The position numbers and the translations under genes were made by a program. Below the pieces are notes generated by a model. That model was not told where the DNA came from, did no database searches, and saw only the letters and a list, made by a program, of their open reading frames with translations. Positions 1 through 64,000 of a stretch of 64,000 bases of DNA are shown here, piece by piece. Within the stretch, counting starts at the first letter, position 1. Each line of letters starts with the position of its first letter. The stretch covers positions 138,275 to 202,274 of the forward strand of contig SHZU01000004.1 in NCBI GenBank assembly GCA_009692115.1. The letters are read 5' to 3'. This stretch comes from Gemmatimonadota bacterium (GTDB taxonomy: Bacteria > Gemmatimonadota > Gemmatimonadetes > Gemmatimonadales > GWC2-71-9).

Positions 1-804
1 GAGTCCCTTCGGGCCAACGGCCCGGGCGATGGCTGGATTCGAGTGGCGGGTGTCAAAGGCCTGCTGGATGGATCACTTGGCTCGACTACCGCCTACTTCG
101 ATGAGCCGTTCACCGACAAACCGGGAACGAGCGGCATGCTTACGACTCCGATCCCGTCCCTCAATGAGTGGGTAACCGGCGCGGACTCAGCCGGCCTGCA
201 GGTGGTCGTGCACGGCATCGGCGACCGGGCCAACGGCGAACTGCTCGACGCCTTCCAAGCGGCCGCCGACAAGAACGGACCCCGGGACCGGCGGTTTCGG
301 ATCGAACATGCCCAACACCTGAGGCCTCGCGATCTGCCCCGGTTTGCGGAATTGGGCGTCATCCCGTCGATGCAACCCTACCACGCGGCCGACGACGGCC
401 GCTGGGCCGAGAAGCGGCTCGGACCGGTCCGGATCAAGACCACCTACGCCTTTCGTTCCCTACTCGACGCCAAAGCCCGGTTGGTGTTCGGGTCCGACTG
501 GACGGTGGCGCCGCTCAGTCCGATCCTCGGGATCAAGGCGGCTGTTACCCGGGAGACCATCGACGGCAGGAAGGTGTTCGTACCCGATGAGCGGATCTCG
601 ATGCCGGAGGCGCTCCGGGCCTATACGGTCGACAATGCCTATGCGATGTACTGGGAGGGCCGGATCGGCCAACTGAAGCCGGGATTCAAGGCTGATCTGG
701 TGGTCATTGACCGGGATCTCCTGACTATCCCTGCGGCCGCGATTGACCAAGCCAAGATTCGGGTCACGGTGGTCGGCGGCACGGTCGTCTACCGCGCCCC
801 ATGA
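1..804 (+). CDS. amidohydrolase-family metal-dependent hydrolase (amidohydrolase_3-like), 5' end outside the window
   Basis: Frame 1 is open from base 1 (...WIRVAGVKGLLDGSLGSTTAYF...). Motifs HGIGDRAN, FRIEHAQH and FGSDW are typical of TIM-barrel amidohydrolases. Stop TGA 802-804 overlaps the next ATG (ATGA). Confidence 0.8.
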   Translation, partial: ESLRANGPGDGWIRVAGVKGLLDGSLGSTTAYFDEPFTDKPGTSGMLTTPIPSLNEWVTGADSAGLQVVVHGIGDRANGELLDAFQAAADKNGPRDRRFRIEHAQHLRPRDLPRFAELGVIPSMQPYHAADDGRWAEKRLGPVRIKTTYAFRSLLDAKARLVFGSDWTVAPLSPILGIKAAVTRETIDGRKVFVPDERISMPEALRAYTVDNAYAMYWEGRIGQLKPGFKADLVVIDRDLLTIPAAAIDQAKIRVTVVGGTVVYRAP

Positions 805-1397
805 CCCGGGCCACTTGGAACCAAATGGTGATCGGGGCGGTGGTGCTACCGCTCCTCGGCGTCGCCTTCGCGGCCGGGTCGGTGTTCCTTCTCGGCGCCA
901 GCGATCGGGCCGGCGTGGTCATTGCGTACGCCATCGCGACGATGCCCCTGTCCGCCGGAATCGGGGCGCTCGGCCGGAACCTCGCCGTCCGCGCCCCGAG
1001 GGGACCGTGGGGTCTGGGCGCGGCCGGGGCGATGATCGGTGCCGTGACGGCCGCGTTGGTCGCGGCTACGATCAGGTTCCACCAAGCCGGGGCCACCGGT
1101 TTCGTGTCCCTCTCCGCCCTTCCGTTGACCTCGGAGTTTCTGATGCTGGCCGGGGTCTGCCCAGCGGTGATGGTCCTCGGAGCGGGTCTGGCCGCCCGGC
1201 AGGCCGGTCGGGGAACCCGCTCGGTAATCGGCTGGAGTGTGGCGGCCGGCGCCGGGTCGTTGGCGTTGGTCGGGCTCGTCCTCATCGTCGTTAGGGCTTT
1301 GGGCAGTCTGCCGTTCTTGAACCCCGTGGTGTTGTGGGTCCTGGTGGCGGCGGCCATTGCCGGACTGGGGTGGCGACGGCTCGACATCGTTAGGTAA
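801..1397 (+). CDS. hypothetical integral membrane protein
   Basis: 198-aa ORF whose ATG overlaps the upstream stop. Almost entirely Ala/Gly/Leu/Val-rich hydrophobic segments (several predicted TM helices). Family not recognised. Confidence 0.6.
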   Translation: MTRATWNQMVIGAVVLPLLGVAFAAGSVFLLGASDRAGVVIAYAIATMPLSAGIGALGRNLAVRAPRGPWGLGAAGAMIGAVTAALVAATIRFHQAGATGFVSLSALPLTSEFLMLAGVCPAVMVLGAGLAARQAGRGTRSVIGWSVAAGAGSLALVGLVLIVVRALGSLPFLNPVVLWVLVAAAIAGLGWRRLDIVR

Positions 1398-1411
1398 CCC
1401 TCGGAGGGTCG

Positions 1412-3166
1412 ATGATTCGCTTGGTCCCGCTCGCTCTGCTCGGGGGTATCGCCTGCGGAAAACCGGTCTCGCTGTCACCGGCAAAGTGGCCGAAGGCCGA
1501 ATACGATCGATTCATGGGCTCGATCCAGAATACCGTCCGGACGACGGCCGATGTTGCGACCGGAACCCGGGGGGCGGTCACGGTGGCTTACGGTGGGTTT
1601 GCCGCCCGGGCCGGACTGGAGACCCTCAAACGCGGCGGCAATGCGGCCGATGCGGCCCTGACCACCGCCCTGACCCAAGTGGCGCTGACCGCCGGGGCTC
1701 CGATCAGCTACTTCGGCATCATGTCGCTGGTCTACTACGACGCCCAAACCGGCAAGACCAGTACCATGAGTGCCGGGTGGAACACCATTCTGGACGAGAC
1801 CGCCCCGCTCTCGATCCCCGGCGAACTCGCCCTGTCGGAAGACAAGCTCTGGGGGACCGTTCCGAGTGGCCGTACCGCGCTCGTCGGGGGCTTCATGAAA
1901 GGCGTGGAAGCCGCCCATCGAAAGTTCGGTAAACTCCCGTTTGCCTCAATGTTCGATCCCGCCATTCACGTCGCCGAGGCGGGGATGCCTGTTACCAAAG
2001 AGCTTGCGGGCGAGTTCATATCCCGCGAAGCGGATCTGAAACGCCTGGCGGCTACTCGCGCCGTATTCATGAAACCCGACGGCACCCGGTACCTCGAAGG
2101 AGAACGGTTCCGCCAACCGGCGTTGGCCCGGACGCTCCGGATGGTCGCCGCCCGGGGCGCCGACTACCTGTATCGGGGTCCCTGGGGGGAAAAGCTGGTC
2201 AGGGCGGTCCAAGCGGACGGCGGCAAGATGACCATGGCCGACCTCGCGGCCTATCAAGTCACGTGGAGCTCGCCCCGCATTGGGACGGTCGGAGATTATC
2301 AGATCTACACCGTTGGGGCCCCGAATTACGGTGGCCTCAATCTCATCGAAGCGCAGCACTTGGCCGCGGCGGCGGGCCTGGCGGCGGGGCCCCATTGGTC
2401 GGCATCGGGGGTCTCCCTCCGGAACGCCTCCAACATCACCAACGCCTGGATGCTGTCGCTGTTCCCGGAGTCGATGCGCGCCTCGCTCTACCCCGGGGTC
2501 GATTTTTCCGAGGCCTCGCGACTCACGCCGGAGCACGCTCGGCGGCTCTGGCCCAGAATCGCCGACGGAGTCAAACCACTCCAGTGGGCCAAAAACGGCA
2601 GTCACTCGGACGATGTCGTGGTCATCGACGAGGAGGGCAACATGGCGGCAATCACCCATAGTATCAATTGTGTGATCTGGGGGAAAACGGCCATCAATGT
2701 CGACGGGATCTCGATCGGAGATCCGGGTTCCTACCAGCAGGCGGCGATCGCGAAGGTTGGACCCGGTAAACCGCTGCCCGATCCGACCGAAACCGGTCTG
2801 TTGGTGAAGGAGGGCAAACCGGTGCTGGCCTTCGCCTCGATGGGGTCGGGTCTCCATCAGCGTACCTTCCAAGCCCTCCTGAACGTGGCGGTGTTCGGCA
2901 TGACCGTCGACCAGGCAATCGACGCGCCGGACTTCTTCATCCCAACCCTGTCACTCAAGGATGGCGGCTATCTGGTGGCCGTTCCGAAGGGCCGGTTCCC
3001 GAAAACGGTGCTCGATGAAACCGGATCCGGGTACCGCGAGTACGACCCGGAGCGCTCCCGATTCGGTGGGGAAGGGGTGTGGGTCGGGATCAGTCGCGAC
3101 CCCCGGACCGGCCGGCTCCGGGCCGCCTCCCACAATCGAAGCAACAGCGCCGCCGTGGCCTACTGA
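1412..3166 (+). CDS. ggt: gamma-glutamyltransferase-family (Ntn-hydrolase) protein
   Basis: 584-aa ORF with a signal/lipoprotein-like N-terminus (LLGGIAC). GGT-family stretches include TVAYGGFAARAGLETLKRGGNAADAALTTAL, YRGPWGEKL and DDVVVIDEEGNMAAITHSIN. The expected TTH nucleophile region reads GSHS, so the exact activity is uncertain. Confidence 0.85.
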   Translation: MIRLVPLALLGGIACGKPVSLSPAKWPKAEYDRFMGSIQNTVRTTADVATGTRGAVTVAYGGFAARAGLETLKRGGNAADAALTTALTQVALTAGAPISYFGIMSLVYYDAQTGKTSTMSAGWNTILDETAPLSIPGELALSEDKLWGTVPSGRTALVGGFMKGVEAAHRKFGKLPFASMFDPAIHVAEAGMPVTKELAGEFISREADLKRLAATRAVFMKPDGTRYLEGERFRQPALARTLRMVAARGADYLYRGPWGEKLVRAVQADGGKMTMADLAAYQVTWSSPRIGTVGDYQIYTVGAPNYGGLNLIEAQHLAAAAGLAAGPHWSASGVSLRNASNITNAWMLSLFPESMRASLYPGVDFSEASRLTPEHARRLWPRIADGVKPLQWAKNGSHSDDVVVIDEEGNMAAITHSINCVIWGKTAINVDGISIGDPGSYQQAAIAKVGPGKPLPDPTETGLLVKEGKPVLAFASMGSGLHQRTFQALLNVAVFGMTVDQAIDAPDFFIPTLSLKDGGYLVAVPKGRFPKTVLDETGSGYREYDPERSRFGGEGVWVGISRDPRTGRLRAASHNRSNSAAVAY

Positions 3167-3169
3167 CCC

Positions 3170-3187
3170 GGTGCAGGTACCTGCACC
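3170..3187. terminator. perfect 18-nt palindrome GGTGCAGGTACCTGCACC immediately after the ggt-like stop; possible terminator stem or operator
   Basis: Seen directly, 4 nt after TGA 3164-3166. There is no T-tract, so an intrinsic-terminator function is uncertain. Confidence 0.3.
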
Positions 3188-3298
3188 AGGACGCTCGCCT
3201 CCGCACCCATCGGGCGCTAAATTGTTCTCCAATCCCCGGGCCGGAGCCTCGGCTTGGTTTCTGGTAATCTGGCTCTCAAGCCCCTAATCTGGAACGAC

Positions 3299-5425
3299 AT
3301 GGCGACTCGCACTTCGCACCGCGCCCGCACCTCCGCCAAGCTCGAAAAAGCGGACCTTCTCGATATGTACCAGATGATGCTCCTCTCCCGGCGCATCGAC
3401 GACAAGGAAATTCAGCTCAAGCGCCAAAGCAAGATCTTCTTTCAGATCTCCGGCGCCGGCCATGAAGCGGTATTGGCGGCGGCCGCGAAGGTGTTTCGGC
3501 CCTCGTACGACTGGTTCTACCTCTACTATCGCGACCGGGCCCTCTGTCTGGGCCTCGGCATGACCGCGACCGAGATGTTGCTCTCGGCCGTCGGCGCGGC
3601 GGACGATCCGAACTCGGGCGGCCGCCAGATGCCCTCGCACTGGGGCCACAAAGACCTCAATATCGTCAGTGCCTCGAGTCCGACCGGCACCCAGTTCCTC
3701 CAGGCGGTCGGGGCCGCCGAGGCCTGGCTCCGGTATAGCCAAAACGAGGCGATTGCCGATCGGGACCAGCACACCAATGCCGACGAAGTCATCCTCGTCA
3801 CGACCGGCGACGGGACCACGAGCCAGGGCGAATTCTGGGAATCGCTCAACACGGCCTGCAACCTCAAACTTCCGATCGTCTACCTCGTCGAGGACAACAA
3901 GTACGCCATTTCGGTGCCGGTCGAGGTCAACACCGCCGGTGGCTCGGTGTCGAAACTCCTGACCGGATTCCCGGGTCTCTTCATTCAAGAGGTCGACGGC
4001 TGCGACCCGCTCGCGTCCTATGATGTCATGCAGAAAGCCGTTGAATACGCCCGCCAGCGCAAAGGTCCGGCCCTGGTGCATGCGCACGTGATCCGGCCCT
4101 ACAGCCATTCACTGTCCGATGACGAAGTGTTTTATCGCCCGACCTCCGAGCGGGATGACGACGCCCATCGCGATCCGGTCTTCACTTTTCCGAAATACCT
4201 GATCGCCCAAGGCATTGCCACCGAGCAGGAAATCGAGCAAATCAAGCAAGCGGTCGAAGAAGAAGTGGAGGTGGCGACCCAGACCGCCCTCGCCTCGCCG
4301 CAACCGGCCACCGATACGATCTATCGCTACGTGTATTCCCCGGACGTCGACCCGACGTCGGAGCAATTCGATACTGAGGACGATCCCCAGTTCCAGGGCG
4401 ACCCGACCACCATGGTCGATCTCCTCAATGGGTGCATGAAGGACGAAATGAGCCGCGATCCCCGGATCGTGGTGTTCGGCGAGGACGTGGCCGACGTCAG
4501 TCGGGATCAGTATCTCGGACAAGTCAAAGGCAAAGGCGGCGTCTTCAAGGTCACCTTCGGCCTCCAGAAGGAGTTTGGGAGCAACCGGGTCTACAACTCG
4601 CCTCTCGCCGAGGCCAACATCGTGGGCCGAGCCATCGGGCTCGCCACGCGGGGCTTGAAGCCGGTCGTCGAAATCCAGTTCTTCGATTACATCTGGCCCG
4701 CCTACATGCAGATCCGCGACGAACTGGCGATCCTCCGATGGCGGTCGAACAATGATTGGCCCGCCCCGGTCGTCATTCGGGTGACCTACGGCGGATACCT
4801 CAAGGGCGGCGCACCCTACCACTCGCAGACCGGGGCGTCGGTCTTCACCTCGGTGCCTGGCCTTCGAGTGATCTGTCCGGCCACGGCCCTCGATGCCAAC
4901 GGGCTGCTCCGGACCGCCATTCGGTGCGAAGATCCGGTCATCTTCCTCGAGCACAAGCATCTCTATCGCCAGGCCTACAACAAAGCGCCGAACCCGGGCC
5001 CCAACTTCATGATCCCCTTCGGCAAAGCGAAGGTGGTTCGGGAAGGAACCGATCTGACGGTCGTCACCTACGGCGCCACGGTCCAGCGGTCACTGGTCGC
5101 CGCCAAGGCCATGGAGGAGGAGCACGGGACCAGCGTCGAGGTCATCGATCTCCGAAGCCTCTCGCCCGTCGATTGGGACACCATCTATACGTCCGTCAAG
5201 AAGACGAACCGCGTCATGGTGGTGTATGAGGATGCGCTCTCCTGGGGTTACGGGGCTGAAATCGCCGCGCGAATCGCCGATGAGACGTTCGGGTACCTCG
5301 ATGCCCCGGTCCGCCGGGTGGCCTCCACCGATACGTTCGTGGCGTATGCCCCTGAACTTGAAGAGGTGATCCTCCCACAGGCCGACCGGATCAAACGTGA
5401 GATGGAGGAACTGCTGCGGTTCTAA
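3299..5425 (+). CDS. 2-oxoacid (branched-chain/pyruvate-type) dehydrogenase E1 component, fused alpha/beta subunits
   Basis: ATG 3299 (MATRTSH...); the track ORF begins at an upstream alternative start, 3254. The N-terminal half is TPP-binding E1-alpha-like ([22 protein letters not shown]). The C-terminal half is E1-beta-like ([25 protein letters not shown]). Confidence 0.9.
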
Positions 5426-6930
5426 TGCATACCCGAATCCGCTTCATCGGCCTGGCGACGGCGCTGGCGTTCATCGTGCCCTCCCATCGCCCCGCCAAGT
5501 CCTGGTCGGCTCCGCCCGCCGACTACGACTTCGCGACTGAAGATGCCATCGCCCGCCGGATCGACTTCAGCCGGCCCGACCCGGCAGAACTCAACCGGAT
5601 CTTCGCCAAGCGTCGGGCTCGGGTTCTCCGGGCCATTCCCGACGGGGCGATGCTGGTCTACTCGGTCGAGTGGACCCAGCCTCGGCGCTTGGAATTCCAG
5701 GTGGCCGCTAGCGACAATCACGACTTCACGTACCTGACCGGCCTCGCCGGATTGGCCAGTGTCGAATCGGCCCTGTTGCTGGTTCCGGGCGCCACTCCCG
5801 CGGAGGACTGGGCCGTGCTCTATACCTCCGCCGAGGATCTCGCAGGAGTCCGTCGCTCCACCGGGATCGCCGACATTCGACCCTTTGCCAAGCTCGAGCA
5901 AGAGTTGTCGGTCGCGATGACCGATTACCGGGATTGGCGGATCACCCAGATCCGCCGCTGGCCCCTCCCGGCGGCCCTCGCCCAACGGTGGGGCAACAGC
6001 CGGAAAGCCCTCTATCTCAACTATCCCCGGTTCTTCCGCCTTGGCATGCCGGAGCCGGAACGCCTGGGCACCTTCGATCGGTTCCGGCGGTTCTCGCCGG
6101 AAATGGATCTCCGGGACGCAGCGGATCTGCTCGATCCGATCCGGATGTATCACGACGCCCTGGCGCTCGCCAGCATTCGGCGGGCGGTCTGGATTACCGG
6201 GGAGGGAATCAAGGAAGGCTTCCGGGCCGCCACGGCCGGCCGGACGGAAACCGAGATCATGGAGATCATCGATTTCGTCTACCGCTTCCATGGGGCCGAC
6301 CTCGGGTTTCCAACCGAAGTGATGCGCTACCCCCCCGGCGGCCCGAAACCCCGAGCCGAGGTACCCGAGGGCTTCATCATGTATCAGACCCGGTCCTCCG
6401 GCGACACCCTCCGGTCAGGAGACATGGTGCACACCGACACCGGGGCCGAGTTCAACTTTTTCTCCGCCGATATCCAGCGGAACGTGGCCGTGGACGGGAC
6501 GCTGAGCTCCAAACAACGCGAGATCTATGAGATCGCGCTCAACGTTCAGAAGACGGTCATCGACTCGATTCGGCCGGGCATCACTTGGTGGGAACTCCAT
6601 CGACTTGCGGAACGGATGCTCAAGGAGGCCGGGGGGTACGATCGGTACTACCGGTATGGCATCGGGCACTTCATCGGGATGGAAGTCCACGACGAAGGCG
6701 ACTACACCCAACCGCTCCAGGCGGGCATGGCCCTGACGATCGAGCAGGGCGTCTTTCCCCCTAACGGACCCCATGCGGCCTTCGAGGACGACATTATCGT
6801 GACCCCGACCGGCCACGAATGGGTCTCGCGCTCGATTCCGATCGAAATCGCTGAAATCGAAGCCTTGGCAAAAGAACCCTCCAACCTGGCGCCGTTTCTC
6901 TCGAAAGCCCCGCCCGCCCGGCGCCGATGA
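5425..6930 (+). CDS. M24B-family Xaa-Pro aminopeptidase (aminopeptidase P-like), secreted
   Basis: 501-aa ORF whose ATG shares a base with the upstream TAA. Signal-like N-terminus. Pita-bread fold motifs DMVHTDTGAEFNFFSADIQRN, GIGHFIGMEVHDEG and LTIEQGVF. Confidence 0.85.
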   Translation: MHTRIRFIGLATALAFIVPSHRPAKSWSAPPADYDFATEDAIARRIDFSRPDPAELNRIFAKRRARVLRAIPDGAMLVYSVEWTQPRRLEFQVAASDNHDFTYLTGLAGLASVESALLLVPGATPAEDWAVLYTSAEDLAGVRRSTGIADIRPFAKLEQELSVAMTDYRDWRITQIRRWPLPAALAQRWGNSRKALYLNYPRFFRLGMPEPERLGTFDRFRRFSPEMDLRDAADLLDPIRMYHDALALASIRRAVWITGEGIKEGFRAATAGRTETEIMEIIDFVYRFHGADLGFPTEVMRYPPGGPKPRAEVPEGFIMYQTRSSGDTLRSGDMVHTDTGAEFNFFSADIQRNVAVDGTLSSKQREIYEIALNVQKTVIDSIRPGITWWELHRLAERMLKEAGGYDRYYRYGIGHFIGMEVHDEGDYTQPLQAGMALTIEQGVFPPNGPHAAFEDDIIVTPTGHEWVSRSIPIEIAEIEALAKEPSNLAPFLSKAPPARRR

Positions 6931-6946
6931 GCCGCCGAACGGCGAC

Positions 6947-7744
6947 CTACCGGCGCCGACAGATCATCAACTCCGTGCTCGGGCTCTCTTGAGCCGAACG
7001 GACCAGTCGCCGCTCGATTGGGTAGAGCAGCCGGCCCAAGAGGCCGCCCAACGCGTTGCTCACCATGGCGGGACTCATCAAGGCCGTCCAGGCCAATCCG
7101 GCCAGCCTCCCGGCGTCAGCGGGATAATTCATCAGCATGAACATCGGAACCCGGGCCTCGATGGTGAATCCGGCGCGGTCCACCGCCGAGGTGATGTCTT
7201 CGAGTGAGCGGCTGACCTGGTGCGCAATCCGGGTGGTCGGTCGATGGATGAAATTGTCCGACCAGATGAATACTCCGCCGGGCTTCAGCAGACTAGAGAT
7301 GTTGGCCAAGGCCCGGGCATACAGGGCATCTTCGACGATATGGAACAGCACGTCAAAGGCGCTGACGACGTCGAACCGCCCGGTCTCGTCCGAGAGCGGC
7401 GGCGCCAGCGGCATTCCGATATCGGCCTGGAGAAACCGGGCCGTCGGAAACCGGGTAGCCAGGGTGCTTGCCACCACCGGGGCCAAATCGACTCCGGTCA
7501 CCGTCGCGCCGCGGTTCTGCCACCGAGCGACGTAGAAACCGGTTCCCGGCCCAACGTCTAATACCTGCTGGCCGGGGGTGCCGAGGCCGTGATCGGCCAC
7601 GACCCGGTCGAAGACGTCACCGCGGACCCGGTACATCCACTCATTGAACCGCTGGCCCAGCCGTAAATAACCAACGCCCTCGAGGCTAAAGTGATCTCGA
7701 AGGCGTCGTTCCCAATAATCCTTGGCGGCAAAGCCGTCGCTCAA
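6947..7744 (-). CDS. class I SAM-dependent methyltransferase
   Basis: SAM motif I VLDVGPGTGFY, then DVVSAFDVLFHI and LKPGGVFIWSD. The TTG start overlaps the kinase stop (TTGA), so it is likely co-transcribed with the kinase. Confidence 0.85.
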   Translation of the reverse strand: MSDGFAAKDYWERRLRDHFSLEGVGYLRLGQRFNEWMYRVRGDVFDRVVADHGLGTPGQQVLDVGPGTGFYVARWQNRGATVTGVDLAPVVASTLATRFPTARFLQADIGMPLAPPLSDETGRFDVVSAFDVLFHIVEDALYARALANISSLLKPGGVFIWSDNFIHRPTTRIAHQVSRSLEDITSAVDRAGFTIEARVPMFMLMNYPADAGRLAGLAWTALMSPAMVSNALGGLLGRLLYPIERRLVRSAQESPSTELMICRRR

Positions 7745-9684
7745 CTTGTCGCCTCTTTGATCTCGCTCGCTGCCGCGATCAGGTGGTCGACGTCGCGAGA
7801 AAGGGCCCGGGCGGCCTGGGTGGCCTGGGTCAGATTCCCGACCACCCCGCCGACGCCGGAGGTCCGGACCCGCATCAGGTCGTAGCGCACGTTCTGAATG
7901 GCCAAGACCGTAGACTCGAACCGCTCCGCGATGGCTTTGCGGCGGCTCGAGAGCTCAAAGGCGGACCGGAACTGCTGCTCCAAGAGCCGGAACTTCCGGT
8001 CGCGCTCTTCAGACTGCGGCTGGTCGGCCAACTCCGTCATCCTCGCCTTGATCTTGTCCGGCTCTTCGAAGCCCATCCCCTGTTCGAAGTCGTTCAGGGT
8101 TTTGGCCAGGTCGAGCGAGCGGGTATACAGATCTTCGGTCGTTTGGACGATATCCGGCAACAGTTCGCGGTCGGTGGGCGAGAGCCGCTGCATCATCGAG
8201 AGAACCGCGCCCCGGTCGCCGTGGACCTGCTTGATCCGTTCGAAATAGGTCCCGTACTCGGCTTCGCGAGGAGGGGTTAGGGCCCCCCGGGCCTTGCCCT
8301 TGGTCGTTCCGGCCTCGATCGCGTCATGCGCCGGCGGGCGGTTCAACACATCCCGCCAGCTGTATCCAGCCTGCCAGAGTTGGGCGTAGCTCTTGAGGAG
8401 CGGGATCCCCATCCCGCCCGCGACGAACAGGAACCACGGTCCGTCGAGCCCGGTTGCAATATTGAGCAGCAGGCAACCGCCACTCACCGCAGCCCACCGC
8501 GCAAACTGATCGCGGACTTTCTGGACAATCCTCGGCTCGCCGGTATCGTGCATCGGCGGCGACTCATCGTCGGTTCGGACCCACTCACCGCGGTCGTTCC
8601 GGACCCACTGCCCTCCGGCCAACGAGGCCGAACGCGACGGCGCCCCCAGGCGGGGTGCCATCGGAGCTCGGGGTGCCCGAGGTGCCGGCGGGGCCGCCAG
8701 CCCGCGAGCTCTCGCCCGGTCGGCCGCCAACGTTCGCGGGCGGGTCCCGGTTGAATCCGGGTTTCGGGGCGCCGGCGCCGCCCGCACCCCGGTGGCAGTG
8801 GGACGATAGGATCCAACCGTCCGGCTCTCCAGCCCTCGTCGCAGGCCATCGGCCGTGGGCCACCGATTCTCAGGGTCTTTCTCGAGACACCGGGCTACGG
8901 CCAGCGATAAATCCTCGGGAATGTCGGGGCGGGTCAAGTGCAGTACCGGGGCCGGTTCGGTAATTTGCTTCATGAGGATGCCCGCCACCGTCGGCGCGTT
9001 GAACGGCAATTCGCCGGTCAACATCAGGTACGTCACCACCCCCAGGCTGTAGAGGTCGGAACGTCCGTCGATCTCTCGCTCGCCCGCGGCCTGCTCGGGG
9101 CTCATGAACTGGGGCGTGCCGATCGCGACGCCAACGCCGGTAAGCGTCGCGCCCGAGGTGCCGGACAGGGCCTTCGCGATCCCGAAGTCCGTCACCATCA
9201 CCCGGCCTCGAGTGCCTTCGAGGAGGATGTTATCCGGCTTGATGTCGCGATGAATGATCGAAAGGCTGTGGGCGGCGGATAACGCGTCGGCCGTTTCCTT
9301 CATGATCCGGCGCGCTTCGTCCGGCGGGAGCTTGCCGCGCCGCTTGATCCGTCCGCCGAGCGATTCTCCCTCGACGTAGCCCATCACGAAATACACCAAC
9401 CCCGCGCCGTTGCCGACGTCATGAATCGGCACGATGTTGGGATGCGAGAGCCGGGCTGCAGTCTGGGCCTCGCGGGTAAACCGCTCGCGGATGTCTTTCT
9501 GGTAGGCGAGTTCAGGCGGCAGCACCTTGATGGCGACCCGACGCTGAAGGCGTTCGTCGCGGGCTCGGTACACCACACCCATTCCACCCCGTCCGATTTC
9601 TCCCTCAATCGTATAGGCTTCGCCTAAGGCTTCTTTTAGCCGTTGGGGAAGAGGGCGGCCGTGGGGATCATTGGGTTCAGTCAT
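7741..9684 (-). CDS. serine/threonine protein kinase with C-terminal two-TM plus helical domain
   Basis: Hanks motifs [35 protein letters not shown] and SPEQ. A Pro/Ala-rich linker is followed by hydrophobic segments ([29 protein letters not shown]) and a helical tail of about 200 aa. Start placed at ATG 9684 (MTEPND...); the track ORF extends to 9792. Confidence 0.9.
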
Positions 9685-9922
9685 TCCAGCGAGCGCGTTC
9701 CCGTCGTCGAAACGTTGTTGCCGCAACAGCTTACCAATTTCGCTACAGGAGTCCCAGGGCACAACCCTTTGCCCCACGCCGCCGCCCGCCAAACTGGCAC
9801 ATCCGGGAGTCGATCCGACACGGATAGGCAGGGTTCATACCACGCCAAACCCCCGTCCCGGACCCCGATATTCCGCGCTAAATCAATCCCTCCCAACACG
9901 ATACCACCCGCCCCAGTCGCCG

Positions 9923-9938
9923 TGGCACAGCGCTCGCT
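9923..9938 (+). promoter_or_regulatory. candidate sigma-54 (-24/-12) promoter upstream of lon
   Basis: TGGCAC-agcgc-TCGCT matches the TGGCAC-N5-TTGCW consensus with correct GG-N10-GC spacing. It lies 56 nt upstream of lon ATG 9994. The same TGGCAC-N5-TCGCT form recurs at 25993-26008. Confidence 0.3.
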
Positions 9939-9947
9939 CCTATCCCT

Positions 9948-9982
9948 CCCGAGCGCCGAGTGCCGAGCCCCGCGTGCCGAAC
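9948..9982. repeat. tandem heptanucleotide repeat, 5 units (CCCGAGC GCCGAGT GCCGAGC CCCGCGT GCCGAAC)
   Basis: Read directly. It is the reverse complement of the CTCGGCR unit found at four other loci. It lies in the kinase/lon divergent intergenic region. Confidence 0.8.
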
Positions 9983-9993
9983 CTGAGGACCCC

Positions 9994-12531
9994 ATGACCG
10001 ACCGAATCACCATTCCAGTTCTCCCCCTGCGAGAACTGGTGCTCTTTCCCGGAGTAACCACCCCGATCGGCGCCGGCCGACCCGGCACCGTCCGGGCCAT
10101 TGAAGCAGCGATGGCCACGCCGGACAAATTGATTCTGACCCTGTGCCAGCGCGAAAACACCGAGCAGGTGAACACCGAAGGGCTGTACACCATCGGAACG
10201 ATCGCGCGGATCGTCCAAGTGCAGCGCGGGCTCTCGGGCATGCAGGTGCTCCTGCAAGGCGAACGGCGGGCGATTGCCCTCCACCTGACCGACCGCGATG
10301 GCGCCCTCGAGGCTATTGCCGTCGATTCCGAGGAGTTGGCGCCGCTCAATCCCGAAGACCCCGCCTTCGTCGGCCTCTACCGGGAGGTTCGCCAGCGGGC
10401 CGCCGAGTTGGGCCACAAGTCCGGGCTCCCCGAGGAAGTCGTTCAGCAGGTGCTTTCGAGCACCAACGAGCCGGGCCGGTTTGCCGACTTGGTGGCCGGC
10501 TACATCGATGTCCCAACCACCCAGCGCCAAGCCCTCCTCGAGACCCTCTCAGTCGAAGAGCGGCTCCGCCGGGTGCTGGTTCAGGTCCAACGCCAGATCA
10601 CCGTGCTCGACGCCCAGGAGGAGATCAAGTCGCAGGTCCAGGAAGAGCTGGGCGAGCGGCAACGGGAAATGGTCCTCCGCGAACAGCTGAAGCAGATCCG
10701 CAAGGAACTCGGCGAAGAAGACGAAGCCGATGAACTCGAGGAACTCCGGACCAAGTTGCTCGCCCTCGAGTTGCCGCCGGAGGCCCGCAAGGAGGTTGAT
10801 CGGGAACTCGCCCGCCTGCAACGGATCGGCCGCGAGTCAATGGAGACCCAGGTGATTCGGAACTACCTGGAGACGGTGTCGGAGTTGCCTTGGAGTAACC
10901 GGACCGAGGAACACCTCGACCTCAAGGCCGCGGCTGATATTCTCGAGGCCGACCACTACGCCCTTGGCGACGTGAAAGACCGGGTCCTCGAGTTTCTCGC
11001 GGTTCGCCAACTCAAACAAGCCGAAGAGCAAGCCTCGACCGCTGAGGCGGCCGCCCGCGAGGTGAAGCTCGACGAGGCCGAGTCGACTGGTGTCACGATG
11101 ACTGGTGAGTTCGAGCCGGCAAAACTAGCCCCCAAAACCGCCGCCGCCGGCAACACCGACGACAAAGCCCGCGGGCCCATCTTGCTGTTCATCGGACCTC
11201 CCGGCGTTGGCAAGACCTCCGTGGCGAAGTCGATTGCCCGGTCGATGGGCCGAAAATACGTCCGGATCTCGCTGGGTGGCGCCCGGGACGAAGCCGACAT
11301 TCGCGGTCACCGCCGGACCTACATCGGCGCGATGCCCGGCCGGATCATCCAGGGCCTCAAACAGGCGGGAACCAAGAATCCGGTCTTCCTGCTTGATGAA
11401 GTCGACAAGCTTGGCGTCTCCTTTCAAGGCGACCCGGCCTCGGCCCTGCTCGAGGTCCTCGATCCGGCGCAGAATGACAGCTTCGTCGACCATTATCTTG
11501 GGGTCCCGTTCGACTTGTCCGAAGTCCTCTTCATCTGCACCGCGAATTTTGTCCAGAACATTCCGGGCCCGTTGCTCGACCGAATGGAGAGCGTGGAGTT
11601 CTCGGGATACACGGAGGGCGAGAAGCGAATCATCGCGCAGAAGTACCTGATTCCCCGGCAGCTCGAAGAGAATGGCCTGGCCGGCAAGAACGTGACCGTC
11701 GCCGACGAAGCCCTGAAGGACGTCATTAGTGAATACACCAGGGAGTCCGGTGTCCGCCAACTGGAACGCGAGATCGGCAAGTTCTCACGCAAGGTGGCCC
11801 GGAAAATCGCCGCGGGTGACATTGTCGGCCCCGTGGTCGTGACCAAGGAAATGGTCGATGACTGCCTCGGCCGGCCCCGGGTTCACCCCGAGAAGATGGC
11901 CGGCGAAGATCAGGTCGGCGTCGCCACCGGGATGTACTACACTCCGGTCGGGGGTGACATCATGTTCGTGGAAGCCTCAACGATGCGGGGCAAGGGCGAA
12001 CTGGTGCTGACCGGACAGCTTGGCGACATCATGAAGGAATCCGCGCGAGCGGCGTGGACCTATTCACGGTCCCATGCGGCGGGGCTTCGGATCCCCGATG
12101 AGATGTTCGATCGCGACCTCCACATCCACGTCCCCGCGGGAGCGATTCCAAAGGACGGTCCGTCCGCCGGGATCACCATGGCCACGGCCCTGGTATCCGC
12201 CTTGTCGGGGCGGCCGGCCCGACACGATATCGCGATGACCGGCGAAATCACCCTCCGGGGGCGCGTGCTGCCGATCGGCGGGCTCAAGGAGAAGATTCTC
12301 GGGGCCACCCGCGCCGGTATCTTCACCGTCATCATCCCGAAGGACAACGAAGCCGACTTGGTGGATTTGCCCGAGGAAATCCGAAAGAAAGTGACGATCC
12401 ACCCGGTCACCGAGCTCGGTGAGGTGTTGGCGTTGACGCTCCGGGGCGCGTCGTTCAAGGAGGGGCGGCTACTCTTTGGAGACGATAACCCCCGGGACGT
12501 GACGCCGTTGTCGGTGAGCTACCCGCACTAG
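9994..12531 (+). CDS. lon: ATP-dependent Lon protease (LonA type)
   Basis: ATG 9994 gives [20 protein letters not shown], a Lon N-domain start. Walker [34 protein letters not shown], protease serine in [15 protein letters not shown], and [19 protein letters not shown]. The track ORF start 9643 is an in-frame upstream extension. Confidence 0.95.
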
Positions 12532-13049
12532 CTGGCCACGACGAATTGATCGCGCCCTGAAGATTTCTGCCGCAGTGGTGCCATGGTCCGGGGAGCAGGC
12601 CACCCCGGCACTCAACCAAACCGTGACCGACGAACCCCCGATCGGGCACGGATTGCCGCTGACAGCCGCCCGGACTTTCTCGGCCACCCGGGTGGCGTCC
12701 TCCACCTGGCACCGGCGAACCAAGATGCCGAACTCTTCGTCCCCCCCATCCTGGCGACCGGATCGACCGACGAGGGGGTGGCAACCAACACCACCGAAGG
12801 CGGCCGCGCCGGTCCGGGGGACGCCCAGGCACTGATGACCGAGGCGAAATCCGCTTCGGTGCCACCCAGGATCACGGCCACGTCGGGTCGGGCGGACACC
12901 GGGATGTCCATAGGCGCCAAGCTGAGCGGCTTTCGCTGGACCGCATACTGGGCATCGGCCAAGGTGGTCTCGACATGGTCGGCGAGGTCACCCGATTCTC
13001 CGAGAAGAAGGGCTTGCCATCCAAAGGCTCGAGGCTTGGGTTGCCCCAT
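12469..13049 (-). pseudogene. degenerate GGDEF-domain gene interrupted by a frameshift at a G7 homopolymer
   Basis: Two minus-strand frames must be joined. The first is 13049 to about 12745 (...RPDVAVILGGTEADFASVISAW...SSVDPVARMGG). The second is about 12741 to 12469 (DEEFGILVRRCQVEDATRVAEKVRAAVSG...VTVWLSAGVA...). The junction is C7 on the + strand (12741-12747), and an eighth G would restore ...VARMGGDEEFGILV... Spacing matches a GGDEF domain, but the conserved N-terminal-half residues are replaced. Confidence 0.45.
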
Positions 13050-13218
13050 TTGCGGAAGACCGAGCGCCGCGGCGCCCTGATCGAAAATCGCCGCCAGGTC
13101 CGAGATGGCGGCCTCGAGGTGGGCGCCCCCCAGCCGGATCCGGCAGAGGATTCGCGACGATCCATCGCCTCCGCGAGATATTCGCGCCGGAGTTCCCCGA
13201 AGAACTAGGCCGCGCCGC

Positions 13219-13905
13219 TCACTGCGGGGATCGAAACGACTGGATGATGGTTCGAGCGGCGGCGATGAACACCGGGTCGGTGCCCCAGTGCCCGCCGACC
13301 TGATCGCCGGTCCGGCCCGCGATGATCGCTCCCCGGTCGTCGACGACGAACAGGATCGGCTCGCCCGGCCAGGCCGTGCCTTCACGGATCAGCTCGACGC
13401 TGGCAAACGGAAGCTCGACCGGGGCCGGCGCCAACAACACGATCCCGACGCCGGTGGCACTGGCCTTCCGAAGCGCCGGCACGAGGGCGGGGTAGCCGTC
13501 GGCGGGAATCACCAGGGCAACACTCTGTTGAGCCCGGGCAATTTCATGGGAGAGCAGTTGGAGCGCCCCTCGAGCCGAGTTGAGTTCCACCAACGTCGGA
13601 CTGGGCGGAACCGAAATCCCCGCCAGCACCGCGGAGAGCGTCTCCAGCGATTGCCCCTGCGAATCGATGATTCGGGCCACCAGGGTGGCCGGCGGTTCGG
13701 GCCGATATCGCTTTGGCCGCCCTTCCTCGGCTCGGGCGGCGCCCTTTTGTACTAACCCCTCCAATGCGCTGTAGGCATTGGCCCGGGCCAGGCCGGCCGA
13801 TCGGGCAATGGCGTAGCCCGTTCCCGGCCCCCCGCGGATCAACGTCTCGTAGACCAGGCTCTCGGTCGGGGTAAATCCGAATCCGGTGAGGTCGAGCGAA
13901 GCCAT
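13219..13905 (-). CDS. TrmB-family transcriptional regulator
   Basis: N-terminal winged helix LTGFGFTPTESLVYETLIRGGPGTGYAIARSAGLARANAYSALEGLVQKG, followed by a TrmB-type C-terminal domain. It lies 7 nt downstream of the preceding gene on the same strand. Confidence 0.8.
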   Translation of the reverse strand: MASLDLTGFGFTPTESLVYETLIRGGPGTGYAIARSAGLARANAYSALEGLVQKGAARAEEGRPKRYRPEPPATLVARIIDSQGQSLETLSAVLAGISVPPSPTLVELNSARGALQLLSHEIARAQQSVALVIPADGYPALVPALRKASATGVGIVLLAPAPVELPFASVELIREGTAWPGEPILFVVDDRGAIIAGRTGDQVGGHWGTDPVFIAAARTIIQSFRSPQ

Positions 13906-13912
13906 TGGTTCG

Positions 13913-14851
13913 TCAGACGGTATCGAGCTGCCAACCGAGCAGCTTGGCGATCAAGGCGATCCGGAACGTGATGTCGACCGACCGGGATTCGGGCTCCTTG
14001 GCCTCCGGATGCAACGGATACCAGTGATAGGTGATCTTGTGAGTCGGTTTCGGTTGGGCTTTGAGCTTCTTCGGCTGCCACACCCCGTGTTGATCGCACT
14101 CGGACAACAATCGGGTCAGCACCTTGGTCGCGACCGGAGCCGTGTGGAGCGCGCCAAGCCGGGCCAGCAACTCAATTGTGTAGAGCGCGAGCGGAATGTC
14201 CTTGGCGTTGCCCTTGCTGTCGGCCTCGATCGGGTCGCCGAGGAGGAGGTGGTCCGACTTGACCGTCTTCTTTCCGACCATCAGTGCAAATGCCTTTTTG
14301 GGCGCGGATTCAGCCAAATACTGTCCCAGCCGCTCCGTGAAGCCGGCCCGTTCCCGCTGAAGATTGGGCAGGGCGGCAATCATCGCGACGGAATACCAGG
14401 TCGGGGGGTGAGCCTCGGGCGAGAGAATGACCTTGCCGGCTGATTTGACAAACGGCTTGTCGGCCAACGGGCTTCGCAGGAACTGAGAGACGTTCGAAGC
14501 CACCTTATGGGCCGCGCCCCGGATCCGGGGGTCTTCCTGATAGCCGACCTCGGCCAACGCTGCGGTTGCCGCTTCCCGGTATTGCTCCCGGATCGCTTCG
14601 ACCGCGGCCGGGCCCTCTTTCAGGAACTTGGAGTTCTCGAACAGCAGGGCCGGATCGTCATCCCGCGACAGCAGCCGGAAGAAGATCCGTTCCGACAGTT
14701 TGAACGGCCGACCGGTCTTGGGGTAGCCGAGTTGCATCAGCCGGCGGTGCTGCGCCAGCGTTCCGATGTCCTTGATGCCGTCCTTTGCCGACGGAGCTAG
14801 GGCCAACAGGTTGGCGCCCCAGAGGCCGGTGTCCTTTTGTTTCTTGACCAA
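13913..14851 (-). CDS. hypothetical protein (helical, Lys-rich for this genome); real N-terminus probably further upstream
   Basis: 312-aa ORF from TTG 14851. The same frame stays open and protein-like up to TAG 15044-15046 but has no ATG, GTG or TTG there. Family not recognised. Confidence 0.6.
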   Translation of the reverse strand: MVKKQKDTGLWGANLLALAPSAKDGIKDIGTLAQHRRLMQLGYPKTGRPFKLSERIFFRLLSRDDDPALLFENSKFLKEGPAAVEAIREQYREAATAALAEVGYQEDPRIRGAAHKVASNVSQFLRSPLADKPFVKSAGKVILSPEAHPPTWYSVAMIAALPNLQRERAGFTERLGQYLAESAPKKAFALMVGKKTVKSDHLLLGDPIEADSKGNAKDIPLALYTIELLARLGALHTAPVATKVLTRLLSECDQHGVWQPKKLKAQPKPTHKITYHWYPLHPEAKEPESRSVDITFRIALIAKLLGWQLDTV

Positions 14852-15107
14852 GGCTTGGACGGTCTTGGTGTTTTGGACGGACAGTGTCAGGGCCTCAAGG
14901 ACCTCGGCCGTAGCCGTCGCTGGAGGTGCAAACTCTTGGTACGAGAGGAGTTTGACCGTCTCATTCCCGTGCTGCAGCAGCCAGCCGAGAGGGACTCGAT
15001 GGTGGGTAGGAAGTTCCAGAAGACGCTCCCGCGCGGAATGGGTCTAGGTGGAGCGAAAACGGCGCGAAATTAGTAGTTGCGACCAGGAAATACTAGCGGG
15101 GTGCGGC

Positions 15108-16007
15108 TCAGGCGCAACTGGGGTGCCTGGAGAAATTGAGGATCAATGACGTAACCGTATCAGGTATCTCAACTTGCGGGCGATGGAGAGCCCCGGAAAG
15201 GGCGGCGAGCCGACCGCAGGGTAGGAGGGCTCGGACGCTGTCGGCCAATGGGTACGGGATCACCGGGTCGAGGGTACCCCAGATCAACAAGACCGGCTGC
15301 CGGATCTCCGCAAACCTGGTTCGAAGCGACCGGAAGTCGAAGTCATCCAGGATTCGGGTCGCCGCCCGCCGGTAATTCGGATCGGTCATCAGGGAGTACG
15401 CGGCGGCGGAATCGGGTTCCCCGATCCATTCCGCGTCATGCTCGGGCAGCAGCATGGCCCGGCTGGCGAGGTACCACCCAATCGCGGCGGCTTTCTCGGG
15501 GCTGATTGTATCCGCGATTCCGGCCAAGCCGAGCCCAAAGCCCGCTGGTGCGATCAGAACAGCCGCGGCAATCCGGTCGGGTCGGCTGAGGGCGAGCGAG
15601 GCGGCCAACTGGCCCCCCATCGAGTGCCCCACGACGATCACCGGTCCCAGGATCCAGCGGTCGAGGAATCCGCTCAACCGGGCGGTCATCGAGTCAACTA
15701 CGTACGGCCCATCCGGCTTGCCGCTACCGCCGAAGCCGGGGAGATCGATCGCCACGACCCGATAGTGGGTGGCGAGCGGGTCCACGATGGCCCTCCAGGT
15801 GAACAAGGACTCCCCAAACCCGTGAATCAGGAACAGGGTCGTGTCACCGCCGCCCGCTCGCAGTGTACGGAGCGGGACGCCGGCGGCGTCGAGCCACTCC
15901 GCTTGGTGGGCCGGTTTGGTCGTCCGCGGCCGATCGAGCATCAGGAATAGCGCGACCATGGCCGGGACGAGGACCCACCAGAGGGAACGTTTCAGCGCGA
16001 CGGGCAT
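15108..16007 (-). CDS. alpha/beta-fold hydrolase
   Basis: N-terminal TM/signal segment. HGFGESLFTW (oxyanion region), nucleophile elbow VVGHSMGGQLAA, and C-terminal His region SGALHRPQVE. Confidence 0.85.
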   Translation of the reverse strand: MPVALKRSLWWVLVPAMVALFLMLDRPRTTKPAHQAEWLDAAGVPLRTLRAGGGDTTLFLIHGFGESLFTWRAIVDPLATHYRVVAIDLPGFGGSGKPDGPYVVDSMTARLSGFLDRWILGPVIVVGHSMGGQLAASLALSRPDRIAAAVLIAPAGFGLGLAGIADTISPEKAAAIGWYLASRAMLLPEHDAEWIGEPDSAAAYSLMTDPNYRRAATRILDDFDFRSLRTRFAEIRQPVLLIWGTLDPVIPYPLADSVRALLPCGRLAALSGALHRPQVEIPDTVTSLILNFSRHPSCA

Positions 16008-16882
16008 TCGAGGAACGTGATCGGTGCCGGCGATCGAACCAAGATCTCACTCGTCAGCACCAGTGTCGTGGGTGACGCCCAGGCGATCCCTTCGCCCTGG
16101 GGCTCCAAACCGCCGATCTCGCACACCCCGGCCGGCCGGTCGGGTAGCCAACGCGACTGCGGGGTCCGCGTAAACAGATAGATCGCCCGGTAGGTCCGCA
16201 CCGCCAGCGTCGCGGCGTCGGCGGAAAGGGCGGCGTCGGTCACCAACCGAGTGTCGACAATGCTCGGGGTGATTGGCACGGTCCAAATCGGTTGCGCCAC
16301 CGCCTGGCTGCTCGCCCAGGCCGACGCCGGAATCCAGAACGCCGTGACTACTGACTCCCGGCCCTTGGTGATGATGGCGACATCGCCGCTATCCGTGACC
16401 ACGAGCGCCTCGGCGTCGCGGGGTCCGTCGGGGTATCGAACCACCAGCGAGTCGAGCACGGTGGCCCGGTGGGCTGCGAGGCCGCGCTGGTCGGGCTCGA
16501 CGGTTCGATAGATCGTGACCGAAGGCCGCACCGTGCTGTTGTCGCCGATGTCCGCGACATACAGGCACCAGGACGCCCCGCAGGCACCGGCCGAGATCGC
16601 CTCCCAGTCGACGTTCGTTCCGCCCACCAAATCGACAAAGCCGATCCTGTCGCCGGTCGAATCGAACGAGAACAGGCTGGGCGCGTTCCCGGAATCGTTC
16701 AGGGTCCAGAACCGGCCTGGCATTGTCCGGCTAGCAATGACACCGGAACTTTCACCGACCGGCCAATCCCGGAAGGCGCCGGGCTGGCGGACGTGTTCCG
16801 GCTGTCTCGCTTGGGTCGTCGGTAATCTGCCGCCGCAGCCGGCCAGCAGGATGAGGAACCCGACTCGCCCGGACCTTGTCAC
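15992..16882 (-). CDS. hypothetical lipoprotein (beta-rich), translationally coupled to the PQQ dehydrogenase
   Basis: GTG 16882 overlaps the upstream stop (GTGA). Signal plus lipobox FLILLAGCGG. Beta-rich body (WTLNDSGNAPSLFSF, YVADIGDN). The track ORF (to 17104) runs into the upstream gene. Confidence 0.65.
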   Translation of the reverse strand: MTRSGRVGFLILLAGCGGRLPTTQARQPEHVRQPGAFRDWPVGESSGVIASRTMPGRFWTLNDSGNAPSLFSFDSTGDRIGFVDLVGGTNVDWEAISAGACGASWCLYVADIGDNSTVRPSVTIYRTVEPDQRGLAAHRATVLDSLVVRYPDGPRDAEALVVTDSGDVAIITKGRESVVTAFWIPASAWASSQAVAQPIWTVPITPSIVDTRLVTDAALSADAATLAVRTYRAIYLFTRTPQSRWLPDRPAGVCEIGGLEPQGEGIAWASPTTLVLTSEILVRSPAPITFLECPSR

Positions 16883-18600
16883 AGACTGAACACGATCAGG
16901 GTCCCACCGGGGTTGCTGATGTTCGCCATTTTCGGAAATGCCCCGTTCGCTCCCAACCCGATCCATCCGCCGAGGCCGGCCAGGATCGCCACATATTGTT
17001 TGCCATCGGGGCCGAGGTAACTGATCGGACCGCTCACGATGCCCGAGGGCGTCTTGAACCGCCACAACTCGACCCCGGTTTTCCCGTCGACCGCTTTGAA
17101 CCACCCGTCCATCGTCCCGTAGAAAACCAGACCGCTCGCCGTGCTGAGAATCCCCCCGGTGACGGGGTACGTCTCCTGGGCCTGCCAGGCCACCGACCCC
17201 GTGGCGGCGTTCCAGGCAATCACCCGGCCCCGATTCGGTCCGGGGGCGGAGACCATCTTGATGGTCGCCCCGAGGTAGGGTTTGCCGGGCGTGAAGGTCA
17301 CGGGAGTTGGCGTGAGATCCATGCAGAGATTGCCCACCGGAACGAAGAACAACCCGGCGGCCGGAGAATAGCTCGCGGGATTCTGACCCTTGGTCCCGAC
17401 CGCCGCGGGGCAGATGCCGGCCGTGATCCCAGCCTTCTGGACATACCGTGGGTCCACCACCGGTTGCCCGGTGCCCAAGTCGATGCGAGAGGTCCAGTTG
17501 GCCGGACCGAACCGCTCGGCCAACAGCACCCGGCCGATCGCCCGATCGATGGTATAGGCAAACCCGTTCCGGTCGAAGTGCACTAGGGCCTTGACCGGTT
17601 TCCCCGCCAGGGTCAGATCGGCGAGAATGGTTTCATTCGACGCGTCGTACCCCCATTGATCGTGCGGGGTGACCTGATACGCCCACCGGACCTTGCCGGT
17701 CGTGGCTTCGCGGGCAAAGATCGTGGAGCTCCACTTGTTGTCACCGGCCCGGATGGAGGCGTTGTACGCCCCGGGGTGGTCGGTGCCGTAGAAAATCAGG
17801 TCGAGGTCGGGATCGTACGAGATCCACCCGGAGGCCGTCGCGCCGCCCCGGGTCCATTCATTGCCGGGCCAACTGGAAACGCCGAGATCCCGACCCCGGT
17901 GGGACGGATACTGCACGTTAGGCTCGCCGTCGATCAGCACGTCGGCATCGGGTCCGGTATGATAGGCGCGCCATGCCAGTTTGCCGGTCGCCGCCAAATA
18001 AGCCGTCAGCGTCCCGCGAACCCCGAACTCCGCCCCGCCGGTTCCGACGATGACCAGGTCCTTGACGACGAGTGGCGCCGCCGCCATCGTGGCTCCGAGC
18101 CGGCCGTCGGCGTTCTTGAGCCGCCAAATCTCTTTGCCCGTCTTGGCGTCGAGGGCCGCCAACTCGCCGTGGAGCAGCGGCACGAAGAGCTTGCCGCTCG
18201 GGTGGTATGCCAGGCCCCGGCTGCCGGCGTCACAACATCCGGTGGGAGGGATGGCCCGGGCCACGGCGGCAGGCACCGCGTAACTCCACAGCACGGGAGC
18301 CCCCGGTTTGCCGAGGTCGAGGGCGAACACCGCATTCGGAAACGGCGAATGGAGATACATGACCGAGCCGACCACCAGCGGGCTTCCCTCGTGCGCTCCG
18401 AGAAGACCGGTGCTGAACGACCAGGCGGCCTTGAGGCCGGCCACGTTCTGGGGAGTGAGTTGAACTAGCGAACTGTGTCGGGTCGAGGCGTAGTCGTGGC
18501 CCGGCAGCTGCCATTCACCGGCGGGTGCCGGGCGCTGGCCCGCGGCCGGCGCCACCCAGGCCGCGACCACCAAGATTCCGAGCGCTGCTGATCGACCCAT
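16879..18600 (-). CDS. PQQ-dependent dehydrogenase, methanol/ethanol (quinoprotein ADH/XoxF-like) family
   Basis: Signal peptide MGRSAALGILVVAAWVAPAAG from ATG 18600 (track start 18657). Vicinal Cys pair PTGCCDAG, GAEFGVRG, DNKW and TPHDQWGYDASNE, plus eight-bladed-propeller-type repeats. Confidence 0.85.
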   Translation of the reverse strand: MGRSAALGILVVAAWVAPAAGQRPAPAGEWQLPGHDYASTRHSSLVQLTPQNVAGLKAAWSFSTGLLGAHEGSPLVVGSVMYLHSPFPNAVFALDLGKPGAPVLWSYAVPAAVARAIPPTGCCDAGSRGLAYHPSGKLFVPLLHGELAALDAKTGKEIWRLKNADGRLGATMAAAPLVVKDLVIVGTGGAEFGVRGTLTAYLAATGKLAWRAYHTGPDADVLIDGEPNVQYPSHRGRDLGVSSWPGNEWTRGGATASGWISYDPDLDLIFYGTDHPGAYNASIRAGDNKWSSTIFAREATTGKVRWAYQVTPHDQWGYDASNETILADLTLAGKPVKALVHFDRNGFAYTIDRAIGRVLLAERFGPANWTSRIDLGTGQPVVDPRYVQKAGITAGICPAAVGTKGQNPASYSPAAGLFFVPVGNLCMDLTPTPVTFTPGKPYLGATIKMVSAPGPNRGRVIAWNAATGSVAWQAQETYPVTGGILSTASGLVFYGTMDGWFKAVDGKTGVELWRFKTPSGIVSGPISYLGPDGKQYVAILAGLGGWIGLGANGAFPKMANISNPGGTLIVFSL

Positions 18601-18684
18601 GACGCCCACCCTCGCGGAGACTGTGGAAGGGTATCTGGGGACGCGTGGTCTACTCAAGCCGTCCCGTCCCGCCGGTCGCCAGGG

Positions 18685-19435
18685 TCAGTCGGGTTTCTGG
18701 ACGGGGCATCCGATCGGGTCGACCGACGTGCCTTTCGGGGTGGTGGGGCACCGGTCGATGCCGTTGAAGACCCCATCGCCGTCGAAGTCCGATGGGCAAC
18801 CGCGTCCATCGGTCAGGGCGCCCTTGGGCGTATCGGCGCACCGATCCCGGCGATTGCTGACGCCGTCGCCGTCGGCATCCGGCCCTGATCCCCGGCTGCT
18901 CCGGCCTCCGCTCGAGGTCAGAAAAGTGAGGCCGACGCTCGTCCCGAATGAGGTGTATTGGTATGCCGATCGGTTGCGGATCATCCCCTCGGCCCGCAGT
19001 TGCAGGGCCCTGGCTACGGGAGACCGGAAACCGGCCGCTACGATGATGGCGCCGTGAGCATTGCAGTAGGGTGCTACCCCGATCGCACAATTCGGCCGGA
19101 GCTTGCCGTACCCACCACGGAGGTAGATGCTCCCGGCCCCGACCGGGATGTTGTAGACCAGGCTTCCCGCTGCGTGGACCAACCGCAGGCTCGTTCCGGA
19201 GACCGACTGGCGCAGGCTCGTGACATCCATCTGGTCCTCAAGCTCAAGGTGCATCGGCAACCAGATTCCAAACCGGGCACCGGCACCAAAGCCCCTCGGG
19301 CCATCGAGGATCGTTGTTTTGTTGTGCCAGACTACCGAGGGCAGATATCTCGAGCGTCCCGGCCGTTTGGGCCGACGCGTCGCCAGTCGCTACCGCCAGG
19401 AGGCCCACTGCTAGGAGCTTGGACCAAGCGCGCAT
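18685..19435 (-). pseudogene. outer-membrane beta-barrel protein with two thrombospondin type-3 repeats; frameshifted and lacking an OmpA-like C-terminal domain
   Basis: Signal peptide MRAWSKLLAVGLLAVATGDASAQ from ATG 19435 in one frame. The barrel body and repeats (DADGDGVSNRRDRC, DFDGDGVFNGIDRC) are in the +1 frame from about 19316. The frame change falls within 19300-19345, which includes a T4/A4 run at 19317-19320. Confidence 0.55.
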
Positions 19436-19524
19436 ATCGTTATAAATAGGCCACTTACATAGGGTTTGACAAGCGGCTAGGATAGTCTGGAGCGGTGCCA
19501 CCCCACTCATCGGAGAAATTCCGA

Positions 19525-19761
19525 ATGCACGTTTCGATCCAGTACTGCGTTCAGTGAAATTACCAACCCCGAGCCGCCAGGCTGGCGGCTGAGCTCAAGG
19601 ATGCGTTCCCCACAGTCGAGATCACGATGCTGCCCTCGTCCGGTGGCGTCTTCGAGGTGACGGTGGATCAGGTCGTGACCTTTTCGAAGAAGGCCCTCCG
19701 ACGGCACGCCGAACCGGGTGAGGTCGTCGGGCTGATCCAAAGCAAGAAACCGGCGGTTTAG
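19525..19761 (+). CDS. SelW/SelT/Rdx-family selenoprotein (CxxU), UGA-Sec at 19555-19557
   Basis: GGAG lies 9 nt upstream of ATG 19525. Translation: MHVSIQYCVQ-U-NYQPRAARLAAELKDAFPTVEITMLPSSGGVFEVTVDQVVTFSKKALRRHAEPGEVVGLIQSKKPAV. The Rdx-fold pattern is present (IxYCxxU, GGxFEV, SK). The gene is absent from the ORF track because of the TGA. Confidence 0.75.
19572..19590 (+). promoter_or_regulatory. SECIS-like hairpin downstream of the SelW-like UGA
   Basis: Perfect 7-bp stem AGCCGCC/GGCGGCT with loop AGGCT. It starts 14 nt after the TGA. Confidence 0.6.
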
Positions 19762-19770
19762 GAAGGGCCA

Positions 19771-20922
19771 ATGATGCGGGTTGCGATTTCGACCGGGGGC
19801 GGCGATGCCCCCGGACTCAATGCCGTGATTCGAGCCGTCGTGCTGTCCGCCCACCAACGCGGGTGGGAGTGCTTCGGGATCCGGCGCGGATATGACGGGC
19901 TCTTCGTTCGGGGCGGCGGCCGCTCCTTTTCCTACGGGAGCGCCTATGAGGGGCCGGATCGTCGTCGTGGCGATCCGGCGGGTGGCCTGATGCCGCTCGG
20001 TCCCGATCAGGTTCGGGGCATTACCCACCTGGGAGGCACAATTCTCGGGACTACCAATCGCGGGAACCCGTTTCATTGGCCGACCCGGATGCCCGACGGA
20101 TCGATCCAGGAGATCGATCGGTCCGGTGAACTCCTGGAGTCGTTCCAGCACTATCGACTCGATGCCTTGGTGGCCATCGGCGGCGATGGGAGTCTGACGA
20201 TCGCTCACGACCTCTGGAGAAGAGGCATTCCGGTCGTCGGCGTACCGAAGACCATCGACAATGACGTCGTCGGGACCGAGGCGACCTTCGGCTTCGACAC
20301 CGCCGTCGCGACGGCGACTGATGCGCTCGACAAGCTCCACACCACGGCGGAAAGCCACGATCGGGTGTTCGTCGTCGAACTGATGGGACGGAACGCCGGC
20401 TGGATCTCGCTACACACCGGCGTTTCCGGCAGTGCCGACGTTATCCTGATCCCGGAGATCCCATTCGACATCGAGAAGGTCTGCCAGAAGATCCGAGATC
20501 GCGAAGCCAATGGCCGCCACTTCTCGATGATCGTCGTGGCTGAGGGTGCCCGACCAAAGAATGGCAGCGTGGCTCTGCTCGAGACGGCCAAGACCGGCAT
20601 GGTGGAACGGTTAGGCGGGATTGCGGCTCAGCTCGCTGCCACCATTGCCGAGCGGACCGGCAAGGAAACCAGAAGTCTGGTGCTTGGGCACCTCCAGCGC
20701 GGCGGTTCACCTACGACCTTCGATCGCTTGCTGGCGCTTCGGTTTGGCTCGGCGGCGGTGCGGGCCATCGCCGACGGCGACTTCGGATCGGTGGTGGTCT
20801 ACACGCCACCGACCATCAGCCGGCGCCGGATCAACGAGATAATGGGCAAGCAAAAACTGGTGCCCCTCGACAGCGGCGTCATTCTAACGGCCCGGAGCCT
20901 CGGGATTTCCTTCGGAGACTAG
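19771..20922 (+). CDS. pfkA: 6-phosphofructokinase (PfkA family)
   Basis: RVAISTGGGDAPGLNAVIRAVV, GGDGSLT, PKTIDND, MGRNAGW and GHLQRGG. There is an insertion of about 40 aa after the first Rossmann segment. It starts 9 nt after the selenoprotein stop. Confidence 0.9.
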   Translation: MMRVAISTGGGDAPGLNAVIRAVVLSAHQRGWECFGIRRGYDGLFVRGGGRSFSYGSAYEGPDRRRGDPAGGLMPLGPDQVRGITHLGGTILGTTNRGNPFHWPTRMPDGSIQEIDRSGELLESFQHYRLDALVAIGGDGSLTIAHDLWRRGIPVVGVPKTIDNDVVGTEATFGFDTAVATATDALDKLHTTAESHDRVFVVELMGRNAGWISLHTGVSGSADVILIPEIPFDIEKVCQKIRDREANGRHFSMIVVAEGARPKNGSVALLETAKTGMVERLGGIAAQLAATIAERTGKETRSLVLGHLQRGGSPTTFDRLLALRFGSAAVRAIADGDFGSVVVYTPPTISRRRINEIMGKQKLVPLDSGVILTARSLGISFGD

Positions 20923-21266
20923 TTCGGTTTGACGAACGGAGTGGCCGGACCGGCCAGCGCGGACCCGGGACCCGGCTTCCACCCGACGTGTCGCTCGATC
21001 AGGGACGCGACTTCAAAGTCCTTGGCCGTTATACCCCCGGCACTGTGGGTCGATAACGAAACCGTCACCCGGGGCCAGGTAATCAACACCTCGGCGTGAT
21101 GGTCGGCTGCTTCGCAAATAAATCCGATCGCGTTGGCCACTAACATCGACCCACGCCATCCATCGGTCGGAAAGACCCTTTGAATGACTCCGCCGGCTCG
21201 CTGCCACCCGGGGATCGCGGCCAGCCCGTCGGCAATCTCGGCGGTCGACATCGCCCGCTCAGCCAT
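20919..21266 (-). CDS. phhB: 4a-hydroxytetrahydrobiopterin (pterin-4-alpha-carbinolamine) dehydratase
   Basis: 115 aa with ...GWQR...I.RVF.....GSMLVANAIGFICEAADHHAEVLITWPRVTVSLSTHSAGGIT.KDF, the classic PCD/DCoH pattern. Confidence 0.85.
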   Translation of the reverse strand: MAERAMSTAEIADGLAAIPGWQRAGGVIQRVFPTDGWRGSMLVANAIGFICEAADHHAEVLITWPRVTVSLSTHSAGGITAKDFEVASLIERHVGWKPGPGSALAGPATPFVKPN

Positions 21267-21278
21267 GGGGGCTCTCGG

Positions 21279-21791
21279 TCATTGGAGGTCCAGTCGAAAC
21301 CGGCCGCTCTGACCGGGACTTTCCTCGACGTCGACCAACACCGACCTAACGCCGGCCATCCCCTCGAGGGCCAACCCGTCTCGAACTGCGAGGGCCAGAT
21401 ACTCGGCCAGTAACTCCGCCGTGGTATCGGAAACCGGGACGACCGCGACATGGGCGGTCGGGAACTGGAACCGGCGAACGCCCCGATATTGGACCACGGT
21501 GGCATCACCCTCCGTGCCAATCACCACCGTCGGGTTGGCGGCCGGTACCAGGACCTTGTGGTCGATTCGGTCGATCACGGGTCGCAAGATTTTCTTGACC
21601 ACGGCGAAGTCGACCACGAAGCCGGTGGTCCGGTCAACCGGTCCCTCGACCAGCACCGTGACGATGTAGTTATGCCCGTGAAGCGATTCGCACTTGTGAT
21701 TGGGGATCGTCAAGAAGTGCGCGGCGGAGAAGGTCAAATAGTCCTTCGACACCGAGACCGAAAAGTGCCCCCTCGTCGTGTCAGTTGCCAT
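21279..21791 (-). CDS. 6-pyruvoyl-/6-carboxy-tetrahydropterin synthase family protein
   Basis: ATG 21791 (MATDTTRGHF...). Motifs FSAAHFL and CESLHGHNY (Cys-x3-His-x-His zinc/catalytic motif). The track ORF start 21935 lies inside the upstream gene. Confidence 0.8.
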   Translation of the reverse strand: MATDTTRGHFSVSVSKDYLTFSAAHFLTIPNHKCESLHGHNYIVTVLVEGPVDRTTGFVVDFAVVKKILRPVIDRIDHKVLVPAANPTVVIGTEGDATVVQYRGVRRFQFPTAHVAVVPVSDTTAELLAEYLALAVRDGLALEGMAGVRSVLVDVEESPGQSGRFRLDLQ

Positions 21792-23334
21792 ACTCGGCCC
21801 GAAGCTCCTTCTTGAGGACTTTGCCCAACGCGTTGCGAGGAAAACTCTCTCGCAGCCGGACCCCGGCCACCCGCTGGTGTTTCCCGACCCGTTCGTTGAT
21901 CCACTGCTTGATTGCCTCGAGATCGGGGGTGACACTGGGCCGCGGGATGATTAGGGCCAGTGGCACTTCGTCCCATCGCGGGTCGGGAATCCCGATCACC
22001 GTGACGTCCGCGACGTCGGGGTGCTCCGCGGCGACTTCTTCAATGTCCCTCGGGTACACGTTGAACGCGCCTGACAGGATCATGTCCTTCTTGCGGTCGA
22101 GGATGTACAGAAAGCCCTCATCGTCGAGCTTGCCGATGTCGCCGGTCTTGAGATAGGTCCGTCCGTCGCTCGCCACCCAGATCGCCTCGGCCGTGGCGTC
22201 AGGCCGATTGTGATAGCCTTTCATCAACCCGGCACCCCAGCCGATGATTTCGCCGATCTGGCCCCGGGGTAGCTCGTTCCCGGCCTCGTCGATGATCCGA
22301 ATGTCGCTGCCCAGGCCTGGGGTGCCGACTGAATCAGCCTTGCGGAGGAGATCCTCGGGGCGGAGGATCGTATTGATCCCCTCCGTCAGCCCGTACAGTT
22401 CGAGAAGGACCGGCGCCATTTCGGCCATGACTCGGCGCTTGAGATCGGTCCGAAGCGTGGAGCCGACCGAAGAGAGCAACCGCAACGAACTCAAATCGGT
22501 CCGAGGAAGGTCCGGGTGCGCCAGCACCGCCTGATACTGAGGCGGGACCATCAGGGTGTGAGTGACGCGTTCCTTCGCGATCAATCGGAGAAACTCGCCC
22601 GGGTCGAACTTCGGCATGATGACCAGCCGGCCGTGCACGAGCAGGGTCGGCAGGAACATGATCCAGGTGCCGTTGCTGTAGAGCGGCGTCGTGACCAGGG
22701 TGACCGACTCGGTCGTGAACCGGTATTCGACGCAGAGGCCGAGGGCGAAGTTGGCCCGGTTGTAGTGGGTGTGGACGATCCCCTTCGGCGTCCCCGTGGT
22801 CCCCGAGCTGTAGATGATGACGCATTCATCCGCGACACCAATCCTGACTGATGGGGGGGTGGCCGATTGGCCATCGCGCCACCGGTCATACCCAGTCCAT
22901 CCTGGCGCCTCGAACCCGACGGAAAACCATCGGGTTTGGATATCCGGTAGCGCCACGAGCTCGGGCTCGATAACCCGGTCGAAGCTCGGACTGACGAAGA
23001 TCGCCCGAGCGCCACTGTCCGCGACCATCCGGCCGAGCGCCGCTCCCGGTGCGAGGAGCGACAGCGGCACCACCACACAGCCGGCCCGGCCGATGGCCAG
23101 GATGATCTCGACCATGTCGGTGCTGTTGCTGGTCAGGATCGCCACTTTGTCGCCCTTGACCAGTCCGGCGAGGAGCAAGCCGTTCGCTGCCTGACTGACG
23201 CGCCGGTCTAAGGCCTCCCACGTGAGACGGATCTCTCCGCAGACGACCGCCTCCCGTTTCGGGTAAAACGTCGCGTTGCTGCGGAGGATGTCGGATAACG
23301 ATGCCACCGGCAGCTGGTCGAACGACTGCACCAT
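21781..23334 (-). CDS. AMP-dependent acyl-CoA synthetase/ligase
   Basis: AMP-binding motifs IIYSSGTTGTPKGIVHTH, YGLTE, GDIGKLDDEGFLYILDRKKD and a C-terminal GKV..K. Confidence 0.9.
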   Translation of the reverse strand: MVQSFDQLPVASLSDILRSNATFYPKREAVVCGEIRLTWEALDRRVSQAANGLLLAGLVKGDKVAILTSNSTDMVEIILAIGRAGCVVVPLSLLAPGAALGRMVADSGARAIFVSPSFDRVIEPELVALPDIQTRWFSVGFEAPGWTGYDRWRDGQSATPPSVRIGVADECVIIYSSGTTGTPKGIVHTHYNRANFALGLCVEYRFTTESVTLVTTPLYSNGTWIMFLPTLLVHGRLVIMPKFDPGEFLRLIAKERVTHTLMVPPQYQAVLAHPDLPRTDLSSLRLLSSVGSTLRTDLKRRVMAEMAPVLLELYGLTEGINTILRPEDLLRKADSVGTPGLGSDIRIIDEAGNELPRGQIGEIIGWGAGLMKGYHNRPDATAEAIWVASDGRTYLKTGDIGKLDDEGFLYILDRKKDMILSGAFNVYPRDIEEVAAEHPDVADVTVIGIPDPRWDEVPLALIIPRPSVTPDLEAIKQWINERVGKHQRVAGVRLRESFPRNALGKVLKKELRAEYGN

Positions 23335-23344
23335 GGGTCTCCCT

Positions 23345-24673
23345 CTAGGTTTCCGGTTGCCAGGTCTTGCTCGCCTGAGCGGCGATTCGGAACGGCTTCA
23401 GCGTGACGAGAAAGGTGATCGCGGCGGCGGTCAGCCCGACGACCGTGACGGTCAACAGAGAGCTCCCGATCCGCATCTCGTCTTTGAAGGCGTAGTCGGT
23501 CAGCCACGCCACGAAGAATGGTCCGAGCGTTTGTCCGACCAGGTTGATCACGAACAGATAAAGCGCCGACGTCTGCGCCCGCATCGGAACCGGAGAAATT
23601 TCTTGAATCCCGGCCGCCGCCGCACCGAATCCGAACGACGCGAAGAAGGTCGAGGGGATCAACGCCCACTCCATCGCCCCGGTCGGGGCGAGCAGGAACA
23701 GGAACCCGGCTAACAGCTCTCCGGTCAGCCCGATCAGACCGATTCGGATCTTGGCGTCGGCGTATCCACTCCGGGCAATCCGGTCGCCAAGCCACCCGCC
23801 AACCACCACGCCGGCGACCCCGAAGGTGGCCGTCCAAAGTCCATAATAAAGCCCGACGTGTTGAGGCGTCCACCCGTGAACCCGCTGGAGCCACGTCGGA
23901 ACCCAGTAGGCCCAGCCGTAGTTCACCATCGCAATGAAGGCGAAGCCCAGGTTGTGCCCAAGGAACGCTCGGCGATGGCGTTTGATGTACCGGATCACCT
24001 CCTCCAGAGGTAGTGGCTTAGCGGAGCTGCCGCCGCTCATCGCGCCCCGGGTCGGTTCGCGGAGCGTCCCGACCCAGAGCGCGAGCAGGAGCCCCGGCAA
24101 TCCCACGATGAAGAACACCGCTTGCCAAGGCCTGACCTCGCCGACCAATGGCACCGTCCACATCATGGCGGTGGCCACTCGGCCGGTGACCCAGCCGCCG
24201 AGCATCAGGGCTAAGCCGCTTCCGAGATAGATCCCGAGCGAATAAACGCCAATGGCCGTGCCTAGGCGATCCTTTGGAAAATAATCGGCGATGAGGGAGT
24301 AGGCCGGGGGCGAAAGCGCGGCCTCGCCGACGCCAACGCCCATCCGGGCCAGGAACAGTTGCCAGTAGTTGCGCGCCATGCCCGAGAGCGCGGTCATCAC
24401 GCTCCAGACTGCGATTCCCCACGCGATGATCCGTCGCCGGCTCGTCCGGTCGGCCAGCCGGCCGATCGGGAGCCCCAGAATGCTGTAGAACAACGCGAAC
24501 GACAGACCCATCAGCAGGCTCATCTGGGTGTCGCTGACGCCAAGATCGTGCCGGATGGCTGGCACCATCAGGGCCAATATCTGGCGGTCGATGAAGGAAC
24601 AAACGTACGCGACCATGAGCACGGCCACGACGTACCAAGCGTAGAGCGGCCGGAAGGGGGGTTCGGAGGCCAC
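23345..24673 (-). CDS. MFS transporter (Spinster-like)
   Basis: GTG 24673 lies 5 nt after the upstream stop. Motifs ...FIDRQILALMVPAIRHDLGVSDTQMSLL...GRLADRTSRRRII..., and about 12 hydrophobic segments. The track ORF N-terminus (to 24922) overlaps the acyl-CoA dehydrogenase gene. Confidence 0.85.
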   Translation of the reverse strand: MASEPPFRPLYAWYVVAVLMVAYVCSFIDRQILALMVPAIRHDLGVSDTQMSLLMGLSFALFYSILGLPIGRLADRTSRRRIIAWGIAVWSVMTALSGMARNYWQLFLARMGVGVGEAALSPPAYSLIADYFPKDRLGTAIGVYSLGIYLGSGLALMLGGWVTGRVATAMMWTVPLVGEVRPWQAVFFIVGLPGLLLALWVGTLREPTRGAMSGGSSAKPLPLEEVIRYIKRHRRAFLGHNLGFAFIAMVNYGWAYWVPTWLQRVHGWTPQHVGLYYGLWTATFGVAGVVVGGWLGDRIARSGYADAKIRIGLIGLTGELLAGFLFLLAPTGAMEWALIPSTFFASFGFGAAAAGIQEISPVPMRAQTSALYLFVINLVGQTLGPFFVAWLTDYAFKDEMRIGSSLLTVTVVGLTAAAITFLVTLKPFRIAAQASKTWQPET

Positions 24674-24678
24674 CGGGA

Positions 24679-25827
24679 TCAGCCGCCGGCCACGAGTTTG
24701 CGGCCGATGATTTCCTTCATGATTTCGTTGGAGCCCCCGTAGATCATGGCTACCCGATTGTCGGTGTAGATCCGCGAGATCGGATATTCTTGCATGTAGC
24801 CATAGCCGCCGAACAGCTGGAGGCCTTTGTCCGCCACCCGTTGGGCCATTTCGGTGCACCACCATTTGGCCATCGAGGCCTTTTCGGTGGTCAGGACGCC
24901 CTGATTGAGATCGACGATGCATTCATCGATGAAGCTCCGCCCGATCTGGGCCTCGGTTTCCATCTCGGCCAATTCGAACCGGACATGTTGCAGGGCCGCC
25001 AGTTTGCCGCCGAAGGCCTCTCGTTCGCAACAGTAGTCTCGGGTCAGCGCAACGGCCGACTCCGCGCTCGCCACCGATCCGGCGGCGATCGTCAGGCGCT
25101 CGACCGGGAGATTGTGCATCAAGTACCCAAAGCCCCGGCCTTCCTCACCCAGGAGGTTGGCGACCGGCACCCTGACGTCTCGAAAGAACAACTCGGCCGT
25201 GTCTTGGGCGTGCTGACCGATCTTCTCGAGGTTGCGGCCCCGTTCGAAGCCCACCATGTCGCGTTCCACCACCAGCAAGCTGATGCCTTTGTGGCCCGCC
25301 GCCGGGTTGGTGCGCGCCACGACGATGACCAGGTCGCTGAGAATTCCGTTGCTGATGAAAGTCTTCTGCCCATTGAGGAGATAGTGGTCGCCCTGGAGGA
25401 TCGCGGTGGTCTGAATCCCCTGTAGATCACTTCCCGCTGCTGGTTCGGACATGGCGATGGCGGTAATGATCTCGCCGGAAACAGCCCCCGGGAGCCAGCG
25501 GCGCTTCTGCTCCGGCGAGCCAAGTTTGGTGAGATACGGCACCACGATATCGGTATGCAGCGGATAGCCCACCCCGGCGACCCCGGCCCACGCCAACTCT
25601 TCGGTGATGATCACGTTGTACCGAAAATCGGTGACCCCGCTTCCTCCGAATTCTTCCGGAACGTCCAAGCAAAGGAAACCCTGGCTTCCGGCCGCCGTCC
25701 AGGCTTGCCGCGAGACCATCCGGGCTGCTTCCCAATCGGAGTAATGCGGAACGACTTCCCTGGCGAGAAACGCTCGGAAGCTGTCGCGAAACGACTCATG
25801 CTCCGATTCAAAGAGACGGCGTGGCAC
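24679..25827 (-). CDS. acyl-CoA dehydrogenase
   Basis: 382 aa with ...ITAIAMSEPAAGSDL..., ...NGQKTFISNG... and ...FGGYGYMQEYPISRIYTDNRVAMIYGGSNEIM... Confidence 0.9.
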   Translation of the reverse strand: MPRRLFESEHESFRDSFRAFLAREVVPHYSDWEAARMVSRQAWTAAGSQGFLCLDVPEEFGGSGVTDFRYNVIITEELAWAGVAGVGYPLHTDIVVPYLTKLGSPEQKRRWLPGAVSGEIITAIAMSEPAAGSDLQGIQTTAILQGDHYLLNGQKTFISNGILSDLVIVVARTNPAAGHKGISLLVVERDMVGFERGRNLEKIGQHAQDTAELFFRDVRVPVANLLGEEGRGFGYLMHNLPVERLTIAAGSVASAESAVALTRDYCCEREAFGGKLAALQHVRFELAEMETEAQIGRSFIDECIVDLNQGVLTTEKASMAKWWCTEMAQRVADKGLQLFGGYGYMQEYPISRIYTDNRVAMIYGGSNEIMKEIIGRKLVAGG

Positions 25828-25992
25828 GGGTACCCCTCTGCGGTTGGGACAGAATCGAGGACGCGGTAAGCTACCGACTTCGTGGAGTCGTGGCCAACTG
25901 TCCCATCCCGGGGAAGTGATCCGTCCAAATCGAGGGACACTCGGCCCCGGATCGATCGGTTTCAGTAATTGTTGATTATCGACTTACGTCGA

Positions 25993-26008
25993 TGGCACAA
26001 GCCTCGCT
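25993..26008 (+). promoter_or_regulatory. candidate sigma-54 (-24/-12) promoter upstream of the small secreted protein gene
   Basis: TGGCAC-aagcc-TCGCT lies 39 nt upstream of ATG 26047. A 16-nt near-palindrome ATCGACTTACGTCGAT (25978-25993) abuts it. Confidence 0.3.
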
Positions 26009-26046
26009 ATTACCGGAGCCCGGAGACGCTTCAACCGGAGGACACC

Positions 26047-26409
26047 ATGTTCGCTCGTCGCATTGCCCTGATGGTTGGATTGGTCGGCCTCGGCGCCGAT
26101 CAGTCCGGTTCCGCCCAGCGGGTTTCCGCTGACATCCATATCGGCTCCGGTCCGGTTGGCGCCACGATCCGGCTCGGCGATCGCCCGGACTATCGGATCT
26201 ACGGCCGCCCGCGCCGGGCCTATGCCGAGGTGGTTCGTCCGGTCCGAGTGTATCAGGATGACCGGCGGTTCTACCGCTATGACGACTTCGATCGCTACGA
26301 CCGGGATCAGCGCCGTGGGAACGACCAGGGCCGGGGCGACCGCGACCGGTACTACAAGCGCAATGGTAACGGAGACGAGAACCGGTGGGAGCACGACCAC
26401 CAGCACTAG
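26047..26409 (+). CDS. small secreted protein with Arg/Asp/Tyr-rich low-complexity C-terminus
   Basis: GGAGG upstream of ATG 26047. Signal peptide MFARRIALMVGLVGLGADQSGSAQ. The tail is RRFYRYDDFDRYDRDQRRGNDQGRGDRDRYYKRNG...HDHQH. Family not recognised. Confidence 0.6.
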   Translation: MFARRIALMVGLVGLGADQSGSAQRVSADIHIGSGPVGATIRLGDRPDYRIYGRPRRAYAEVVRPVRVYQDDRRFYRYDDFDRYDRDQRRGNDQGRGDRDRYYKRNGNGDENRWEHDHQH

Positions 26410-26510
26410 TCGAGCATCATGGTAGTAAGGGTCAGCCAACCCTTCCTCGTTGAGCCCCCTTGCTCAAAATACCGGCTGACTCAGGAGACCCGAGGCTCCC
26501 AGCCGAGGGT

Positions 26511-26542
26511 ACAAACAACCCTGCGACGGCGGGGTTGTTTGT
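26511..26542 (+). terminator. stem-loop (11-bp stem ACAAACAACCC/GGGTTGTTTGT) followed by TTT; likely intrinsic terminator
   Basis: Read directly. It lies about 100 nt downstream of the small-protein stop and is immediately followed by heptamer repeats. Confidence 0.5.
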
Positions 26543-26543
26543 T

Positions 26544-26564
26544 TTCGGCGCTCGGCGCTCGGCG
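26544..26564 (+). repeat. tandem heptanucleotide repeat, 3 units (TTCGGCG CTCGGCG CTCGGCG)
   Basis: Read directly. Same unit family as 31327-31362, 52655-52689, 60400-60417 and 9948-9982. Confidence 0.75.
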
Positions 26565-26597
26565 GGGTAGATTTGGGGGACCTTTTGGCGGGGAGAT

Positions 26598-27203
26598 ATG
26601 ATGCTGGTGATTGGGGCGGTGGTGGCTTGTTTGGTGGGTCCGGCTGGGGCGGTTCGGAGTGATTCGTTGGTTCGGCTCTATGAGGGCGGGCGGACTTGGG
26701 TGGAGTTCTTTGAGGCGGCCAAGGATCGGAAGCCGATGTGGACGGATAACTACCAGGCTGGGGCGCCGGATTCGATGATCGGGGACCGGGCCAGGGCGGT
26801 CGGTGGGCAGTGGAGGATCCTTGCCGTGGCCGAGGATTGGTGTGGCGACTCGGCCAATACCGTGCCGTATTTGGTGAGATTGGCGGAGCAGGTGCCGGGG
26901 CTCGACATCCGGATTGCCAACTCGAAGGATGGCCGGTGGCTGATGGAACGGCACCAGACGCCGGATGGCCGGGCTGCGACGCCGACGATTGTCTTGCTCG
27001 ATGCCGCCGGGGAGGAACGGGGGTGCATCATCGAGCGGCCGCTAAAGCTTCGGGTGTGGGTGAGCGAGAACAAGTCCAAGTTGTCTGACGACGACTTTCA
27101 GAAGGCCAAGATGACGTGGTACCGGGAAGACCGGGGCCGGGAAACCGTCCAAGAGATGGTCTCGCTGCTCGAGGCGGCCGGCAAAGGACCTACTACCTGT
27201 TGA
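26598..27203 (+). CDS. thioredoxin-fold family protein
   Basis: Signal-like N-terminus. ILAVAEDWCGDSANTVPYL (WCGDS in the CxxC/S position of a thioredoxin fold), then PTIVLLD. Confidence 0.7.
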   Translation: MMLVIGAVVACLVGPAGAVRSDSLVRLYEGGRTWVEFFEAAKDRKPMWTDNYQAGAPDSMIGDRARAVGGQWRILAVAEDWCGDSANTVPYLVRLAEQVPGLDIRIANSKDGRWLMERHQTPDGRAATPTIVLLDAAGEERGCIIERPLKLRVWVSENKSKLSDDDFQKAKMTWYREDRGRETVQEMVSLLEAAGKGPTTC

Positions 27204-27657
27204 GTTTGGTGGCGTGGTAGCGCTCCATCATCCATTGGCCGTTTCGTTTTTCGAAGACGACGGTTTCCAGGAAGTGCAATGAGTCTGGGCTCCCGGTCTT
27301 CGGGGTCCAGACTTCGTCGTTTCGGAAGCTCGTCCAGGCGAGGTTGCCGCGGACTTGGGTTTCGAATCCAGACATCGCGGCCGTCTGACTCCCGGCTTCG
27401 AAGCCACTGACGATTCCCTGGACCAACCCGTCGCGGTCGATTCGGGTCGTGTCTTCGAAGATGAAGAACGAAGGCAGCAGGGGGGCGGCAACGCCGGCGG
27501 AATCGTGGGCATTGATGGCCGTGTACCACCGCGTCAAGACCCCCTCGATCGCGGTGATCTCAGCGGGATCGTTGGGAAGGGCTTGGGGGCCGCCGCCGGG
27601 CTGGCAAGCCACGGCCAGGAGTAGGAGGCCGACTCGGCTATTCGCGATCTTAGTCAT
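27193..27657 (-). CDS. NTF2-like (SnoaL/DUF4440-type) lipoprotein
   Basis: Signal plus Cys (LLLLAVACQPGG). ITAIEGVLTRWYTAINAHDSAGVAAPL... and a C-terminal ...VFEKRNGQWMMERYHAT, typical of the cone-shaped NTF2 fold. Confidence 0.65.
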   Translation of the reverse strand: MTKIANSRVGLLLLAVACQPGGGPQALPNDPAEITAIEGVLTRWYTAINAHDSAGVAAPLLPSFFIFEDTTRIDRDGLVQGIVSGFEAGSQTAAMSGFETQVRGNLAWTSFRNDEVWTPKTGSPDSLHFLETVVFEKRNGQWMMERYHATKLNR

Positions 27658-28225
27658 TGAGGACTCGCTCGATTCTGGGGTCGGGAACCAGCCACATTAC
27701 CGCCACAACCACATAGACAGCAAGGGCGAGCCAGCGGTTGACGAACGCCAGCGGGACCGCGACGGCATACAGAGCCAACGACATCTTGCCCTTGAAATCG
27801 CCGCTAACCGCGGTGGCGAGTTGGGAATCGCTCCCGTGGCGGGCGATCGGGGTCCTGGTCAGGACAAAGTAGCCAACACCGGCCATCAGCACGACCAAGC
27901 CGTAGAGCGCGACAGGCAATTCGGCGAAGTGGTTTTCGCCCATCCACCCAGCGGTGAACGGTACCAGGGAAAGCCAGAAGAGCAAGTGAAGATTGGCCCA
28001 GAGGCTGGCCCCGCTGACGTACCGGACCGCGTGAAGCAAATGATGGTGGTTGTTCCAATAAATGCCGATGAATGTGAAACTCAGCACGTAGCTGCCGAAC
28101 ACCGGGGCGAGGTTCTGGAGCGCGGCCAGGGATGGCTCGTGGGGGACTTTCAACTCCAACACCATGATGGTGATGATGATGGCAATCACGCCGTCGCTGA
28201 ACGCTTCGAGTCGGTTCTTTGACAT
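27650..28225 (-). CDS. TMEM175-family (DUF1211) potassium channel
   Basis: MSKNRLEAFSDGVIAIIITIMVLEL carries the RxxxFSD signature. Six hydrophobic helices. ATG 28225 preferred; the track ORF begins at GTG 28291 and ATG 28279 is also possible. Confidence 0.8.
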   Translation of the reverse strand: MSKNRLEAFSDGVIAIIITIMVLELKVPHEPSLAALQNLAPVFGSYVLSFTFIGIYWNNHHHLLHAVRYVSGASLWANLHLLFWLSLVPFTAGWMGENHFAELPVALYGLVVLMAGVGYFVLTRTPIARHGSDSQLATAVSGDFKGKMSLALYAVAVPLAFVNRWLALAVYVVVAVMWLVPDPRIERVLND

Positions 28226-28303
28226 GAAACCAAAATAGCCGGAGTTTGGCCCGGCAGGCACAGGGTAGTAGGATTCCATTACCCCCCCCACCTGGATGTT
28301 GCG

Positions 28304-28831
28304 ATGCGTCGATTCCTCGGGAGCCTCTCATTCCTTGCGGCCGTGGTCGCAGGCCCGCTGATGGCCCAAGCCGACCCGGAGGCCAAACTCAAAGAGCTCG
28401 GGATTACCCTGCCCGCCGTGGGCGTACCCCTCGCCAACTACGTTCCGACCGTCCGGACCGGGAATCTGGTGTTCTTGGCCGGGCACGGGCCGGCCCAACC
28501 CTGGACGAAGACGGCCACCGGGAAGCTTGGTCGGGATTTGACCGTCAAGGAGGGGTACGAGGCCGCCCGGAATGTCGGGATCAACCTCTTGGCCTCCCTC
28601 AAGGCCGAGATCGGGGATCTGAAGAAGGTGAAGCGCATCGTCAAGGTTCTTGGGATGGTCAACGGAATCGATACGTTTACCGAGCAGCCGGAGGTCGTGA
28701 ACGGTTTCTCGGATCTGATGGTGACCGTCTTCGGGCCGAAGGGGAAGCACGCTCGTTCGGCCGTCGGCATGGGGTCGCTGCCCCGGAATCTGTCGGTTGA
28801 GATCGAGATGGTCGTCGAAGTGGAGCCCTAG
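28304..28831 (+). CDS. RidA/YjgF-family protein with signal peptide
   Basis: Signal MRRFLGSLSFLAAVVAGPLMAQA. ...ANYVPTVRTGNLVFLAGHGP... and a C-terminal ...RSAVGMGSLPRNLSVEIEMVVEV. Confidence 0.8.
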   Translation: MRRFLGSLSFLAAVVAGPLMAQADPEAKLKELGITLPAVGVPLANYVPTVRTGNLVFLAGHGPAQPWTKTATGKLGRDLTVKEGYEAARNVGINLLASLKAEIGDLKKVKRIVKVLGMVNGIDTFTEQPEVVNGFSDLMVTVFGPKGKHARSAVGMGSLPRNLSVEIEMVVEVEP

Positions 28832-28834
28832 CGG

Positions 28835-31402
28835 TTGCGCCCGATCCGAGATCACAATCTTCCGCCGGACCCGGCGGCGTACCGGGCGGCGCGGCCCAAG
28901 GGCCGAGTGATTGTCATTGCCCCGACCCGGGCGGCTTGTGAGACGATCGAACTTGCGCTCGGCTCAACGTTCGAGACGCTGCTGATCCGGGAGCACGGCC
29001 AAGAATTGGTGGCCTGGGCTGAGGCGCGGAAGGGCTTCGGAATCGTGGCCGGCACCGGGACCGGGAAGACCCTGTCGGTGCGGCTCTTTGCCGAGGCCAT
29101 CCTCGGGGAATCGCTCCGCTACGGAGTGGTCAATCGTGAGCGGGAGGCCACACCCGAGACGCCGTTCTGGAACGTCATCGTGGCGACGACCGGGATTGCC
29201 CGGCGGTGGTTTCAGGACGAGCTGATCACCGCCGCGGATACGCTGGTGGTCGACGAGATCCACCAGACGTCGGCGGAGCTTGAGTTGTGCCTGGCCCTCG
29301 GCAAGCGGGCCGGTTGCCGGTTCATCTGGCTCAGTGCGACGGTCGATCCGACGTTTTACGCCAGTTACCTCAAGAGCGATCACGTCCTCGAGACCTCGGC
29401 GTTCGATCCGGCATTGAAGGCCCGGGTTCACGTCATGGCGAAGGACACCACCGAATTCTTCGACGACCGGACCATCAAACGATTGATCCGGGAACGCCGT
29501 GGCGTCGCGGTCTTCGTGCCGACCCGGGCCGAAGTGGAACGGTTGGCCGCCGAGTTGGGAGCCAAGTGGCCCGGACTGACGGCGGCCTTCTATCACGGTG
29601 GCGAACCGATTCGGGTCATTCGTCCCTTCCTTGAAGGCCAGGTCGACAAGCCGTTCCTGCTTGCGATGACCGCGGCCGGGCAATCGGCGCTCAACCTGCC
29701 CGGCCTCGACACCGTGGTGATCTACGATGCCCGGTACGGCAACGTCGTCGACCGGGGGCGGAATGTGCTGCACCGGTTGTATTTGGGTGCCAACGAAATC
29801 CTCCAGATGGCGGGCCGGGTTCATGGCAGGGTGGCCAACGGCGAGGTGACCATTCTGTCCGACCGGCCCCTTCGGTTCGAGGATCTTCGCCCGACGCCGC
29901 CGGAATTCCAGCTGGCCGGCGATGCGGAGCGGGTCGCGCTGACGTGCGCCGCCATGGGAGTGGATGCCGCCGACCTCGAACTGCCGGTGCCGCTCGATCG
30001 AACCGCGTATCGAAAGTCAGTAGCGCTATTGACGGAGCGCGGCCTCATTGCCGGAGGCCGGCTCACAAAATATGGCCGCGATGTCGAGGCGATGCCGGTC
30101 GAGCGCTGCTGGGGCGAGCTGCTGGTCAGCAGCGAGCCGGACTTGGCCCCGATGCTGGCGGTCGCCTCGGCGGTCGATTCGACCCATCGGATGACCCGGG
30201 AGGAACGTGACCTCCGCGGCGTCGCCATTCAGGGGAGCGACCACCTGACGGCGTACAACATCTACGCTGAGGCGGTGAACCGGTTCGGCGTGGTGGGCGA
30301 GGTTCATGGACTCGAGCGCCACGGATTCGAGGAAGGGATCGCTGAGTGGGCGGAGGAGCGAGGGGTCTTGGTCAAGGCGATCGAGGATGCCGCGATGGGG
30401 ATGGCGTCGGTCTACCGCTCGCTCGAATTGAAATTGCCGCGGGGGCTTCCCTACGTCAGCAAGGAACTCAAGAGCCAGTTCGCCGACTTGGTGGCCCGGG
30501 TGATGCCGTTCGATTTGGTGATTGACGAACGGACGGCGGATGGCCAAGAAGCGCGGATTGGGAAGCGGTCGTTCGCGGGCAACTGGGGCGCGGTGGCCGG
30601 GTCGCTCCGGTTCTTTGCCGACCGGTTCGGGGTGCCGCGCGCGTCGGTCGAGGGGACGACGATCTCGTACGATCAGGTTCGTCAGTACGCGAAACGGGGC
30701 GAACCTGAGGTCACCGTGAGCGGCTCGCGGAAACATCAGCGACTGCTGGTGGGCCACACCTTGTCGTATTTTGGGTTTGACCTCGAGACGATCCGGGAGC
30801 CGTTGCCGGATCTGATTCCCGAGGCCCTCCGTCCCACCGCGATGAATGCGCTGATCGATGGCGTCATCGACGGCAGCATTAACCACCCCGACCAAGGCAA
30901 GATTCGGCGAGCGGCGCGGGAGCTCGAGGAGTATTGGCGTCGGTCCGGAGGCGTCCTCGCAGCGGCCAGCCCCGACGGGGTTCGTCGCGCGGTTTCCGCT
31001 CAGCTCGAAGGCGTCACCAGCTGGTCGGATTTCATGAAGCGGCGCCTGGAACTCGATCCGGCCGATCACATCGCACTGGAACAGCGGGTGGCGTTGGATC
31101 AATTGCCCGCCACCGTGCGGTTGTTTGGCGACGCGACGGCGATCGAGTACGATATCGATCGGGGGGTTGGGGTCGCCCGGCTTCGGCTTCGGGAGGGTCA
31201 GGCCCGGCGGATGACGGAGGATGATCTGCCGGTGGTGGACCGGCCGCTCCGTTTTCAGGTGCTTCGCGGAGAGGACCCGCCGATCGAGGCGGAAACGTTG
31301 GCGATGTTGAAGGGGTTGATTAATGGCTCGGCGACTCGGCGCTCGGCACTCGGCACTCGGCAGAATCAGCAGCGGCATCAGCGGTCTCGGAGGAGACGAT
31401 GA
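28835..31402 (+). CDS. DEAH/HrpA-like ATP-dependent helicase (atypical)
   Basis: Motif I AGTGTGKT, motif II VVDEIHQTS, SAT-like LSATVDP, then FVPTRAEVE and QMAGRVHGR. Long C-terminal region. The last roughly 25 codons are encoded partly by heptamer repeats. The stop overlaps the next ATG (ATGA). Confidence 0.8.
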   Translation: MRPIRDHNLPPDPAAYRAARPKGRVIVIAPTRAACETIELALGSTFETLLIREHGQELVAWAEARKGFGIVAGTGTGKTLSVRLFAEAILGESLRYGVVNREREATPETPFWNVIVATTGIARRWFQDELITAADTLVVDEIHQTSAELELCLALGKRAGCRFIWLSATVDPTFYASYLKSDHVLETSAFDPALKARVHVMAKDTTEFFDDRTIKRLIRERRGVAVFVPTRAEVERLAAELGAKWPGLTAAFYHGGEPIRVIRPFLEGQVDKPFLLAMTAAGQSALNLPGLDTVVIYDARYGNVVDRGRNVLHRLYLGANEILQMAGRVHGRVANGEVTILSDRPLRFEDLRPTPPEFQLAGDAERVALTCAAMGVDAADLELPVPLDRTAYRKSVALLTERGLIAGGRLTKYGRDVEAMPVERCWGELLVSSEPDLAPMLAVASAVDSTHRMTREERDLRGVAIQGSDHLTAYNIYAEAVNRFGVVGEVHGLERHGFEEGIAEWAEERGVLVKAIEDAAMGMASVYRSLELKLPRGLPYVSKELKSQFADLVARVMPFDLVIDERTADGQEARIGKRSFAGNWGAVAGSLRFFADRFGVPRASVEGTTISYDQVRQYAKRGEPEVTVSGSRKHQRLLVGHTLSYFGFDLETIREPLPDLIPEALRPTAMNALIDGVIDGSINHPDQGKIRRAARELEEYWRRSGGVLAAASPDGVRRAVSAQLEGVTSWSDFMKRRLELDPADHIALEQRVALDQLPATVRLFGDATAIEYDIDRGVGVARLRLREGQARRMTEDDLPVVDRPLRFQVLRGEDPPIEAETLAMLKGLINGSATRRSALGTRQNQQRHQRSRRRR
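31327..31362 (+). repeat. tandem heptanucleotide repeat, 5 units (CTCGGCG a CTCGGCG CTCGGCA CTCGGCA CTCGGCA)
   Basis: Read directly. It lies inside the 3' end of the helicase ORF, 37 nt upstream of the next gene's ATG. Confidence 0.85.
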
Positions 31403-32856
31403 ATTGGCGATTCTTGGTGGGGGTTGGATTGGTGGGGGGGTGCGGGAAGGGGGCGCCGTCGGTGGTGGATCGGACGGCGGAGGCGGTAGCGGCGGTGGCG
31501 GCGGGGCTTCGGCCGCCGATGGCGATTCAAGGGGCGCCGGAGGTGGTGTACCGGTTGGCGGACCGGATGTCGCACTATCACGTGCCGGGGGTGTCGGTGG
31601 CGGTGGTGGACAGCGGGCGGATGGTGTGGGCGACGGGGTTTGGGGTGAAGGAGGCGGGAACGGCGGATTCGGTGTCTGCTGAGACGATCTTTCAGGCGGC
31701 GTCGATCAGCAAGCCGGTGGCGGCGACGGCGATGTTGCGACTGGTCGAGGCCGGGAAGTTATCGCTCGATACGGCGGTCAATGTCTATCTCACCAGTTGG
31801 CAACTTCCAAGCAACCAGTTTACGGCGAAGCAGGCGGTCACACTCCGGCGGGTCGTGTCGCACAGTGCTGGACTGACGATCTCGGGGTTTCCCGGGTACA
31901 AGGCCGGCGATTCGGTGCCGACGGTGCCCCAGGTCCTCGATGGGACGAAGCCGGCCAATACCGGCCCGGTCCGGGTTGACGTGGAGCCGGGGAAGATCAT
32001 GCGGTACGCGGGCGGGGGCACGACGATCATGCAGTTGGTGCTCACCGATGTCACGGGCGAATCCTTTCCCGCGTTGATGAAGCGGTTGGTGATCGATCCG
32101 ATCGGGATGACGAGCAGTACCTACGAGCAACCGCTGCCCGAATCACGCTGGGCCGAGTCGGCCGCGGCGCATGAGGCCGACGGGATCATGACGCCGGGGC
32201 GGGCCCATACCTATCCGGAAATGGCGGCGGCCGGACTCTGGACGACGCCGACTGACTTGCTCAAGTGGGCGATGGAGATTGCGGCCGCCAGGGCAGGAAC
32301 ATCTACCAAGGTGCTCTCGACGGCGACCGCGATTGAGATGCTCACGGTCCAGAAGGCTCCCGCTGGGTTGGGTCCGTTCCTGGATGGTGCCGGCCGCGGC
32401 TTCAACTTCGGCCATACCGGGGGGAATCATGGGTTTCGGTGCGAGGTGATCTACTTCCCGGAAACCGGACAGGGTGCGGCCGTGATGACCAACGGCGAGC
32501 AAGGGATCGCGCTGGTGAAGGAAATTCTCTATTCGATTGCGGCTCATTATCGATGGCCTGAGTACGGACCGCGGTCGGTGTCCCTGGTGGCCTTGGATTC
32601 GGTTCAGCTGGAGCGGTACGTCGGAACCTATGAGGCCGCCAAGCCCTTTCCGGTCTTGCTGGTGGTCAGCCGGGAGGGCGGGAAGCTCTTTGCGGAAGCG
32701 AAGGGGCTTCTTCCGCGCGAAGAGTTCGGTCTTACGACCGCGGAGAAGTCGATTGGGTTCCAATCGGGCAGTGAGGGAACCTTCCTGATGGGGCCGAGAG
32801 GTAAGGTCCTCGGAGTCGAATTTTCGGGAAATAAACTGATGCGGAAGGCCAAATAG
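31399..32856 (+). CDS. beta-lactamase-family serine hydrolase (class C/PBP-like), lipoprotein
   Basis: Lipobox LVGGCG. SxxK motif in FQAASISKPVAATAML. YSN-type and HTGG regions (FGHTGGNHGF). Confidence 0.85.
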   Translation: MNWRFLVGVGLVGGCGKGAPSVVDRTAEAVAAVAAGLRPPMAIQGAPEVVYRLADRMSHYHVPGVSVAVVDSGRMVWATGFGVKEAGTADSVSAETIFQAASISKPVAATAMLRLVEAGKLSLDTAVNVYLTSWQLPSNQFTAKQAVTLRRVVSHSAGLTISGFPGYKAGDSVPTVPQVLDGTKPANTGPVRVDVEPGKIMRYAGGGTTIMQLVLTDVTGESFPALMKRLVIDPIGMTSSTYEQPLPESRWAESAAAHEADGIMTPGRAHTYPEMAAAGLWTTPTDLLKWAMEIAAARAGTSTKVLSTATAIEMLTVQKAPAGLGPFLDGAGRGFNFGHTGGNHGFRCEVIYFPETGQGAAVMTNGEQGIALVKEILYSIAAHYRWPEYGPRSVSLVALDSVQLERYVGTYEAAKPFPVLLVVSREGGKLFAEAKGLLPREEFGLTTAEKSIGFQSGSEGTFLMGPRGKVLGVEFSGNKLMRKAK

Positions 32857-32859
32857 CCA

Positions 32860-34890
32860 ATGCGGACGACAGCGTCGATACTGGGGTTGGTGGTTGGTGC
32901 GGCAACACTCTCGGCCCAGGTGCCGGGGCCGAGTTTTCGGGACGTCATCAACCTGCAGAGCCTCGGCTCGCCGGCGATTTCGCCGGACGGGAAGGCGGTG
33001 GCCTATACGATCCGGACGACTGATTGGAAGGACAACCGGTTCGACACGGAGATCTGGTTGTGGCGTCAGGGGGCCGGCTCAATTCAACTGACCCGGTCGC
33101 CCAAGGGCAGCAGTACCGCGCCACGATGGTCACCGGATGGAAAGTGGCTCGGTTTCTTGGCCGACCGGGGCGACCGGCAGCAGTTGTATGTGATCGGGGC
33201 CATGGGCGGAGAGGCGATTCGGCTCACCGGCCTCAAGGATGGCGTGGCCGACTATCGGTGGTCGCCGGTGGGTGGGAAGATCGCCTTGGCGGCCACCGAG
33301 CCCGAGACCGAAGCCGCGACCAAAGCGAAGGCGCTGTACGGCGACTTCTTCATGGAAGAGAATGACTACCGGATGACCCATCTTTGGGTCATGGACGCCG
33401 ATCCGACCCGGTGGCTCGGCGACTCGACCGGGCTGCCGAAGCCGACCCGGCTGACCGAGGGCGGCGCCTACACGGTGGGTTCGTTCGGGTGGTCGCCGGA
33501 TGGAAGCCGGATTGCGTTCGATCACCGACGCGATCCGCTGCTGCACTCGGGGTCAACGACTGATATCTCGATCGTGACGGTGACCAATCGGGCCGTGACG
33601 CCGTTGGTGGTTCGAATTGGATCGGACGGGTCGCCGGTGTGGTCGCCCGACGGGCAATGGGTTGCCTTCACCACGTCCGCAGGCGATACCGTCTCCAATT
33701 TCTACAAGAACAGCCAGCTCATGAAAGTGGCGGCGGGAGGCGGAGTGCCGACGCGGTTGGCGGCCGACTTCGACGAGATGATCGGCTCGCTGTTGTGGAC
33801 GCCGGACGGGATTTGGTTCACGGCCTTCAACAAGACGACGTCGGGCTTCGTCCAAGTCGATCCGGTCACCGGCCGAGCGGAGCGCGATACGGGGTCGCCG
33901 TTCGTGGCGATCGGTGGGGCCGATGTGACGCGGGACGGCAAGTGGTGGGTGATCTCGGCGCAGAAGGACGGGATGTCGTTGCCGGAGTTGTACCGGGGCG
34001 AAGTGACCGGGCCGGGCGGGCCGGAAAAGCTGACCGACATGACGGCCCAGATTGCCTCGTGGAACGTCGGGCAAAACGAAGTGGTGAGCTGGCCGAGTCG
34101 GGACGGCACGATCATCGAAGGCGTACTCCACAAGCCGAAGGACTGGCAGCCGGGGAAGAAGTACCCGTTGTTCGTGGTGATTCACGGCGGGCCGACCGGG
34201 ATCGACGTTCCCCAGCCGGCGCCGTTCTACGTCTATCCGATTCCCCAGTGGGTGGCCAAGGGCGCCCTGGTACTCCGGCCGAACTACCGAGGCTCGGCTG
34301 GCTATGGCGAGAAGTTCCGGTCGCTCAACGTCCGGAACCTCGGCGTCGGCGATATGTGGGACGTGATGTCGGGTGTTGACCATCTGATCAAGAATGGCAT
34401 GGTCGACAGCACCAAGATGGCGGCCATGGGTTGGAGCCAGGGCGGGTACATCTCCGCGTTTCTGACGACCAATACCTCGCGGTTCAAGGCCATTTCGGTG
34501 GGGGCCGGAATTTCGAATTGGGTGACGTACTACGTCTCGACCGACATCTATCCGTTCACGCGCCAGTACCTCAAGGCCACGCCGTGGGACGACATGGCGA
34601 TTTACCTCAAGACCTCACCGATGACGGCGATCAAGCAGGCCCGGACGCCGACCTTGATTCAGCACGGGCAGTTCGACTGGCGGGTGCCGATCCAGAATGC
34701 CTACGAATTGAACCAGGGGTTACTCGATCAGGGGGTCCCGAGCGAGCTGATGGTCTACCGCGGCTTTGGGCACGGGATCAACAAACCGAAGGAGCAGCTC
34801 GCAGCGGTGTGGCATAACTGGCGGTGGTTTGGGAAGTACATCTTCGGCGAGCAAGTGACGATTCCGCTGGACGAACCCCCGACGCCGTGA
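32860..34890 (+). CDS. S9-family serine peptidase (beta-propeller plus alpha/beta hydrolase)
   Basis: Signal peptide. Propeller repeats (SPDGK.VA, WSPDG). Catalytic GWSQGGYIS, then D...GHG at the C-terminus. It starts 3 nt after the upstream stop. Confidence 0.9.
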   Translation: MRTTASILGLVVGAATLSAQVPGPSFRDVINLQSLGSPAISPDGKAVAYTIRTTDWKDNRFDTEIWLWRQGAGSIQLTRSPKGSSTAPRWSPDGKWLGFLADRGDRQQLYVIGAMGGEAIRLTGLKDGVADYRWSPVGGKIALAATEPETEAATKAKALYGDFFMEENDYRMTHLWVMDADPTRWLGDSTGLPKPTRLTEGGAYTVGSFGWSPDGSRIAFDHRRDPLLHSGSTTDISIVTVTNRAVTPLVVRIGSDGSPVWSPDGQWVAFTTSAGDTVSNFYKNSQLMKVAAGGGVPTRLAADFDEMIGSLLWTPDGIWFTAFNKTTSGFVQVDPVTGRAERDTGSPFVAIGGADVTRDGKWWVISAQKDGMSLPELYRGEVTGPGGPEKLTDMTAQIASWNVGQNEVVSWPSRDGTIIEGVLHKPKDWQPGKKYPLFVVIHGGPTGIDVPQPAPFYVYPIPQWVAKGALVLRPNYRGSAGYGEKFRSLNVRNLGVGDMWDVMSGVDHLIKNGMVDSTKMAAMGWSQGGYISAFLTTNTSRFKAISVGAGISNWVTYYVSTDIYPFTRQYLKATPWDDMAIYLKTSPMTAIKQARTPTLIQHGQFDWRVPIQNAYELNQGLLDQGVPSELMVYRGFGHGINKPKEQLAAVWHNWRWFGKYIFGEQVTIPLDEPPTP

Positions 34891-35837
34891 TCGGCGTTCC
34901 GACGCTCGATGAGATCACCGCAGCGCGGGAACGGCTGAAGGGCTTTGCCGTTCGGACGCCCTTGGTGCGGTGGTACGAGGGGCCGGCGGAGATCTATCTC
35001 AAGCTCGAAACATTGCAGCCGATCGGTTCCTTCAAGATTCGAGGCGCCCGGAATGCGCTCGCGACGGCTCCGGCCGGGGCGCTGAATGCCGGAGTGTTTA
35101 CCGCGAGCGCCGGCAACATGGCCCAAGGAGTGGCGTGGTGCGCCCGGGACCTCGGGGTTCCGTGCACGGTGGTGGTGCCGGACCATGCGCCCGCCACCAA
35201 GCTCGAGGCGATCGGGCGGTTAGGCGCGGCGGTCATCAAGGTGCCGTTCGACCGGTGGTGGCGGGTGTTGCAGGAGCGGCGGTTCGAGGGGTTGGACGGG
35301 TTCTTCGTCCATCCGGTGTCGGATCCGGCGGTGATTGCCGGGAACGGCACCATCGGGCTTGAGATCGCCGAGGATTTGCCGGACGTCGATCTGGTGCTGG
35401 CTCCCTATGGCGGCGGCGGGTTGTCCTGCGGAATCGCGGCGGCGCTCCGGGCGGTGGCGCCGGGGGCGCGGGTCGTGGCGGTCGAGCCGGACACGGCGGC
35501 GCCGTTGGCGGCGTCCCTGGCGGCTGGGGTGCCGACTCCTGTGAACTATGTCCCGACGTTCATTGACGGATCGGGTGGCAAGTCGGTGCTCGCCGAGATG
35601 TGGCCGTTGGCGCGGGATCTCTTGGGCGGGTCGGTGCCGGTGTCGGTCGCGGAGGTTGCCGAGGCGATTCGGCTGATGGCGGAGCGGGTCCGGATCGTGG
35701 CTGAGGGTGCCGGAGGGTTGGCGCTGGCCGCGGCGCGGTCGGGCCGGGTGCCGGGCCGGAAGATCGTCTGTGTGGTGTCGGGCGGGAATCTCGACGCGGC
35801 CCGATTGATCACCATACTAGAGGGGCGGGTGCCGTAA
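34887..35837 (+). CDS. PLP-dependent threonine/serine dehydratase-family enzyme
   Basis: GTG 34887 overlaps the S9 stop (GTGA). PLP-lysine motif GSFKIRGA, and SAGNMAQGVA. The track ORF start 34824 overlaps the upstream gene. Confidence 0.85.
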   Translation: MIGVPTLDEITAARERLKGFAVRTPLVRWYEGPAEIYLKLETLQPIGSFKIRGARNALATAPAGALNAGVFTASAGNMAQGVAWCARDLGVPCTVVVPDHAPATKLEAIGRLGAAVIKVPFDRWWRVLQERRFEGLDGFFVHPVSDPAVIAGNGTIGLEIAEDLPDVDLVLAPYGGGGLSCGIAAALRAVAPGARVVAVEPDTAAPLAASLAAGVPTPVNYVPTFIDGSGGKSVLAEMWPLARDLLGGSVPVSVAEVAEAIRLMAERVRIVAEGAGGLALAAARSGRVPGRKIVCVVSGGNLDAARLITILEGRVP

Positions 35838-35841
35838 CGGA

Positions 35842-36192
35842 CTACTTCACGAACCGCCGGTAGGTCTCCTCGTCGAATCCAACCAACAACGTTCGTCCTT
35901 TCCGAGCGGTCGGCGCCCTGAGGTTGCCGCTCGGGCCGATCAACAGCGTCGTGATCTCGTCTTTGGACGGTTCCGCGCCTTTCAGGACGAGGTGCACCAC
36001 CTTCTTGCCTTTGGTGGCATAGATCTCGTCGATGCCCTCCAGCACATCGAACGCGTGTTTGGCGCTGATGGTGTGCTTCTTGGCATCGACCGTCGTCGCG
36101 ACGGAGGCCTTGGCTGACGCAAGGAACCCTTGCGTTCGTTTGCAGGTAATTCAGCCAGGGCGAAGATAGGCCCAGTCGAGTGATGCAGCCAT
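35842..36192 (-). CDS. ArsC/Spx-family thioredoxin-fold selenoprotein (UxxC), UGA-Sec at 36153-36151
   Basis: The track shows only the C-terminal 67 aa. The same frame upstream reads MAASLDWAYLRPG-U-ITCKRTQGFLASAKASVATTVDAKKHTISAKHAFDVLEGIDEIYATKGKKVV...GPSGNLRAPTARKGRTLLVGFDEETY. This is the ArsC/Spx-family pattern, with Sec at the first redox position. Confidence 0.7.
36117..36135 (-). promoter_or_regulatory. SECIS-like hairpin downstream of the ArsC-like UGA
   Basis: On the minus strand: ACGCAAGG-GTT-CCTTGCGT (8-bp stem, or 7 bp with loop GGUUC). It starts 15 nt after the TGA. Confidence 0.6.
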
Positions 36193-36199
36193 TGAGGAC

Positions 36200-37138
36200 T
36201 CAGGGTTTCGGGGTGAGGAGCCAGGCTACGGCCTGGTCGAGGAACGCGCCGACCATCAGGGTATGACCTTGGTTCGGTAATTCACGATAATCGACGGGCC
36301 AGCCAATCGCATGGGCCTGATCGACGGCGATCTTGAGCCGGGCCGGGGGCACCACGGGGTCGACCGATGCGCCGACCACCAGGGTGCGGGGGAGTGTCGC
36401 GCCGGCCGTGGCCGAGACCGCACCGGCCCCGGCCAGGCAGACCACCGCGGCCACCAAGCTGGCCTGATCCTGGGCCAACCGCCACGCCGTGCCACCGCCT
36501 AACGAATGACCCAGGAGGTAAACCCGGGCCCGATCAATCGGGCCGTGAGCGGCCACGTCGTCGAGGAGCCGGGGCAGGTTGGTGGAGGTCCGCATCATGG
36601 CGTTGGTGAACGGGCTGACGACGATGAAGCCCAGGCTGTCGGCCAGGCGGCGGATCCGGCCGGCGCCGTAGGCTTCGAGAAAGGCGGTTTCGTCGGCGCC
36701 GGCGCCATGGAGGGCTACCACCACCGGCGCCGGGCGATTTCCGATGGATTGAGGGCGATACAACCGGTACGGCACCTCGCCGTCTGGCGAGGAGAGGACC
36801 CGGCGTTCTCCGGAGGGCCGGTCCAGGGCGCGGAGGGCCTCGTCCCGGTGTCGAGGCCCCACGGCTGGATCGGCTTCGATGACGGTGCCGAGCGAGTCGA
36901 GGGTTCCGATCACTTGCTGATACCGGCCCCCGAAGAAGGCCAGGGTAGCCCGGTCAAAGGTCTGGTTGGTCTCGGCCATCCGGTCGGCGGCCAGTGGACG
37001 ATCACGGACCGCGAGTTCGATCCGGAGGTAGGCCAGGGCCATGGCTCGACGGGTCAACGAGTCTGGACCGGCGGGCCGGGCTTGGGCGTGGACCAGGGTC
37101 GTGGCCAGCGGGAGTGCGAGGAGCCACCGCGCCTTCAT
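36200..37138 (-). CDS. alpha/beta hydrolase (esterase/dienelactone-hydrolase-like), secreted
   Basis: Signal peptide. VVVALHGAGADE, nucleophile elbow LLGHSLGGGTA, and C-terminal ...NQGHTL... Its ATG overlaps the upstream stop (ATGA). Confidence 0.8.
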   Translation of the reverse strand: MKARWLLALPLATTLVHAQARPAGPDSLTRRAMALAYLRIELAVRDRPLAADRMAETNQTFDRATLAFFGGRYQQVIGTLDSLGTVIEADPAVGPRHRDEALRALDRPSGERRVLSSPDGEVPYRLYRPQSIGNRPAPVVVALHGAGADETAFLEAYGAGRIRRLADSLGFIVVSPFTNAMMRTSTNLPRLLDDVAAHGPIDRARVYLLGHSLGGGTAWRLAQDQASLVAAVVCLAGAGAVSATAGATLPRTLVVGASVDPVVPPARLKIAVDQAHAIGWPVDYRELPNQGHTLMVGAFLDQAVAWLLTPKP

Positions 37139-38706
37139 TGGGCGGCCGCTTTCGCTTGTTCCTGCTCGACCAGGATTCGGCGGAGAATCTTGCCCGAGGG
37201 AGACTTCGGAATCGACTCGACGATTTCCACCCGGCGAACCTTGTCGATCGGCGAGACCTTGGAGGCCACGTAGGCCATGATCTCGTCGGGGGTGAGCGGT
37301 GCTTTCAGGACCACGAAGGCTTTCGGAACCTCACCCGCTTCCGGGTCGGGGCTTGGAATGACGGCCGCATCGGCGATGGCGGGATGGCTCAGCAGAACGG
37401 CCTCGAGGTCGGCCGGGGCCACCTGATGGCCCTTGTACTTGATGAGTTCCTTGACCCGGTCGACGATGTAGTAGTAACCGTCGGCGTCGACGTAGCCGAT
37501 ATCTCCGGTGTGGAGCCAGTGGTCCTGGTCAAGCGTCGCGGCGGTTTCGGCCGGGCGATTCAGGTAGCCCTTCATGACGTTCGGCCCCCGCAGCAGGACT
37601 TCGCCCCGGCCGCCGACGTCCTGGTCCAGACCCGTTGCTGGATCGACGATGCGGGCTTCCTGGCTCGGGGCCAGGAAGCCAACGGAACCGTGGCGGACCA
37701 CGGCCGGGTCTCGGGGAGAGAGGTGGCTCGCGCCCGACAACTCGGTCATCCCATAGCCCTGCACCACCAAGCACTTGAGCCGGTTGCCGCAGGCAACCTC
37801 GATCTCCGCGCCGAGCGGTGCGGCGCCCGACATCACAAACTTGAGGGCCGAGAGGTCATACCGGTCGACCACCGGATGTTTCGCCAGGGCGACCACGATC
37901 GGCGGGACCAGCGGCGCTACCGAAACCCGGTACTTGGCCAAGGTGGCGAGGAACGGTTCCAACTCGAACCGGCCGATCACCACCAAGCGGCCGCCGTTCC
38001 ACAGGTTGCTGAGCAGGATCAAGGTCAGCCCGTAGATGTGGAAGAACGGCAGCACGGCGGCGACGGAATCCGTGCTGGTCGGTTGTTGAACCGCAACGAA
38101 CTGGCGCAATTGCGAGACGATGCATTCGTGCGTCAGGATGACCGCTTTCGGGCGGCCGCTGGTGCCGCTCGACCACGGCATGACGGCGATGGCGGTTCTC
38201 GGATCGATGGCGACGTCGACGGCGATCGGATCAACGTCGAACAGGGTGACTAGCGGGGTCGCGCCGGGTGCGGTGCCCAGCACGAACACCTCCTCGACTC
38301 CCGCTCGCTTGGCTCCATCCAGGGCCCGGTCGAGCAGAGCCGGCACAGTAACCAAGAAGCGGGCTTTGGTCTCGCCGAGCTGAGCGGCCAAGTCGTCGGC
38401 GGTGGCGAGCGGGTTCAACGTGGTCGAGGTTCCGCCGGTTTGACTGACGCCGAGGAGGATGGCCGCGTACTCGATCAGATTCGGGAGTAACACGGCAAAG
38501 ACTTGGCCGGGCCCGAACTTTCTCCGGGCCAGGCCCGATGCCAGCCGGCGGGTGTCGTCGACGATCTGACCACAGGTGACATGACGGTCGGTGGCCGCGT
38601 CGATCATGGCCACCTGGTCCGGCCGTTCCTTCATCCGGTCGAGCAGGAGGGTCGAGAACGCGACGTTCGGGTAGCTGACGTCCGGGTACCGGCTTCGGTG
38701 AATCAT
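37135..38706 (-). CDS. AMP-binding acyl-/aryl-CoA ligase (4-coumarate-CoA-ligase-like)
   Basis: ATG 38706 (MIHRSRYPDV...). Motifs MPWSSGTSGRPKAVILTH, QGYGMTE, TGDIGYVDADGYYYIVDRVKELIKYKG and SGKILRR. The track N-terminus (to 39147) lies inside the upstream gene. Confidence 0.9.
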   Translation of the reverse strand: MIHRSRYPDVSYPNVAFSTLLLDRMKERPDQVAMIDAATDRHVTCGQIVDDTRRLASGLARRKFGPGQVFAVLLPNLIEYAAILLGVSQTGGTSTTLNPLATADDLAAQLGETKARFLVTVPALLDRALDGAKRAGVEEVFVLGTAPGATPLVTLFDVDPIAVDVAIDPRTAIAVMPWSSGTSGRPKAVILTHECIVSQLRQFVAVQQPTSTDSVAAVLPFFHIYGLTLILLSNLWNGGRLVVIGRFELEPFLATLAKYRVSVAPLVPPIVVALAKHPVVDRYDLSALKFVMSGAAPLGAEIEVACGNRLKCLVVQGYGMTELSGASHLSPRDPAVVRHGSVGFLAPSQEARIVDPATGLDQDVGGRGEVLLRGPNVMKGYLNRPAETAATLDQDHWLHTGDIGYVDADGYYYIVDRVKELIKYKGHQVAPADLEAVLLSHPAIADAAVIPSPDPEAGEVPKAFVVLKAPLTPDEIMAYVASKVSPIDKVRRVEIVESIPKSPSGKILRRILVEQEQAKAAAQ

Positions 38707-38711
38707 CGCGG

Positions 38712-39776
38712 TCAATCCTGCCGTGGGGCCGGGGTCGGGCGGCCGCCTGGATTCCACTGTGGCTTCGGGCCGTCGGCCAGGAGGCGAACGGCTTTGGCGG
38801 CCGCATTGATGACGGAGGTCATGTGCACCGAGTCGACTTTGTCGGCTTGGTCGCTGGGCTGGTGGTAGTCGGCATGCATGTTGTAGCTCGACAGCGTGTG
38901 CGCCACAATTCCCTTCAGCGCGAACTGGTAGTTGTCGCTTCGACGGAAGAAGTTCTGGGCCGGTCGTTTGTCGGGGACGATCGGGATTCCCGCTGCCGCG
39001 AGGGCCGGGCCCATGGTGCTCCGTTCGTAGCCGGTGAGCCAGGCTCGGCCCGGGCCCCCGGCCAGCGAATCGGGCCGGCCGATCATTTCGATCTCGAGGT
39101 TGAGTGCCATCTGGTCGAGCGGCAGTACGGGGTGGTCGGAATACCACCGAGCGCCCAAGAGTCCCCGTTCCTCGCCGGTCCAGGCCGCGAAAATGATGGT
39201 CCGGCGAGGCTGAGGTCCGGCCTTGAGTTGCTCGGCGATCTTGAGCACGGCGACGACGCCAGAGGCATCGTCGTCGGCGCCGTTGAAGATCGAGTCGCCA
39301 CTCGGATGGGCCCGAACGCCGATGTGGTCGTAGTGGGCCCCCACCACGATGTGCTCTCGGGCCAGTGATGGGTCGGCACCTTCCAATTTGCCCAAGATAT
39401 TGAAGCCCGGAACCCGTTTCGCGGTCGGGAACGAATCGCGGGCGGCGAAACTGGCGACCAAGTTGATCGCCGCCACTTCGCGCTGGTTGACGACCCGAGT
39501 CGTCATGGTCAGCGGGATTCGCTGGAGATAGCCGCTGTCGCCAACCGGCGTGAGCCCGACCCGGGCCATTTCGCGGCTGATGATGCCGGCCGCTTTGGCA
39601 ATCCCGGGTGTCCCCGTGAGCCGTCCCTCGAGGGAGTCGTGGGCGAGTGCCGTGAGGAGGGCCAGTACCGCGGCGGGTGACGAGGCGTTGGGTCCGACAG
39701 ACTCAACCGGGCGGGCACCTCCGCATCCGGTGGCCAGCGCGAGCCCAACCACCATCGAACGGTTACGACTCCACAT
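38712..39776 (-). CDS. M28-family metallo-aminopeptidase, lipoprotein
   Basis: Lipobox LALATGCGG. Motifs GAHYDHIG, GADDDASGVVAVL and FAAWTGEERGLLG. Confidence 0.85.
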   Translation of the reverse strand: MWSRNRSMVVGLALATGCGGARPVESVGPNASSPAAVLALLTALAHDSLEGRLTGTPGIAKAAGIISREMARVGLTPVGDSGYLQRIPLTMTTRVVNQREVAAINLVASFAARDSFPTAKRVPGFNILGKLEGADPSLAREHIVVGAHYDHIGVRAHPSGDSIFNGADDDASGVVAVLKIAEQLKAGPQPRRTIIFAAWTGEERGLLGARWYSDHPVLPLDQMALNLEIEMIGRPDSLAGGPGRAWLTGYERSTMGPALAAAGIPIVPDKRPAQNFFRRSDNYQFALKGIVAHTLSSYNMHADYHQPSDQADKVDSVHMTSVINAAAKAVRLLADGPKPQWNPGGRPTPAPRQD

Positions 39777-41031
39777 AGTCCAAATTCTTTCCGAACGTCT
39801 CTTCCAGTCCGGCTAGGGAGAGATAGGCGATGACCAACGTTGCGGCCCCGACGGCCATGGCGCTGCCTGGAATACCGAGCTCGGGCTTCAGGGCCTGGAA
39901 CACGATGGTCAGCGGCACGACGGCCCCCCGGACGAAGTTCGGGGCAGTTGATGCCACGGTGCCCCGAAGATTGGTGCCGAACTGCTCGGATGCCACCGTG
40001 ACGAATACGGCCCAGTATCCGGAGGTTGCCCCGAGGATTCCGCAGGCCAGATAGAACGCGGTCAGTGAGCCCAGGCCGCCCATGATGAAGTAGTTGGCGA
40101 TTCCGAGCCCGCAGAGCGTGATGAAGACGAGGAGGGCCTTCTTCCGGCTCCGGAGCACTTGACTCAAGGCGCCGCTCAGGAGATCGCCCAAGGTGGCGCC
40201 GATGTAGGCGAACATGACCGCGCGGCCGGCGGTTGGTGCCGTCTCGAGCCCGAGGGCTTTGCCGATTTCAGGCGAGAAGGTGACCAGGATACCCATGACA
40301 AACCAAGTCGGGAGCCCGACGAGTACCACCGACAGGTAGCGGAGGGCTCGGGTTGGAGTCGAAAAGAGCAGAAGCATATTGCCCTTGCCGACGGCCTTCT
40401 TCTTGACCGCCTCGAACATGCCCGACTCGGTGACGCCGATTCGAAGGGCCAGGAGCGAAAGGCCCAGGACCCCGCCGATGACGTAGGCCGTCCGCCACGG
40501 AAACAGGTCGCCGACCAAGCCAGCGACGACCGCGCCAAGGAGGCCGAGACTCGCGACGATGGTGGTGCCCCAGCCGCGCCCTTCGCGGGACATGATTTCC
40601 GCCACCAGCGTGATGCCGGCGCCCAGTTCGCCGGCCAGTCCGATCCCGGCAATGAACCGGAGCCAGGCGTACTGATCGACCGTTTGGACTCCGGCATTGG
40701 CGATGTTGGCCAGGGAATACATCAGGATCGAACCGAACAGCACGGACCGGCGCCCGTAATTGTCGGCCAGGATACCCCAGGCGATCCCGCCGAGGAGCAA
40801 TCCGGTCATCTGCATGTTGATGAGCCGAACCCCGACCGCCAGGACATCCGCTTGGGCGACGCCCAGGCTCAACAGGCTTGGGACCCGCACGATGCTGAAC
40901 AACAGCAGGTCGTAGACGTCGACGAAATACCCGAGGGCCGCGACGAAGACGGCGAGATGGATTCTTCGAGAGGACAAGGGGGTCTTAGTGTTTCGGGGTG
41001 AGGGATGCGGACACGAGGCGCATGAACTCAT
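39763..41031 (-). CDS. MFS transporter
   Basis: 422 aa with about 12 hydrophobic segments. MFS loop motif ADNYGRRSV. The start may lie slightly downstream, because the track start overlaps the upstream gene by 47 nt. Confidence 0.8.
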   Translation of the reverse strand: MSSCASCPHPSPRNTKTPLSSRRIHLAVFVAALGYFVDVYDLLLFSIVRVPSLLSLGVAQADVLAVGVRLINMQMTGLLLGGIAWGILADNYGRRSVLFGSILMYSLANIANAGVQTVDQYAWLRFIAGIGLAGELGAGITLVAEIMSREGRGWGTTIVASLGLLGAVVAGLVGDLFPWRTAYVIGGVLGLSLLALRIGVTESGMFEAVKKKAVGKGNMLLLFSTPTRALRYLSVVLVGLPTWFVMGILVTFSPEIGKALGLETAPTAGRAVMFAYIGATLGDLLSGALSQVLRSRKKALLVFITLCGLGIANYFIMGGLGSLTAFYLACGILGATSGYWAVFVTVASEQFGTNLRGTVASTAPNFVRGAVVPLTIVFQALKPELGIPGSAMAVGAATLVIAYLSLAGLEETFGKNLDYVES

Positions 41032-42124
41032 TGGTCCGGGCGTTGTCGAACCATCGGACCACGACTACGAGATCTTGGGCCGGGTCGATCCAGATGACGT
41101 TGCCGCCGGCGCCCAGGGCAAAAAAACTGGAGGCCGAGGCGGCGGGGAATTGTAAGCGGTCGGTGTTGAGCCACCACATGTAGCCGTAGACCGGGCGGAG
41201 CGGAGTGGGCGTCAGGGCCTTCTCGATCCACTGCTCTGACAGGAGCTGCTTCCCGGCCCAGTTTCCGTGGCGGGCCATCAGGAGGCCAAATCGGGCGTGG
41301 TCGAGGGTGGTGGCCCAGAACCCGCCTCCCCAGTGGCCACCTCCGCTCACCGATGGCATCCGCCGCCCGTCGATCTCGGCGTACGCGTTGAAGTACCCGT
41401 GCCAGAGCCAACTGTCGGACATCCCGATCGGGTCGGCGATGGCTTGCTTGAAGACGTCGGGTAACGGCTTCCGAAACAACCGGAGCAGGGACAGGGCCAG
41501 CCGATTGACGCGAACGTCGTTGTATTCCCAGGTGGTACCGGGCTCGGTCAGGGCCCGGTCGTAGCCCAAACGCCGGTCGGCGACATCGGGCTTGTCCCAG
41601 AGGGTCCCTTCCCATTCGCTGGTCTGGTTGAGGTGCATGTGCCAGGTGATTTTGGCATTGTGGGGGCTGTCGAACCCGCCATCCTTGATGAGCCGGGCTT
41701 CGGGGGCGGTGAGATCGGGAATCAAACCTCGGTCAAAGGCCAACCCCGCCACGGTGGAGAGGTAGCTCTTGGCGACGCTGAAGGTCATGTCGACCTGACT
41801 GGTGTTGCCCCACTCGGCCACCAGGTACCCGTTCTTGATGATGATCCCGTTGGTTTGGGCGCGGTCCTTGACCGGCCCGACGATGGCGGGGAACGGTTCC
41901 TTGGCGGTGTTCTTCTTGATCTGCTCAATGAGGTTGGTCGGCCATCCGATATCCGCGGACCTGGCAAAGGCCACAGCCGCCGCGAGGGCCGCTGAATCGA
42001 GCCCGACCTCGGCGGGCGAGCGCCGCTGCCAGTCGGCCTTGGCCGGGAAGTACCGGCTGGACTGGGCGGTGGCCGGCATCGGCGCGAGCACGCCGAGGAG
42101 AACAAGGATGATTCTACGGAGCAT
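40985..42124 (-). CDS. beta-lactamase-family serine hydrolase, secreted
   Basis: ATG 42124 gives signal MLRRIILVLLGVLAPMPATAQ. SxxK motif in FSVAKSYLSTVAGLAF. The track ORF start 42292 includes a poly-Gly artefact. Confidence 0.8.
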   Translation of the reverse strand: MLRRIILVLLGVLAPMPATAQSSRYFPAKADWQRRSPAEVGLDSAALAAAVAFARSADIGWPTNLIEQIKKNTAKEPFPAIVGPVKDRAQTNGIIIKNGYLVAEWGNTSQVDMTFSVAKSYLSTVAGLAFDRGLIPDLTAPEARLIKDGGFDSPHNAKITWHMHLNQTSEWEGTLWDKPDVADRRLGYDRALTEPGTTWEYNDVRVNRLALSLLRLFRKPLPDVFKQAIADPIGMSDSWLWHGYFNAYAEIDGRRMPSVSGGGHWGGGFWATTLDHARFGLLMARHGNWAGKQLLSEQWIEKALTPTPLRPVYGYMWWLNTDRLQFPAASASSFFALGAGGNVIWIDPAQDLVVVVRWFDNARTNEFMRLVSASLTPKH

Positions 42125-42278
42125 CGCACCCGGCTTTCGAGAAGGCCGGGAGAATATACGCCACCGCAGGCTACGGTGGTTGAAGCGCCGGCGGTCGAGG
42201 TACTTGTGCGTTGTGGGGCGGGTCCGTCGTCTTTTGGGTCCTCCCGGTTCCCCGCCTCCGCCGCCCCCACCGCCGCCG

Positions 42279-42722
42279 GCCGGCAGTGACATCGCGCTCG
42301 GGCTGGCCGCGGTCCAACGGGAGTGCGCCTCGTGTCACGCGTCGCAGGATTGGTTCGATCTCGCCTTCTTCTCGTACTCGGATACGACGATCATCCGGCG
42401 GGCTGTCAAGCACGTCGTTACGACGACTGCTCATCGGATCGTGGCGTACATTCGGTCCCTCAACATCCCTCACGTTCCCTCGGCCAGCGCGCTGTTTCAG
42501 CCCGGCGGGAGAACGGTTGCCGACGACGTCCAGTTCGCGGTCAATCTCTCCGGCCAAGGCACGTGGCCCACGCAGACCACTGCTCAGTTGGTGGCGATCA
42601 ATCCGATTACGACTCCGGTGGCGATGGCCCTACCGAAGTGGTCAGACGAGGGCTCGAACCTCGATTGGCTCCCGGACTCAGCGCCGCCGCCCGGGTTCGG
42701 ATCGACCCGAAGGACGTGGTGA
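42279..42722 (+). pseudogene. c-type cytochrome gene remnant (haem motif CASCH, no signal peptide or start, C-terminally cut)
   Basis: ...GSDIALGLAAVQRECASCHASQDWFDLAFFSYSDTTIIRRAVKHV... with CxxCH at 42324-42338. It is preceded only by a poly-Pro tract and has no plausible start or signal. The reading frame ends where the udk-like frame begins. Confidence 0.4.
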
Positions 42723-43027
42723 TCGTCGACGGGATCATGTTGTTGGCCGATGCCCGGCTACGGGCCTTGTTCGACATCAAGATCTTCGTAGACGTGGCTG
42801 ATGACATTCGGTTCATCCGGCGGCTTGAGCGCGATGTGTCGGAGCGGGGCCGATCAATGGATGGGATAATCCGGCAGTATCTCGGTTCGGTCCGCCCGAT
42901 GCACCTCGAGTTTGTGGAGCCTTCGAAGCGCTACGCCGATGTCATCCTGCCGGAGGGCGGCTACAATCAGGTTGGGGTCGACATGATTCTGGCCCGGGTC
43001 TTCATGGCATTGTCTCGCCGCCGCTAG
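42692..43027 (+). pseudogene. udk: uridine kinase 3' fragment (C-terminal ~110 aa only; P-loop half missing)
   Basis: RIDPKDVVIVDGIMLLADARLRALFDIKIFVDVADDIRFIRRLERDVSERGRSMDGIIRQYLGSVRPMHLEFVEPSKRYADVILPEGG matches the Udk C-terminal half. The upstream in-frame sequence is not Udk-like, and no Walker A is present. Confidence 0.6.
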
Positions 43028-43083
43028 CCTCCGCCGGAGTTTCGGGATACAATTGCGCATCCCGTCGAGCATGGTGATTCTCA

Positions 43084-44709
43084 ATGAAGGTTGTGGTGCT
43101 TGGATCGCTGCTGGCGTTGGTGGCCGTGCCCGTTATGGAGGCCCAGCGCCCGGAGGCGCTGGATTCGGTTTTTTCGGCGTACGATCGGACCGATGGACCC
43201 GGCTGCGCCGTGGCCGTGAGTCGCGATGGGAAGGTGCTGGCCGCCCGCGGTTTTGGAATGTCCGACCTGGCTCAAAACCTCGCGATCACGCCGCACTCGG
43301 TGTTTCATGTGGCGTCGGTCTCGAAGCAGTTCACCGGGATGAGCTTGGTGCTGCTGGCCAAGAGCGGCGCCGTCTCGCTGGATGACGACATCCGGAAGTA
43401 TCTCCCCGAGCTTCCGTCATACAGCCAAGTGGTGACCATCCGTCACCTCCTGACCCACACCGGCGGGATCCGCGACCAGTGGAGTCTGTTGATGACGGCC
43501 GGTTGGCGGCTCGGTGATGACCTGATTACCGAGCAAGACGTGCTCGAGATCGTGGTCCGGCAGCGCTCGCTGAACTTCGCACCGGGGACCGATTGGCTCT
43601 ACAGTAATTCTGGATTCTCGTTGGCCGCTATCATCGTCAAACGGGTCACCGGTAAGACCCTTCGGGAATACGCCGAGGAGCAGATGTTCCGGCCGCTCCA
43701 GATGAGTCAGACCCATTTCCACGATGACAACGGCATGGTGGTCCTAGGCCGAACCCGGGGGTACGGATATCAGGGGGCCTGGAAGGAAACCGTCCCGAAC
43801 TACTCCACGGTCGGGGCGACCAGTCTGTTCACCACGGTGATCGACTTGGTGCAGTGGCACCGGCATCTCGACGAAGGCCTGTTAGGCGGACCGGAATCCC
43901 TCCGGACTTTGCTCACCCCGGCGGTCCTGACCTCGGGTGATTCGCTCAAATACGCCCTCGGGATTCAGCATGGCAGCTACCGGGGGGTGCCGACGATTTC
44001 CCATTCCGGAGGCGATCCGGGCTACCGGACGCATTTACTCCACTTCCCGCGCTTCAAGGGCGGGGTGTCGGTGTTGTGTAACCAGAATGAAGCCAACCCA
44101 GTGCTGTTGGGCGAGCAAACGGCCGATCGGTTCTTCGCGAGCGAGTTGCAACCGGTCCGGATCCCGGGTGATTCGGCAGCCGGGGGGGCGTTGGTCGAGG
44201 CGACCGGGCTCTACTGGAGCGAACAGACCGAGGGCATTGCCACGGTTGAAATCGAGGGCACTCGCTTGGGTTGGAAAACCGGGCCGGTCAGTACCAGGCT
44301 CCGACGACTGACTGAGGATTCCTATTCGATCGGCAACGGGCCGGGGCGGCTCCAGGTGGTGCCGAACGGCGTGGTGGCCCGGACCGGGAACGGGGAGCCG
44401 TCGCGCTATGCTCGCGTCGATGCCTGGGTTCCGAGCGCGGCGGACCGAGCGGCCCTAGCCGGCCGCTATACCAGCGATGAGATCGGGGTCACCTGGCAGA
44501 TTCGGCTCGCCGGCGATACCCTGTCGCTCGAGCGGCGAAAGTTCTCTGCCGCTCCGTTGACCGCGGTGTTTCGAGATACGTATACCGCCAGTTCCGGCGG
44601 CCTCCAACTGGTGATCCGAGCGGTTCGTGACAAAGCAGGAAAAGTGACCGGAGTGACCGTGGGATCCGGACGGGTTCGGCGGGTAGCGTTTTCCAAGGAG
44701 AAGGCATGA
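43084..44709 (+). CDS. beta-lactamase-family serine hydrolase with C-terminal extension domain
   Basis: Signal peptide. SxxK in FHVASVSKQFTGMSLVLL, then YSNSGF and SHSGGDPGY. Its stop overlaps the next ATG (ATGA). Confidence 0.85.
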   Translation: MKVVVLGSLLALVAVPVMEAQRPEALDSVFSAYDRTDGPGCAVAVSRDGKVLAARGFGMSDLAQNLAITPHSVFHVASVSKQFTGMSLVLLAKSGAVSLDDDIRKYLPELPSYSQVVTIRHLLTHTGGIRDQWSLLMTAGWRLGDDLITEQDVLEIVVRQRSLNFAPGTDWLYSNSGFSLAAIIVKRVTGKTLREYAEEQMFRPLQMSQTHFHDDNGMVVLGRTRGYGYQGAWKETVPNYSTVGATSLFTTVIDLVQWHRHLDEGLLGGPESLRTLLTPAVLTSGDSLKYALGIQHGSYRGVPTISHSGGDPGYRTHLLHFPRFKGGVSVLCNQNEANPVLLGEQTADRFFASELQPVRIPGDSAAGGALVEATGLYWSEQTEGIATVEIEGTRLGWKTGPVSTRLRRLTEDSYSIGNGPGRLQVVPNGVVARTGNGEPSRYARVDAWVPSAADRAALAGRYTSDEIGVTWQIRLAGDTLSLERRKFSAAPLTAVFRDTYTASSGGLQLVIRAVRDKAGKVTGVTVGSGRVRRVAFSKEKA

Positions 44710-46748
44710 GACGGATTGCAGCGGCAGTTCTATTTTTCGTTCTGGCGACCTCGGCCGAGGCCCAGAAGGCCCAACTCGGCCCGATGGACATCTTCAACCT
44801 CGAGTACGCGACGAGTCCGGAGATTTCCCCGGACGGCCAGTGGGTCGTGTATGTCCGCCAGTATTTCGATGTCATGACCGACCGGCGGTACTCGAATCTC
44901 TGGATTGCCCGGAGTGACGGGTCCGATCATCGGCCGCTGACGGCGGGCAAGTACACCGAGGGCGAGCCGGTGTGGTCGCCGGACGGGAAGCGGCTGGCCT
45001 ACATCTCGAGTCGCGAGGGTTCTCCGCAGATTTACGTCCGCTGGATGGACAACGGACAAACCTCTCCGATCACCAAGGTGCAGGAGCCGCCGTCCGGGAT
45101 TGCCTGGTCACCGGATGGGGCGATGATTTCGTTCTTCAAGTTGGTGCCGAGCCCGGCCCTGGTGGTGGGCCAGCAGCCGCCTCCGCCGCCCGGAGCGCAA
45201 TGGGCCCCGCCAGCCAAGTACACCAACCGGCTGGTGTTCCGGTTCGACGGCGTCGGCGAGGTGCCGCCCGGGTTCTCGCACCTGTTCGTGGTGCCGTCCG
45301 AAGGTGGCACCGCCCGCCAGTTGACCAGCGGCGATTTTCATCATGGGACGAGTGGCTTCGGAGGTGGCACGGCGTCATGGGCTCCGGACGGTCAGGCGAT
45401 CGTATTCCAGGCGAGTCGCCGGGCCGACGCCGAGCGGCATTTGTTGGAGACTGATCTCTATGAGGTCACCGTGGCCGACGGGCGGCTTCGGCAGTTGACC
45501 GACCGGATGGGGCCGGATGGCTCGGCGGTGGTCTCGCCCGACGGGAAGTTGGTGGCGTATCTCGGATTCGACGACCGAAAAGTCGGCTACCAGAACACTT
45601 TGCTCCATTTGATGAATCGGGACGGCAGTGGGAAACGGGTCCTCTCGACCAAACTCGATCAGAGCGTTGGGGCGGCGGTTTGGTCGGCAGACGGCAAGAG
45701 TCTCGTCGTGGGCTACGACGAAAAGGGCAACAGCAAGGTGGCCGTCATGCTGCTCGACGGGAGCTACCGAGTGGTGGCCAACAATCTTGGGACCGGTGGC
45801 AGCGCGTACGGCGGTGGCTCGTACTCAGTGGCCAGGGACGGTAGCGTGGCGTTTACCACCAGTACTCCGTCGGTGCCGGGCGACATTGCCGTCGTCAGGC
45901 CGACTCAGCCGGTGCGGACGATCACGTCGGTCAATGCCGATGTCATGGCCGACCGGCGGCTTGGGCAGGTTGAGGAGCTCTGGTGGAAGTCGTCCAAGGA
46001 TGGCCGGCCGATTCAGGGGTGGATCATCAAGCCCCCGGATTTCGATCCGGCCAAGAAGTACCCGATGATCCTGGAGATTCACGGCGGTCCGTTCGCGAAC
46101 TACGGCGACCGATTCGACGTTGAAAAGCAGCTGATGGCGGCCGGCGGCTACGTGGTGTTGTACACCAACCCACGGGGCAGCACGAGCTATGGCGAAGAGT
46201 TCGGTAACCTGATTCACCATGCCTATCCGGGCGATGATTTCTTCGATCTCGACTCCGGGGTCGACGCGGTGATTGCCAAGGGATACGTCGACGACAAGAA
46301 CCTGTTCGTAACCGGCGGGAGCGGTGGCGGGGTGCTGACGGCCTGGATGATCGGGCGGACCAACCGGTTCCGGGCGGCGTTGGCGTTCTATCCGGTGATC
46401 AACTGGTACTCGTTTGCCTTGACGGCCGATATGTCGCCGCTGGCCGTCGACAATTGGTTTCCGGGTCTGCCGTGGGACAATCTTCAGAATTATGAGTCGC
46501 GCTCATTGCTGTCAGTGGTCAAGAACGTGAAGACGCCGACCCTGATCATGACGGGGGAAGAGGACTATCGGACCCCGATGTCGGAGTCGGAGCAGTACTA
46601 CAAGGCCCTCAAGCTGCTCGGGGTCGAGACGGTGTTGGTTCGGGTTCCGGGTGAATCGCACGGCATTTGGGGACGGCCCAGCCACGGGATGGCGAAGCTG
46701 ACGACGATGCAGGGCTGGTTCGACCAGCACCGGTCGCAAGTGCCGTAG
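44706..46748 (+). CDS. S9-family serine peptidase (acylaminoacyl-peptidase-like)
   Basis: Signal peptide. Propeller repeats (SPDGQWV, WSPDGKRLAY). Catalytic VTGGSGGGVLTAW, then EEDYRTP and ESHG. Confidence 0.9.
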   Translation: MRRIAAAVLFFVLATSAEAQKAQLGPMDIFNLEYATSPEISPDGQWVVYVRQYFDVMTDRRYSNLWIARSDGSDHRPLTAGKYTEGEPVWSPDGKRLAYISSREGSPQIYVRWMDNGQTSPITKVQEPPSGIAWSPDGAMISFFKLVPSPALVVGQQPPPPPGAQWAPPAKYTNRLVFRFDGVGEVPPGFSHLFVVPSEGGTARQLTSGDFHHGTSGFGGGTASWAPDGQAIVFQASRRADAERHLLETDLYEVTVADGRLRQLTDRMGPDGSAVVSPDGKLVAYLGFDDRKVGYQNTLLHLMNRDGSGKRVLSTKLDQSVGAAVWSADGKSLVVGYDEKGNSKVAVMLLDGSYRVVANNLGTGGSAYGGGSYSVARDGSVAFTTSTPSVPGDIAVVRPTQPVRTITSVNADVMADRRLGQVEELWWKSSKDGRPIQGWIIKPPDFDPAKKYPMILEIHGGPFANYGDRFDVEKQLMAAGGYVVLYTNPRGSTSYGEEFGNLIHHAYPGDDFFDLDSGVDAVIAKGYVDDKNLFVTGGSGGGVLTAWMIGRTNRFRAALAFYPVINWYSFALTADMSPLAVDNWFPGLPWDNLQNYESRSLLSVVKNVKTPTLIMTGEEDYRTPMSESEQYYKALKLLGVETVLVRVPGESHGIWGRPSHGMAKLTTMQGWFDQHRSQVP

Positions 46749-46750
46749 GC

Positions 46751-47892
46751 CTACTGGAACTCGAGGTCCCGGGCAAAGTCGGCGGGGCTGGTGGCGGCGG
46801 AGAGTGCCACGGCCTCGGAGATGGTTCCGTTCCGGTAGAGTTCCATCAGGTGTTGGTCGAAGGTCTGCATGCCGTATTGGGTTCGGCCGCTGGCGATCAG
46901 GTCTTTGATTTCGTTGGTCCGATCGGCGTCCGCGATGTACTCCTGGACCGCGCCGGTGTGGTGCATGATTTCGACGGCGGCCACCCGACCTTTGCCGTCC
47001 TTGTGGGGCAGCAGCCGCTGGGACACCACGGCCCGGAGGGTTTCGCTCAGCCGGTAACGAATTGACTGCTGTTCGGCCGGCTCGAACACACTCACGAGCC
47101 GCGAAATGGTCTTGATGGCGTCGGTCGTGTGGGCCGTGCTGAACACCAAGTGGCCGGTTTCGGCCGCTTTCATTGCGATATCGATGGTCTCCTGATCGCG
47201 CATTTCGCCGAGCATGATGATGTCGGGGTCTTGGCGGAGGGCCGCGCAGAGGGCGCTCGAGAAACTCTCGGTGTCCCCGCCGAGCTCGCGTTGAATGACC
47301 ACCGACTTGTGGTCTTTGGGGAGGAACTCGATCGGGTCTTCGATCGTGACGATCTTCGCGGAGCGCTACTGATTGAGGAACGATACCATCGCCGCGAGGG
47401 TCGATGATTTGCCGCTCCCGGTCACCCCGATAACCAGCATCAGTCCCCGGTCTTCCATCGCAATGTCGCGGACCACGGCCGGGAGGCCGAGTTGCTCGAA
47501 GTCAGGAACCGTGACTGGAATGGCTCGAAGCACCAGGGCGATCGGTCCCCGCTGGCTACACAGGTTGACCCGGAACCGTCCCAATCCGGGCTGAGAGTAC
47601 GAACAGTCGATATCCCGAAGGCCCGCGAGGGTGGCGGCCAGGGTGGCCGGGGTGGCTTTTTCGCGGCCGTGAGGATTTCTGCCGCGATTTCGGCCGTATG
47701 TTCGGGCTTGAGGTTCGGCATCCCCGCCACCGAGGCCATTTGACCACGGATCCGGAGCCTAAACGGACCTCCCGCTGAGGCATGGACGTCGGAAGCGTTG
47801 AGCTCGGTGGCGCGTTTGAGCACCGCGAAGAACGTGGCGATAATCGGTGGGCGGGTGGTCGCCGGGGCGGTCGGTTCGAGGGTGGTCGTCAT
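46751..47892 (-). pseudogene. pilT: type IV pilus retraction ATPase PilT/PilU, disrupted by one frameshift and one in-frame TAG
   Basis: The N-terminal frame reads MTTTLEP...ELNASDVHASAGGPFRLRIRG...AEILTAAKK. A shift at an A5 run (T5 on +, 47657-47661) leads to ...ATPATLAATLAGLRDIDCSYSQPGLGRFRVNL...GVTGSGKSSTLAAMVSFLNQ. An in-frame TAG follows (47368-47366), then RSAKIVTIEDPIEFLPKDHKSVVIQRELGGDTESF...DPDIIMLGEMRD...VFSTAHT. Confidence 0.8.
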
Positions 47893-47937
47893 GTCAGAGT
47901 CTTCCAAGGCAGGAACCGTGCCTTGGCGGGGCTCGGC

Positions 47938-48723
47938 CTAGCCAGGCTGGTCGATCCCGGCGTCGATCCGAACCCGGCCGGCCTGACGGTTGGCGTCGAA
48001 GATCTGATCGTTGCGGCCACTTGGGGGCCGGGGCGACAGGGGATGGTCGAGGTGGAACACCAGACCGCCGAACCGGAGCCGGCGTTTGACGACGCCGGCG
48101 TTGATTAACCGCTGGGCCAGATCGTTGTCTTCGCCCCCCCAGCCCTCGAATCGTTCATCGAAGCCGTTGACACGAATCGCGTCGGCACGCCATAACGCCA
48201 GATTGTGGCCCTGGACCCCTCGGGTTCGCCAATCGAAAAGCGCTCGGAGCAGGAGTGGTTGCCGAAAGGCCGCGGCCGGCCGAGTTAGGCGGGAGTCCCA
48301 CCACCCGGGCAACCGGCCGCCCGCGAGAACCTCGGCCGCTTGCTCGGCTGAAAGAAAGGTGCGAGATCCGCGGGCAAAGGCATTGGGCCGGGCGGCCGCC
48401 AGAAAATCTCTGACAAAGTGATGGTGGAGGACGCAATCACCGTCCACGTGGATCAGGTAGTCGGCGGAGGCCTTCGCCATGGCGCGATTCCGAATCCTGG
48501 CTAACCGAAAGCCTTGATTCTCTTGCCAGACGTGGTGGACGGGGACGGGAAACGCAGTCGATGCTTGGGTGACGACGGCCTTCGTTTCCGGCCCCGAGCC
48601 GTCATCGGCGACGATCACTTCGGCCGGCGACGATGATTGCCGGCGAACGCTGGCGAGCACCACGGCCAGCGCTTCCGGCCAATTGTACGTCGCGATGATT
48701 AGGGAAACAGTCGGCTTCGGCAC
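47938..48723 (-). CDS. family 2 glycosyltransferase
   Basis: GTG 48723 (VPKPTVSLIIATYNWPEAL...). Motifs VIVADDGSGPET, HVDGDCV and FEGWGGEDNDLAQRL. The track ORF continues upstream to 49578, but that part is antisense to the ABC transporter. Confidence 0.8.
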   Translation of the reverse strand: MPKPTVSLIIATYNWPEALAVVLASVRRQSSSPAEVIVADDGSGPETKAVVTQASTAFPVPVHHVWQENQGFRLARIRNRAMAKASADYLIHVDGDCVLHHHFVRDFLAAARPNAFARGSRTFLSAEQAAEVLAGGRLPGWWDSRLTRPAAAFRQPLLLRALFDWRTRGVQGHNLALWRADAIRVNGFDERFEGWGGEDNDLAQRLINAGVVKRRLRFGGLVFHLDHPLSPRPPSGRNDQIFDANRQAGRVRIDAGIDQPG

Positions 48724-48816
48724 GGTGCGAATGTAAGTGAATCGCCGAGCCGGGAGGAGAGGATCGGGCCCGCGGTTGTTGGGATTTGGGGTCCGATCCG
48801 AGTAGGTTCTCCCCGC

Positions 48817-50649
48817 ATGCCACCTGCGGGGCGGGGTACCGAACGCCGGCTGATCGCCTTCATGGCGCCGTATTGGGGCCGGTTTGCCCTCTCCACCTCG
48901 ACCGGCGTGTTGGCGGCCGGCCTCGACGGGTTGACGGTGGTCCTGTTGATCCCCTTGCTCAAGTTGCTCTTCGGTCCTGCCGCCACGTTGACGCCATCCA
49001 CGACTCAGCTCGAGGCCACGCTGGAGCGGGTGCTGGCGCCGGTGGTCGGTGGCGATCCGACCACGGCGGCGATCCGGATCATCGGGATCCTGGTGCTCGG
49101 CCTCATCGTCAAGAATGGCCTCAGTCTGTTCGCCAAGCAGCAAAGCGCCAAGGTGGAAGAGGGCATCGTTCGGGATCTCCGGAACCGTCTCTATCATCAC
49201 CTGCTCAAACTCGACCTCGGTTTCTTCCAGCGAACCCGGGGCGGTGAGGTTGTCTCGACCCTGATTTCGGACACCGACGCGGCCAAGGCGATCGTGCCGA
49301 ACCTGCTGGCCGGCGCGCCACAGAACCTCGCGGCGGCGGGCCTGTCGCTCTATTTCCTCTCGCTGATGTCGGGACGGCTGACCCTGGTCATGCTGGTGAC
49401 CACGCCGATTCTGGTGCTCTTCATCCGGCTCCTGCTGGTGCCGGTGCGCCGGCATAGCCGGGGGTGGGCGGAGCAGCGCGGCGAATTGACCGCTTCGGCC
49501 ACCGAGCGTCTTGGGGCGCTCCGGCTGATCCGCGTGTATGGGCAAGAGGCCACTGAAGCCGCGGTCTTTGGCGGGCATACCGACCGGTACCGCAAACAGG
49601 TGATCCGGGCCCAGCGGTATTTGGCGCTCCCGTCGATGGTGAGCGAAATCTTCGGCGGGTTACTGCTGATCTTGGTCGTGGTTGCCGCGGCCACGCCGGC
49701 CATCGTGGGGCAGCCCCTCGGGGCGGCGGTGACTGTCACCTTTCTCGCGACGGCCCTCAAGGTCATGTCGACGATCAAGAGTCTGGCCCAGGTTCCCGGC
49801 GCTATCGCCGGGGCGGTGGCGGGGGCCGAGCGGGTGTTCCGGGTGCTCGATCTCCCCGCCACCGATGTCGATAGGCCGGGGGAGCAGCCGGCCTGTTTCG
49901 AGCATGAGTTGGTGTTCGACCGGGTGACCTTCCAGTATGGGGACGACGATCCGGTGCTGACCGAGGTGTCGTTTGCCGTGCCGAAGGGCTGGACCGTGGC
50001 GATCGTCGGCCCCTCGGGCGCGGGCAAAACCACTCTACTCGATCTGGTGCCCCGGCTCCGTGACCCGGTGGGCGGCGAAATCCGGATGGACGGTACGCCC
50101 CTGACGAGGCTGACCCGAACGTCGCTCCGGGCGCTGACCGGCGTCGTCAGCCAGGACACGGTGCTCCTCAACGACACGGTCGCGGCCAATATCGCCTATG
50201 GGCGTCCGGGCGCGAGCCAACCGGACATCGAGGCCGCGGCGACGGCCGCGAACGCGGCTGAGTTCATCAGGGGTTTGCCCGAGGGCTACGCCACGGTGTT
50301 AGGCGAGCGAGGGACCCGATTATCGGGCGGACAGCGGCAGCGGATCGCCATCGCCAGGGCCCTGCTTCGCGACCCGCCGATTCTGATTCTCGACGAAGCG
50401 ACGAGCGCGCTCGATTCGGCGTCGGAGCGCTTGGTTCAAGACGCGGTCGACCGGCTGATGCGGGATCGCACCGTTCTGGTCGTGGCGCACCGCCTGGCCA
50501 CGGTGCGGGATGCCGACCGGATCGTGGTCATGGATCAGGGTCGGGTCGTGGAGGTCGGAACCCACGAGGAACTCTTCGGGGCCGGCGGTCTGTACCGGCG
50601 GCTCTACGACCTCCAGTTCCGTGAGACGGCTGTGGCCAGCGGGGACTGA
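48817..50649 (+). CDS. ABC transporter, fused permease/ATPase (MsbA-like exporter)
   Basis: Six N-terminal TM helices. Walker A GPSGAGKTT, signature LSGGQRQRIAIARAL and Walker B ILILDEATSALD. Confidence 0.9.
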   Translation: MPPAGRGTERRLIAFMAPYWGRFALSTSTGVLAAGLDGLTVVLLIPLLKLLFGPAATLTPSTTQLEATLERVLAPVVGGDPTTAAIRIIGILVLGLIVKNGLSLFAKQQSAKVEEGIVRDLRNRLYHHLLKLDLGFFQRTRGGEVVSTLISDTDAAKAIVPNLLAGAPQNLAAAGLSLYFLSLMSGRLTLVMLVTTPILVLFIRLLLVPVRRHSRGWAEQRGELTASATERLGALRLIRVYGQEATEAAVFGGHTDRYRKQVIRAQRYLALPSMVSEIFGGLLLILVVVAAATPAIVGQPLGAAVTVTFLATALKVMSTIKSLAQVPGAIAGAVAGAERVFRVLDLPATDVDRPGEQPACFEHELVFDRVTFQYGDDDPVLTEVSFAVPKGWTVAIVGPSGAGKTTLLDLVPRLRDPVGGEIRMDGTPLTRLTRTSLRALTGVVSQDTVLLNDTVAANIAYGRPGASQPDIEAAATAANAAEFIRGLPEGYATVLGERGTRLSGGQRQRIAIARALLRDPPILILDEATSALDSASERLVQDAVDRLMRDRTVLVVAHRLATVRDADRIVVMDQGRVVEVGTHEELFGAGGLYRRLYDLQFRETAVASGD

Positions 50650-50651
50650 CG

Positions 50652-51500
50652 ATGGCGGCTGCCCAAAGGCGATTGGCCCTGATGACGGTCTTTCTGCCCC
50701 GTGAAGATCTGTTCTTTCTCGACGATACCACCTCGCCATCGGGTTCGGGCACGTCTTCCTCTACGACAGCCGCGGCAGCCGGTACCTCGACAACGGCAAC
50801 AGCCTCGAGATCACGGCTCGCAACAAACGGGGCGAGGAGGTCTATCGCCTGCTGGCCCACCTGGATGACGCGGCCGTTGCCCGGGAAGTCGATCGGTTGG
50901 TGTTGCCATTCGAACGGGGCGGCCTCGTCACCAGGATTTCGTGGCAACCGCGCGATGCCGAGGGGCGGATTACCTACGGGCAGGCGGCGGCGTTCCTGGA
51001 TTACGGGCGCCAGTTTCGGCGGGAAAGTGAGTGGACGTCGTTCACCGATCTCGATGAATTCGTCGTGCCGGTCCGGTACCCGGGTATGCCCGAAGTCCTC
51101 GACGAGCTTGCCCGGAGGAAGGTCACATATGTACGAATGCCGCAGCGGTGCTTTGCCTCGCGCTTCGACGACAACGGGCAACCCGTTCCAAGGGTCCTGA
51201 ATATCGCCAAGTGTTCAGACTGGGTGGCGCCCTCGTTCGGCCCCAAGGCCTGGATCAGAAACGACACCCTCCGGACCCGATGGTCCGGACGGTTCGACTC
51301 AACCCACTCGCCCGCGGCAAGCGGCCGGACGGGGGATCGGCTTTTGGAGCCCGAATTGCTCCGGTTCAACCACTACAAATTCAATCGGTGGGAGTTGGAT
51401 TGGGTGGCCACGAACCTCGGGCACCCGCTCATGCTCGATTGCGAAGACCGGGGCATGGAACGGTTTGCACCGGCAATGGCCGGGCTCGACCTCTGCTCAG
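50652..51500 (+). pseudogene. GT92/DUF23-like glycosyltransferase, frameshifted near its 5' end; 3' end undefined
   Basis: ATG 50652 opens MAAAQRRLALMTVFLPREDLFFL. The conserved body (RRYHLAIGFGHVFLYDS..., FTDLDEFVVP, LLRFNHYKF) is in the -1 frame from about 50702, and that frame has no start before 50897. It then runs without a stop to 52006, across the convergent GT2 gene. The end coordinate is approximate. Confidence 0.45.
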
Positions 51501-52348
51501 CTCGGAGACCGCCGCCGAAACCAATATCGGAAGGCCCCGCCCAACTCGGCGACGGTGTGAGGAATAGAACGGATGGCCGATCGAACCCAGGCCCTGAGAT
51601 AGGCCCGCCGAAGCCGCGGGTCGAGCAGGCATTTGGCGTAGTACGCGCCCCGGCCTCGGCTGTACTGATACCGGAGCCGTCGCTGGGCCGGCTCGGTCAG
51701 CCGATCGTGATCGTGCACCACTTTGGGCCGGGGATCGTACGCTCCGCGAAAGCCCGCCGCCGCCAGCCGCGCAATGACCTCGACATCTTCGGCCGGGAAG
51801 GCCGTCCCCGCCCCGAACTCCGGGTCGAATCCGCCAATCTGATCGAGCGCCACCCGGCGAATCGCCATGTTGGCGCCCGGAATCAGGCCCGCGGGGACGA
51901 ACCCTGGCGCGCCGACTTCGACCCGGTACGATCGAGTGACGGCGGCCACGCCCGCGTGGGCCGGTGTGGCGGGCAGGAGTTGCCCGCCGATGAACGAAAT
52001 GCCTGAGTCGGCGAAGCAGGCGCGAACGGCCGTCGGCAGGTCTTCGGCGGGATAGCAGTCGTCGTCGGTGAACAAGACAATGTTCCCGGTTGCCATCCGC
52101 CAGCCGACATTCCTGGCGGCGCCAAGTCCAACCCCGGCGGTTCGGGCCGCCTGAAACCGGCCCCGGAAACCCTCGGCGGCCCGCGCCATGATCTTTGGGG
52201 TATGATCGGTCGAGCCATCGTCGACCACGATCATGCCGAGGCCGGGGTCGTCGAAGAGTTTGGCCCAGTGCGCCAGCGTCCGGTCCAGTCCGGCGGCCCG
52301 GTCCCGGGTGCAGATCACGACGGCGATCTGGCCTAACGCCAGGTCCAT
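51497..52348 (-). CDS. family 2 glycosyltransferase
   Basis: IAVVICTRDRAAGL, MIVVDDGSTDHT, FTDDDCYP and GANMAIRR. Confidence 0.85.
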   Translation of the reverse strand: MDLALGQIAVVICTRDRAAGLDRTLAHWAKLFDDPGLGMIVVDDGSTDHTPKIMARAAEGFRGRFQAARTAGVGLGAARNVGWRMATGNIVLFTDDDCYPAEDLPTAVRACFADSGISFIGGQLLPATPAHAGVAAVTRSYRVEVGAPGFVPAGLIPGANMAIRRVALDQIGGFDPEFGAGTAFPAEDVEVIARLAAAGFRGAYDPRPKVVHDHDRLTEPAQRRLRYQYSRGRGAYYAKCLLDPRLRRAYLRAWVRSAIRSIPHTVAELGGAFRYWFRRRSPS

Positions 52349-52358
52349 GGGGTCGGCG

Positions 52359-54014
52359 TCAGTTCGATCGGCGGGTGGCCTGATCCCGCCGCACGGTCAG
52401 GCGCTTGCCCTTGACCTTGGTGGCCCGGAGCGCCGCCACCACCGGGTCGATCAGCTCTTCGGCGAGTTCCACCAACGAGAATTTGTCGGTAATCTCGATG
52501 GCCCCGATCCGCTTTGCCTCGATCTTGGCCTCATTGACAATGGCCCCGACCAGATCCGCCGGCCGCATGTTGTCCTTCCGCCCCGCCCCCACGTAGATCC
52601 GAGCCATCCCGGCTGATTTCTGCCGCCTCGGCTCCCCGCTGGTCTTGTCCCCAGCCGAGTGCCGAGTGCCGAGTGCCGAGTGCCGAGCCTCAGGTATCTC
52701 GGTGTCGTCCCCGGCCCCCGCCAGATGGGCCAAATGCACTGCCGCGGCCGCGATGTCCATCACATCGTACTCGCCGGCTAACTGCTCGACGACGACCCGA
52801 TAGCCATCGAGCTTCCCGGCCACCAGCGCCTCCCGGATCGACGCCCGGGTGATTTCGAGCTTCTTGGCCCGCACATCAAGCACCGTGGGCAGCTGGGCCA
52901 CGTCGATCTTCTGGCGCGTCAGCTGCTCGATGCTCCGGAGCATCCGGTGCTCTCGTGGTTCGGCGAGCGTGATCGCGACACCCTCACGCCCGGCCCGGCC
53001 GGTGCGACCGATTCGGTGGACGTAGGCGGCCGGTGATTCGGGCACGTTGAAATTGACGACGTGGGACAGTTGGTCGATGTCGAGTCCGCGGGCCGCGACG
53101 TCGGTGGCGATCAAAAGATCGACCGCGCCGCTCCGAGTCCGTTTCATGACCCGGTCGCGCTGGGCCTGAGTCATGCCGCCATGGAGCTGCTCGGCCCGGT
53201 ACCCGCGGCCTGCCAGGCTTTCGGTCAGGCTCTCGACTTCGGTCCGGGTCCGGCAGAACACCAGGGCCAGCGTGGGCGATTCGAGATCGAGCACCCGGCC
53301 GAGGGCGGCCACCTTGTGGGCGCGGGCCAGGATGTAGGCCGTCTGTCTCACCTTCGGCATCGACCCGGGTGCCGCGACTTCACGGGCTAGGAGAACCCGA
53401 AGCGGATCCTTGAGGTGGCGTTCGGCGATTTTCGCGATCCGTGGAGGCATCGTCGCGGAAAAGAGCGCGGTTTGGCGTTCCTTGGGTGCCGCGTCGAGAA
53501 TGCCCTCGATTTCCTCCGCGAAGCCCATATCGAGCATCTCGTCGCCCTCGTCGAGCACGATGGCGGTCAAGCCGCTCAAGTGGAGCGTGCCGCGTCGCAG
53601 GTGATCGAGGGCCCGGCCCGGGGTGGCCACCACGACGTGGACGCCTCGGCGGAGGACGCGGATCTGCTGATCGAACTCCTGGCCGCCATAGATCGGCACC
53701 GTCGTGGCATGGATGGCCCGCCCGTAGCGATGAAACGCCTCGGCCACCTGCATCGCGAGCTCGCGGGTTGGCACCAGTACCAGCACCGAGGGATGGCCCG
53801 GTTTGGGCGCACCGGCCGGCAACCGCTGCAGCAAGGGGAGTGCGAATGCGGCAGTCTTGCCGGTTCCGGTCGCCGCTTGGCCCAGGACATCCCGCCCGGC
53901 CAGCAGGGGCGGAATCGCTTCCCGTTGGATTGGGGTGGGTTCTTCATAGCCGAGCGTGGTCAGGGCCTGGACGAGGGCGGGTGTCAGACCGAGGCTAGCG
54001 AACGAGGTTTTCAT
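52359..54014 (-). CDS. DEAD-box RNA helicase with C-terminal DbpA-type RNA-binding domain
   Basis: Q-motif region GYEEPTPIQ, AATGTGKT, PTRELA, motif II reading DEGD (53552-53541), SAT, RGLDI and HRIGRTGRAG. A linker containing heptamer repeats is followed by ...ARIYVGAGRKDNMRPADLVGAI... Confidence 0.9.
   Translation of the reverse strand: MKTSFASLGLTPALVQALTTLGYEEPTPIQREAIPPLLAGRDVLGQAATGTGKTAAFALPLLQRLPAGAPKPGHPSVLVLVPTRELAMQVAEAFHRYGRAIHATTVPIYGGQEFDQQIRVLRRGVHVVVATPGRALDHLRRGTLHLSGLTAIVLDEGDEMLDMGFAEEIEGILDAAPKERQTALFSATMPPRIAKIAERHLKDPLRVLLAREVAAPGSMPKVRQTAYILARAHKVAALGRVLDLESPTLALVFCRTRTEVESLTESLAGRGYRAEQLHGGMTQAQRDRVMKRTRSGAVDLLIATDVAARGLDIDQLSHVVNFNVPESPAAYVHRIGRTGRAGREGVAITLAEPREHRMLRSIEQLTRQKIDVAQLPTVLDVRAKKLEITRASIREALVAGKLDGYRVVVEQLAGEYDVMDIAAAAVHLAHLAGAGDDTEIPEARHSALGTRHSAGDKTSGEPRRQKSAGMARIYVGAGRKDNMRPADLVGAIVNEAKIEAKRIGAIEITDKFSLVELAEELIDPVVAALRATKVKGKRLTVRRDQATRRSN
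52655..52689 (-). repeat. tandem heptanucleotide repeat, 5 units (+ strand: GCCGAGT x4, GCCGAGC), inside the helicase coding region
   Basis: Read directly. It is translated as ...EARHSALGTRHSAG... Confidence 0.9.
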
Positions 54015-55363
54015 GAATCCGATCGTTGGGACCGCCGCATCCAGACGAACGCGGGCACCCCGAGGATAACGAGTCCGACCCCCAGGAGGGACTCCTTCGG
54101 CTGCTGGGCCAGGGTCACGAGGACGACGCAGAGCGTGGCCAGGACGAAGATGGCGGGGACCCAGGGGTACCCCCAGGTTCGATAGGGGCGCGGGAGGTTA
54201 GGCTGGGTCCGCCGGAGCCAGAAGACCGCGGCCCCGGTCGCGATGTGGAACATCAGCGCCGAGAGGGTGGCGTAGGTGAACAGTTGCTGGTAGCTGCCGG
54301 ACAGCGCCAGGATGCTGGACCAGACGGCGAGCATCACGATGCTGACCGTGGGCGTGAGGTAACGCGGGTGGATCGTGGCCAATTGGCGGAAGAACACGCC
54401 GTCTTGGGCCATCGGCAGCGCGATCCTGGAAGCCCCCAACAGCGTCGAAGCGATGCACCCGAAGCACGAGACCAAGACCGTGGCGGCCAACAACCGCCCG
54501 GCGCCGGTACCGAGGAGCGCCGAGGCGGCGTCCTCGCCGATTCGGGCGGAGGCACCGATGGCCTGGATCGGGAGGGCCTGCAGGTAGACCCAGTTGACCA
54601 GGGCGTAGAGCGTGATCATGCCTAACGTTCCACCGACCATCCCCAGCGGCAAATTGCGTTCGGGGCGCCGAATCTCGCCGGCTGAGAACGTGGCCTGATA
54701 CCAGCCATCGAAACTCCCGAACACCCACACCATGGCCAGCACGAGGCTCGGGAGCAGATTCCCGGACGGGAGCGGCCCGGTCCAGTCGGGCGAGACCTTG
54801 GCGGGAACGACCAGGCCGACAATAATGAAGCCGGCCAAGGCTGCCACCTTGATCCCAGTGATGATCGTCTGGGTCCGGGCGCCTTCCTTGGCGCCGAAGT
54901 AGTTGATGGCCGATAAGACCAGGATCGCCGCCACTCCCGCCAGTTGGGCGGTGTTCGGTTCCCAGAGCCAGGGTCCGACCGGGACCGAGGCCAGCACGTG
55001 TTTGGACGAGAAGAAGGGAATGAAGACGCCCAGGTATTCTCCGAATGCCACCCCAATGTAGGCGGCCCCGCCCGACTGAATGGCCAAGAGGGAAATCCAG
55101 CCGAACAGAAAACTTGGGAGCGGCCCGAACGCCTGCTTGAGATATTGGTACTGCCCCCCGGCCTCGGGATACATCGTGCCGAGTTCGGCATAGGTCAGCG
55201 CGCCGGCAACACAAATCAGGCCGCCGACAACCCAGACCACCAGCACGAGGCTCGGATGGGGGACCGCCCGCGGGACGTAGGCGGCGGCCAGGAAGATGGC
55301 CGAGCCCATGATGGTACCGGCGGTGACCCCGATGACGTCGGAAAGACCGAGGACACGTGCCAA
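54011..55363 (-). CDS. APC-family amino acid permease
   Basis: 450 aa with 12 hydrophobic segments. N-terminal G.IMGSAIF and YAELGTMYPEAGGQYQYL are typical of APC transporters. Its stop overlaps the helicase ATG. Confidence 0.85.
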   Translation of the reverse strand: MARVLGLSDVIGVTAGTIMGSAIFLAAAYVPRAVPHPSLVLVVWVVGGLICVAGALTYAELGTMYPEAGGQYQYLKQAFGPLPSFLFGWISLLAIQSGGAAYIGVAFGEYLGVFIPFFSSKHVLASVPVGPWLWEPNTAQLAGVAAILVLSAINYFGAKEGARTQTIITGIKVAALAGFIIVGLVVPAKVSPDWTGPLPSGNLLPSLVLAMVWVFGSFDGWYQATFSAGEIRRPERNLPLGMVGGTLGMITLYALVNWVYLQALPIQAIGASARIGEDAASALLGTGAGRLLAATVLVSCFGCIASTLLGASRIALPMAQDGVFFRQLATIHPRYLTPTVSIVMLAVWSSILALSGSYQQLFTYATLSALMFHIATGAAVFWLRRTQPNLPRPYRTWGYPWVPAIFVLATLCVVLVTLAQQPKESLLGVGLVILGVPAFVWMRRSQRSDS

Positions 55364-55461
55364 CTTGGGATGGGTGGACGGGGTCGAAGGGGCGGGGATT
55401 GTAATTCCTAGGGTTTTGGGTTCGGTTTGAGGATACGACGGTTTTTGGAGGATGGTAAGTC

Positions 55462-55875
55462 ATGATTCGAAGTTTGCACCATGCCACCGCGACGGTCTCG
55501 GGCGCCCAGGCCGACCTCGACTTCTATGTCGGGCTGCTCGGCCTTCGTCTGGTCAAGAAGACCGTCAATTTCGACAACCACCACGTTTTTCACTTCTACT
55601 ACGGGGACGAACGGGGAACACCGGGGACGATCATGACCACGTTTCCCTATGCGGACATGGGGGTCCGGGTGGGCCGGAAAGGCTCGGGGCAAATCACGGC
55701 GACTGGGTTTTCGGTCCCGGCCGGCTCGCTCGGCGTGTGGCGGGCGCGGCTCGCCGAGCATCGGGTGGCCGTCACCGGCGAGGGAACCCGGTTCGGGGGG
55801 CCGTTCTTGGGCTTCGACGACCCGTCCTCGTTGGCCATCGAGTTGATCGAGTCCGGCGCCGGTGCGCCGGACTAG
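55462..55875 (+). CDS. VOC (glyoxalase/ring-cleaving dioxygenase) family protein, single-domain length
   Basis: IRSLHHATATVSGAQADLDFYVGLLGLRLVKKTVNFDNHHVFHFYYGDERGTPGTIMTTFP resembles the N-terminal module of two-domain MhqO-type dioxygenases. The ORF stops after 137 aa, abutting the convergent gene. Confidence 0.7.
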   Translation: MIRSLHHATATVSGAQADLDFYVGLLGLRLVKKTVNFDNHHVFHFYYGDERGTPGTIMTTFPYADMGVRVGRKGSGQITATGFSVPAGSLGVWRARLAEHRVAVTGEGTRFGGPFLGFDDPSSLAIELIESGAGAPD

Positions 55876-58004
55876 GGCGTCGGACCCCGCTTGCCCATGT
55901 TCGCGAGCGCAAACGAAAAGACATCGGCCCGTTCCTCGATCGTCTTCGAGACCGGTTTGCCGAATCCGTGGCCGGCCTTGGTTTCGATCCGAATGTACGC
56001 CGGCCGCCGCCATGCCGTCGCGGCTTGGAGCGCCGCCGCAAACTTGAACGAGTGCCCTGGCACCACCCGGTCGTCGTGATCCGCGGTGGTGACGAGGGTG
56101 GCGGGGTAATCCGTCTCCGGCTTCAGATTGTGGAGCGGCGAGTAGGCCTTGAGAACCGGGAAGTGCTTCGGATCGTCGGCTGATCCGTACTCTGAAGCCC
56201 AGGCCCACCCGATTGTAAACTTGTGATAGCGGAGCATGTCCATCACACCCACGGCCGGAAATGCCACGGCCGCGAGGTCGGGCCGCTGGGTCATGGTGGC
56301 CCCGACCAAGAGCCCCCCGTTCGATCCGCCCTCGATGGCCAGGTAGGCCGAACTGGTGTACCGCTCGGCAAAGAGATACTCGGCGGCCGCCACGAAATCG
56401 TCGAAGACGTTTTGCTTCTTCTCGAACATGCCCGCCTCGTGCCACGCCTTGCCGTACTCCCCGCCGCCCCGAAGGTTCGGCTGGGCGTAGACGCCGCCCT
56501 TCTCGAGCCAGCCGATCAAGGCCGGATCGAAGGACGGGGTCAGGCTGATGTCGAATCCGCCGTAGGCGTAGAGGATCGTCGGGTTGACCCCGTTCTTTTC
56601 GAGATCGCGCCGGTGGGTGATGAACATCGGGACCCGGGTGCCGTCCTTGCTCCGATAGAATACCTGCTCGGTCTGATAACGGACGGGGTCGAACTTGAGC
56701 TTCGGCGCCCGGAACACCTCGGACCCACCGGTGCCGACGTCGTACCGGTAGATCGTCCCCGGCGACAGGAACGACGTGAACGCGTAGAACATCTCGGGGC
56801 GATCCGGATCACCGCTGATGCCGGTGGCGCTGCCGATGCCAGGCAAGCTCACCTCGCGGACCGGCCGGCCATCCCGTTCGAAGATCCTGACCGACGACTT
56901 AGCGTCGGCCAAATAGGTGGCCACCAACCGGCCACCGACTTCGAGAACTGACTCGAGCGCGTGGGGCTGCTCCGGAATCGTCTCCCGGACTGCCTCCGCC
57001 CCGGTTTTCCGAGTGTCGATGGTAATCACCCGGCTGCGCGGGGCATCGCGATCGGTCCGGAATTGGAACAGCGGCCCTTGATTCCCGATGAATCCATAGG
57101 CGGCGTCGGCCTGATCGAGGAGCCGGGCCACGGTACCGGTCACCTGGGGCCGAATCGGATCGGCCAAGTCGAGGTAATGAATTCGCTGCCTGGTGTCGGT
57201 ACCGACCCAGACGTTCATCACCAGATACCGGCCATCGTGGGTTACCTGGACGCCGAATCCCCAGTCGGGCTGATCCGGGCGCTCGTAGACCACGACGTCC
57301 TCGGCCTGGGTGGTCCCGATCTGGTGGTAGTAGACCTTCATGTCCCGGTTCTGCCCGACCATCGCCGAGCCGGCGGCCGGCTCGGGATACCTCGAGTAGA
57401 AGAACCCCTTGCCGTCCCTGGTCCAGGCGCCGCCTGAAAACTTGATCCACCGAAGATGGTCGGACAGGTCGGTGCCGTCGGCAACCCGGCGAACCTTGAA
57501 TTCCTGCCAATCCGATCCGCTGGCTGCGGTGGCGTAGAGCAGCAGGCTCCCATCGGGGCTTGGCTCCGTCAGCGCGAGCGCCACGGTGCCGTCGTCGGAC
57601 AGGCGGTTAGGGTCGAGCAACTCACGGGTGGTCCCGGTTCTCGCATCCTGTACATAGAGAACGGCTTGGTTTTGAAGCCCGCTGTTCCGGCTGTAGAAGT
57701 ACCGGCCGCCACGGTAGTAGGGCACGGAAAACCGCTCGTAGTCGTAGAGCTCGCTCAAGCGGCCCTTGAGGGCGTCGCGACCGGGGAGCGCCCGGAGGTA
57801 GTCGAAGGTGACCTGATTCTGGGTGGTGACCCAGGCCAGCGTCTCGGGGGCATCGACGTCCTCGAGCCACCGGTAGGGGTCGGCGACCTTGGTCCCGTGA
57901 TAGTCACCGACGGTGGCGCCTGCCCGGGTAACCGGGGGGCGCTTGGGCTGGGCAGCAAGCATGGAAGTGAGGCCTAAAAAAAGAAACAGCACCGGACGGA
58001 TCAT
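55872..58004 (-). CDS. prolyl oligopeptidase (S9A family)
   Basis: ATG 58004 gives signal MIRPVLFLFLGLTSMLAAQ (track start GTG 58016). N-terminal DPYRWLED, propeller, catalytic GGSNGGLLVGA, then DHDDRV and GHG. Confidence 0.9.
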   Translation of the reverse strand: MIRPVLFLFLGLTSMLAAQPKRPPVTRAGATVGDYHGTKVADPYRWLEDVDAPETLAWVTTQNQVTFDYLRALPGRDALKGRLSELYDYERFSVPYYRGGRYFYSRNSGLQNQAVLYVQDARTGTTRELLDPNRLSDDGTVALALTEPSPDGSLLLYATAASGSDWQEFKVRRVADGTDLSDHLRWIKFSGGAWTRDGKGFFYSRYPEPAAGSAMVGQNRDMKVYYHQIGTTQAEDVVVYERPDQPDWGFGVQVTHDGRYLVMNVWVGTDTRQRIHYLDLADPIRPQVTGTVARLLDQADAAYGFIGNQGPLFQFRTDRDAPRSRVITIDTRKTGAEAVRETIPEQPHALESVLEVGGRLVATYLADAKSSVRIFERDGRPVREVSLPGIGSATGISGDPDRPEMFYAFTSFLSPGTIYRYDVGTGGSEVFRAPKLKFDPVRYQTEQVFYRSKDGTRVPMFITHRRDLEKNGVNPTILYAYGGFDISLTPSFDPALIGWLEKGGVYAQPNLRGGGEYGKAWHEAGMFEKKQNVFDDFVAAAEYLFAERYTSSAYLAIEGGSNGGLLVGATMTQRPDLAAVAFPAVGVMDMLRYHKFTIGWAWASEYGSADDPKHFPVLKAYSPLHNLKPETDYPATLVTTADHDDRVVPGHSFKFAAALQAATAWRRPAYIRIETKAGHGFGKPVSKTIEERADVFSFALANMGKRGPTP

Positions 58005-58016
58005 GGTTGCCTCCAC

Positions 58017-59660
58017 CTAACGATTGAACCGAATTCGGAGCATCCGGCTGGCGCTGACCTCGAAGCCGTTGATCCGGCCGTCGGCGCCCCGGGTAAAGCG
58101 AACGAAGCTCCCATCGGCCTGATAGGCGTCTTTGATCCGGGGTTTCAGCTCGGATTCTCCGACGGCTCGGCCCTTGAGCATGGCCTTGCCCTTCTCGATC
58201 CGCACGGTCCAGATGGTTCCGAGCTCGGGGCTCGAATACGACCCGACCAAAGCTTGGAGGTCAGCGCCGGTCGAAGTATAGCCCGCGGTCTTGAGATAAG
58301 GACCTTGACTGGTGCCGAGGATCGAGAGGCTGAGGGCGCGGCGTTGGTCGCTGAACTGGAGTTCGACGGCCTGTCCCTGGTAGCTGAATCGATCCTCGCC
58401 GAGGGGGGTGAGCGGTAAAGGCCGACCCATGGCATGGGCTACGAGGCGGCCGGAGTCGGCGGTGATCTCGACGACCGACTGGAGCAGGTCGGCGTAGTAG
58501 AGCCCGAGATACGGGGCGGGGTCAATCTTGACTACCGGAGCGGCCGCTGGGGCACTGGGAGAGCCGGCGGCAGGAGCGGCGGGGAAGACGCCGGCCAGAA
58601 TCACATCGGCGACGTCGGTGGCCCGTTTCTGGGTGTTGGCCGTCCCGATGTTGCACGTCACCCCGATCGATACGCCCTGGTCTGGGAATCGCATCAACAT
58701 GGCGCGGTAGCCGGCCCACGCGCCCCCATGGTGGATCCGCCGGAGGCCCCGGTATTTGTCGACGAACAGACCCCGGGCATAACTCAGACTATCACCATTG
58801 TTCAGGGTGCCCCGCTGTTCCATTCGATCGATCAGCGCCTGACCGCCCACTTTGGGATCAGAGAAGTTGGCATCCCACCGGGCCAGGTCGAGGACGGTGG
58901 TATTCACCGCGCCATCGCCGGTCTGATCCCAATTCGACATATCGACCGTAAAGCCGCCGTTCGGTCCCGGACCGTAGGCCGTGGCGCGGTTTGGAAGGAT
59001 GGCGGTGTGGTCGTCCCGGAAGTGGGTCACGGCCATGCCCAACGGCGAGAAAATCCGCTCCTTGGAGAACTCGGTCAGCGTCCGGTTGGTGACCCTCTTC
59101 ACGATCGTCGAGAGCAGGAAGAATCCGGTATTGCTGTAGTCCCACCGGCTCCCCGGTTCGAAGTTCAACGCTCGTTGGGAAATGATGACGCCGAGCGCGT
59201 CGTCGTCGTTGGTGAAGTCTTCGAAGAAGTGTCCTGCCATGAACAACAGCCCGTTGTAATCTCGGAGCCCGCTGGTATGACGGAGCAGGTGATCGATGGT
59301 GATCGTCTTGCCATAGCCTGGGAGCTCGGGGACATACTTCCGGACGTCGTCGGCCAGGGACAGCTTGCCTTCGTTGGCGAGGATCACGATGGCGGCGGCG
59401 GCGAATTGTTTCGACGTCGACCCGATGTCGAACACCGTGGTCGGGCTGATCGGCACGCCGAGATTCAAGTCGGCCATGCCGTACCCCCTGGCAAACCGGA
59501 CCCGGCCCCGTTCGTAGACGCCGAGGGCGCAGCCCGGCGTGGTCGTGCCATACTCCTTGAAGACCGCATCGACTTTGGCCGTGTCGAGTTGGATCGGGGT
59601 CTGGGCGGCCAAGGCAAAGGGGAGGCTGAGCAGGACGGTAGTGGCGGTCACGATCTTCAT
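58017..59660 (-). CDS. beta-lactamase-family serine hydrolase with C-terminal extension domain
   Basis: ATG 59660 gives signal MKIVTATTVLLSLPFALAAQ. SxxK in FDIGSTSKQFAAAAIVIL, then YSNTGF and HHGGAWAGY. Clear paralogue of 43084-44709. Confidence 0.85.
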   Translation of the reverse strand: MKIVTATTVLLSLPFALAAQTPIQLDTAKVDAVFKEYGTTTPGCALGVYERGRVRFARGYGMADLNLGVPISPTTVFDIGSTSKQFAAAAIVILANEGKLSLADDVRKYVPELPGYGKTITIDHLLRHTSGLRDYNGLLFMAGHFFEDFTNDDDALGVIISQRALNFEPGSRWDYSNTGFFLLSTIVKRVTNRTLTEFSKERIFSPLGMAVTHFRDDHTAILPNRATAYGPGPNGGFTVDMSNWDQTGDGAVNTTVLDLARWDANFSDPKVGGQALIDRMEQRGTLNNGDSLSYARGLFVDKYRGLRRIHHGGAWAGYRAMLMRFPDQGVSIGVTCNIGTANTQKRATDVADVILAGVFPAAPAAGSPSAPAAAPVVKIDPAPYLGLYYADLLQSVVEITADSGRLVAHAMGRPLPLTPLGEDRFSYQGQAVELQFSDQRRALSLSILGTSQGPYLKTAGYTSTGADLQALVGSYSSPELGTIWTVRIEKGKAMLKGRAVGESELKPRIKDAYQADGSFVRFTRGADGRINGFEVSASRMLRIRFNR

Positions 59661-59906
59661 GGGCGACTCAGGATAGTGGTGACATTGGGATCGGCAGGGA
59701 GCCAATTCAATTGCGGATGAAGTCGCATGGTGACTGTAATGTGACGGGTTTCGCGCGGGTACGCGAGTAGGGGGAGTCGCGCCGCCATCGTGTCACGCTC
59801 GCAGTGCGAGCCAATTACTCGAATCGGGGTCACGATGGTCGACAGGTGACACACTGTCTGACGAAGTAGGCAGCCAAGGCAATGATACCAATGACCAAGT
59901 AGTGCG

Positions 59907-60484
59907 ATGGATGTGATTCGTTAGGTGACCGGCGCGACTTCCTGCGGCAAGCGGCGGGATGGGCGGCCGCGGTTGCAGCCGCCCTGGCGATTCCAGGACG
60001 GGCGGCGGTGGCGCTCCCGATCGGGGTGGCCATCGGCCGGCGGAATGAGGGGGGCGGTGGGGTCAACTACGCCCTCCCGCCCGCCGACGGGATCCTGATC
60101 GACAAGCCCAACGAGGTCATCGTGGCCCGGCATCAAGGGTCGGTGTACGCCTTCGCCCTGTCGTGTCCCCATCAGAACACGGTCCTCAGATGGTTGGCCG
60201 ACGAAGGCCGGTTTCAGTGTCCGAAACACAAGTCGCGCTATCAACCTGACGGCACCTTCATTTCCGGGCGGGCCACCCGAAACATGGACCGCCTGCTGAT
60301 CCGGCGCGACGGGGCCACGGTCGTCGTCGACGTGGATCACGTCTTCGAAAGCGACAAAGACCCGGCGGCCTGGTCGGCGGCTGTCGTCAAGGTTCAGGAC
60401 TCGGCACTCGGCACCGGTTGGGAGTGGCGGGTTGGGGCGCGGTGGGCTAACCTGAGGGCCTCACGACCATCCGGCGAGGTCTCG
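59907..60484 (+). pseudogene. Tat-exported Rieske [2Fe-2S] protein gene lacking an in-frame start and a stop (reads through into the S9 gene)
   Basis: The frame carries a twin-arginine signal (GDRRDFLRQAAGWAAAVAAALA) and the Rieske motifs CPHQN...CPKHKS. The only upstream ATG (59907, MDVIR then TAG) is in the +1 frame. The first in-frame start (GTG 60008) is after the Tat motif. There is no stop before the S9 ATG at 60485. Confidence 0.5.
60400..60417 (+). repeat. tandem heptanucleotide repeat, 2 units plus a partial (CTCGGCA CTCGGCA CCGG)
   Basis: Read directly. It lies between the Rieske domain and the S9 peptidase start. Confidence 0.7.
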
Positions 60485-62527
60485 ATGCGTGGCTTTTCCC
60501 TCCTGTTCGTCACTTTGTTCCCTTGGTCCGTGGCGGCGCAGGTCCGGCCGGCGGATACCCTGTTCCAGGTTGAGCGATACCTCGATTACGAGACGGTGCA
60601 GTCGCCTCGGATCTCGCCGGACGGCAACGTCGTGGTGTTTGGGCGGCGAGCGGTTGACAAGATGAAAGACAGCTGGGAAACCAGCTTGTGGATCATGAAC
60701 GCCGATGGGTCGAACCTTCGGTTCCTCCTCAAAGGTGCCGACCCGGTGTGGTCGGCTGATGGAACCCGGATCGCGTTTCTTGCCCCGGGCGAGCCGGGCG
60801 GGAATCAGATCTTCGTCCGCTACATGGATGCCGAAGGGGCGGTGTCGCAGGTAACGCGAGTGGAGCAGACGCCGTCCGATATCCGCTGGGCGCCGGACGG
60901 GCGCTCGATCGGCTTTGCGATGGTGGTACCCTCGGCGCCCGACTGGAACGTCCGGCTTCCAGCCCCGCCGGCCGGTGCGACCTGGACGCGGGCTCCGCGG
61001 GTGGTCGACAAACTCCATTCGCGGGCCGATGGGCGCGGGTGGCTGGTCAACGGGTACACCCATCTCTTCGTGGTGCCTTCCACTGGCGGGACGCCCCGCC
61101 AGGTCACGACCGGAACTTGGAATGTGGGTGCTCGGGGTATTGGACTGCCCGGGTCGGTGGGCTGGGACTGGATGCCCGACGGCCGGAGTCTCGTGGTCGA
61201 TGGCAACGACGATCCCGATGCCGACCGGCAGCGCCAGGTCTCCAACATCTACGCGGTTGATCTCGAGACCCTCACGCGTCGCCGGCTCACCCCGTCGAAA
61301 GGCAATTGGACCAATCCCATTGTCTCGCCCGACGGCAAGGTGATTGCCTTCCTCGGTTTCTCGTTTACCAAGCAGACCTATCGGGTGTCTGATCTGTACA
61401 CGATGCCCGCCACCGGCGGCGCGGCCACGCTTCGAAGTCAGGGCTTTGACCGAACGCCCTCGCAGTTGGTATGGGCGCTGGACAACAGCGGGCTCTATTT
61501 CGTCGCCGACGATCGGGGGGTCTCGAATCTCTACCTCGCGCCGACCAGCGGTCCGATCCGGCCGCTGACCACCGGGATTCATATGTTGACCGCGCCCTCG
61601 GTCTCGAAGAAAGGCACGGCGGTGGTGGTTCGGACCCATTTCTACGCCCCACCTGACGTCGTGAAGATCGATCTCAAGAAGCCGTCGCAGTTGGTTCCAC
61701 TGACCCAGATGAATGCCGATCTCCTTGGCGGAGCCAAGCTCGGCGAGGTCGAAGAGATCTGGTACCGGTCGGCGGACGGAACCCGGGTCCAGGGGTGGAT
61801 CGTCAAGCCGCCGTCCTTCACCCCGGACCGAAAGTGGCCGTTGATCCTCGAGATTCACGGCGGCCCTCACGGGATGTACAACGTCGGGTTCAATCCGATG
61901 TACCAGAACTTCGCCGCCAACGGGTTCGTCACGTTGTACACCAACCCCCGAGGCAGCACCGGCTACGGCACCGACTTCGGCAATGCGATCGACCAGGCGT
62001 ACCCGAGTGTCGACTACGACGATCTCATGGCCGGCGTCGACAGTGTCATCGGCCGGGGCTATGTGGACGAAAAGCAGATGTACGTGACGGGGTGCAGCGG
62101 TGGCGGGGTGTTGTCGAGTTGGGTCATTGCCCATACCAACCGGTTCGCGGCCGCGGCCGTCCGCTGCCCGGTTACCAACTGGATGAGTTTTGCCGGCACC
62201 AGCGACATCCCGCTTTTCGGCTTCAACTGGTTCGACAAGCCCTATTGGGAAGACCCCAAGCCGTGGCTCGAGCACAGTACGATCTTCCACGTCGGCAAAG
62301 TCAAAACCCCGACCTTGCTGATGACCGGCGAGCTCGACCTTCGGACCCCGATGGGCCAGACGGAGGAATACTTCGCCGCCTTGAAAGTGTTAGGCGTACC
62401 GACGGCGATGGTGCGGTTCGAGGGCGAGTACCACGGGACCGGTTCCAAACCCTCGAACTGGATGCGGACTCAAGTGTACATGATGGAGTGGTTCCGCCGG
62501 TACGGCACCAACGGAACCATTCCGTGA
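60485..62527 (+). CDS. S9-family serine peptidase (beta-propeller plus alpha/beta hydrolase)
   Basis: ATG 60485 gives signal MRGFSLLFVTLFPWSVAAQ. Propeller repeats (SPDGNVV, WSADGTRIAF, WAPDGRS). Catalytic VTGCSGGGVLSSW, then GELDLRTP and EYHG. The track ORF (from 60008) is the in-frame fusion with the Rieske frame. Confidence 0.9.
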   Translation: MRGFSLLFVTLFPWSVAAQVRPADTLFQVERYLDYETVQSPRISPDGNVVVFGRRAVDKMKDSWETSLWIMNADGSNLRFLLKGADPVWSADGTRIAFLAPGEPGGNQIFVRYMDAEGAVSQVTRVEQTPSDIRWAPDGRSIGFAMVVPSAPDWNVRLPAPPAGATWTRAPRVVDKLHSRADGRGWLVNGYTHLFVVPSTGGTPRQVTTGTWNVGARGIGLPGSVGWDWMPDGRSLVVDGNDDPDADRQRQVSNIYAVDLETLTRRRLTPSKGNWTNPIVSPDGKVIAFLGFSFTKQTYRVSDLYTMPATGGAATLRSQGFDRTPSQLVWALDNSGLYFVADDRGVSNLYLAPTSGPIRPLTTGIHMLTAPSVSKKGTAVVVRTHFYAPPDVVKIDLKKPSQLVPLTQMNADLLGGAKLGEVEEIWYRSADGTRVQGWIVKPPSFTPDRKWPLILEIHGGPHGMYNVGFNPMYQNFAANGFVTLYTNPRGSTGYGTDFGNAIDQAYPSVDYDDLMAGVDSVIGRGYVDEKQMYVTGCSGGGVLSSWVIAHTNRFAAAAVRCPVTNWMSFAGTSDIPLFGFNWFDKPYWEDPKPWLEHSTIFHVGKVKTPTLLMTGELDLRTPMGQTEEYFAALKVLGVPTAMVRFEGEYHGTGSKPSNWMRTQVYMMEWFRRYGTNGTIP

Positions 62528-62531
62528 TGCC

Positions 62532-63689
62532 CTAGCGGCGGTAGCGCTCAACGTACTGGAGGTCTTCGTCGTCGGTCCGGATCACATAGACCGTGCCTTT
62601 CCCGAAGCCGATGACCGTGCTCTTCGCGTTGAGGTTGACCTTCCGGACCAGTTTGCCGGTCTTGTCGAACACATCGTAGGATGGGACCGGGTCGCTGGCC
62701 GGCCGAGTTCGGGCCACCCACACCTCGCCTTCGGGGGCCACGAGGACGGCGTTGTTTCCGGTAAATGGCGGCTTGGTGTCCTCGAACTCGGGGTCGGGCA
62801 GATTGGATGTTGCCGCCGCCCGCCCAGGCCCGCCGCCGAATTGGACCATCATCGGGCGGTTCCGCTTCCGGGCTTCAATGACATCCTTCTTGTCCTGCTC
62901 GGTGACCAAGAGAACCGTGTAGGGCTGCGGTTGGCCAAGCTTGGCCGTTCCGGCGTTGGCCCCGTACCAGAGGACCTGATAGGGGCTCGGTTGGACTCGG
63001 GCAATCGCGCCGTCGCCCGCCACCCCCCAAGCTTCCTGCGGCGTAAAGACTTTGCCGCCCCCGAGCCGGATTGAGACTCGTCCGCCCCCGCCCGAGGCGT
63101 TGACGTTCCCCTTCGGAGGGATCAGCCACGCGACGGTGTCGATCTTGGCCGCCACGCCCTCGGCGGCGTCCCATCGAAGGATCGCGAGCGAGTCGGGCGC
63201 CTTCGCGTCCGGGTTGCCGATGTTGAACGGCGGTGCCTGGAAATAGACTCGGCCGGCTTGGTCGGAGGTGGTGCCACCGAACCCAATGGCCATCCCGCCC
63301 GGCCCGCCGCCGGTGCCGGGAAGGGCCACGGTTTTGGTTGGTTTGCCGGTCGGATCCAGGACCAAGAACCGCCGGCCCAGCAGGTCGTTGATCCAGGTCT
63401 CACCGTTGGGCATTGCCAGCAGTCCGGCCGGGAGTGCGTACTCCCCGGGACCCTGGCCCTCGCGCCCGATCTTGGTGGCTTGGCCAGTGGCGAAGTCGAG
63501 CATCTGGACGGTTTTGTCCTGCAGGTCCGCGATGATCAGTTTGCCGTTGGGCAATTCCCGAACACTGGCAACGCGGGTGTAGGGATCGGGGAAGGCCGCG
63601 TCGGGTTTCGTCAGAGTAACGGGGGCTTGGGCCAAGGCGCCGGATGTGATGAATGCGGTCGCGAGCAGTAGAGCATAAGGTGTTTGCAC
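62532..63689 (-). CDS. hypothetical secreted beta-rich protein
   Basis: GTG 63689 gives signal VQTPYALLLATAFITSGALAQA. Repeated Gly/Pro-rich beta segments, and a C-terminus ...VIGFGKGTVYVIRTDDEDLQYVERYRR. Family not recognised. Confidence 0.65.
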   Translation of the reverse strand: MQTPYALLLATAFITSGALAQAPVTLTKPDAAFPDPYTRVASVRELPNGKLIIADLQDKTVQMLDFATGQATKIGREGQGPGEYALPAGLLAMPNGETWINDLLGRRFLVLDPTGKPTKTVALPGTGGGPGGMAIGFGGTTSDQAGRVYFQAPPFNIGNPDAKAPDSLAILRWDAAEGVAAKIDTVAWLIPPKGNVNASGGGGRVSIRLGGGKVFTPQEAWGVAGDGAIARVQPSPYQVLWYGANAGTAKLGQPQPYTVLLVTEQDKKDVIEARKRNRPMMVQFGGGPGRAAATSNLPDPEFEDTKPPFTGNNAVLVAPEGEVWVARTRPASDPVPSYDVFDKTGKLVRKVNLNAKSTVIGFGKGTVYVIRTDDEDLQYVERYRR

Positions 63690-63783
63690 TGAATGACTCC
63701 AGGAGATGGTCCACGGGGTGCCATGGAGATGCCCGCCTCCGTGTTTCGGTCGCACGGAGAACCTGATCTCGGGCCGCGCGGGG

Positions 63784-64000
63784 CTAGTTCGGCGTCCGAT
63801 ACTGTTCAAGGTACATCAGGTCATCGTCGTCTTTCCGGGCGACGTACACGGTCCGCTTCCCAAACCCTACCACGGCTGCCTGAGGCGCCAAGGTCACCCG
63901 TCCGAGGACCCGGCCCCGGCGGCCGCCAGACCTTGCTTGAAGGCCGAGCGGACGACCGAAACCCGCGGTGTCGAGTTGCGGCTGACCCACCGTCCACCGG
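63784..64000 (-). CDS. paralogue of the 62532-63689 gene, 3' end only (5' part beyond the window)
   Basis: The C-terminus ...VVGFGKRTVYVARKDDDDLMYLEQYRTPN parallels ...VIGFGKGTVYVIRTDDEDLQYVERYRR of the downstream gene. The frame is open to the window edge. Confidence 0.6.
   Translation of the reverse strand, partial: RWTVGQPQLDTAGFGRPLGLQARSGGRRGRVLGRVTLAPQAAVVGFGKRTVYVARKDDDDLMYLEQYRTPN

Follow-up and report, generated by a model that had tools for sequence, protein, structure and literature searches.

A dispersed tandem heptanucleotide repeat family, CTCGGCR, in an uncultured Gemmatimonadota bacterium

RESULTS

Five tandem CTCGGCR arrays lie at gene boundaries and in protein tails or linkers

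The 64,000-nt stretch analyzed here (the window), from a contig of a Gemmatimonadota metagenome-assembled genome (MAG), encodes, among others, Lon protease, a Ser/Thr protein kinase, two helicase-type proteins and an S9 peptidase, and each of the five loci listed in Table 1 carries head-to-tail copies of the 7-nt unit CTCGGCR. All five arrays were found where the preliminary description had placed them. Tandem Repeats Finder (TRF) reported period-7 arrays at 9949-9980, 26545-26564, 31327-31362, 52654-52687 and 60399-60414; exact runs agreed, and CTCGGCR was the unit in 4 of the 7 exact tandem-heptamer runs in the window. Genome-wide occurrence relative to base composition had been named beforehand as one of the tests. 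Scanning the window for (CTCGGCR)2 with at most one mismatch gave 12 matches. The 100 dinucleotide shuffles gave an expectation of 0.45 ± 0.70, and no shuffle attained 12. A two-mismatch scan of the window added only isolated, chance-level matches and no sixth locus. The dimer string CTCGGCACTCGGCA and its complement were absent from the searchable literature (about 8 million papers), and the arrays had no match in Rfam.

Table 1. Repeat arrays and associated features in the window
Feature	Position	Strand	Remarks
Ser/Thr protein kinase, 647 aa (NCBI call)	7741..9684	-	ATG (9684) at least 263 nt from array 1
Sigma-54-like -24/-12 motif, TGGCACAGCGCTCGCT	9923..9938	+	Directly 5' of array 1
Array 1	9947..9982	CTCGGCR on -; + reads YGCCGAG	3 good and 2 degenerate units
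Lon protease gene, 845 aa	9994..12531	+	Pfam LON_substr_bdg, AAA, Lon_C; 3' of array 1
Terminator-like hairpin	26511..26545	+	14 bp, plus T-run; z = -2.9
Array 2	26544..26564	+	TTCGGCG CTCGGCG CTCGGCG; TRF and dimer scan
HrpA-like helicase-related protein, 855 aa	28835..31402	+	Stop overlaps start (31399) of beta-lactamase-family gene
Array 3	31327..31362	+	5 units, 1-nt spacer: CTCGGCG-A-CTCGGCG CTCGGCA x3
DEAD-box RNA helicase DeaD/CsdA, 551 aa	52359..54014	-	Host of array 4
Array 4	52653..52689	-	CTCGGCA x4 and CTCGGCT, on minus strand
Rieske [2Fe-2S] gene remnant	59891..60484	+	Frame open through array 5 into peptidase gene
Array 5	60400..60417	+	CTCGGCA x2 and partial unit CCGG; ~68 nt 5' of S9 peptidase ATG (60485)

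Chance or misassembly was also considered as the source of these arrays. With 67 occurrences, CGCCGAG/CTCGGCG ranks as one of the window's 25 commonest heptamers, and short-read MAG assemblies can mis-size repeats. Against this stand the excess of dimer matches, the length of the arrays (at most 35 nt, well under read length) and the presence of orthologous arrays in L091, L201, L206, L208, L209 and the window, six independent assemblies that come from different studies. Conservation across independent assemblies refutes this explanation, whose probability we put at practically nil; the five arrays are a genuine dispersed tandem heptamer family.

As had been claimed for their sites, the arrays lie at gene boundaries or linkers. 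Three of the five are non-coding in a window with 90% coding DNA (p = 0.0085), and the other two fall in the C-terminal tail of one protein and an inter-domain linker of another.

Array 1 belongs to the Lon leader

Array 1 (plus-strand units TCCCGAG CGCCGAG TGCCGAG CCCCGCG TGCCGAA) spans 12 to 47 nt 5' of the Lon ATG and ends 2 nt before the Shine-Dalgarno (SD) sequence GAGGA (9985-9989); it is the only array in the window within a few nucleotides of a start codon. The sigma-54-like motif at its 5' side matches twice in the window, where 0.06 matches would be expected, and the copy 5' of Lon is kept in L208 and L209. With this motif directly 5' of the array, the Lon 5' UTR would consist essentially of array 1 plus the SD. 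Given its closeness to the Lon ATG, its abutting of the SD, its position 3' of the sigma-54-like motif and its distance from the kinase ATG, we assigned array 1 to the Lon leader. The possibility raised earlier that it forms part of the kinase 5' leader was thus not borne out, and the array reads GCCGAG in the Lon sense.

At orthologous sites, the Lon leader array has about 5 units in the window, about 8 in L208 and about 5 in L209, and in both relatives the final unit provides the SD (TGCCGAGGAACCCATG). These relatives have a second CTCGGCR array about 90 nt 5' of the kinase ATG (about 6 and 4 units), which the window lacks. All Lon and kinase leader arrays in the three genomes are GCCGAG in the mRNA sense. 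The array in the DJ-1 leader of L208 and L209 (6 and 4 units) is CTCGGCR-sense, so 5' leaders are not uniform in orientation.

Array 2 abuts a terminator-like hairpin

The first unit of array 2 overlaps the T-run of a terminator-like hairpin, and the array ends 33 nt before a thioredoxin-like gene (ATG 26598). The hairpin closes a conserved non-coding element of about 110 nt (26437-26545), 3' of a small ORF that ends at 26409, and a lone GCCGAG at 26502 lies opposite the array across the base of the hairpin stem. Since array 2 is just beyond this hairpin, its transcription is uncertain. The syntenic relative L207 has TTTCGGGCGTTGCC at this locus, a seed without an array, which was counted in favor of the seed origin described in the Discussion.

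Array 5 is intergenic, and its translation follows from a lost stop codon

The ortholog of array 5 in L201 (TCGGGCG CTCGGCG CTCGGCG) is plainly intergenic; the S9 leader array has 2 units in the window and 3 in L201. In the window, the frame of the Rieske remnant runs through the array into the peptidase gene because its terminal TAG has been replaced by CAG and about 70 nt have been deleted. The translated peptide DSALGTG therefore exists only because the upstream Rieske gene lost its stop codon. The remnant also differs from the ortholog at codon 4, with TAG in place of CAG. Among the 120 best S9 homologs listed (632 to 717 aa, most about 680 to 690), none had a Rieske-peptidase fusion.

Unit number is frozen in the two translated arrays

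In the HrpA-like protein, array 3 encodes GSATRRSALGTRQ in frame, within the basic C-terminal tail. It is genuinely coding, since this tail ends in RRRR in all relatives. Array 4 is likewise translated in frame, as ARHSALGTRHSAG, and lies in the variable linker that joins the DeaD_dimer domain of DeaD to its DbpA domain. Both segments, the disordered DeaD linker and the HrpA-like basic tail, are of low complexity and unalignable in every relative. The array 3 ortholog in L206 likewise has 5 units, with 0/30 core changes and 4/5 seventh-base changes; that of array 4 in L091 also has 5 units, with 0/30 and 3/4 changes, respectively. Pooled, core changes numbered 0/60 and seventh-base changes 7/9 (Fisher p = 3e-8). 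If background divergence is taken as 19%, a core with 0/30 changes has a probability of 0.002; at 11.6%, the probability is 0.025.

These two are the only loci demonstrably translated, and the recurring peptide that had been pointed out is simply what any 7-nt unit yields when it is read in three frames. As 7 is not a multiple of 3, gain or loss of a unit could in principle shift the frame, as had been proposed, and the arrays might act as contingency loci that frameshift or fuse genes (helicase tail, DeaD, Rieske-peptidase) in heritable on/off phase variation. The unit number of array 5 does allow the Rieske frame to continue into the S9 peptidase, one unit more or fewer bringing a stop in that frame within 60430-60455, and copy number varies at non-coding orthologous arrays. 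Yet no unit-number change was found in either coding array in the relatives compared (L091 for DeaD, L206 for HrpA-like), which are 12 to 19% diverged. The host genes DeaD, HrpA-like helicase and Lon are housekeeping genes and do not belong to the surface or restriction-modification classes, and the coding arrays sit in a 3' tail or internal linker, away from the 5' end. The Rieske read-through arose by substitution and deletion in a gene that also has TAG at codon 4, and the fusion is seen in none of the 120 best S9 homologs listed. Phase variation is thus a very improbable role. Across relatives, the arrays show no sign of working as frame-shift switches: unit number drifts where an array is non-coding and stays fixed where it is translated.

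The family is probably lineage specific, and heptamers are favored in the phylum

Relatives at 80 to 88% nucleotide identity have arrays at sites orthologous to those in the window, in line with the search of related genomes that had been proposed; orthologous arrays were found in L091, L201, L206, L208 and L209. Across these genomes, copy-number variation, which had also been proposed for checking, was found at non-coding arrays (Lon, kinase, DJ-1 and S9 leaders): intergenic orthologs differ in unit number (8 versus 5, 6 versus 4) or are present or absent depending on the genome. The seventh base had turned over at every orthologous array.

More distant relatives had no CTCGGCR arrays in about 800 kb sampled in all, including 706 kb of contigs whose DeaD is 57 to 76% identical in amino acid sequence, and L202 to L205 and L207 had none. 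Some of these relatives carry other heptamers instead (RGACTCA, GCGARCT). The heptamer is the favored repeat period in Gemmatimonadota, with units that vary by lineage (CTCGGCR, RGACTCA, GCGARCT, ACGGGAG, AATGGGG). In each of the first three of these, the ones examined, a single position toggles between A and G. A scan of species-representative genomes for (CTCGGCR)3 gave at least 120 loci, with 39 in Gemmatimonadota among the matches listed. Several loci per MAG were common (at least 9 in one Gemmatimonadaceae MAG and at least 6, 5 and 4 in three others), and the matches listed also included Acidobacteriota, Phycisphaerae, Actinomycetota, Chloroflexota and Proteobacteria. Taken together, CTCGGCR most likely represents a lineage-specific, genome-dispersed heptameric simple sequence repeat (SSR) family in this uncultured, Gemmatimonadales-like bacterium.

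Arrays are mostly intergenic and have no fixed orientation

The 120 loci listed, selected for at least 3 perfect units, were combined with the window to give 163 arrays, 121 of which (74%) were intergenic compared to about 16% intergenic DNA (p = 9e-62). For Gemmatimonadota, 45/62 arrays among the matches listed were intergenic versus 9.6% intergenic DNA (p = 2e-32). Among the matches listed, the upstream stop codon was a median 28 nt away and the downstream start 50 nt; start-proximal distances are approximate, as are the sense/antisense counts, because genes in the 120 loci were called by a crude GC3-based caller.

The preliminary description had proposed a consistent transcript-sense orientation. 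In a reading of that kind, CUCGGCR transcripts would be strand-specific cis-elements bound by an RNA-binding factor that regulates adjacent genes. In the window, 4/5 arrays are co-oriented with the flanking genes, and Gemmatimonadota coding arrays among the matches listed showed a weak sense excess by the approximate counts (13 versus 4, p = 0.049). The rule did not hold: array 1 is antisense, array 2 is of uncertain transcription, and intergenic arrays between co-directional genes were, approximately, 30 sense and 40 antisense (p = 0.28) among the 163 arrays. Coding arrays in the same set were approximately 27 sense and 15 antisense (p = 0.09), and Gemmatimonadota intergenic arrays among the matches listed 15 versus 13. 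The arrays thus have no fixed orientation relative to transcription. In a variant of the cis-element proposal, GCCGAG-sense arrays in 5' leaders would be standby or SD-like ribosome-loading sites, which agrees with the sense that the leader arrays of Lon and kinase share across the window and the relatives L208 and L209, with the SD supplied by the final Lon unit in those two relatives, and with the precedent of TAACTGA repeats just 5' of start codons (PMC4679880). The opposite sense of the DJ-1 leader array, the position of array 2 beyond a terminator, the lack of structure in the single arrays at loci 3 and 5 (z from -0.6 to +0.2) and the lack of an Rfam match speak against an RNA element, which we consider highly unlikely.

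Inverted pairs form hairpins in related genomes

Inverted pairs of arrays, usually 1 to 13 nt after a stop codon, numbered 8 among 62 Gemmatimonadota arrays and 5 among 24 Acidobacteriota arrays in the matches listed. They fold into near-perfect hairpins, with values of -70 kcal/mol (z = -10.8) and -58 kcal/mol (z = -9.4). Arm order differed between the phyla, with CTCGGCR first in 8/8 Gemmatimonadota and GCCGAG first in 5/5 Acidobacteriota pairs listed (p = 0.0008). L202, which has a different heptamer unit, carries inverted arms of about 130 nt right after the stop of an S9 peptidase gene.

The family might instead consist of hairpin-arm modules, selected for stem-loops at gene 3' ends as factor-independent terminators or mRNA 3'-end protectors in the manner of REP/BIME elements, with single arrays of the window type as half-elements or decayed pairs. 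The position and near-perfect folding of the pairs (z about -10), the same design in other heptamer units of the phylum and array 2, which prolongs a terminator hairpin at its 3' base and has GCCGAG across the stem, are in favor of this. However, inverted partners within 200 nt are lacking for all five window arrays (opposite array 2 there is just the single GCCGAG hexamer), and about three quarters of detected arrays are unpaired. A/G unit variants are uncompensated between arms (in L102, one A-C mismatch and one G-U pair), and neither loops nor flanks of the pairs in relatives are conserved, with no constant head in the flanks. We regard selection for hairpins as an unlikely basis for the family as a whole.

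DISCUSSION

Dispersed heptameric repeats such as STRR, GGGAATC and TAACTGA have been on record for decades, yet no origin or function for them is generally accepted. The cyanobacterial STRR heptamers (e.g., CCCCAGT, TTGGTCA and CAACAGT in Calothrix/Nostoc) are known only from cyanobacteria, mainly heterocystous ones, with several families per genome, dispersed, mostly intergenic and typically in longer arrays. CTCGGCR arrays are likewise tandem heptanucleotides, dispersed and mostly intergenic, which supports the likeness in format that had been noted earlier; the unit is different, the host is not a cyanobacterium, and there is no sequence or phylogenetic connection. REP/BIME elements of Proteobacteria are imperfect palindromes with a conserved GTAG head, mobilized by RAYT transposases, with proposed roles in termination and mRNA stabilization. 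They share with this family short, GC-rich, hairpin-forming elements after gene 3' ends and paired inverted copies. In contrast, CTCGGCR elements are built of tandem heptamers, the window arrays are non-palindromic direct repeats without a partner arm, and no RAYT gene was seen in the 64-kb window.

The Xanthomonas GGGAATC repeats occupy about 185 loci with a mode of 4 units, are 89 to 93% intergenic, lie 28 nt from the upstream ORF, and form 70 inverted pairs with no strand bias (Rehm et al. 2015, PMC4692102). They and the Nostoc GGGGA(C/T)T repeats keep orthologous sites between related species, with variation in length and sequence, and are associated with genes of all functional classes; the same paper cites a polymerase-slippage rationale for heptamers (PMC4692102). 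CTCGGCR resembles both in its 7-nt unit with a variable position, its many dispersed loci of mostly about 4 units, its intergenic preference nearer the upstream ORF end than the downstream start, its lack of orientation preference, its retention of orthologous positions with length and sequence variation and its association with genes of every functional class. Convergent inverted pairs able to form stem-loops, frequent in those families, were seen in related genomes (8 in Gemmatimonadota, 5 in Acidobacteriota) and not in the window. CTCGGCR differs in its unrelated sequence without G or C runs of 3 or longer, its Gemmatimonadota host and the in-frame translation of 2/5 window arrays inside helicase genes. 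Tandem 7-nt copies, many loci above chance, non-coding bias and orthologous length and sequence variation, the four features of the dispersed heptameric class (long SSRs sensu Mrazek 2007, as cited in PMC4692102), were all found for CTCGGCR. The unit itself is, as had been suggested, not a described family, but the class is already described in Xanthomonas, Nostoc and Beggiatoaceae (PMC4692102, PMC4679880).

TAACTGA repeats occur in marine Beggiatoaceae, some Cyanobacteria and Bacteroidetes, at about 170 sets per genome with 2 to 6 copies per set, in a patchy cross-phylum spread with no evident transfer mechanism (MacGregor 2015, PMC4679880). They lie overwhelmingly just 5' of start codons in one orientation, with one inverted repeat only (PMC4679880). 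CTCGGCR shares the direct heptamer repeats, the patchy spread and, in the Lon leader, an array within a few nucleotides of a start. Unlike TAACTGA, it lies mostly just past stops, in both orientations and often in inverted pairs, and is open in all six frames, whereas TAACTGA contains stop codons. Contingency-locus SSRs (e.g., in Haemophilus influenzae) are strain-variable and belong to surface or restriction-modification genes, where they lie in promoters or in 5' coding regions (PMC2651432). Tandem units able to shift frame, with slippage as presumed mechanism, are common to both, but the CTCGGCR coding arrays are length-invariant and in housekeeping genes.

A conserved core, fast turnover of the seventh base and a unit number frozen only where translated are, we infer, the signature of slippage filtered by selection. 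We consider it probable that CTCGGCR is a lineage-specific heptameric SSR family maintained by slippage and tolerated where a change in length is harmless. Replication slippage in bacteria favors 7-nt units. Arrays would start from an existing seed copy of a very common GC-rich heptamer, such as the frequent codon pairs GCC-GAG and CTC-GGC, SD-like GCCGAGGA or the bases of hairpin stems. Slippage would then expand and continuously homogenize them, keeping the CTCGGC core identical while A-type and G-type units are shuffled, as the core and seventh-base pattern suggests. By their distribution, arrays survive in intergenic DNA just past stops and in 5' leaders, where a change in length is harmless, and in disordered protein segments only at a frame-preserving unit number. 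The inverted pairs directly 3' of genes in related genomes are, judging from sequence, plausible terminators or 3'-end stabilizers. The five unpaired window arrays are probably tolerated rather than selected; the Lon leader array, abutting the ribosome-binding site, is a possible exception.

Passive slippage does not obviously explain why this heptamer alone expanded among many equally common GC-rich ones, nor does it account for the recurrence of CTCGGCR in distant phyla or the lineage-fixed arm order. At orthologous sites, a core kept perfect over about 20% divergence might just as well result from purifying selection on a bound motif.

As the first addition of the phylum Gemmatimonadota to the dispersed heptamer repeats, to judge from the searchable literature, in which no earlier such report was found, the family bears on the role of G-quadruplexes (G4). 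Lacking G3/C3 tracts, CTCGGCR can form neither G-quadruplex nor i-motif, so its four-unit preference is not explicable by G4 formation, and since it shows the Xanthomonas architecture (about four units, just after stops, inverted pairs), G4 is not needed for that architecture. In practice, the arrays cause ORFs to be spuriously extended or fused when MAGs are annotated (the apparent Rieske-peptidase fusion is one case), and could serve as markers for strain typing. Finally, heptamer arrays in Gemmatimonadota and other high-GC phyla might be products of an active, sequence-programmable process rather than passive microsatellites, a speculation that we hold to be decidedly unlikely. Units proper to each lineage, the A/G-toggling position, placement after stops or in leaders, inverted pairs with lineage-fixed arm order and the perfect core over about 20% divergence would fit it. 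If true, it would imply a dedicated enzyme (nicking or template-switching) or a selected RNA or DNA ligand, and the arrays would be a modular, evolvable terminator or regulatory system that offers a handle on the 35-year-old STRR problem.

A heptamer repeat family in the window

The preliminary description reported head-to-tail copies of the heptamer CTCGGCR (reverse complement YGCCGAG) at five loci, and these arrays do exist. Searched for in the 64-kb window with up to one mismatch, (CTCGGCR)2 gave 12 matches, every one inside the five loci, far above the 0.45 ± 0.70 expected from dinucleotide shuffles, and TRF returned period-7 arrays at all five. Seven exact tandem-heptamer runs were counted in the window, four of them of this unit. 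With two mismatches allowed, no sixth locus was found in the window, only scattered extra matches at chance level. The G+C content of the window was 63 to 66%, and CGCCGAG/CTCGGCG, present in 67 copies, was within the top 25 heptamers by count.

None of the five arrays had an inverted partner within 200 nt; the only facing element for array 2 was a single GCCGAG hexamer across the base of its hairpin. Folding of single arrays was non-significant at loci 1, 3 and 5 (z = -0.95, +0.17 and -0.64, respectively), while the fold at locus 4 (z = -3.4) lies within coding sequence. The entire window gave no match in Rfam at gathering thresholds and no hit in a tRNA/tmRNA scan. CRISPR and mobile-element readings were rejected, as spacers, conserved internal sequence and a transposase were all absent. 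Host-gene domains were assigned with Pfam.

Positions of the CTCGGCR arrays and of two sigma-54-like motifs in the window
Feature	Position	Strand	Description
Array 1	9947-9982		+ strand reads TCCCGAG CGCCGAG TGCCGAG CCCCGCG TGCCGAA
Array 2	26544-26564		starts within T-run of 14-bp hairpin (26511-26545)
Array 3	31327-31362		translated as GSATRRSALGTRQ; C-terminal tail of 855-aa HrpA-like helicase
Array 4	52653-52689	-	translated as ARHSALGTRHSAG; DeaD linker between DeaD_dimer and DbpA domains
Array 5	60400-60417		about 68 nt before S9 peptidase ATG (60485)
Sigma-54-like motif, TGGCAC-N5-TCGCT	9923-9938		upstream of Lon; kept in relatives
Second sigma-54-like -24/-12 motif	25993-26008		upstream of small secreted-looking ORF (about 26044-26409)

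Distribution and orientation of the arrays

When each GTDB species was represented by a single genome, a (CTCGGCR)3 scan returned at least 120 loci. Among the listed matches, Gemmatimonadota held at least 39 (at least nine in one Gemmatimonadaceae MAG, and at least six, five and four in others of the phylum), Actinomycetota at least 18, Acidobacteriota at least 17 (Thermoanaerobaculia and Vicinamibacteria), Proteobacteria at least 15, Chloroflexota at least 11 and Phycisphaerae at least 7. From the listed loci we extracted 163 arrays. Genes were predicted with a GC3-based caller, which matched most ENA gene calls for the window, its misses being some starts and one wrong-strand call (50897-52006).

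Arrays in the listed loci were predominantly intergenic (74%, compared to about 16% intergenic DNA; p = 9e-62), as were 45 of the 62 from Gemmatimonadota, where intergenic DNA makes up 9.6%. Counted from the array, the preceding stop codon lay at a median of 28 nt and the following start codon at a median of 50 nt, and four units was the commonest size in this ascertainment-biased sample.

It had been proposed that transcripts consistently carry CUCGGCR. This did not hold for the listed loci, where arrays between co-directional genes were balanced (30 sense, 40 antisense, p = 0.28; Gemmatimonadota, 15 and 13). Arrays within ORFs were sense in 27 cases and antisense in 15 (p = 0.09), with 13 and 4 for Gemmatimonadota (p = 0.049). 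Within the window, transcription of array 2 is uncertain and array 1 has the opposite orientation. The GAGGA at 9985-9989 begins 2 nt past the end of array 1 and the Lon ATG (9994) lies 12 nt past it, while the kinase ATG at 9684 (647-aa form) is 263 nt from the array; this puts array 1 in the 5' leader of Lon, whose transcript would there read YGCCGAG.

A quarter of the Gemmatimonadota arrays in the listed loci formed inverted pairs, usually 1 to 13 nt past a stop codon. Such pairs folded near-perfectly (-70 kcal/mol, z = -10.8 at locus L102; -58 kcal/mol, z = -9.4 at L046) and may plausibly act as terminators or stabilisers. The A/G variants in the two arms were uncompensated. Each lineage kept to one arm order: among the listed loci, all eight pairs from Gemmatimonadota read CTCGGCR...YGCCGAG and all five from Acidobacteriota read YGCCGAG...CTCGGCR (Fisher p = 0.0008). 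We also observed a palindrome of ~600 bp in a Gemmatimonadaceae MAG (L113, 6100-6700), in whose arms three distinct tandem arrays, CCCTGGG x3, CTCGGCR x4 and GCGGAGAC x3, appear in mirrored order.

Arrays at orthologous sites in relatives

Homology places the source organism in Gemmatimonadota, as Gemmatimonadales-like: the closest homologs of three window proteins other than the kinase were all from Gemmatimonadales MAGs, and two Gemmatimonadota MAG loci aligned to the window at 86 to 88% nucleotide identity. A search of related genomes showed that close relatives (80 to 88% nucleotide identity) bear CTCGGCR arrays at sites matching those of the window. No such arrays were found in more distant relatives, whether in L202 to L205, in the syntenic 22.6-kb L207 (about 72% identity) or in 80 metagenomic DeaD contigs (57 to 76% amino-acid identity, 706 kb), which served as negative control.

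Copy number among the relatives varied in non-coding arrays and was fixed in the two translated ones. The Lon leader contained about five units in the window (degenerate), about eight in L208 and about five in L209; the array upstream of the DJ-1/PfpI gene had six units in L208 and four in L209; and a second array, roughly 90 nt before the kinase ATG in L208 (about six units) and L209 (about four), is missing from the window. In the S9 peptidase leader, two A-type units in the window corresponded to two G-type units and one degenerate unit in L201.

The helicase tail carrying array 3 is basic, of similar length and RRRR-ending in all relatives, so array 3 is truly coding. The DeaD linker hosting array 4 was unalignable, K/R/P/G-rich and length-variable across 15 relatives. 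Both orthologous arrays kept five units, with 0/30 core changes and 3/4 seventh-base changes for array 4 (L091), and 0/30 and 4/5, respectively, for array 3 (L206), where the 1-nt spacer was also kept. Pooling the two, core and seventh-base changes differed with Fisher p = 3e-8; for a background divergence of 19%, the chance of 0/30 core changes is 0.002, and for one of 11.6% it is 0.025. With five units retained in both, the suggestion that unit gain or loss switches reading frames is unsupported, and the recurring peptide previously remarked upon is arithmetic, since reading a 7-nt unit through all three frames invariably gives LGTRHSA (or LGARRSA).

Gene context of arrays 1, 2 and 5

In L208 and L209, the Lon SD is supplied by the last array unit (TGCCGAGGAACCCATG), and it is possible that array 1, adjoining the ribosome-binding site, influences Lon translation. 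The TGGCAC-N5-TCGCT pattern had two matches in the window compared to 0.06 expected. A stretch of about 80 nt upstream of the kinase ATG (9685-9765, minus strand) was almost invariant in L208 and L209, compared to about 80% identity elsewhere, and holds a GTTGTTGCCGCAACAGC hairpin; we regard this block as a candidate regulatory leader. GC skew over positions 1-16000 was negative to about 12 kb and positive after, with a cumulative minimum near 8-12 kb; no replication-origin genes were seen.

At locus 2, the hairpin and T-run close a non-coding block of ~110 nt (26437-26545), and 33 nt separate the array end from a thioredoxin-like gene. The block was 86% identical to L207 8049-8167, compared to about 72% elsewhere in these genomes. 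The array site in L207 reads TTTCGGGCGTTGCC, which is a seed without an array. Rfam searches around locus 2 at E ≤ 1 gave sub-threshold chance matches only; the block fell into no Rfam family, the best match being istR (25 bits, gathering threshold 45). A consensus promoter/terminator scan near locus 2 gave no match, the 9-nt hairpin loop being above the scanner limit. Possible identities for the block are a small RNA, a conserved 3' UTR and the leader of the thioredoxin-like gene.

The Rieske ORF reads in frame through array 5. In the L201 ortholog, the Rieske gene ends at a TAG, followed by ~70 nt more and then the orthologous array; in the window this TAG is replaced by CAG and the ~70 nt are absent, which accounts for the read-through. 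No Rieske-peptidase fusion was found among the best 120 peptidase homologs (632 to 717 aa, most about 680 to 690). In addition, codon 4 of the window gene (59891-60484) is TAG, against CAG in L201, which would cost the protein its Tat-type RRDFLR signal. Given these changes and the lack of fused homologs, the DSALGTG peptide is an accident of a decaying gene. The gene looks disrupted and is probably either a pseudogene or what produces a spurious fusion ORF in annotation. TAG reassignment, prompted by the two TAG/CAG swaps, was rejected because all other long ORFs and Pfam domains were intact under the standard code.

Other heptamer arrays in relatives

In L202, a Gemmatimonadales MAG, the interval between two convergent genes holds a giant heptamer hairpin, placed directly 3' of the stop codon of the S9 peptidase (12076-12350; RGACTCA about 20 units, a ~45-nt loop, TGAGTCY about 16 units). 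In L157 (108-244), GCGARCT x11 faces AGTTCGC x6 upstream of DeaD as an inverted pair, and ACGGGAG and AATGGGG arrays occurred in further DeaD-bearing relatives. We noted lineage-specific non-CTCGGCR arrays in such relatives at L157 108-244, L171 15-52, L195 1-82, L124 836-860 and L130 9892-9911; each of the three units examined (RGACTCA, GCGARCT and CTCGGCR) has exactly one A/G-toggling position. Counting tandem arrays of about 2.7 copies or more in 773 kb gave 27 of period 7, one of period 8, three of period 9 and none of period 10.

Probable slippage and relation to known heptamer families

The perfect core, the fast-changing seventh base and the frozen unit number in coding arrays lead us to read the CTCGGCR arrays as a heptameric SSR family that would be maintained by slippage. 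Unit gain and loss in an array of two unit variants would leave the core perfect and let the seventh base change fast, selection against frameshifts would freeze unit number in the two translated arrays while it drifts in non-coding ones, and arrays would be tolerated where genes meet and in disordered stretches of protein. Passive slippage leaves unexplained why this heptamer was chosen over equally common ones, why it recurs in distant phyla and why inverted pairs keep one arm order per lineage, and these points keep alive a minority reading that an active process, or a ligand bound to the arrays, is involved.

The likeness to cyanobacterial STRR repeats pointed out previously holds. As to the view that the repeat belongs to no described family, the unit itself appears undescribed (in the searchable literature, neither the CTCGGCR dimer string nor anything relevant on gemmatimonad heptamer repeats was found), while heptamer repeats as a class are well described. 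The pattern resembles the published Xanthomonas GGGAATC family almost point for point. That family has about 185 loci, mostly with four units and 89 to 93% intergenic; the arrays lie 28 nt from the ORF upstream and 160 nt from the one that follows, form 70 convergent inverted pairs, vary in length at orthologous positions and favour neither a strand nor a functional class of gene (PMC4692102). As far as it is relayed there, Mrazek 2007 found heptamers over-represented among bacterial SSRs, and the same paper passes on the idea that seven bases match the DNA segment in the polymerase active site, which would favour slippage (PMC4692102).

The arrays are no new type of system. They extend the heptamer-repeat phenomenon to Gemmatimonadota and show that the architecture shared by heptamer families is independent of G-quadruplex potential; read as slippage products, they would also provide a clean evolutionary signature of selection acting as a filter on slippage.

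Follow-up and report, generated by a model that had tools for sequence, protein, structure and literature searches.

The stretch of 64,000 nucleotides analyzed here (the window) carries at positions 19525-19761 of the plus strand what is very probably a real gene for a SelW-like protein of the Rdx family, in which an in-frame UGA would be read as selenocysteine (Sec) by means of a hairpin located shortly downstream, giving the redox motif Cys8-x-x-Sec11. At the level of sequence comparison the family membership of the product, the conservation of the UGA codon, the coding constraint upstream of it, the pairing of Sec and Cys forms, and the conservation and covariation of the hairpin have been established. 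Descriptions of bacterial SelW-like CxxU proteins date back to 2005, and dedicated NCBIfam models exist for them; bacterial members have reportedly been treated by Zhang and Gladyshev in 2005 (Sargasso Sea), by Zhang et al. in 2006 and in the GOS survey of 2008. Among bacterial selenoproteins they are regarded as an established family with abundant members (PMC2398784, PMC1794560).

The gene at 19525-19761, its product and its public records

The predicted gene starts with ATG at 19525, ends with TAG at 19759-19761 and comprises 78 codons before the terminator, codon 11 being TGA (19555-19557). A GGAG sequence resembling a Shine-Dalgarno motif, read from the sequence at 19512-19515 on the same strand, precedes the ATG by 9 nt, and purine-rich GGAG/GAGG motifs occur at similar spacing 5′ of the aligned start in most homologous loci. 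The read-through product, MHVSIQYCVQ-U-NYQPRAARLAAELKDAFPTVEITMLPSSGGVFEVTVDQVVTFSKKALRRHAEPGEVVGLIQSKKPAV, is 78 residues long and its CxxU redox motif is encoded by nucleotides 19546-19557 (Cys8, TGC at 19546-19548, followed by Val, Gln and the putative Sec11). The ATG (19771) of a 6-phosphofructokinase (PFK) gene, extending on the plus strand from 19771 to 20922 and scoring 358.7 bits with NCBIfam NF002872 (cutoff 253), is found 9 nt past the stop codon. The start, the GGAG, the TGA, the 78-residue translation and the distance to PFK had all been given in an earlier note on this DNA, and each was present at the claimed coordinates, the translation being identical. An in-frame GTG at 19495 was rejected as the start codon because the homologues align at ATG 19525 and the spacing of GGAG, 9 nt before it, favors the latter. 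A scan for sigma-70 promoters found no site upstream of the gene. When the whole window was scanned for genes with an in-frame TGA, 19525-19761 was the sole credible case; seven other candidates turned out to be an ordinary stop followed by the next ORF, or antisense artefacts.

It had also been anticipated that gene callers would truncate the gene, and this is what public records contain. The only entry for this region in the mechanical ORF list is a 44-aa truncated ORF at 19627-19761 (plus strand), the form reported by gene callers. Bar one residue it is the same as database protein P0010, which gene callers predicted in six near-identical contigs; these stem from metagenome assemblies at ENA, Logan and NCBI, MAG GCA_945877565.1 included, and in 6/6 of them the 44-aa fragment is followed by PFK. 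Most relatives in the protein database are entries of 53-67 aa that start just past the UGA, and many of these truncated proteins are named 'selenoprotein W-related' or 'SelT/SelW/SelH family protein', the latter being the NCBI name of the 53-aa truncated fragment P0061. The family is recognized in the databases, yet its member genes are truncated. Truncation or mistranslation at the UGA recurs across the public records checked. Correcting the annotation would restore the active site, which is lacking from the fragments of 44-67 aa found as public copies, or undo the mistranslation to W present in a JGI record; since the public copies checked are truncated or mistranslated, the records systematically understate the selenoproteome of the Gemmatimonadota, a phylum common in soil.

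For scoring against profile HMMs Cys was written at the UGA position, and a variant with X was scored as well. The read-through product reached 74.3 bits with Pfam Rdx PF10262 (cutoff 22.6), its residues 2-72 aligning to positions 1-73 of the 74 in the profile, 62.5 bits with NCBIfam TIGR02174 (CXXU_selWTH, cutoff 34.2) and 97.9 bits with NCBIfam NF041051, the 'SelT/SelW/SelH family (seleno)protein' model SelTWH_Campy (cutoff 88). All three alignments begin at residue 2-3, 5′ of the TGA, and span it. The membership in the Rdx/SelW family claimed in the earlier note, together with the search against PF10262 and TIGR02174 that it had proposed, is thereby borne out above the curated cutoffs. With X in place of C at codon 11 the scores dropped by 7-8 bits and still passed (90.2 for NF041051), and the segment 3′ of the TGA taken alone gave 48.9 bits with the Pfam profile, below the full-length score. 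Homology therefore crosses the TGA, and the profiles expect Cys or Sec exactly at codon 11.

Known structures point to the same residue. The window protein matched Rdx proteins of the PDB with a best E value of 3.6e-10, and the CxxC of 3DEX, 2FA8, 2OJL and 2OKA (YCTQC) was aligned to YCVQU of the window with the second Cys on the UGA, as expected from the earlier proposal that Cys-containing homologues should place Cys there. AlphaFold was used to model the fold of P0002, a Cys-form orthologue encoded directly upstream of PFK that shares 67% identity with the window protein. The model (pLDDT 82) shows the order strand-helix-strand-strand-strand-helix with the CxxC at residues 9-12, between strand E3-9 and helix H15-28. 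It superimposed on structures of bacterial SelW-related proteins with TM 0.8-0.94 and rmsd of about 1.1 Å, on mouse SelW with TM 0.75 and on thioredoxins with TM of about 0.6. For this Cys-form orthologue the prediction is thus a thioredoxin-like Rdx fold in which strand 1 and helix 1 flank the motif.

Conservation of the UGA codon and of the downstream hairpin

A scan of GTDB species genomes gave 29 homologous loci (27 from Gemmatimonadota, one from Methylomirabilota and one from Anaerolineae) and a scan of metagenomes gave 22 further ones; the window and the 29 genome loci form the aligned genome set of 30 sequences. TGA stands at codon 11 in 29/29 genome loci and 22/22 metagenome loci, that is in 51/51 scan-derived loci, and also in locus L037 and in the six near-identical assemblies mentioned above. 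The full-length Rdx frame is kept in 51 other loci and the 96-nt alignments contain zero gaps.

The substitutions are of the coding type on both sides of the codon. For codons 2-10, single-site codon differences between the sequences were synonymous and nonsynonymous in the ratio 975:497 in frame versus 364:1059 and 221:1070 in the shifted frames; downstream of the UGA the ratio was 2080:1265 and was likewise reversed when the frame was shifted. Upstream entropy amounted to 1.15 bits at third codon positions versus 0.59 and 0.56 bits at first and second positions. All 30 aligned genome sequences have Cys8, encoded by either TGC or TGT. These comparisons show an in-frame UGA conserved among the orthologues with coding constraint both upstream and downstream. 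A general reassignment of TGA (code-4 or code-25 type) was excluded because TGA ends 21 of the 40 confident ORFs in the window, and the family profiles stop at those TGAs; elsewhere in the window it is a normal stop.

Three full-length database proteins with another residue at this position (P0001, P0002 and P0006) were checked at the DNA level. The locus of P0002 (L039) has TGC at the codon aligned to the UGA and the gene is located directly upstream of PFK, so that the window gene and P0002 constitute a Sec/Cys pair. P0006 (L037 526-736; JGI 3300005332) has W in the protein record and TGA in the DNA, because the source record translated UGA as Trp. P0001 (L038 698-922; GCA_033612675.1, JAWMQY010417899.1) has CGA (Arg) at the Sec codon, one base away from TGA, and ACC for AAC at the next codon, with the SECIS-like hairpin intact and PFK following on a contig of 1 kb; either this copy is recently mutated or inactivated, or the CGA is a sequencing error.

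In the L039 contig (positions 1-818; ENA ERZ27257243, k141_1222465) PFK is preceded by two tandem Rdx genes, the first a Sec form with the CGMU motif (EYCGM-U-GY), a TGA and a hairpin of its own, and the second, encoding P0002, a Cys form (CTAC) whose hairpin contains one C·A mismatch. A single locus seems here to have captured a duplication with conversion of Sec to Cys or of Cys to Sec.

The predicted bacterial SECIS (bSECIS) hairpin of the window occupies 19572-19590 on the plus strand, with the 5′ arm at 19572-19578, the loop AGGCU at 19579-19583 and the 3′ arm at 19584-19590. The 7-bp stem AGCCGCC/GGCGGCT, which begins 14 nt past the UGA and carries a 5-nt loop containing G, was found just as the earlier note had described it; ViennaRNA adds an A-U pair to make 8 bp. 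In the published bSECIS consensus an apical loop of 3-9 nt is placed on a stem of 4-16 bp, G occurs in the first two loop positions, mostly as N1-G-[G/U]-N-N2 in which N1 pairs with N2, the distance from UGA to loop is 16-37 nt, and the minimum free energy is -7.5 kcal/mol or lower (PMC13188914). The window hairpin has -13.6 kcal/mol, 21 nt between UGA and loop, and a loop, A-G-G-C-U, whose A and U can pair. The loop pattern is fitted by 30/30 aligned genome sequences, and 29 of the 30, the window among them, fall within every limit of the consensus, which upholds the SECIS-like character suggested earlier; the metagenome loci L040-L060 fit the model too. As a single sequence the hairpin is unexceptional: at 64.5% GC, z for the 56-nt fold is -1.24 and equally good folds were obtained from 24 of 200 shuffles, and the case is therefore based on homology and on comparison between loci.

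Among 48 distinct sequences 92.9% of the stem cells are paired, compared with 14-60% after shifting the 3′ arm by 1-3 columns. Double-sided changes were counted in 27 cells versus 9.7 ± 2.2 in shuffled alignments, and 0/500 shuffles reached 27, a control that overstates the significance because the sequences are related. The pair of columns 48:66 is represented by A-U in 28 sequences, G-C in 12 and C-G in one, and each column is a third codon position at which the changes are synonymous (Arg CGA/CGG/CGC, Ala GCU/GCC/GCG); the correlation therefore cannot stem from constraint on the protein. The pair 52:62 is G-C in 24 sequences and A-U in 9, with an A·C mismatch in fourteen (about a third), and the pair 53:61 is C-G in 42 and U-A in 5. 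In loci L024, L035, L049 and L050 pairing is held by paired Ala-to-Ile and Ala-to-Met replacements (GCCAUC...GAUGGC), where the RNA structure is maintained at the expense of the amino-acid sequence. The loop G is retained even where the overlapping codon stands for Arg, Gly or Ser among the loci. No Rfam SECIS family matched the window at the gathering threshold, nor the interval 19480-19780 when hits up to E = 10 were allowed, an outcome to be expected since bacterial SECIS elements are known to be heterogeneous. The hairpin would accordingly be described by the generic bSECIS model only, and by no Rfam SECIS family.

Pairing with phosphofructokinase and other features of the window

PFK directly follows the Rdx gene in 28/29 genome loci, with a gap of -7 to +40 nt and frequent overlap of stop and start codons, and according to tblastn it follows in 21/25 further loci, or in 22/25 when L040, with the PFK start in its remaining 51 nt, is counted. 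The pair was thus seen in about 50 of 54 loci (window 19525-20922; L007-L034 and L037-L059). Its distribution extends across Gemmatimonadales and to a Methylomirabilota MAG (L013); it is also seen with the Cys-form orthologue (L039), and is missing only from the most divergent relatives (L035, L057, L060 and L061). No published mention of a pairing between SelW-like and PFK genes was found. Since the Rdx gene of the window is co-oriented with PFK and lies 9 nt upstream of it, the two genes probably form an operon and are co-transcribed.

The pair might be a functional module, in which the selenoprotein would keep PFK reduced or regulate it (with Cys238 as the candidate target), or in which Sec decoding would tie PFK expression to selenium or redox state by translational coupling; we consider such a module rather unlikely. 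The aligned PFKs have a single well-conserved Cys (Cys238, 92%; Cys34 is conserved in 69%), hence no obvious regulatory dithiol, and functional coupling is speculative. If true, it would provide the first concrete partner for the bacterial SelW-like family, which is functionally enigmatic, and the conserved link with PFK is the only lead obtained here toward a new insight into the function of these proteins.

The PFK of the window contains an insertion of about 23 residues, VRGGGRSFSYGSAYEGPDRRRGD, encoded at 19906-19974 (residues about 46-68); it is shared with close relatives, e.g. L009, and absent from the other Gemmatimonadales PFKs aligned.

Several other features of the window are worth recording. 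A gene for a PilT/PilU-type ATPase on the minus strand (46751-47907) is split over three reading frames, 47440-47907 encoding the N-terminal piece, 47366-47584 the Walker-A piece and 46751-47302 the C-terminal half; in view of the two frameshifts it is either a pseudogene or affected by indel errors of the assembly. Three copies of a gene pair encoding a class-C beta-lactamase-like/D-aminopeptidase-like protein and a Dpp5-like S9 peptidase with a TolB-type propeller are located at 31399-34890, 43084-46748 and 58017-62527; the genes of the third copy diverge, and its peptidase carries a Rieske-like segment at the N terminus. An ORF of 723 aa at 3254-5425 matches pyruvate dehydrogenase E1 alpha over residues 24-363 and E1 beta over residues 388-720, and is predicted to be a fused E1 alpha-beta gene.

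Reading of the UGA codon and comparison with known systems

By analogy with established bacterial Sec decoding, the insertion of Sec would depend on SelB and the motif would carry out redox chemistry. SelD would supply selenophosphate and SelA would convert Ser-tRNA(Sec) to Sec-tRNA(Sec), after which SelB-GTP with Sec-tRNA(Sec) would bind the apical loop of the 19572-19590 hairpin as the ribosome nears and deliver Sec at UGA 19555-19557, 21 nt 5′ of the loop, so that the stop is avoided. The product may be a CxxU selenol/thiol oxidoreductase of the Rdx fold, with the motif at the junction of strand 1 and helix 1 cycling between selenol/thiol and selenenylsulfide.

The search for the decoding machinery covered the neighborhood of the gene. 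ARAGORN found no tRNA-Sec, and no tRNA of any kind, in the window or in the 61 fetched loci; selA, selB and selD were not found among the 40 window ORFs by the NCBIfam scan, the genes tabulated for the 10 kb preceding the window included no sel genes, and SelA, SelB and SelD were not detected by tblastn over 467 kb with approximate E. coli protein sequences as queries. This absence says little either way because only the surroundings of one gene, and little of any one genome, were covered. The Sec machinery is presumed, since a conserved UGA with a co-evolving SECIS element and constrained flanks, in Rdx proteins of identity down to about 60%, needs a recoding system. The gene would then imply that this lineage of Gemmatimonadales decodes Sec; no published statement of Sec decoding in Gemmatimonadota was found in the searchable literature.

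What the comparative data prove is recoding, not which residue is inserted, and there is a small chance that UGA 19555 is read through as an amino acid other than Sec, either Cys, by means of a tRNA(Sec)-like tRNA and SelB, or Trp, by near-cognate reading. The existence of Cys-form orthologues and the fact that Sec machinery was unseen in any readable sequence (467 kb) speak for such read-through. Recoding of UGA to Cys through SelB is rare, however. The spacing, the stem, the loop and the conserved G of the hairpin match the SelB-dependent bSECIS model, and the site is that of the redox Cys/Sec of the SelW-like family, which was more widespread in the GOS survey than any other selenoprotein family (427 Sec versus 56 Cys forms; PMC2398784). 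As to Trp, its presence at the catalytic CxxC/U site would inactivate a protein that is under strong purifying selection.

It is very improbable that the UGA is a true stop, and the locus a decaying pseudogene or a leader ORF of PFK, yielding a 10-residue peptide or a fragment initiated at Met35 (19627). The gene-caller output corresponds to this reading and the hairpin is insignificant when a single sequence is folded, but about 50 divergent loci have retained the TGA together with the peptide before it and the protein after it, with substitutions of the coding type, and the covariation of the hairpin includes compensations that change amino acids. Met35, moreover, is unconserved, being Leu in most homologues, and the fragment, devoid of strand 1 and CxxU, would have no active site. 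We give practically no credence to the view that TGC or TGT of an ordinary CxxC Rdx gene was turned into TGA by faulty sequencing or assembly: one base separates TGA from these codons and the PilT gene elsewhere in the window has two apparent frameshifts, but TGA was read in six independent near-identical assemblies and in all 51 scan-derived loci.

Read as a predicted Sec-containing SelW-like protein, the window product shares with the bacterial selenoproteins of this family the N-terminal CxxU, the length of about 70-80 aa, the SECIS element within the coding sequence past the UGA and the predominance of Sec over Cys forms, few Cys homologues having been reported (PMC1794560). It differs in its host, Gemmatimonadota, with one relative in Methylomirabilota and one in Anaerolineae; no published description of a selenoproteome was found for Gemmatimonadota. 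The Cys-form Rdx proteins of known structure, 2FA8 (Atu0228), 3DEX (SAV_2001), 2OBK, 2OKA, 2OJL and 2P0G, are homologous to it and their YC-x-x-C aligns with YC-x-x-U, whereas they are about 100 aa long, have Cys instead of Sec and contain a two-residue insertion before strand 2. With mammalian selenoprotein W (2NPB) and SelT/SelH/MIEN1 it would share, according to the model, the thioredoxin-like Rdx fold and the location of CxxU at strand 1/helix 1. The eukaryotic SECIS is placed in the 3′ UTR and served by SBP2 and eEFSec, in contrast to the element of the window, which lies within the coding sequence and agrees with the SelB-type model of bacteria. Like the E. coli fdhF-type SECIS and the bSECISearch consensus, this element is a stem-loop directly 3′ of the UGA that agrees with the consensus in every respect, while there is no resemblance in primary sequence to the SECIS elements of E. 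coli; about a third of the Rdx homologues have an A·C stem mismatch in place of the bulged U of the fdhF SECIS. The family has long been known and the gene described here adds a member to it, the only mildly new point being its place directly upstream of PFK.

Follow-up and report, generated by a model that had tools for sequence, protein, structure and literature searches.

A probable ArsC-family (NF041106) selenoprotein gene with an in-frame UGA codon in a Gemmatimonadota genome

The minus strand of the window (the whole 64-kb stretch of Gemmatimonadota DNA that was analysed) contains a single reading frame at 36192..35842, which has 116 sense codons and a lone in-frame TGA at 36153-36151. 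The question raised by this locus is whether the TGA ends a gene, or whether it is read as selenocysteine (Sec, U) within a longer one. From the ATG at 36192 the frame translates as MAASLDWAYLRPG-(TGA)-ITCKRTQGFLA..., and the peptide around the TGA is MAASLDWAYLRPG-(TGA)-ITCKRTQGFLASAK.... The results presented below suggest that 36192..35842 is very probably a true selenoprotein gene of the family NF041106, with a 116-residue cytoplasmic product. The features of the gene are listed here.

35842..36192, minus strand: full coding sequence of the predicted ArsC-family selenoprotein, 116 sense codons with Sec as codon 14 (from the translation, the NF041106 match and the full-length homologues in 62 loci)
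36190..36192, minus strand: start codon ATG (from the sequence), 7 nt 3' of the TGA stop (36202-36200) of an alpha/beta-hydrolase gene
36151..36153, minus strand: in-frame UGA, putatively read as Sec, residue 14 in the motif U-I-T-C (from the TGA/TGC alignment and the alignments with Spx Cys10 and E. coli ArsC Cys12)
36142..36144, minus strand: Cys17 codon, the presumed resolving Cys of the UxxC motif (from its near-invariance in the family and its alignment with Spx Cys13)
35844-35842, minus strand: stop codon TAG (from the sequence)
35842..36045, minus strand: 67-aa ORF from an internal GTG (36045-36043) in the mechanical ORF list, a gene-calling artefact covering the C-terminal 58% of the real protein

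The start codon lies shortly ahead of a conserved DW motif, and in the relatives the start is likewise 4-5 residues ahead of it. The gene is the last of a co-directional minus-strand string of six genes (~42124 to 35842), as the initial annotation had described, and the members could be identified, in the order beta-lactamase fold, MFS transporter, M28 peptidase, acyl-CoA ligase, alpha/beta hydrolase and ArsC-like gene. A gene for a PLP-dependent enzyme is convergent with the last gene, and its end is 4 nt away. The neighbours of the ArsC-like gene are peptidases, an acyl-CoA ligase, a hydrolase, an MFS transporter and a PLP enzyme; genes of an ars operon (arsR, arsB/ACR3) were not found near it. 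Neighbourhood clustering of the 62 loci revealed no partner gene common across phyla; it yielded shadow ORFs and clade-specific synteny, and nothing else.

The mechanical ORF list gives only the 67-aa GTG piece for this locus, and the initial annotation had also remarked on this. The same truncated call occurs in public data. For example, the protein P0010 (67 aa, 97% identical) is found on 24 contigs. Moreover, a search of a large protein collection returned 2,214 relatives at E <=1e-5, most of which are truncations of 102 aa or 67 aa. Both the mechanical call and the many 102-aa and 67-aa entries would be expected if the TGA were a genuine stop, the real gene being 67 aa from GTG 36045 or ~102 aa from just past the TGA, with 13 codons left untranslated. 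This reading is scarcely credible when the relatives are considered. A scan of one genome per species yielded 62 related loci from about ten phyla, including Gemmatimonadota (79-92% identity), Acidobacteriota, Methylomirabilota, Rokubacteria, Planctomycetota, Nitrospinota, Zixibacteria and Myxococcota. The peptide D-W-x-Y-x-R-x-G ahead of the TGA, which is D-W-A-Y-L-R-P-G in the window, is conserved across these phyla in all 62 aligned sequences (the window and 61 loci covering codon 14). When the window is compared with seven Gemmatimonadota relatives, the eight codons ahead of the TGA show synonymous substitutions only, which indicates that this stretch is translated and that purifying selection acts on it. 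In the window the TGA is followed by the codon ATT, and in the relatives mostly by AAG, ACG or CAG; these are non-start codons, so that translation could not start there. The 67-aa product would also be without strand beta1, helix alpha1, strand beta2 and the whole redox motif, as judged from the AlphaFold2 model of the Cys-containing orthologue P0004, whereas the Cys orthologues are uninterrupted, full-length proteins. Orthologues that start at GTG 36045 with nothing conserved upstream were not what was found. The frame upstream of the internal GTG is conserved as protein up to and past the UGA, in agreement with the initial annotation, which had taken it as coding. The gene callers cut the protein to its 67-residue fragment because of the UGA codon, which is interpreted here as a Sec codon.

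The codon aligned with 36153-36151 is TGA in 57 of the 62 sequences and TGC in the other five. A Cys/Sec switch had been anticipated at this position, and the UGA does align with Cys in homologues, including positional orthologues within the same order. As judged from these alignments, the locus has what characterizes a bacterial selenoprotein gene, namely an in-frame UGA aligned with Cys and protein conservation on both flanks. The second residue of the motif, Cys17, is near-invariant in the family, being Cys in 56 of the 57 Sec forms and Thr in one (L059). Two Cys-containing Gemmatimonadales proteins, P0004 and P0007 (loci L064 and L066), are 59-63% identical to the window protein. Their gene order is MFS, M28 peptidase, ArsC-like, convergent PLP enzyme, S9 peptidase and beta-lactamase-fold gene, and they are positional orthologues of the window gene; the window lineage differs from them by an inserted acyl-CoA ligase and hydrolase. 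Their DNA has TGC or TGT at the Sec position, and the downstream sequence is GCU CAG GGA UUC AUC GAC. The Sec and Cys versions at one chromosomal position within one order are a natural experiment.

A decaying pseudogene, in which a Cys codon has become TGA in a lineage unable to insert Sec, might also produce such a frame. TGC to TGA is a single-base change, and no Sec machinery is visible within the window. The retention of the TGA across about ten phyla in 57 of 62 sequences, with the frame intact on both sides and purifying selection on both flanks, makes decay a most improbable explanation, and two further points against it are given below, namely a co-conserved and covarying hairpin that occurs in the TGA forms only, and a second intact selenoprotein gene 16 kb away.

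The mRNA downstream of the UGA can fold into a hairpin resembling a bacterial SECIS element, with the following parts.

36117..36135, minus strand: SECIS-like hairpin, 15 nt after the TGA (from folding and comparative conservation)
36135-36128, minus strand: 5' arm ACGCAAGG of the 8-bp stem
36127-36125, minus strand: loop GUU
36124-36117, minus strand: 3' arm CCUUGCGU of the 8-bp stem
36112..36156, minus strand: possible extended lower stem, in which GGCUGA (36156-36151, including the UGA) pairs with UCAGCC (36117-36112) in the MFE fold

In the DNA the hairpin reads ACGCAAGG-GTT-CCTTGCGT (36135-36117), and it is encoded by the codons of T20-Q21-G22-F23-L24-A25. The position and the 15-nt distance agree with those proposed in the initial annotation. 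The conserved core is CGCAAG / CUUGCG with the loop G-G-U-U-C. L001-L003 have the UCAGCC of the lower stem, L004 and L005 have altered versions of it, and other phyla lack it; this lower stem, which includes the UGA, is a possible one and is seen in close Gemmatimonadota relatives only. The outermost A-U pair of the hairpin is likewise confined to close relatives.

Taken by itself, the hairpin is not significant within the window. Its fold energy against shuffled sequence gives a z of only -1.3 to -1.4, a stability that is not exceptional for DNA so rich in GC. About 0.4% of arbitrary positions have a comparable hairpin after them (perfect, of 7 bp or more, the loop having a G near its start), and of the ~1,630 TGA trinucleotides in the window 5 have one, against ~6 expected. 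The initial annotation had argued that two genes with like geometry make chance unlikely, and this argument does not hold, as such coincidences occur at the chance rate. That the hairpin is non-random is shown by comparison with the relatives and not by the geometry common to two genes.

In the relatives, the hairpin is present at a fixed offset from the TGA in essentially all 57 Sec forms. It overlaps the conserved residues TQ-G/E-FLA, so that part of its conservation is at the protein level. Because of this confound, the silent sites in the hairpin were examined and compared with the background codon use in the rest of the same genes, and they are strongly biased, as follows.

Thr ACG: 47/47 in the hairpin, background 42%
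Gln CAA: 38/55 in the hairpin, background 26%
Phe UUU: 36/55 in the hairpin, background 22%
Leu CUU: 55/57 in the hairpin, background 8%
Ala GCG: 52/56 in the hairpin, background 40%

In the alignment of the 57 Sec forms, the six core pairs form in 51-55 of the 56 distinct sequences, the loop G and U are invariant, and controls with a slid register all pair far worse. The closing pair covaries (A-U in 22, G-C in 21), because Phe is always UUU in sequences with Glu GAG and UUC in those with Gly GGG. This represents a co-constraint of protein and RNA, in which the Glu/Gly replacement covaries with a silent change of the Phe codon and one base pair is saved. In the Myxococcales locus L060, the stem is kept in an entirely different sequence, GCGUCCAGG-UUC-CUGGACGC. 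No hairpin forms at that site when the L064 and L066 Cys orthologues are folded, and it is absent from the five Cys forms of the genome scan. These indicate that the hairpin is maintained by selection as RNA, apparently in the Sec forms only, and that it comes and goes together with the UGA. The initial annotation had called the hairpin SECIS-like, a description which the covariation and the absence from the Cys forms bear out.

The Rfam SECIS families had no match in the whole window at gathering thresholds, and none even at E <=10 on 35800-36250. The Rfam models of bacterial SECIS elements cover few lineages. Comparison with the known elements (E. coli fdhF and those of bSECISearch) showed some similarities. 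The distance from the UGA to the apical loop in the window is 22-23 nt, which is within the bSECISearch range, and the GGUUC loop resembles the GGUC loop of fdhF. The minimal fdhF element is reported to have an 11-nt spacer to the stem, against 15-16 nt in the window. The window hairpin also shares the apical-loop G that is conserved in bacterial SECIS elements (PMC1794560), and the G-U of this loop is invariant in the family.

A second selenoprotein gene was found in the same window, 16 kb from the ArsC-like gene, and its features are as follows.

19525-19761, plus strand: SelW/Rdx-like selenoprotein gene, with the TGA at 19555-19557 in a CVQU motif (Pfam Rdx, 74 bits)
19572-19590, plus strand: hairpin of the SelW-like gene, with an 8-bp stem AGCCGCCA/UGGCGGCU, a GGC loop and a 14-nt spacer after the UGA

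This gene and its 14-nt spacing, against 15 nt in the ArsC-like gene, had been reported in the initial annotation, and both are as described there. A motif screen and a gap-restricted screen for TGA-interrupted coding frames in the window revealed only these two genes; the screens took the place of an initial GC3-based recoding screen, which was too loose and missed even the ArsC-like gene. No tRNA genes, including tRNA-Sec, were detected by ARAGORN in the 64-kb window or in 614 kb of related loci, although the positive control worked. NCBIfam and Pfam scans of ~40 window ORFs found no SelA, SelB or SelD, and tblastn with the E. coli SelA, SelB and SelD gave no match in the window or in any related locus. 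The literature searches found nothing relevant on Sec use in Gemmatimonadetes. The ArsC-like and SelW-like genes together indicate that this Gemmatimonadota lineage would use Sec, and the organism can presumably decode it.

The UGA might instead be decoded as one of the standard amino acids (Trp, Cys or Gly), by a near-cognate or suppressor tRNA, with the hairpin as a generic stimulator of read-through. The identity of residue 14 as Sec is predicted from sequence, and in one database homologue, P0070, the position is occupied by Trp (TGG). In full-length homologues, however, Cys is the only residue with which the position alternates, and such alternation is the mark of a Sec/Cys pair; the residue is also the catalytic one of the redox motif. 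The hairpin has the apical-loop G described for bacterial SECIS elements (PMC1794560). Moreover, TGA is the commonest ordinary stop codon in the window, where it terminates 22 of the 46 genes. A genome-wide reassignment of TGA was therefore rejected, and any recoding at codon 14 would be site-specific. Decoding as a standard amino acid is accordingly given hardly any weight, and the reading as Sec is retained in the following.

The initial annotation had placed the protein in the ArsC/Spx family and had named the Pfam model ArsC (PF03960) for alignment. With U treated as C, the read-through product matches the curated NCBIfam model NF041106 "ArsC family (seleno)protein" with 133.4 bits (cutoff 85; E 4.2e-39; model positions 1-107 of 107). 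The Pfam model was also aligned over its full length (1-79 of 79; E 5.4e-5), yet its score of 23.9 bits falls just below the gathering cutoff of 24.0, and NF041106 is decisive. The full-length Cys homologues have precomputed PF03960 hits. The Gemmatimonadales and Methylomirabilota members already carry the NCBI name "ArsC family (seleno)protein". The product is a member of NF041106 and of the ArsC/Spx/YffB thioredoxin-fold superfamily. Sec and Cys forms coexist in NF041106 at the same U/C-x-x-C motif position, and the window copy shows no substantive difference from the family.

A family profile was built from 33 members. The closest solved relative in the profile search is Spx (E 1e-9), and uncharacterised ArsC-family proteins, YffB and a Brucella ArsC-related protein come after it. 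U14 and C17 align with Spx Cys10 and Cys13, U14 also aligns with Cys12 of E. coli ArsC, and the invariant L-R-A-P of the family aligns with L-R-R-P of Spx; Sec therefore lies at the N-terminal CxxC/CxxS position, where the initial annotation had put it. The AlphaFold2 model of P0004 has a pLDDT of 93. In this model the U/C residue caps the N-terminus of helix alpha1 and follows immediately on strand beta1, the canonical active-site position of the thioredoxin fold. The central insert of the model contains a beta-hairpin at residues 55-68. A Foldseek search with the P0004 model found Spx, ArsC-family proteins, YffB and glutaredoxins, with TM scores of only ~0.55.

Spx is the redox-sensing, RNA-polymerase-binding regulator of Bacillus subtilis (PDB 1Z3E, 6GHB), and it resembles the window protein in fold (Foldseek E 6e-5) and in its Cys10-x-x-Cys13 switch. 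The window protein, however, scores 36 bits against a cutoff of 75.05 with the Spx model TIGR01617, and 21.9 against 123 bits with NF002459. The C-terminal tail of Spx is missing in the window protein (116 aa, against 131 aa). Spx as a family assignment was set aside on the score below cutoff. Where the P0004 model has the beta-hairpin 55-68, Spx has helices, and these contact RNA polymerase.

The glutaredoxin-coupled ArsC (E. coli chromosomal and R773) belongs to the same superfamily, and U14 falls on its catalytic Cys12 in a Y-H-x-P-x-C turn. The E. coli ArsC motif is CxxS, whereas that of the window protein is UxxC. Alignment of E. coli ArsC with the family profile by hhalign covered 25 columns only, around the active site, with a probability of 18%, and the NCBIfam arsC models had no match to the window protein at E <=1. 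The arsenate-binding triad of ArsC consists of Arg60, Arg94 and Arg107. Full-length ArsC homology including this triad was not found, and R92, in the LRAP motif, is the one residue that stands out as a candidate counterpart. An assignment as arsenate reductase was set aside, since the alignment with E. coli ArsC is limited to the active-site turn and ars genes are missing from the neighbourhood. YffB (PA3664; PDB 1RW1), a putative glutathione-dependent thiol reductase of the ArsC family, is similar in size (114 aa) and fold (profile search E 1e-4, Foldseek TM 0.57); it differs in that it shares 18% identity, is not a selenoprotein and has a function that is itself only putative.

A mechanism for the selenoprotein reading can be proposed from the features above. 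As the ribosome arrives, the mRNA 15-16 nt past the UGA would fold into the hairpin of 7-8 bp with the G-G-U-U-C apical loop. Acting as a bacterial SECIS element, the hairpin may recruit SelB-GTP-Sec-tRNA(Sec) to the UGA instead of release factor 2, so that codon 14 would be read as Sec. Sec14, at the N-terminus of helix alpha1, might be the attacking nucleophile, and Cys17, one helical turn on, the resolving residue. The most likely chemistry would be a cycle between selenol/thiol and selenenylsulfide, by which a disulfide, a mixed disulfide or an oxyanion-type substrate could be reduced. The protein might then be re-reduced by a system of the thioredoxin or glutaredoxin type.

Two other functional readings of the selenoprotein can be considered. 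It is possible, and can be suggested tentatively, that the family forms a branch distinct in structure, whose substrate differs from those of ArsC, Spx and YffB. Instead of an enzyme, the protein might also be a Sec-based redox switch by which another protein, such as RNA polymerase, is regulated. This is considered because Spx is the closest solved relative of the family, and it would, if true, make the protein a selenoprotein regulator. Such a role is very unlikely, and its odds are lowered by the Spx scores far below cutoff, the missing C-terminal tail and the central beta-hairpin. The distinct branch is the likelier of the two, and the less striking.

Members of this kind of family have been catalogued before. 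The 25 families of bacterial selenoproteins in a list of 2006 include an "ArsC-like" one (PMC1794560). In the selenoproteome of the Global Ocean Sampling, "Arsenate reductase 2, cd03032, UxxC" is entered with 42 Sec sequences and 238 Cys homologues (PMC2398784), and a review of 2022 lists "Arsenate reductase-like protein, COG1393, UxxC" (PMC9312934). The NCBI has a model dedicated to the family, NF041106 (ArsC_rel_Se_1), which was equated with the UxxC "Arsenate reductase 2 / arsenate reductase-like" class described by Zhang and Gladyshev (PMC2398784, PMC9312934) and with the "ArsC-like" family (PMC1794560) by superfamily and motif only. No biochemically characterised member was found in the literature searched. 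The window gene is an ordinary instance of a catalogued family, as UxxC ArsC-like selenoproteins have been described since 2006-2008, and current understanding is unchanged by it. The main value of the finding is a correction of annotation, since this gene and most of its public relatives are stored as fragments without the active site. The gene is also evidence for the use of selenocysteine in a Gemmatimonadota lineage.

The hairpin located 3' of the UGA in the ArsC-family selenoprotein gene (36117-36135, minus strand) is under a protein-RNA co-constraint, visible in the codon usage of the Sec-form alignment (A2, columns 32/36). Glu at residue 22 (GAG) occurs exactly with UUU as the next Phe codon, and Gly (GGG) occurs exactly with UUC; through this coupling the closing base pair of the hairpin is kept, as A-U in 22 sequences and as G-C in 21. 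In the Nitrospinota-like group, by contrast, UUU follows Ala (GCG), and the loop is 5 nt long. A lower stem between GGCUGA, which includes the UGA, and UCAGCC just 3' of the hairpin could also form in the window and in its three closest Gemmatimonadota relatives, L001-L003 (36112-36156, minus strand); such pairing would place the UGA of the gene inside the lower stem. L004 and L005 have a degraded form of this pairing, and among the related loci compared it is absent beyond the window's clade.

Two members of the family are unusual at the redox motif. The Sec form of an Ignavibacteriales MAG (L059:6034-6087, CAZJWR010000006.1) reads U-K-T-T, whereas the usual motif is U-x-T-C; Thr thus stands in the place of the presumed resolving Cys, and the hairpin carries a bulge. 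This locus may represent a one-selenol variant of the family. The homologue P0070 (JGI, 168 aa) has Trp at the Sec/Cys position (PGWTSC) and an unrelated C-terminal extension of about 50 residues; a TGA-to-TGG change, an error in sequencing or decay of this copy could each account for the Trp.

Public gene calls systematically cut this family short: the large majority of the best 120 database relatives are either 102-aa proteins starting right after the Sec codon or fragments of 67-82 aa. The window also contains a second recoded gene, of the SelW/Rdx family, which cannot be called as an ORF, since its codon 11 is the UGA. Its product matches Pfam Rdx with 74 bits (U read as C), and a Shine-Dalgarno-like GGAG motif is found 9 nt 5' of the ATG. 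Its features are:

19525-19761, plus strand: SelW/Rdx-family selenoprotein gene, 78 residues (MHVSIQYCVQU...)
19555-19557, plus strand: in-frame UGA, codon 11
19572-19590, plus strand: hairpin with an 8-bp stem (AGCCGCCA/UGGCGGCU), a GGC loop and a 14-nt spacer from the UGA

In two Gemmatimonadales loci with Cys-form orthologues (L064 and L066), the ArsC-like gene lies directly downstream of an M28 peptidase gene. In the window lineage and L001-L005, the two genes are separated by inserted genes for an acyl-CoA ligase and for an alpha/beta hydrolase (36200-38706 of the window, minus strand); the ligase is present and the hydrolase absent in L006 and L007. The longest-ORF coordinates overstate two window genes. 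The ligase ORF (37135-39147, minus strand) shares about 435 nt with the M28 peptidase gene, and its true start is likely near 38706, since homology to distant relatives begins only at residue 148. The beta-lactamase-fold ORF (40985-42292, minus strand) has a poly-Gly N-terminal extension before a signal-peptide-like Met near 42124.

Peptide-degrading and related genes are unusually abundant in the window; an M28 peptidase, a Lon protease and an amino-acid transporter belong to this set, together with the following:

1412-3166: gamma-glutamyltransferase
5425-6930: Xaa-Pro peptidase
32860-34890, 44706-46748, 55872-58016 and 60008-62527: S9 prolyl-oligopeptidase or Dpp5-like proteins
31399-32856, 40985-42292, 43084-44709 and 58017-59705: four beta-lactamase-fold or D-aminopeptidase-like proteins

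ARAGORN detected neither tRNA nor tmRNA genes across the 64-kb window (1-64000) and the related loci L001-L062, which total 614 kb; an E. coli-type tRNA-Ala was detected as the positive control, and therefore the zero count is real, though somewhat low.

The structures of Spx and ArsC are helical in the insert region between the thioredoxin-fold halves; whereas the AlphaFold2 model of the Cys orthologue P0004 (m1b5d82e7d4ee) has a predicted β-hairpin there, at residues 55-68. Against every solved relative, this model reaches a TM-score of only about 0.55, suggesting that the ArsC-family (seleno)protein belongs to a branch with a distinct structure within the superfamily.
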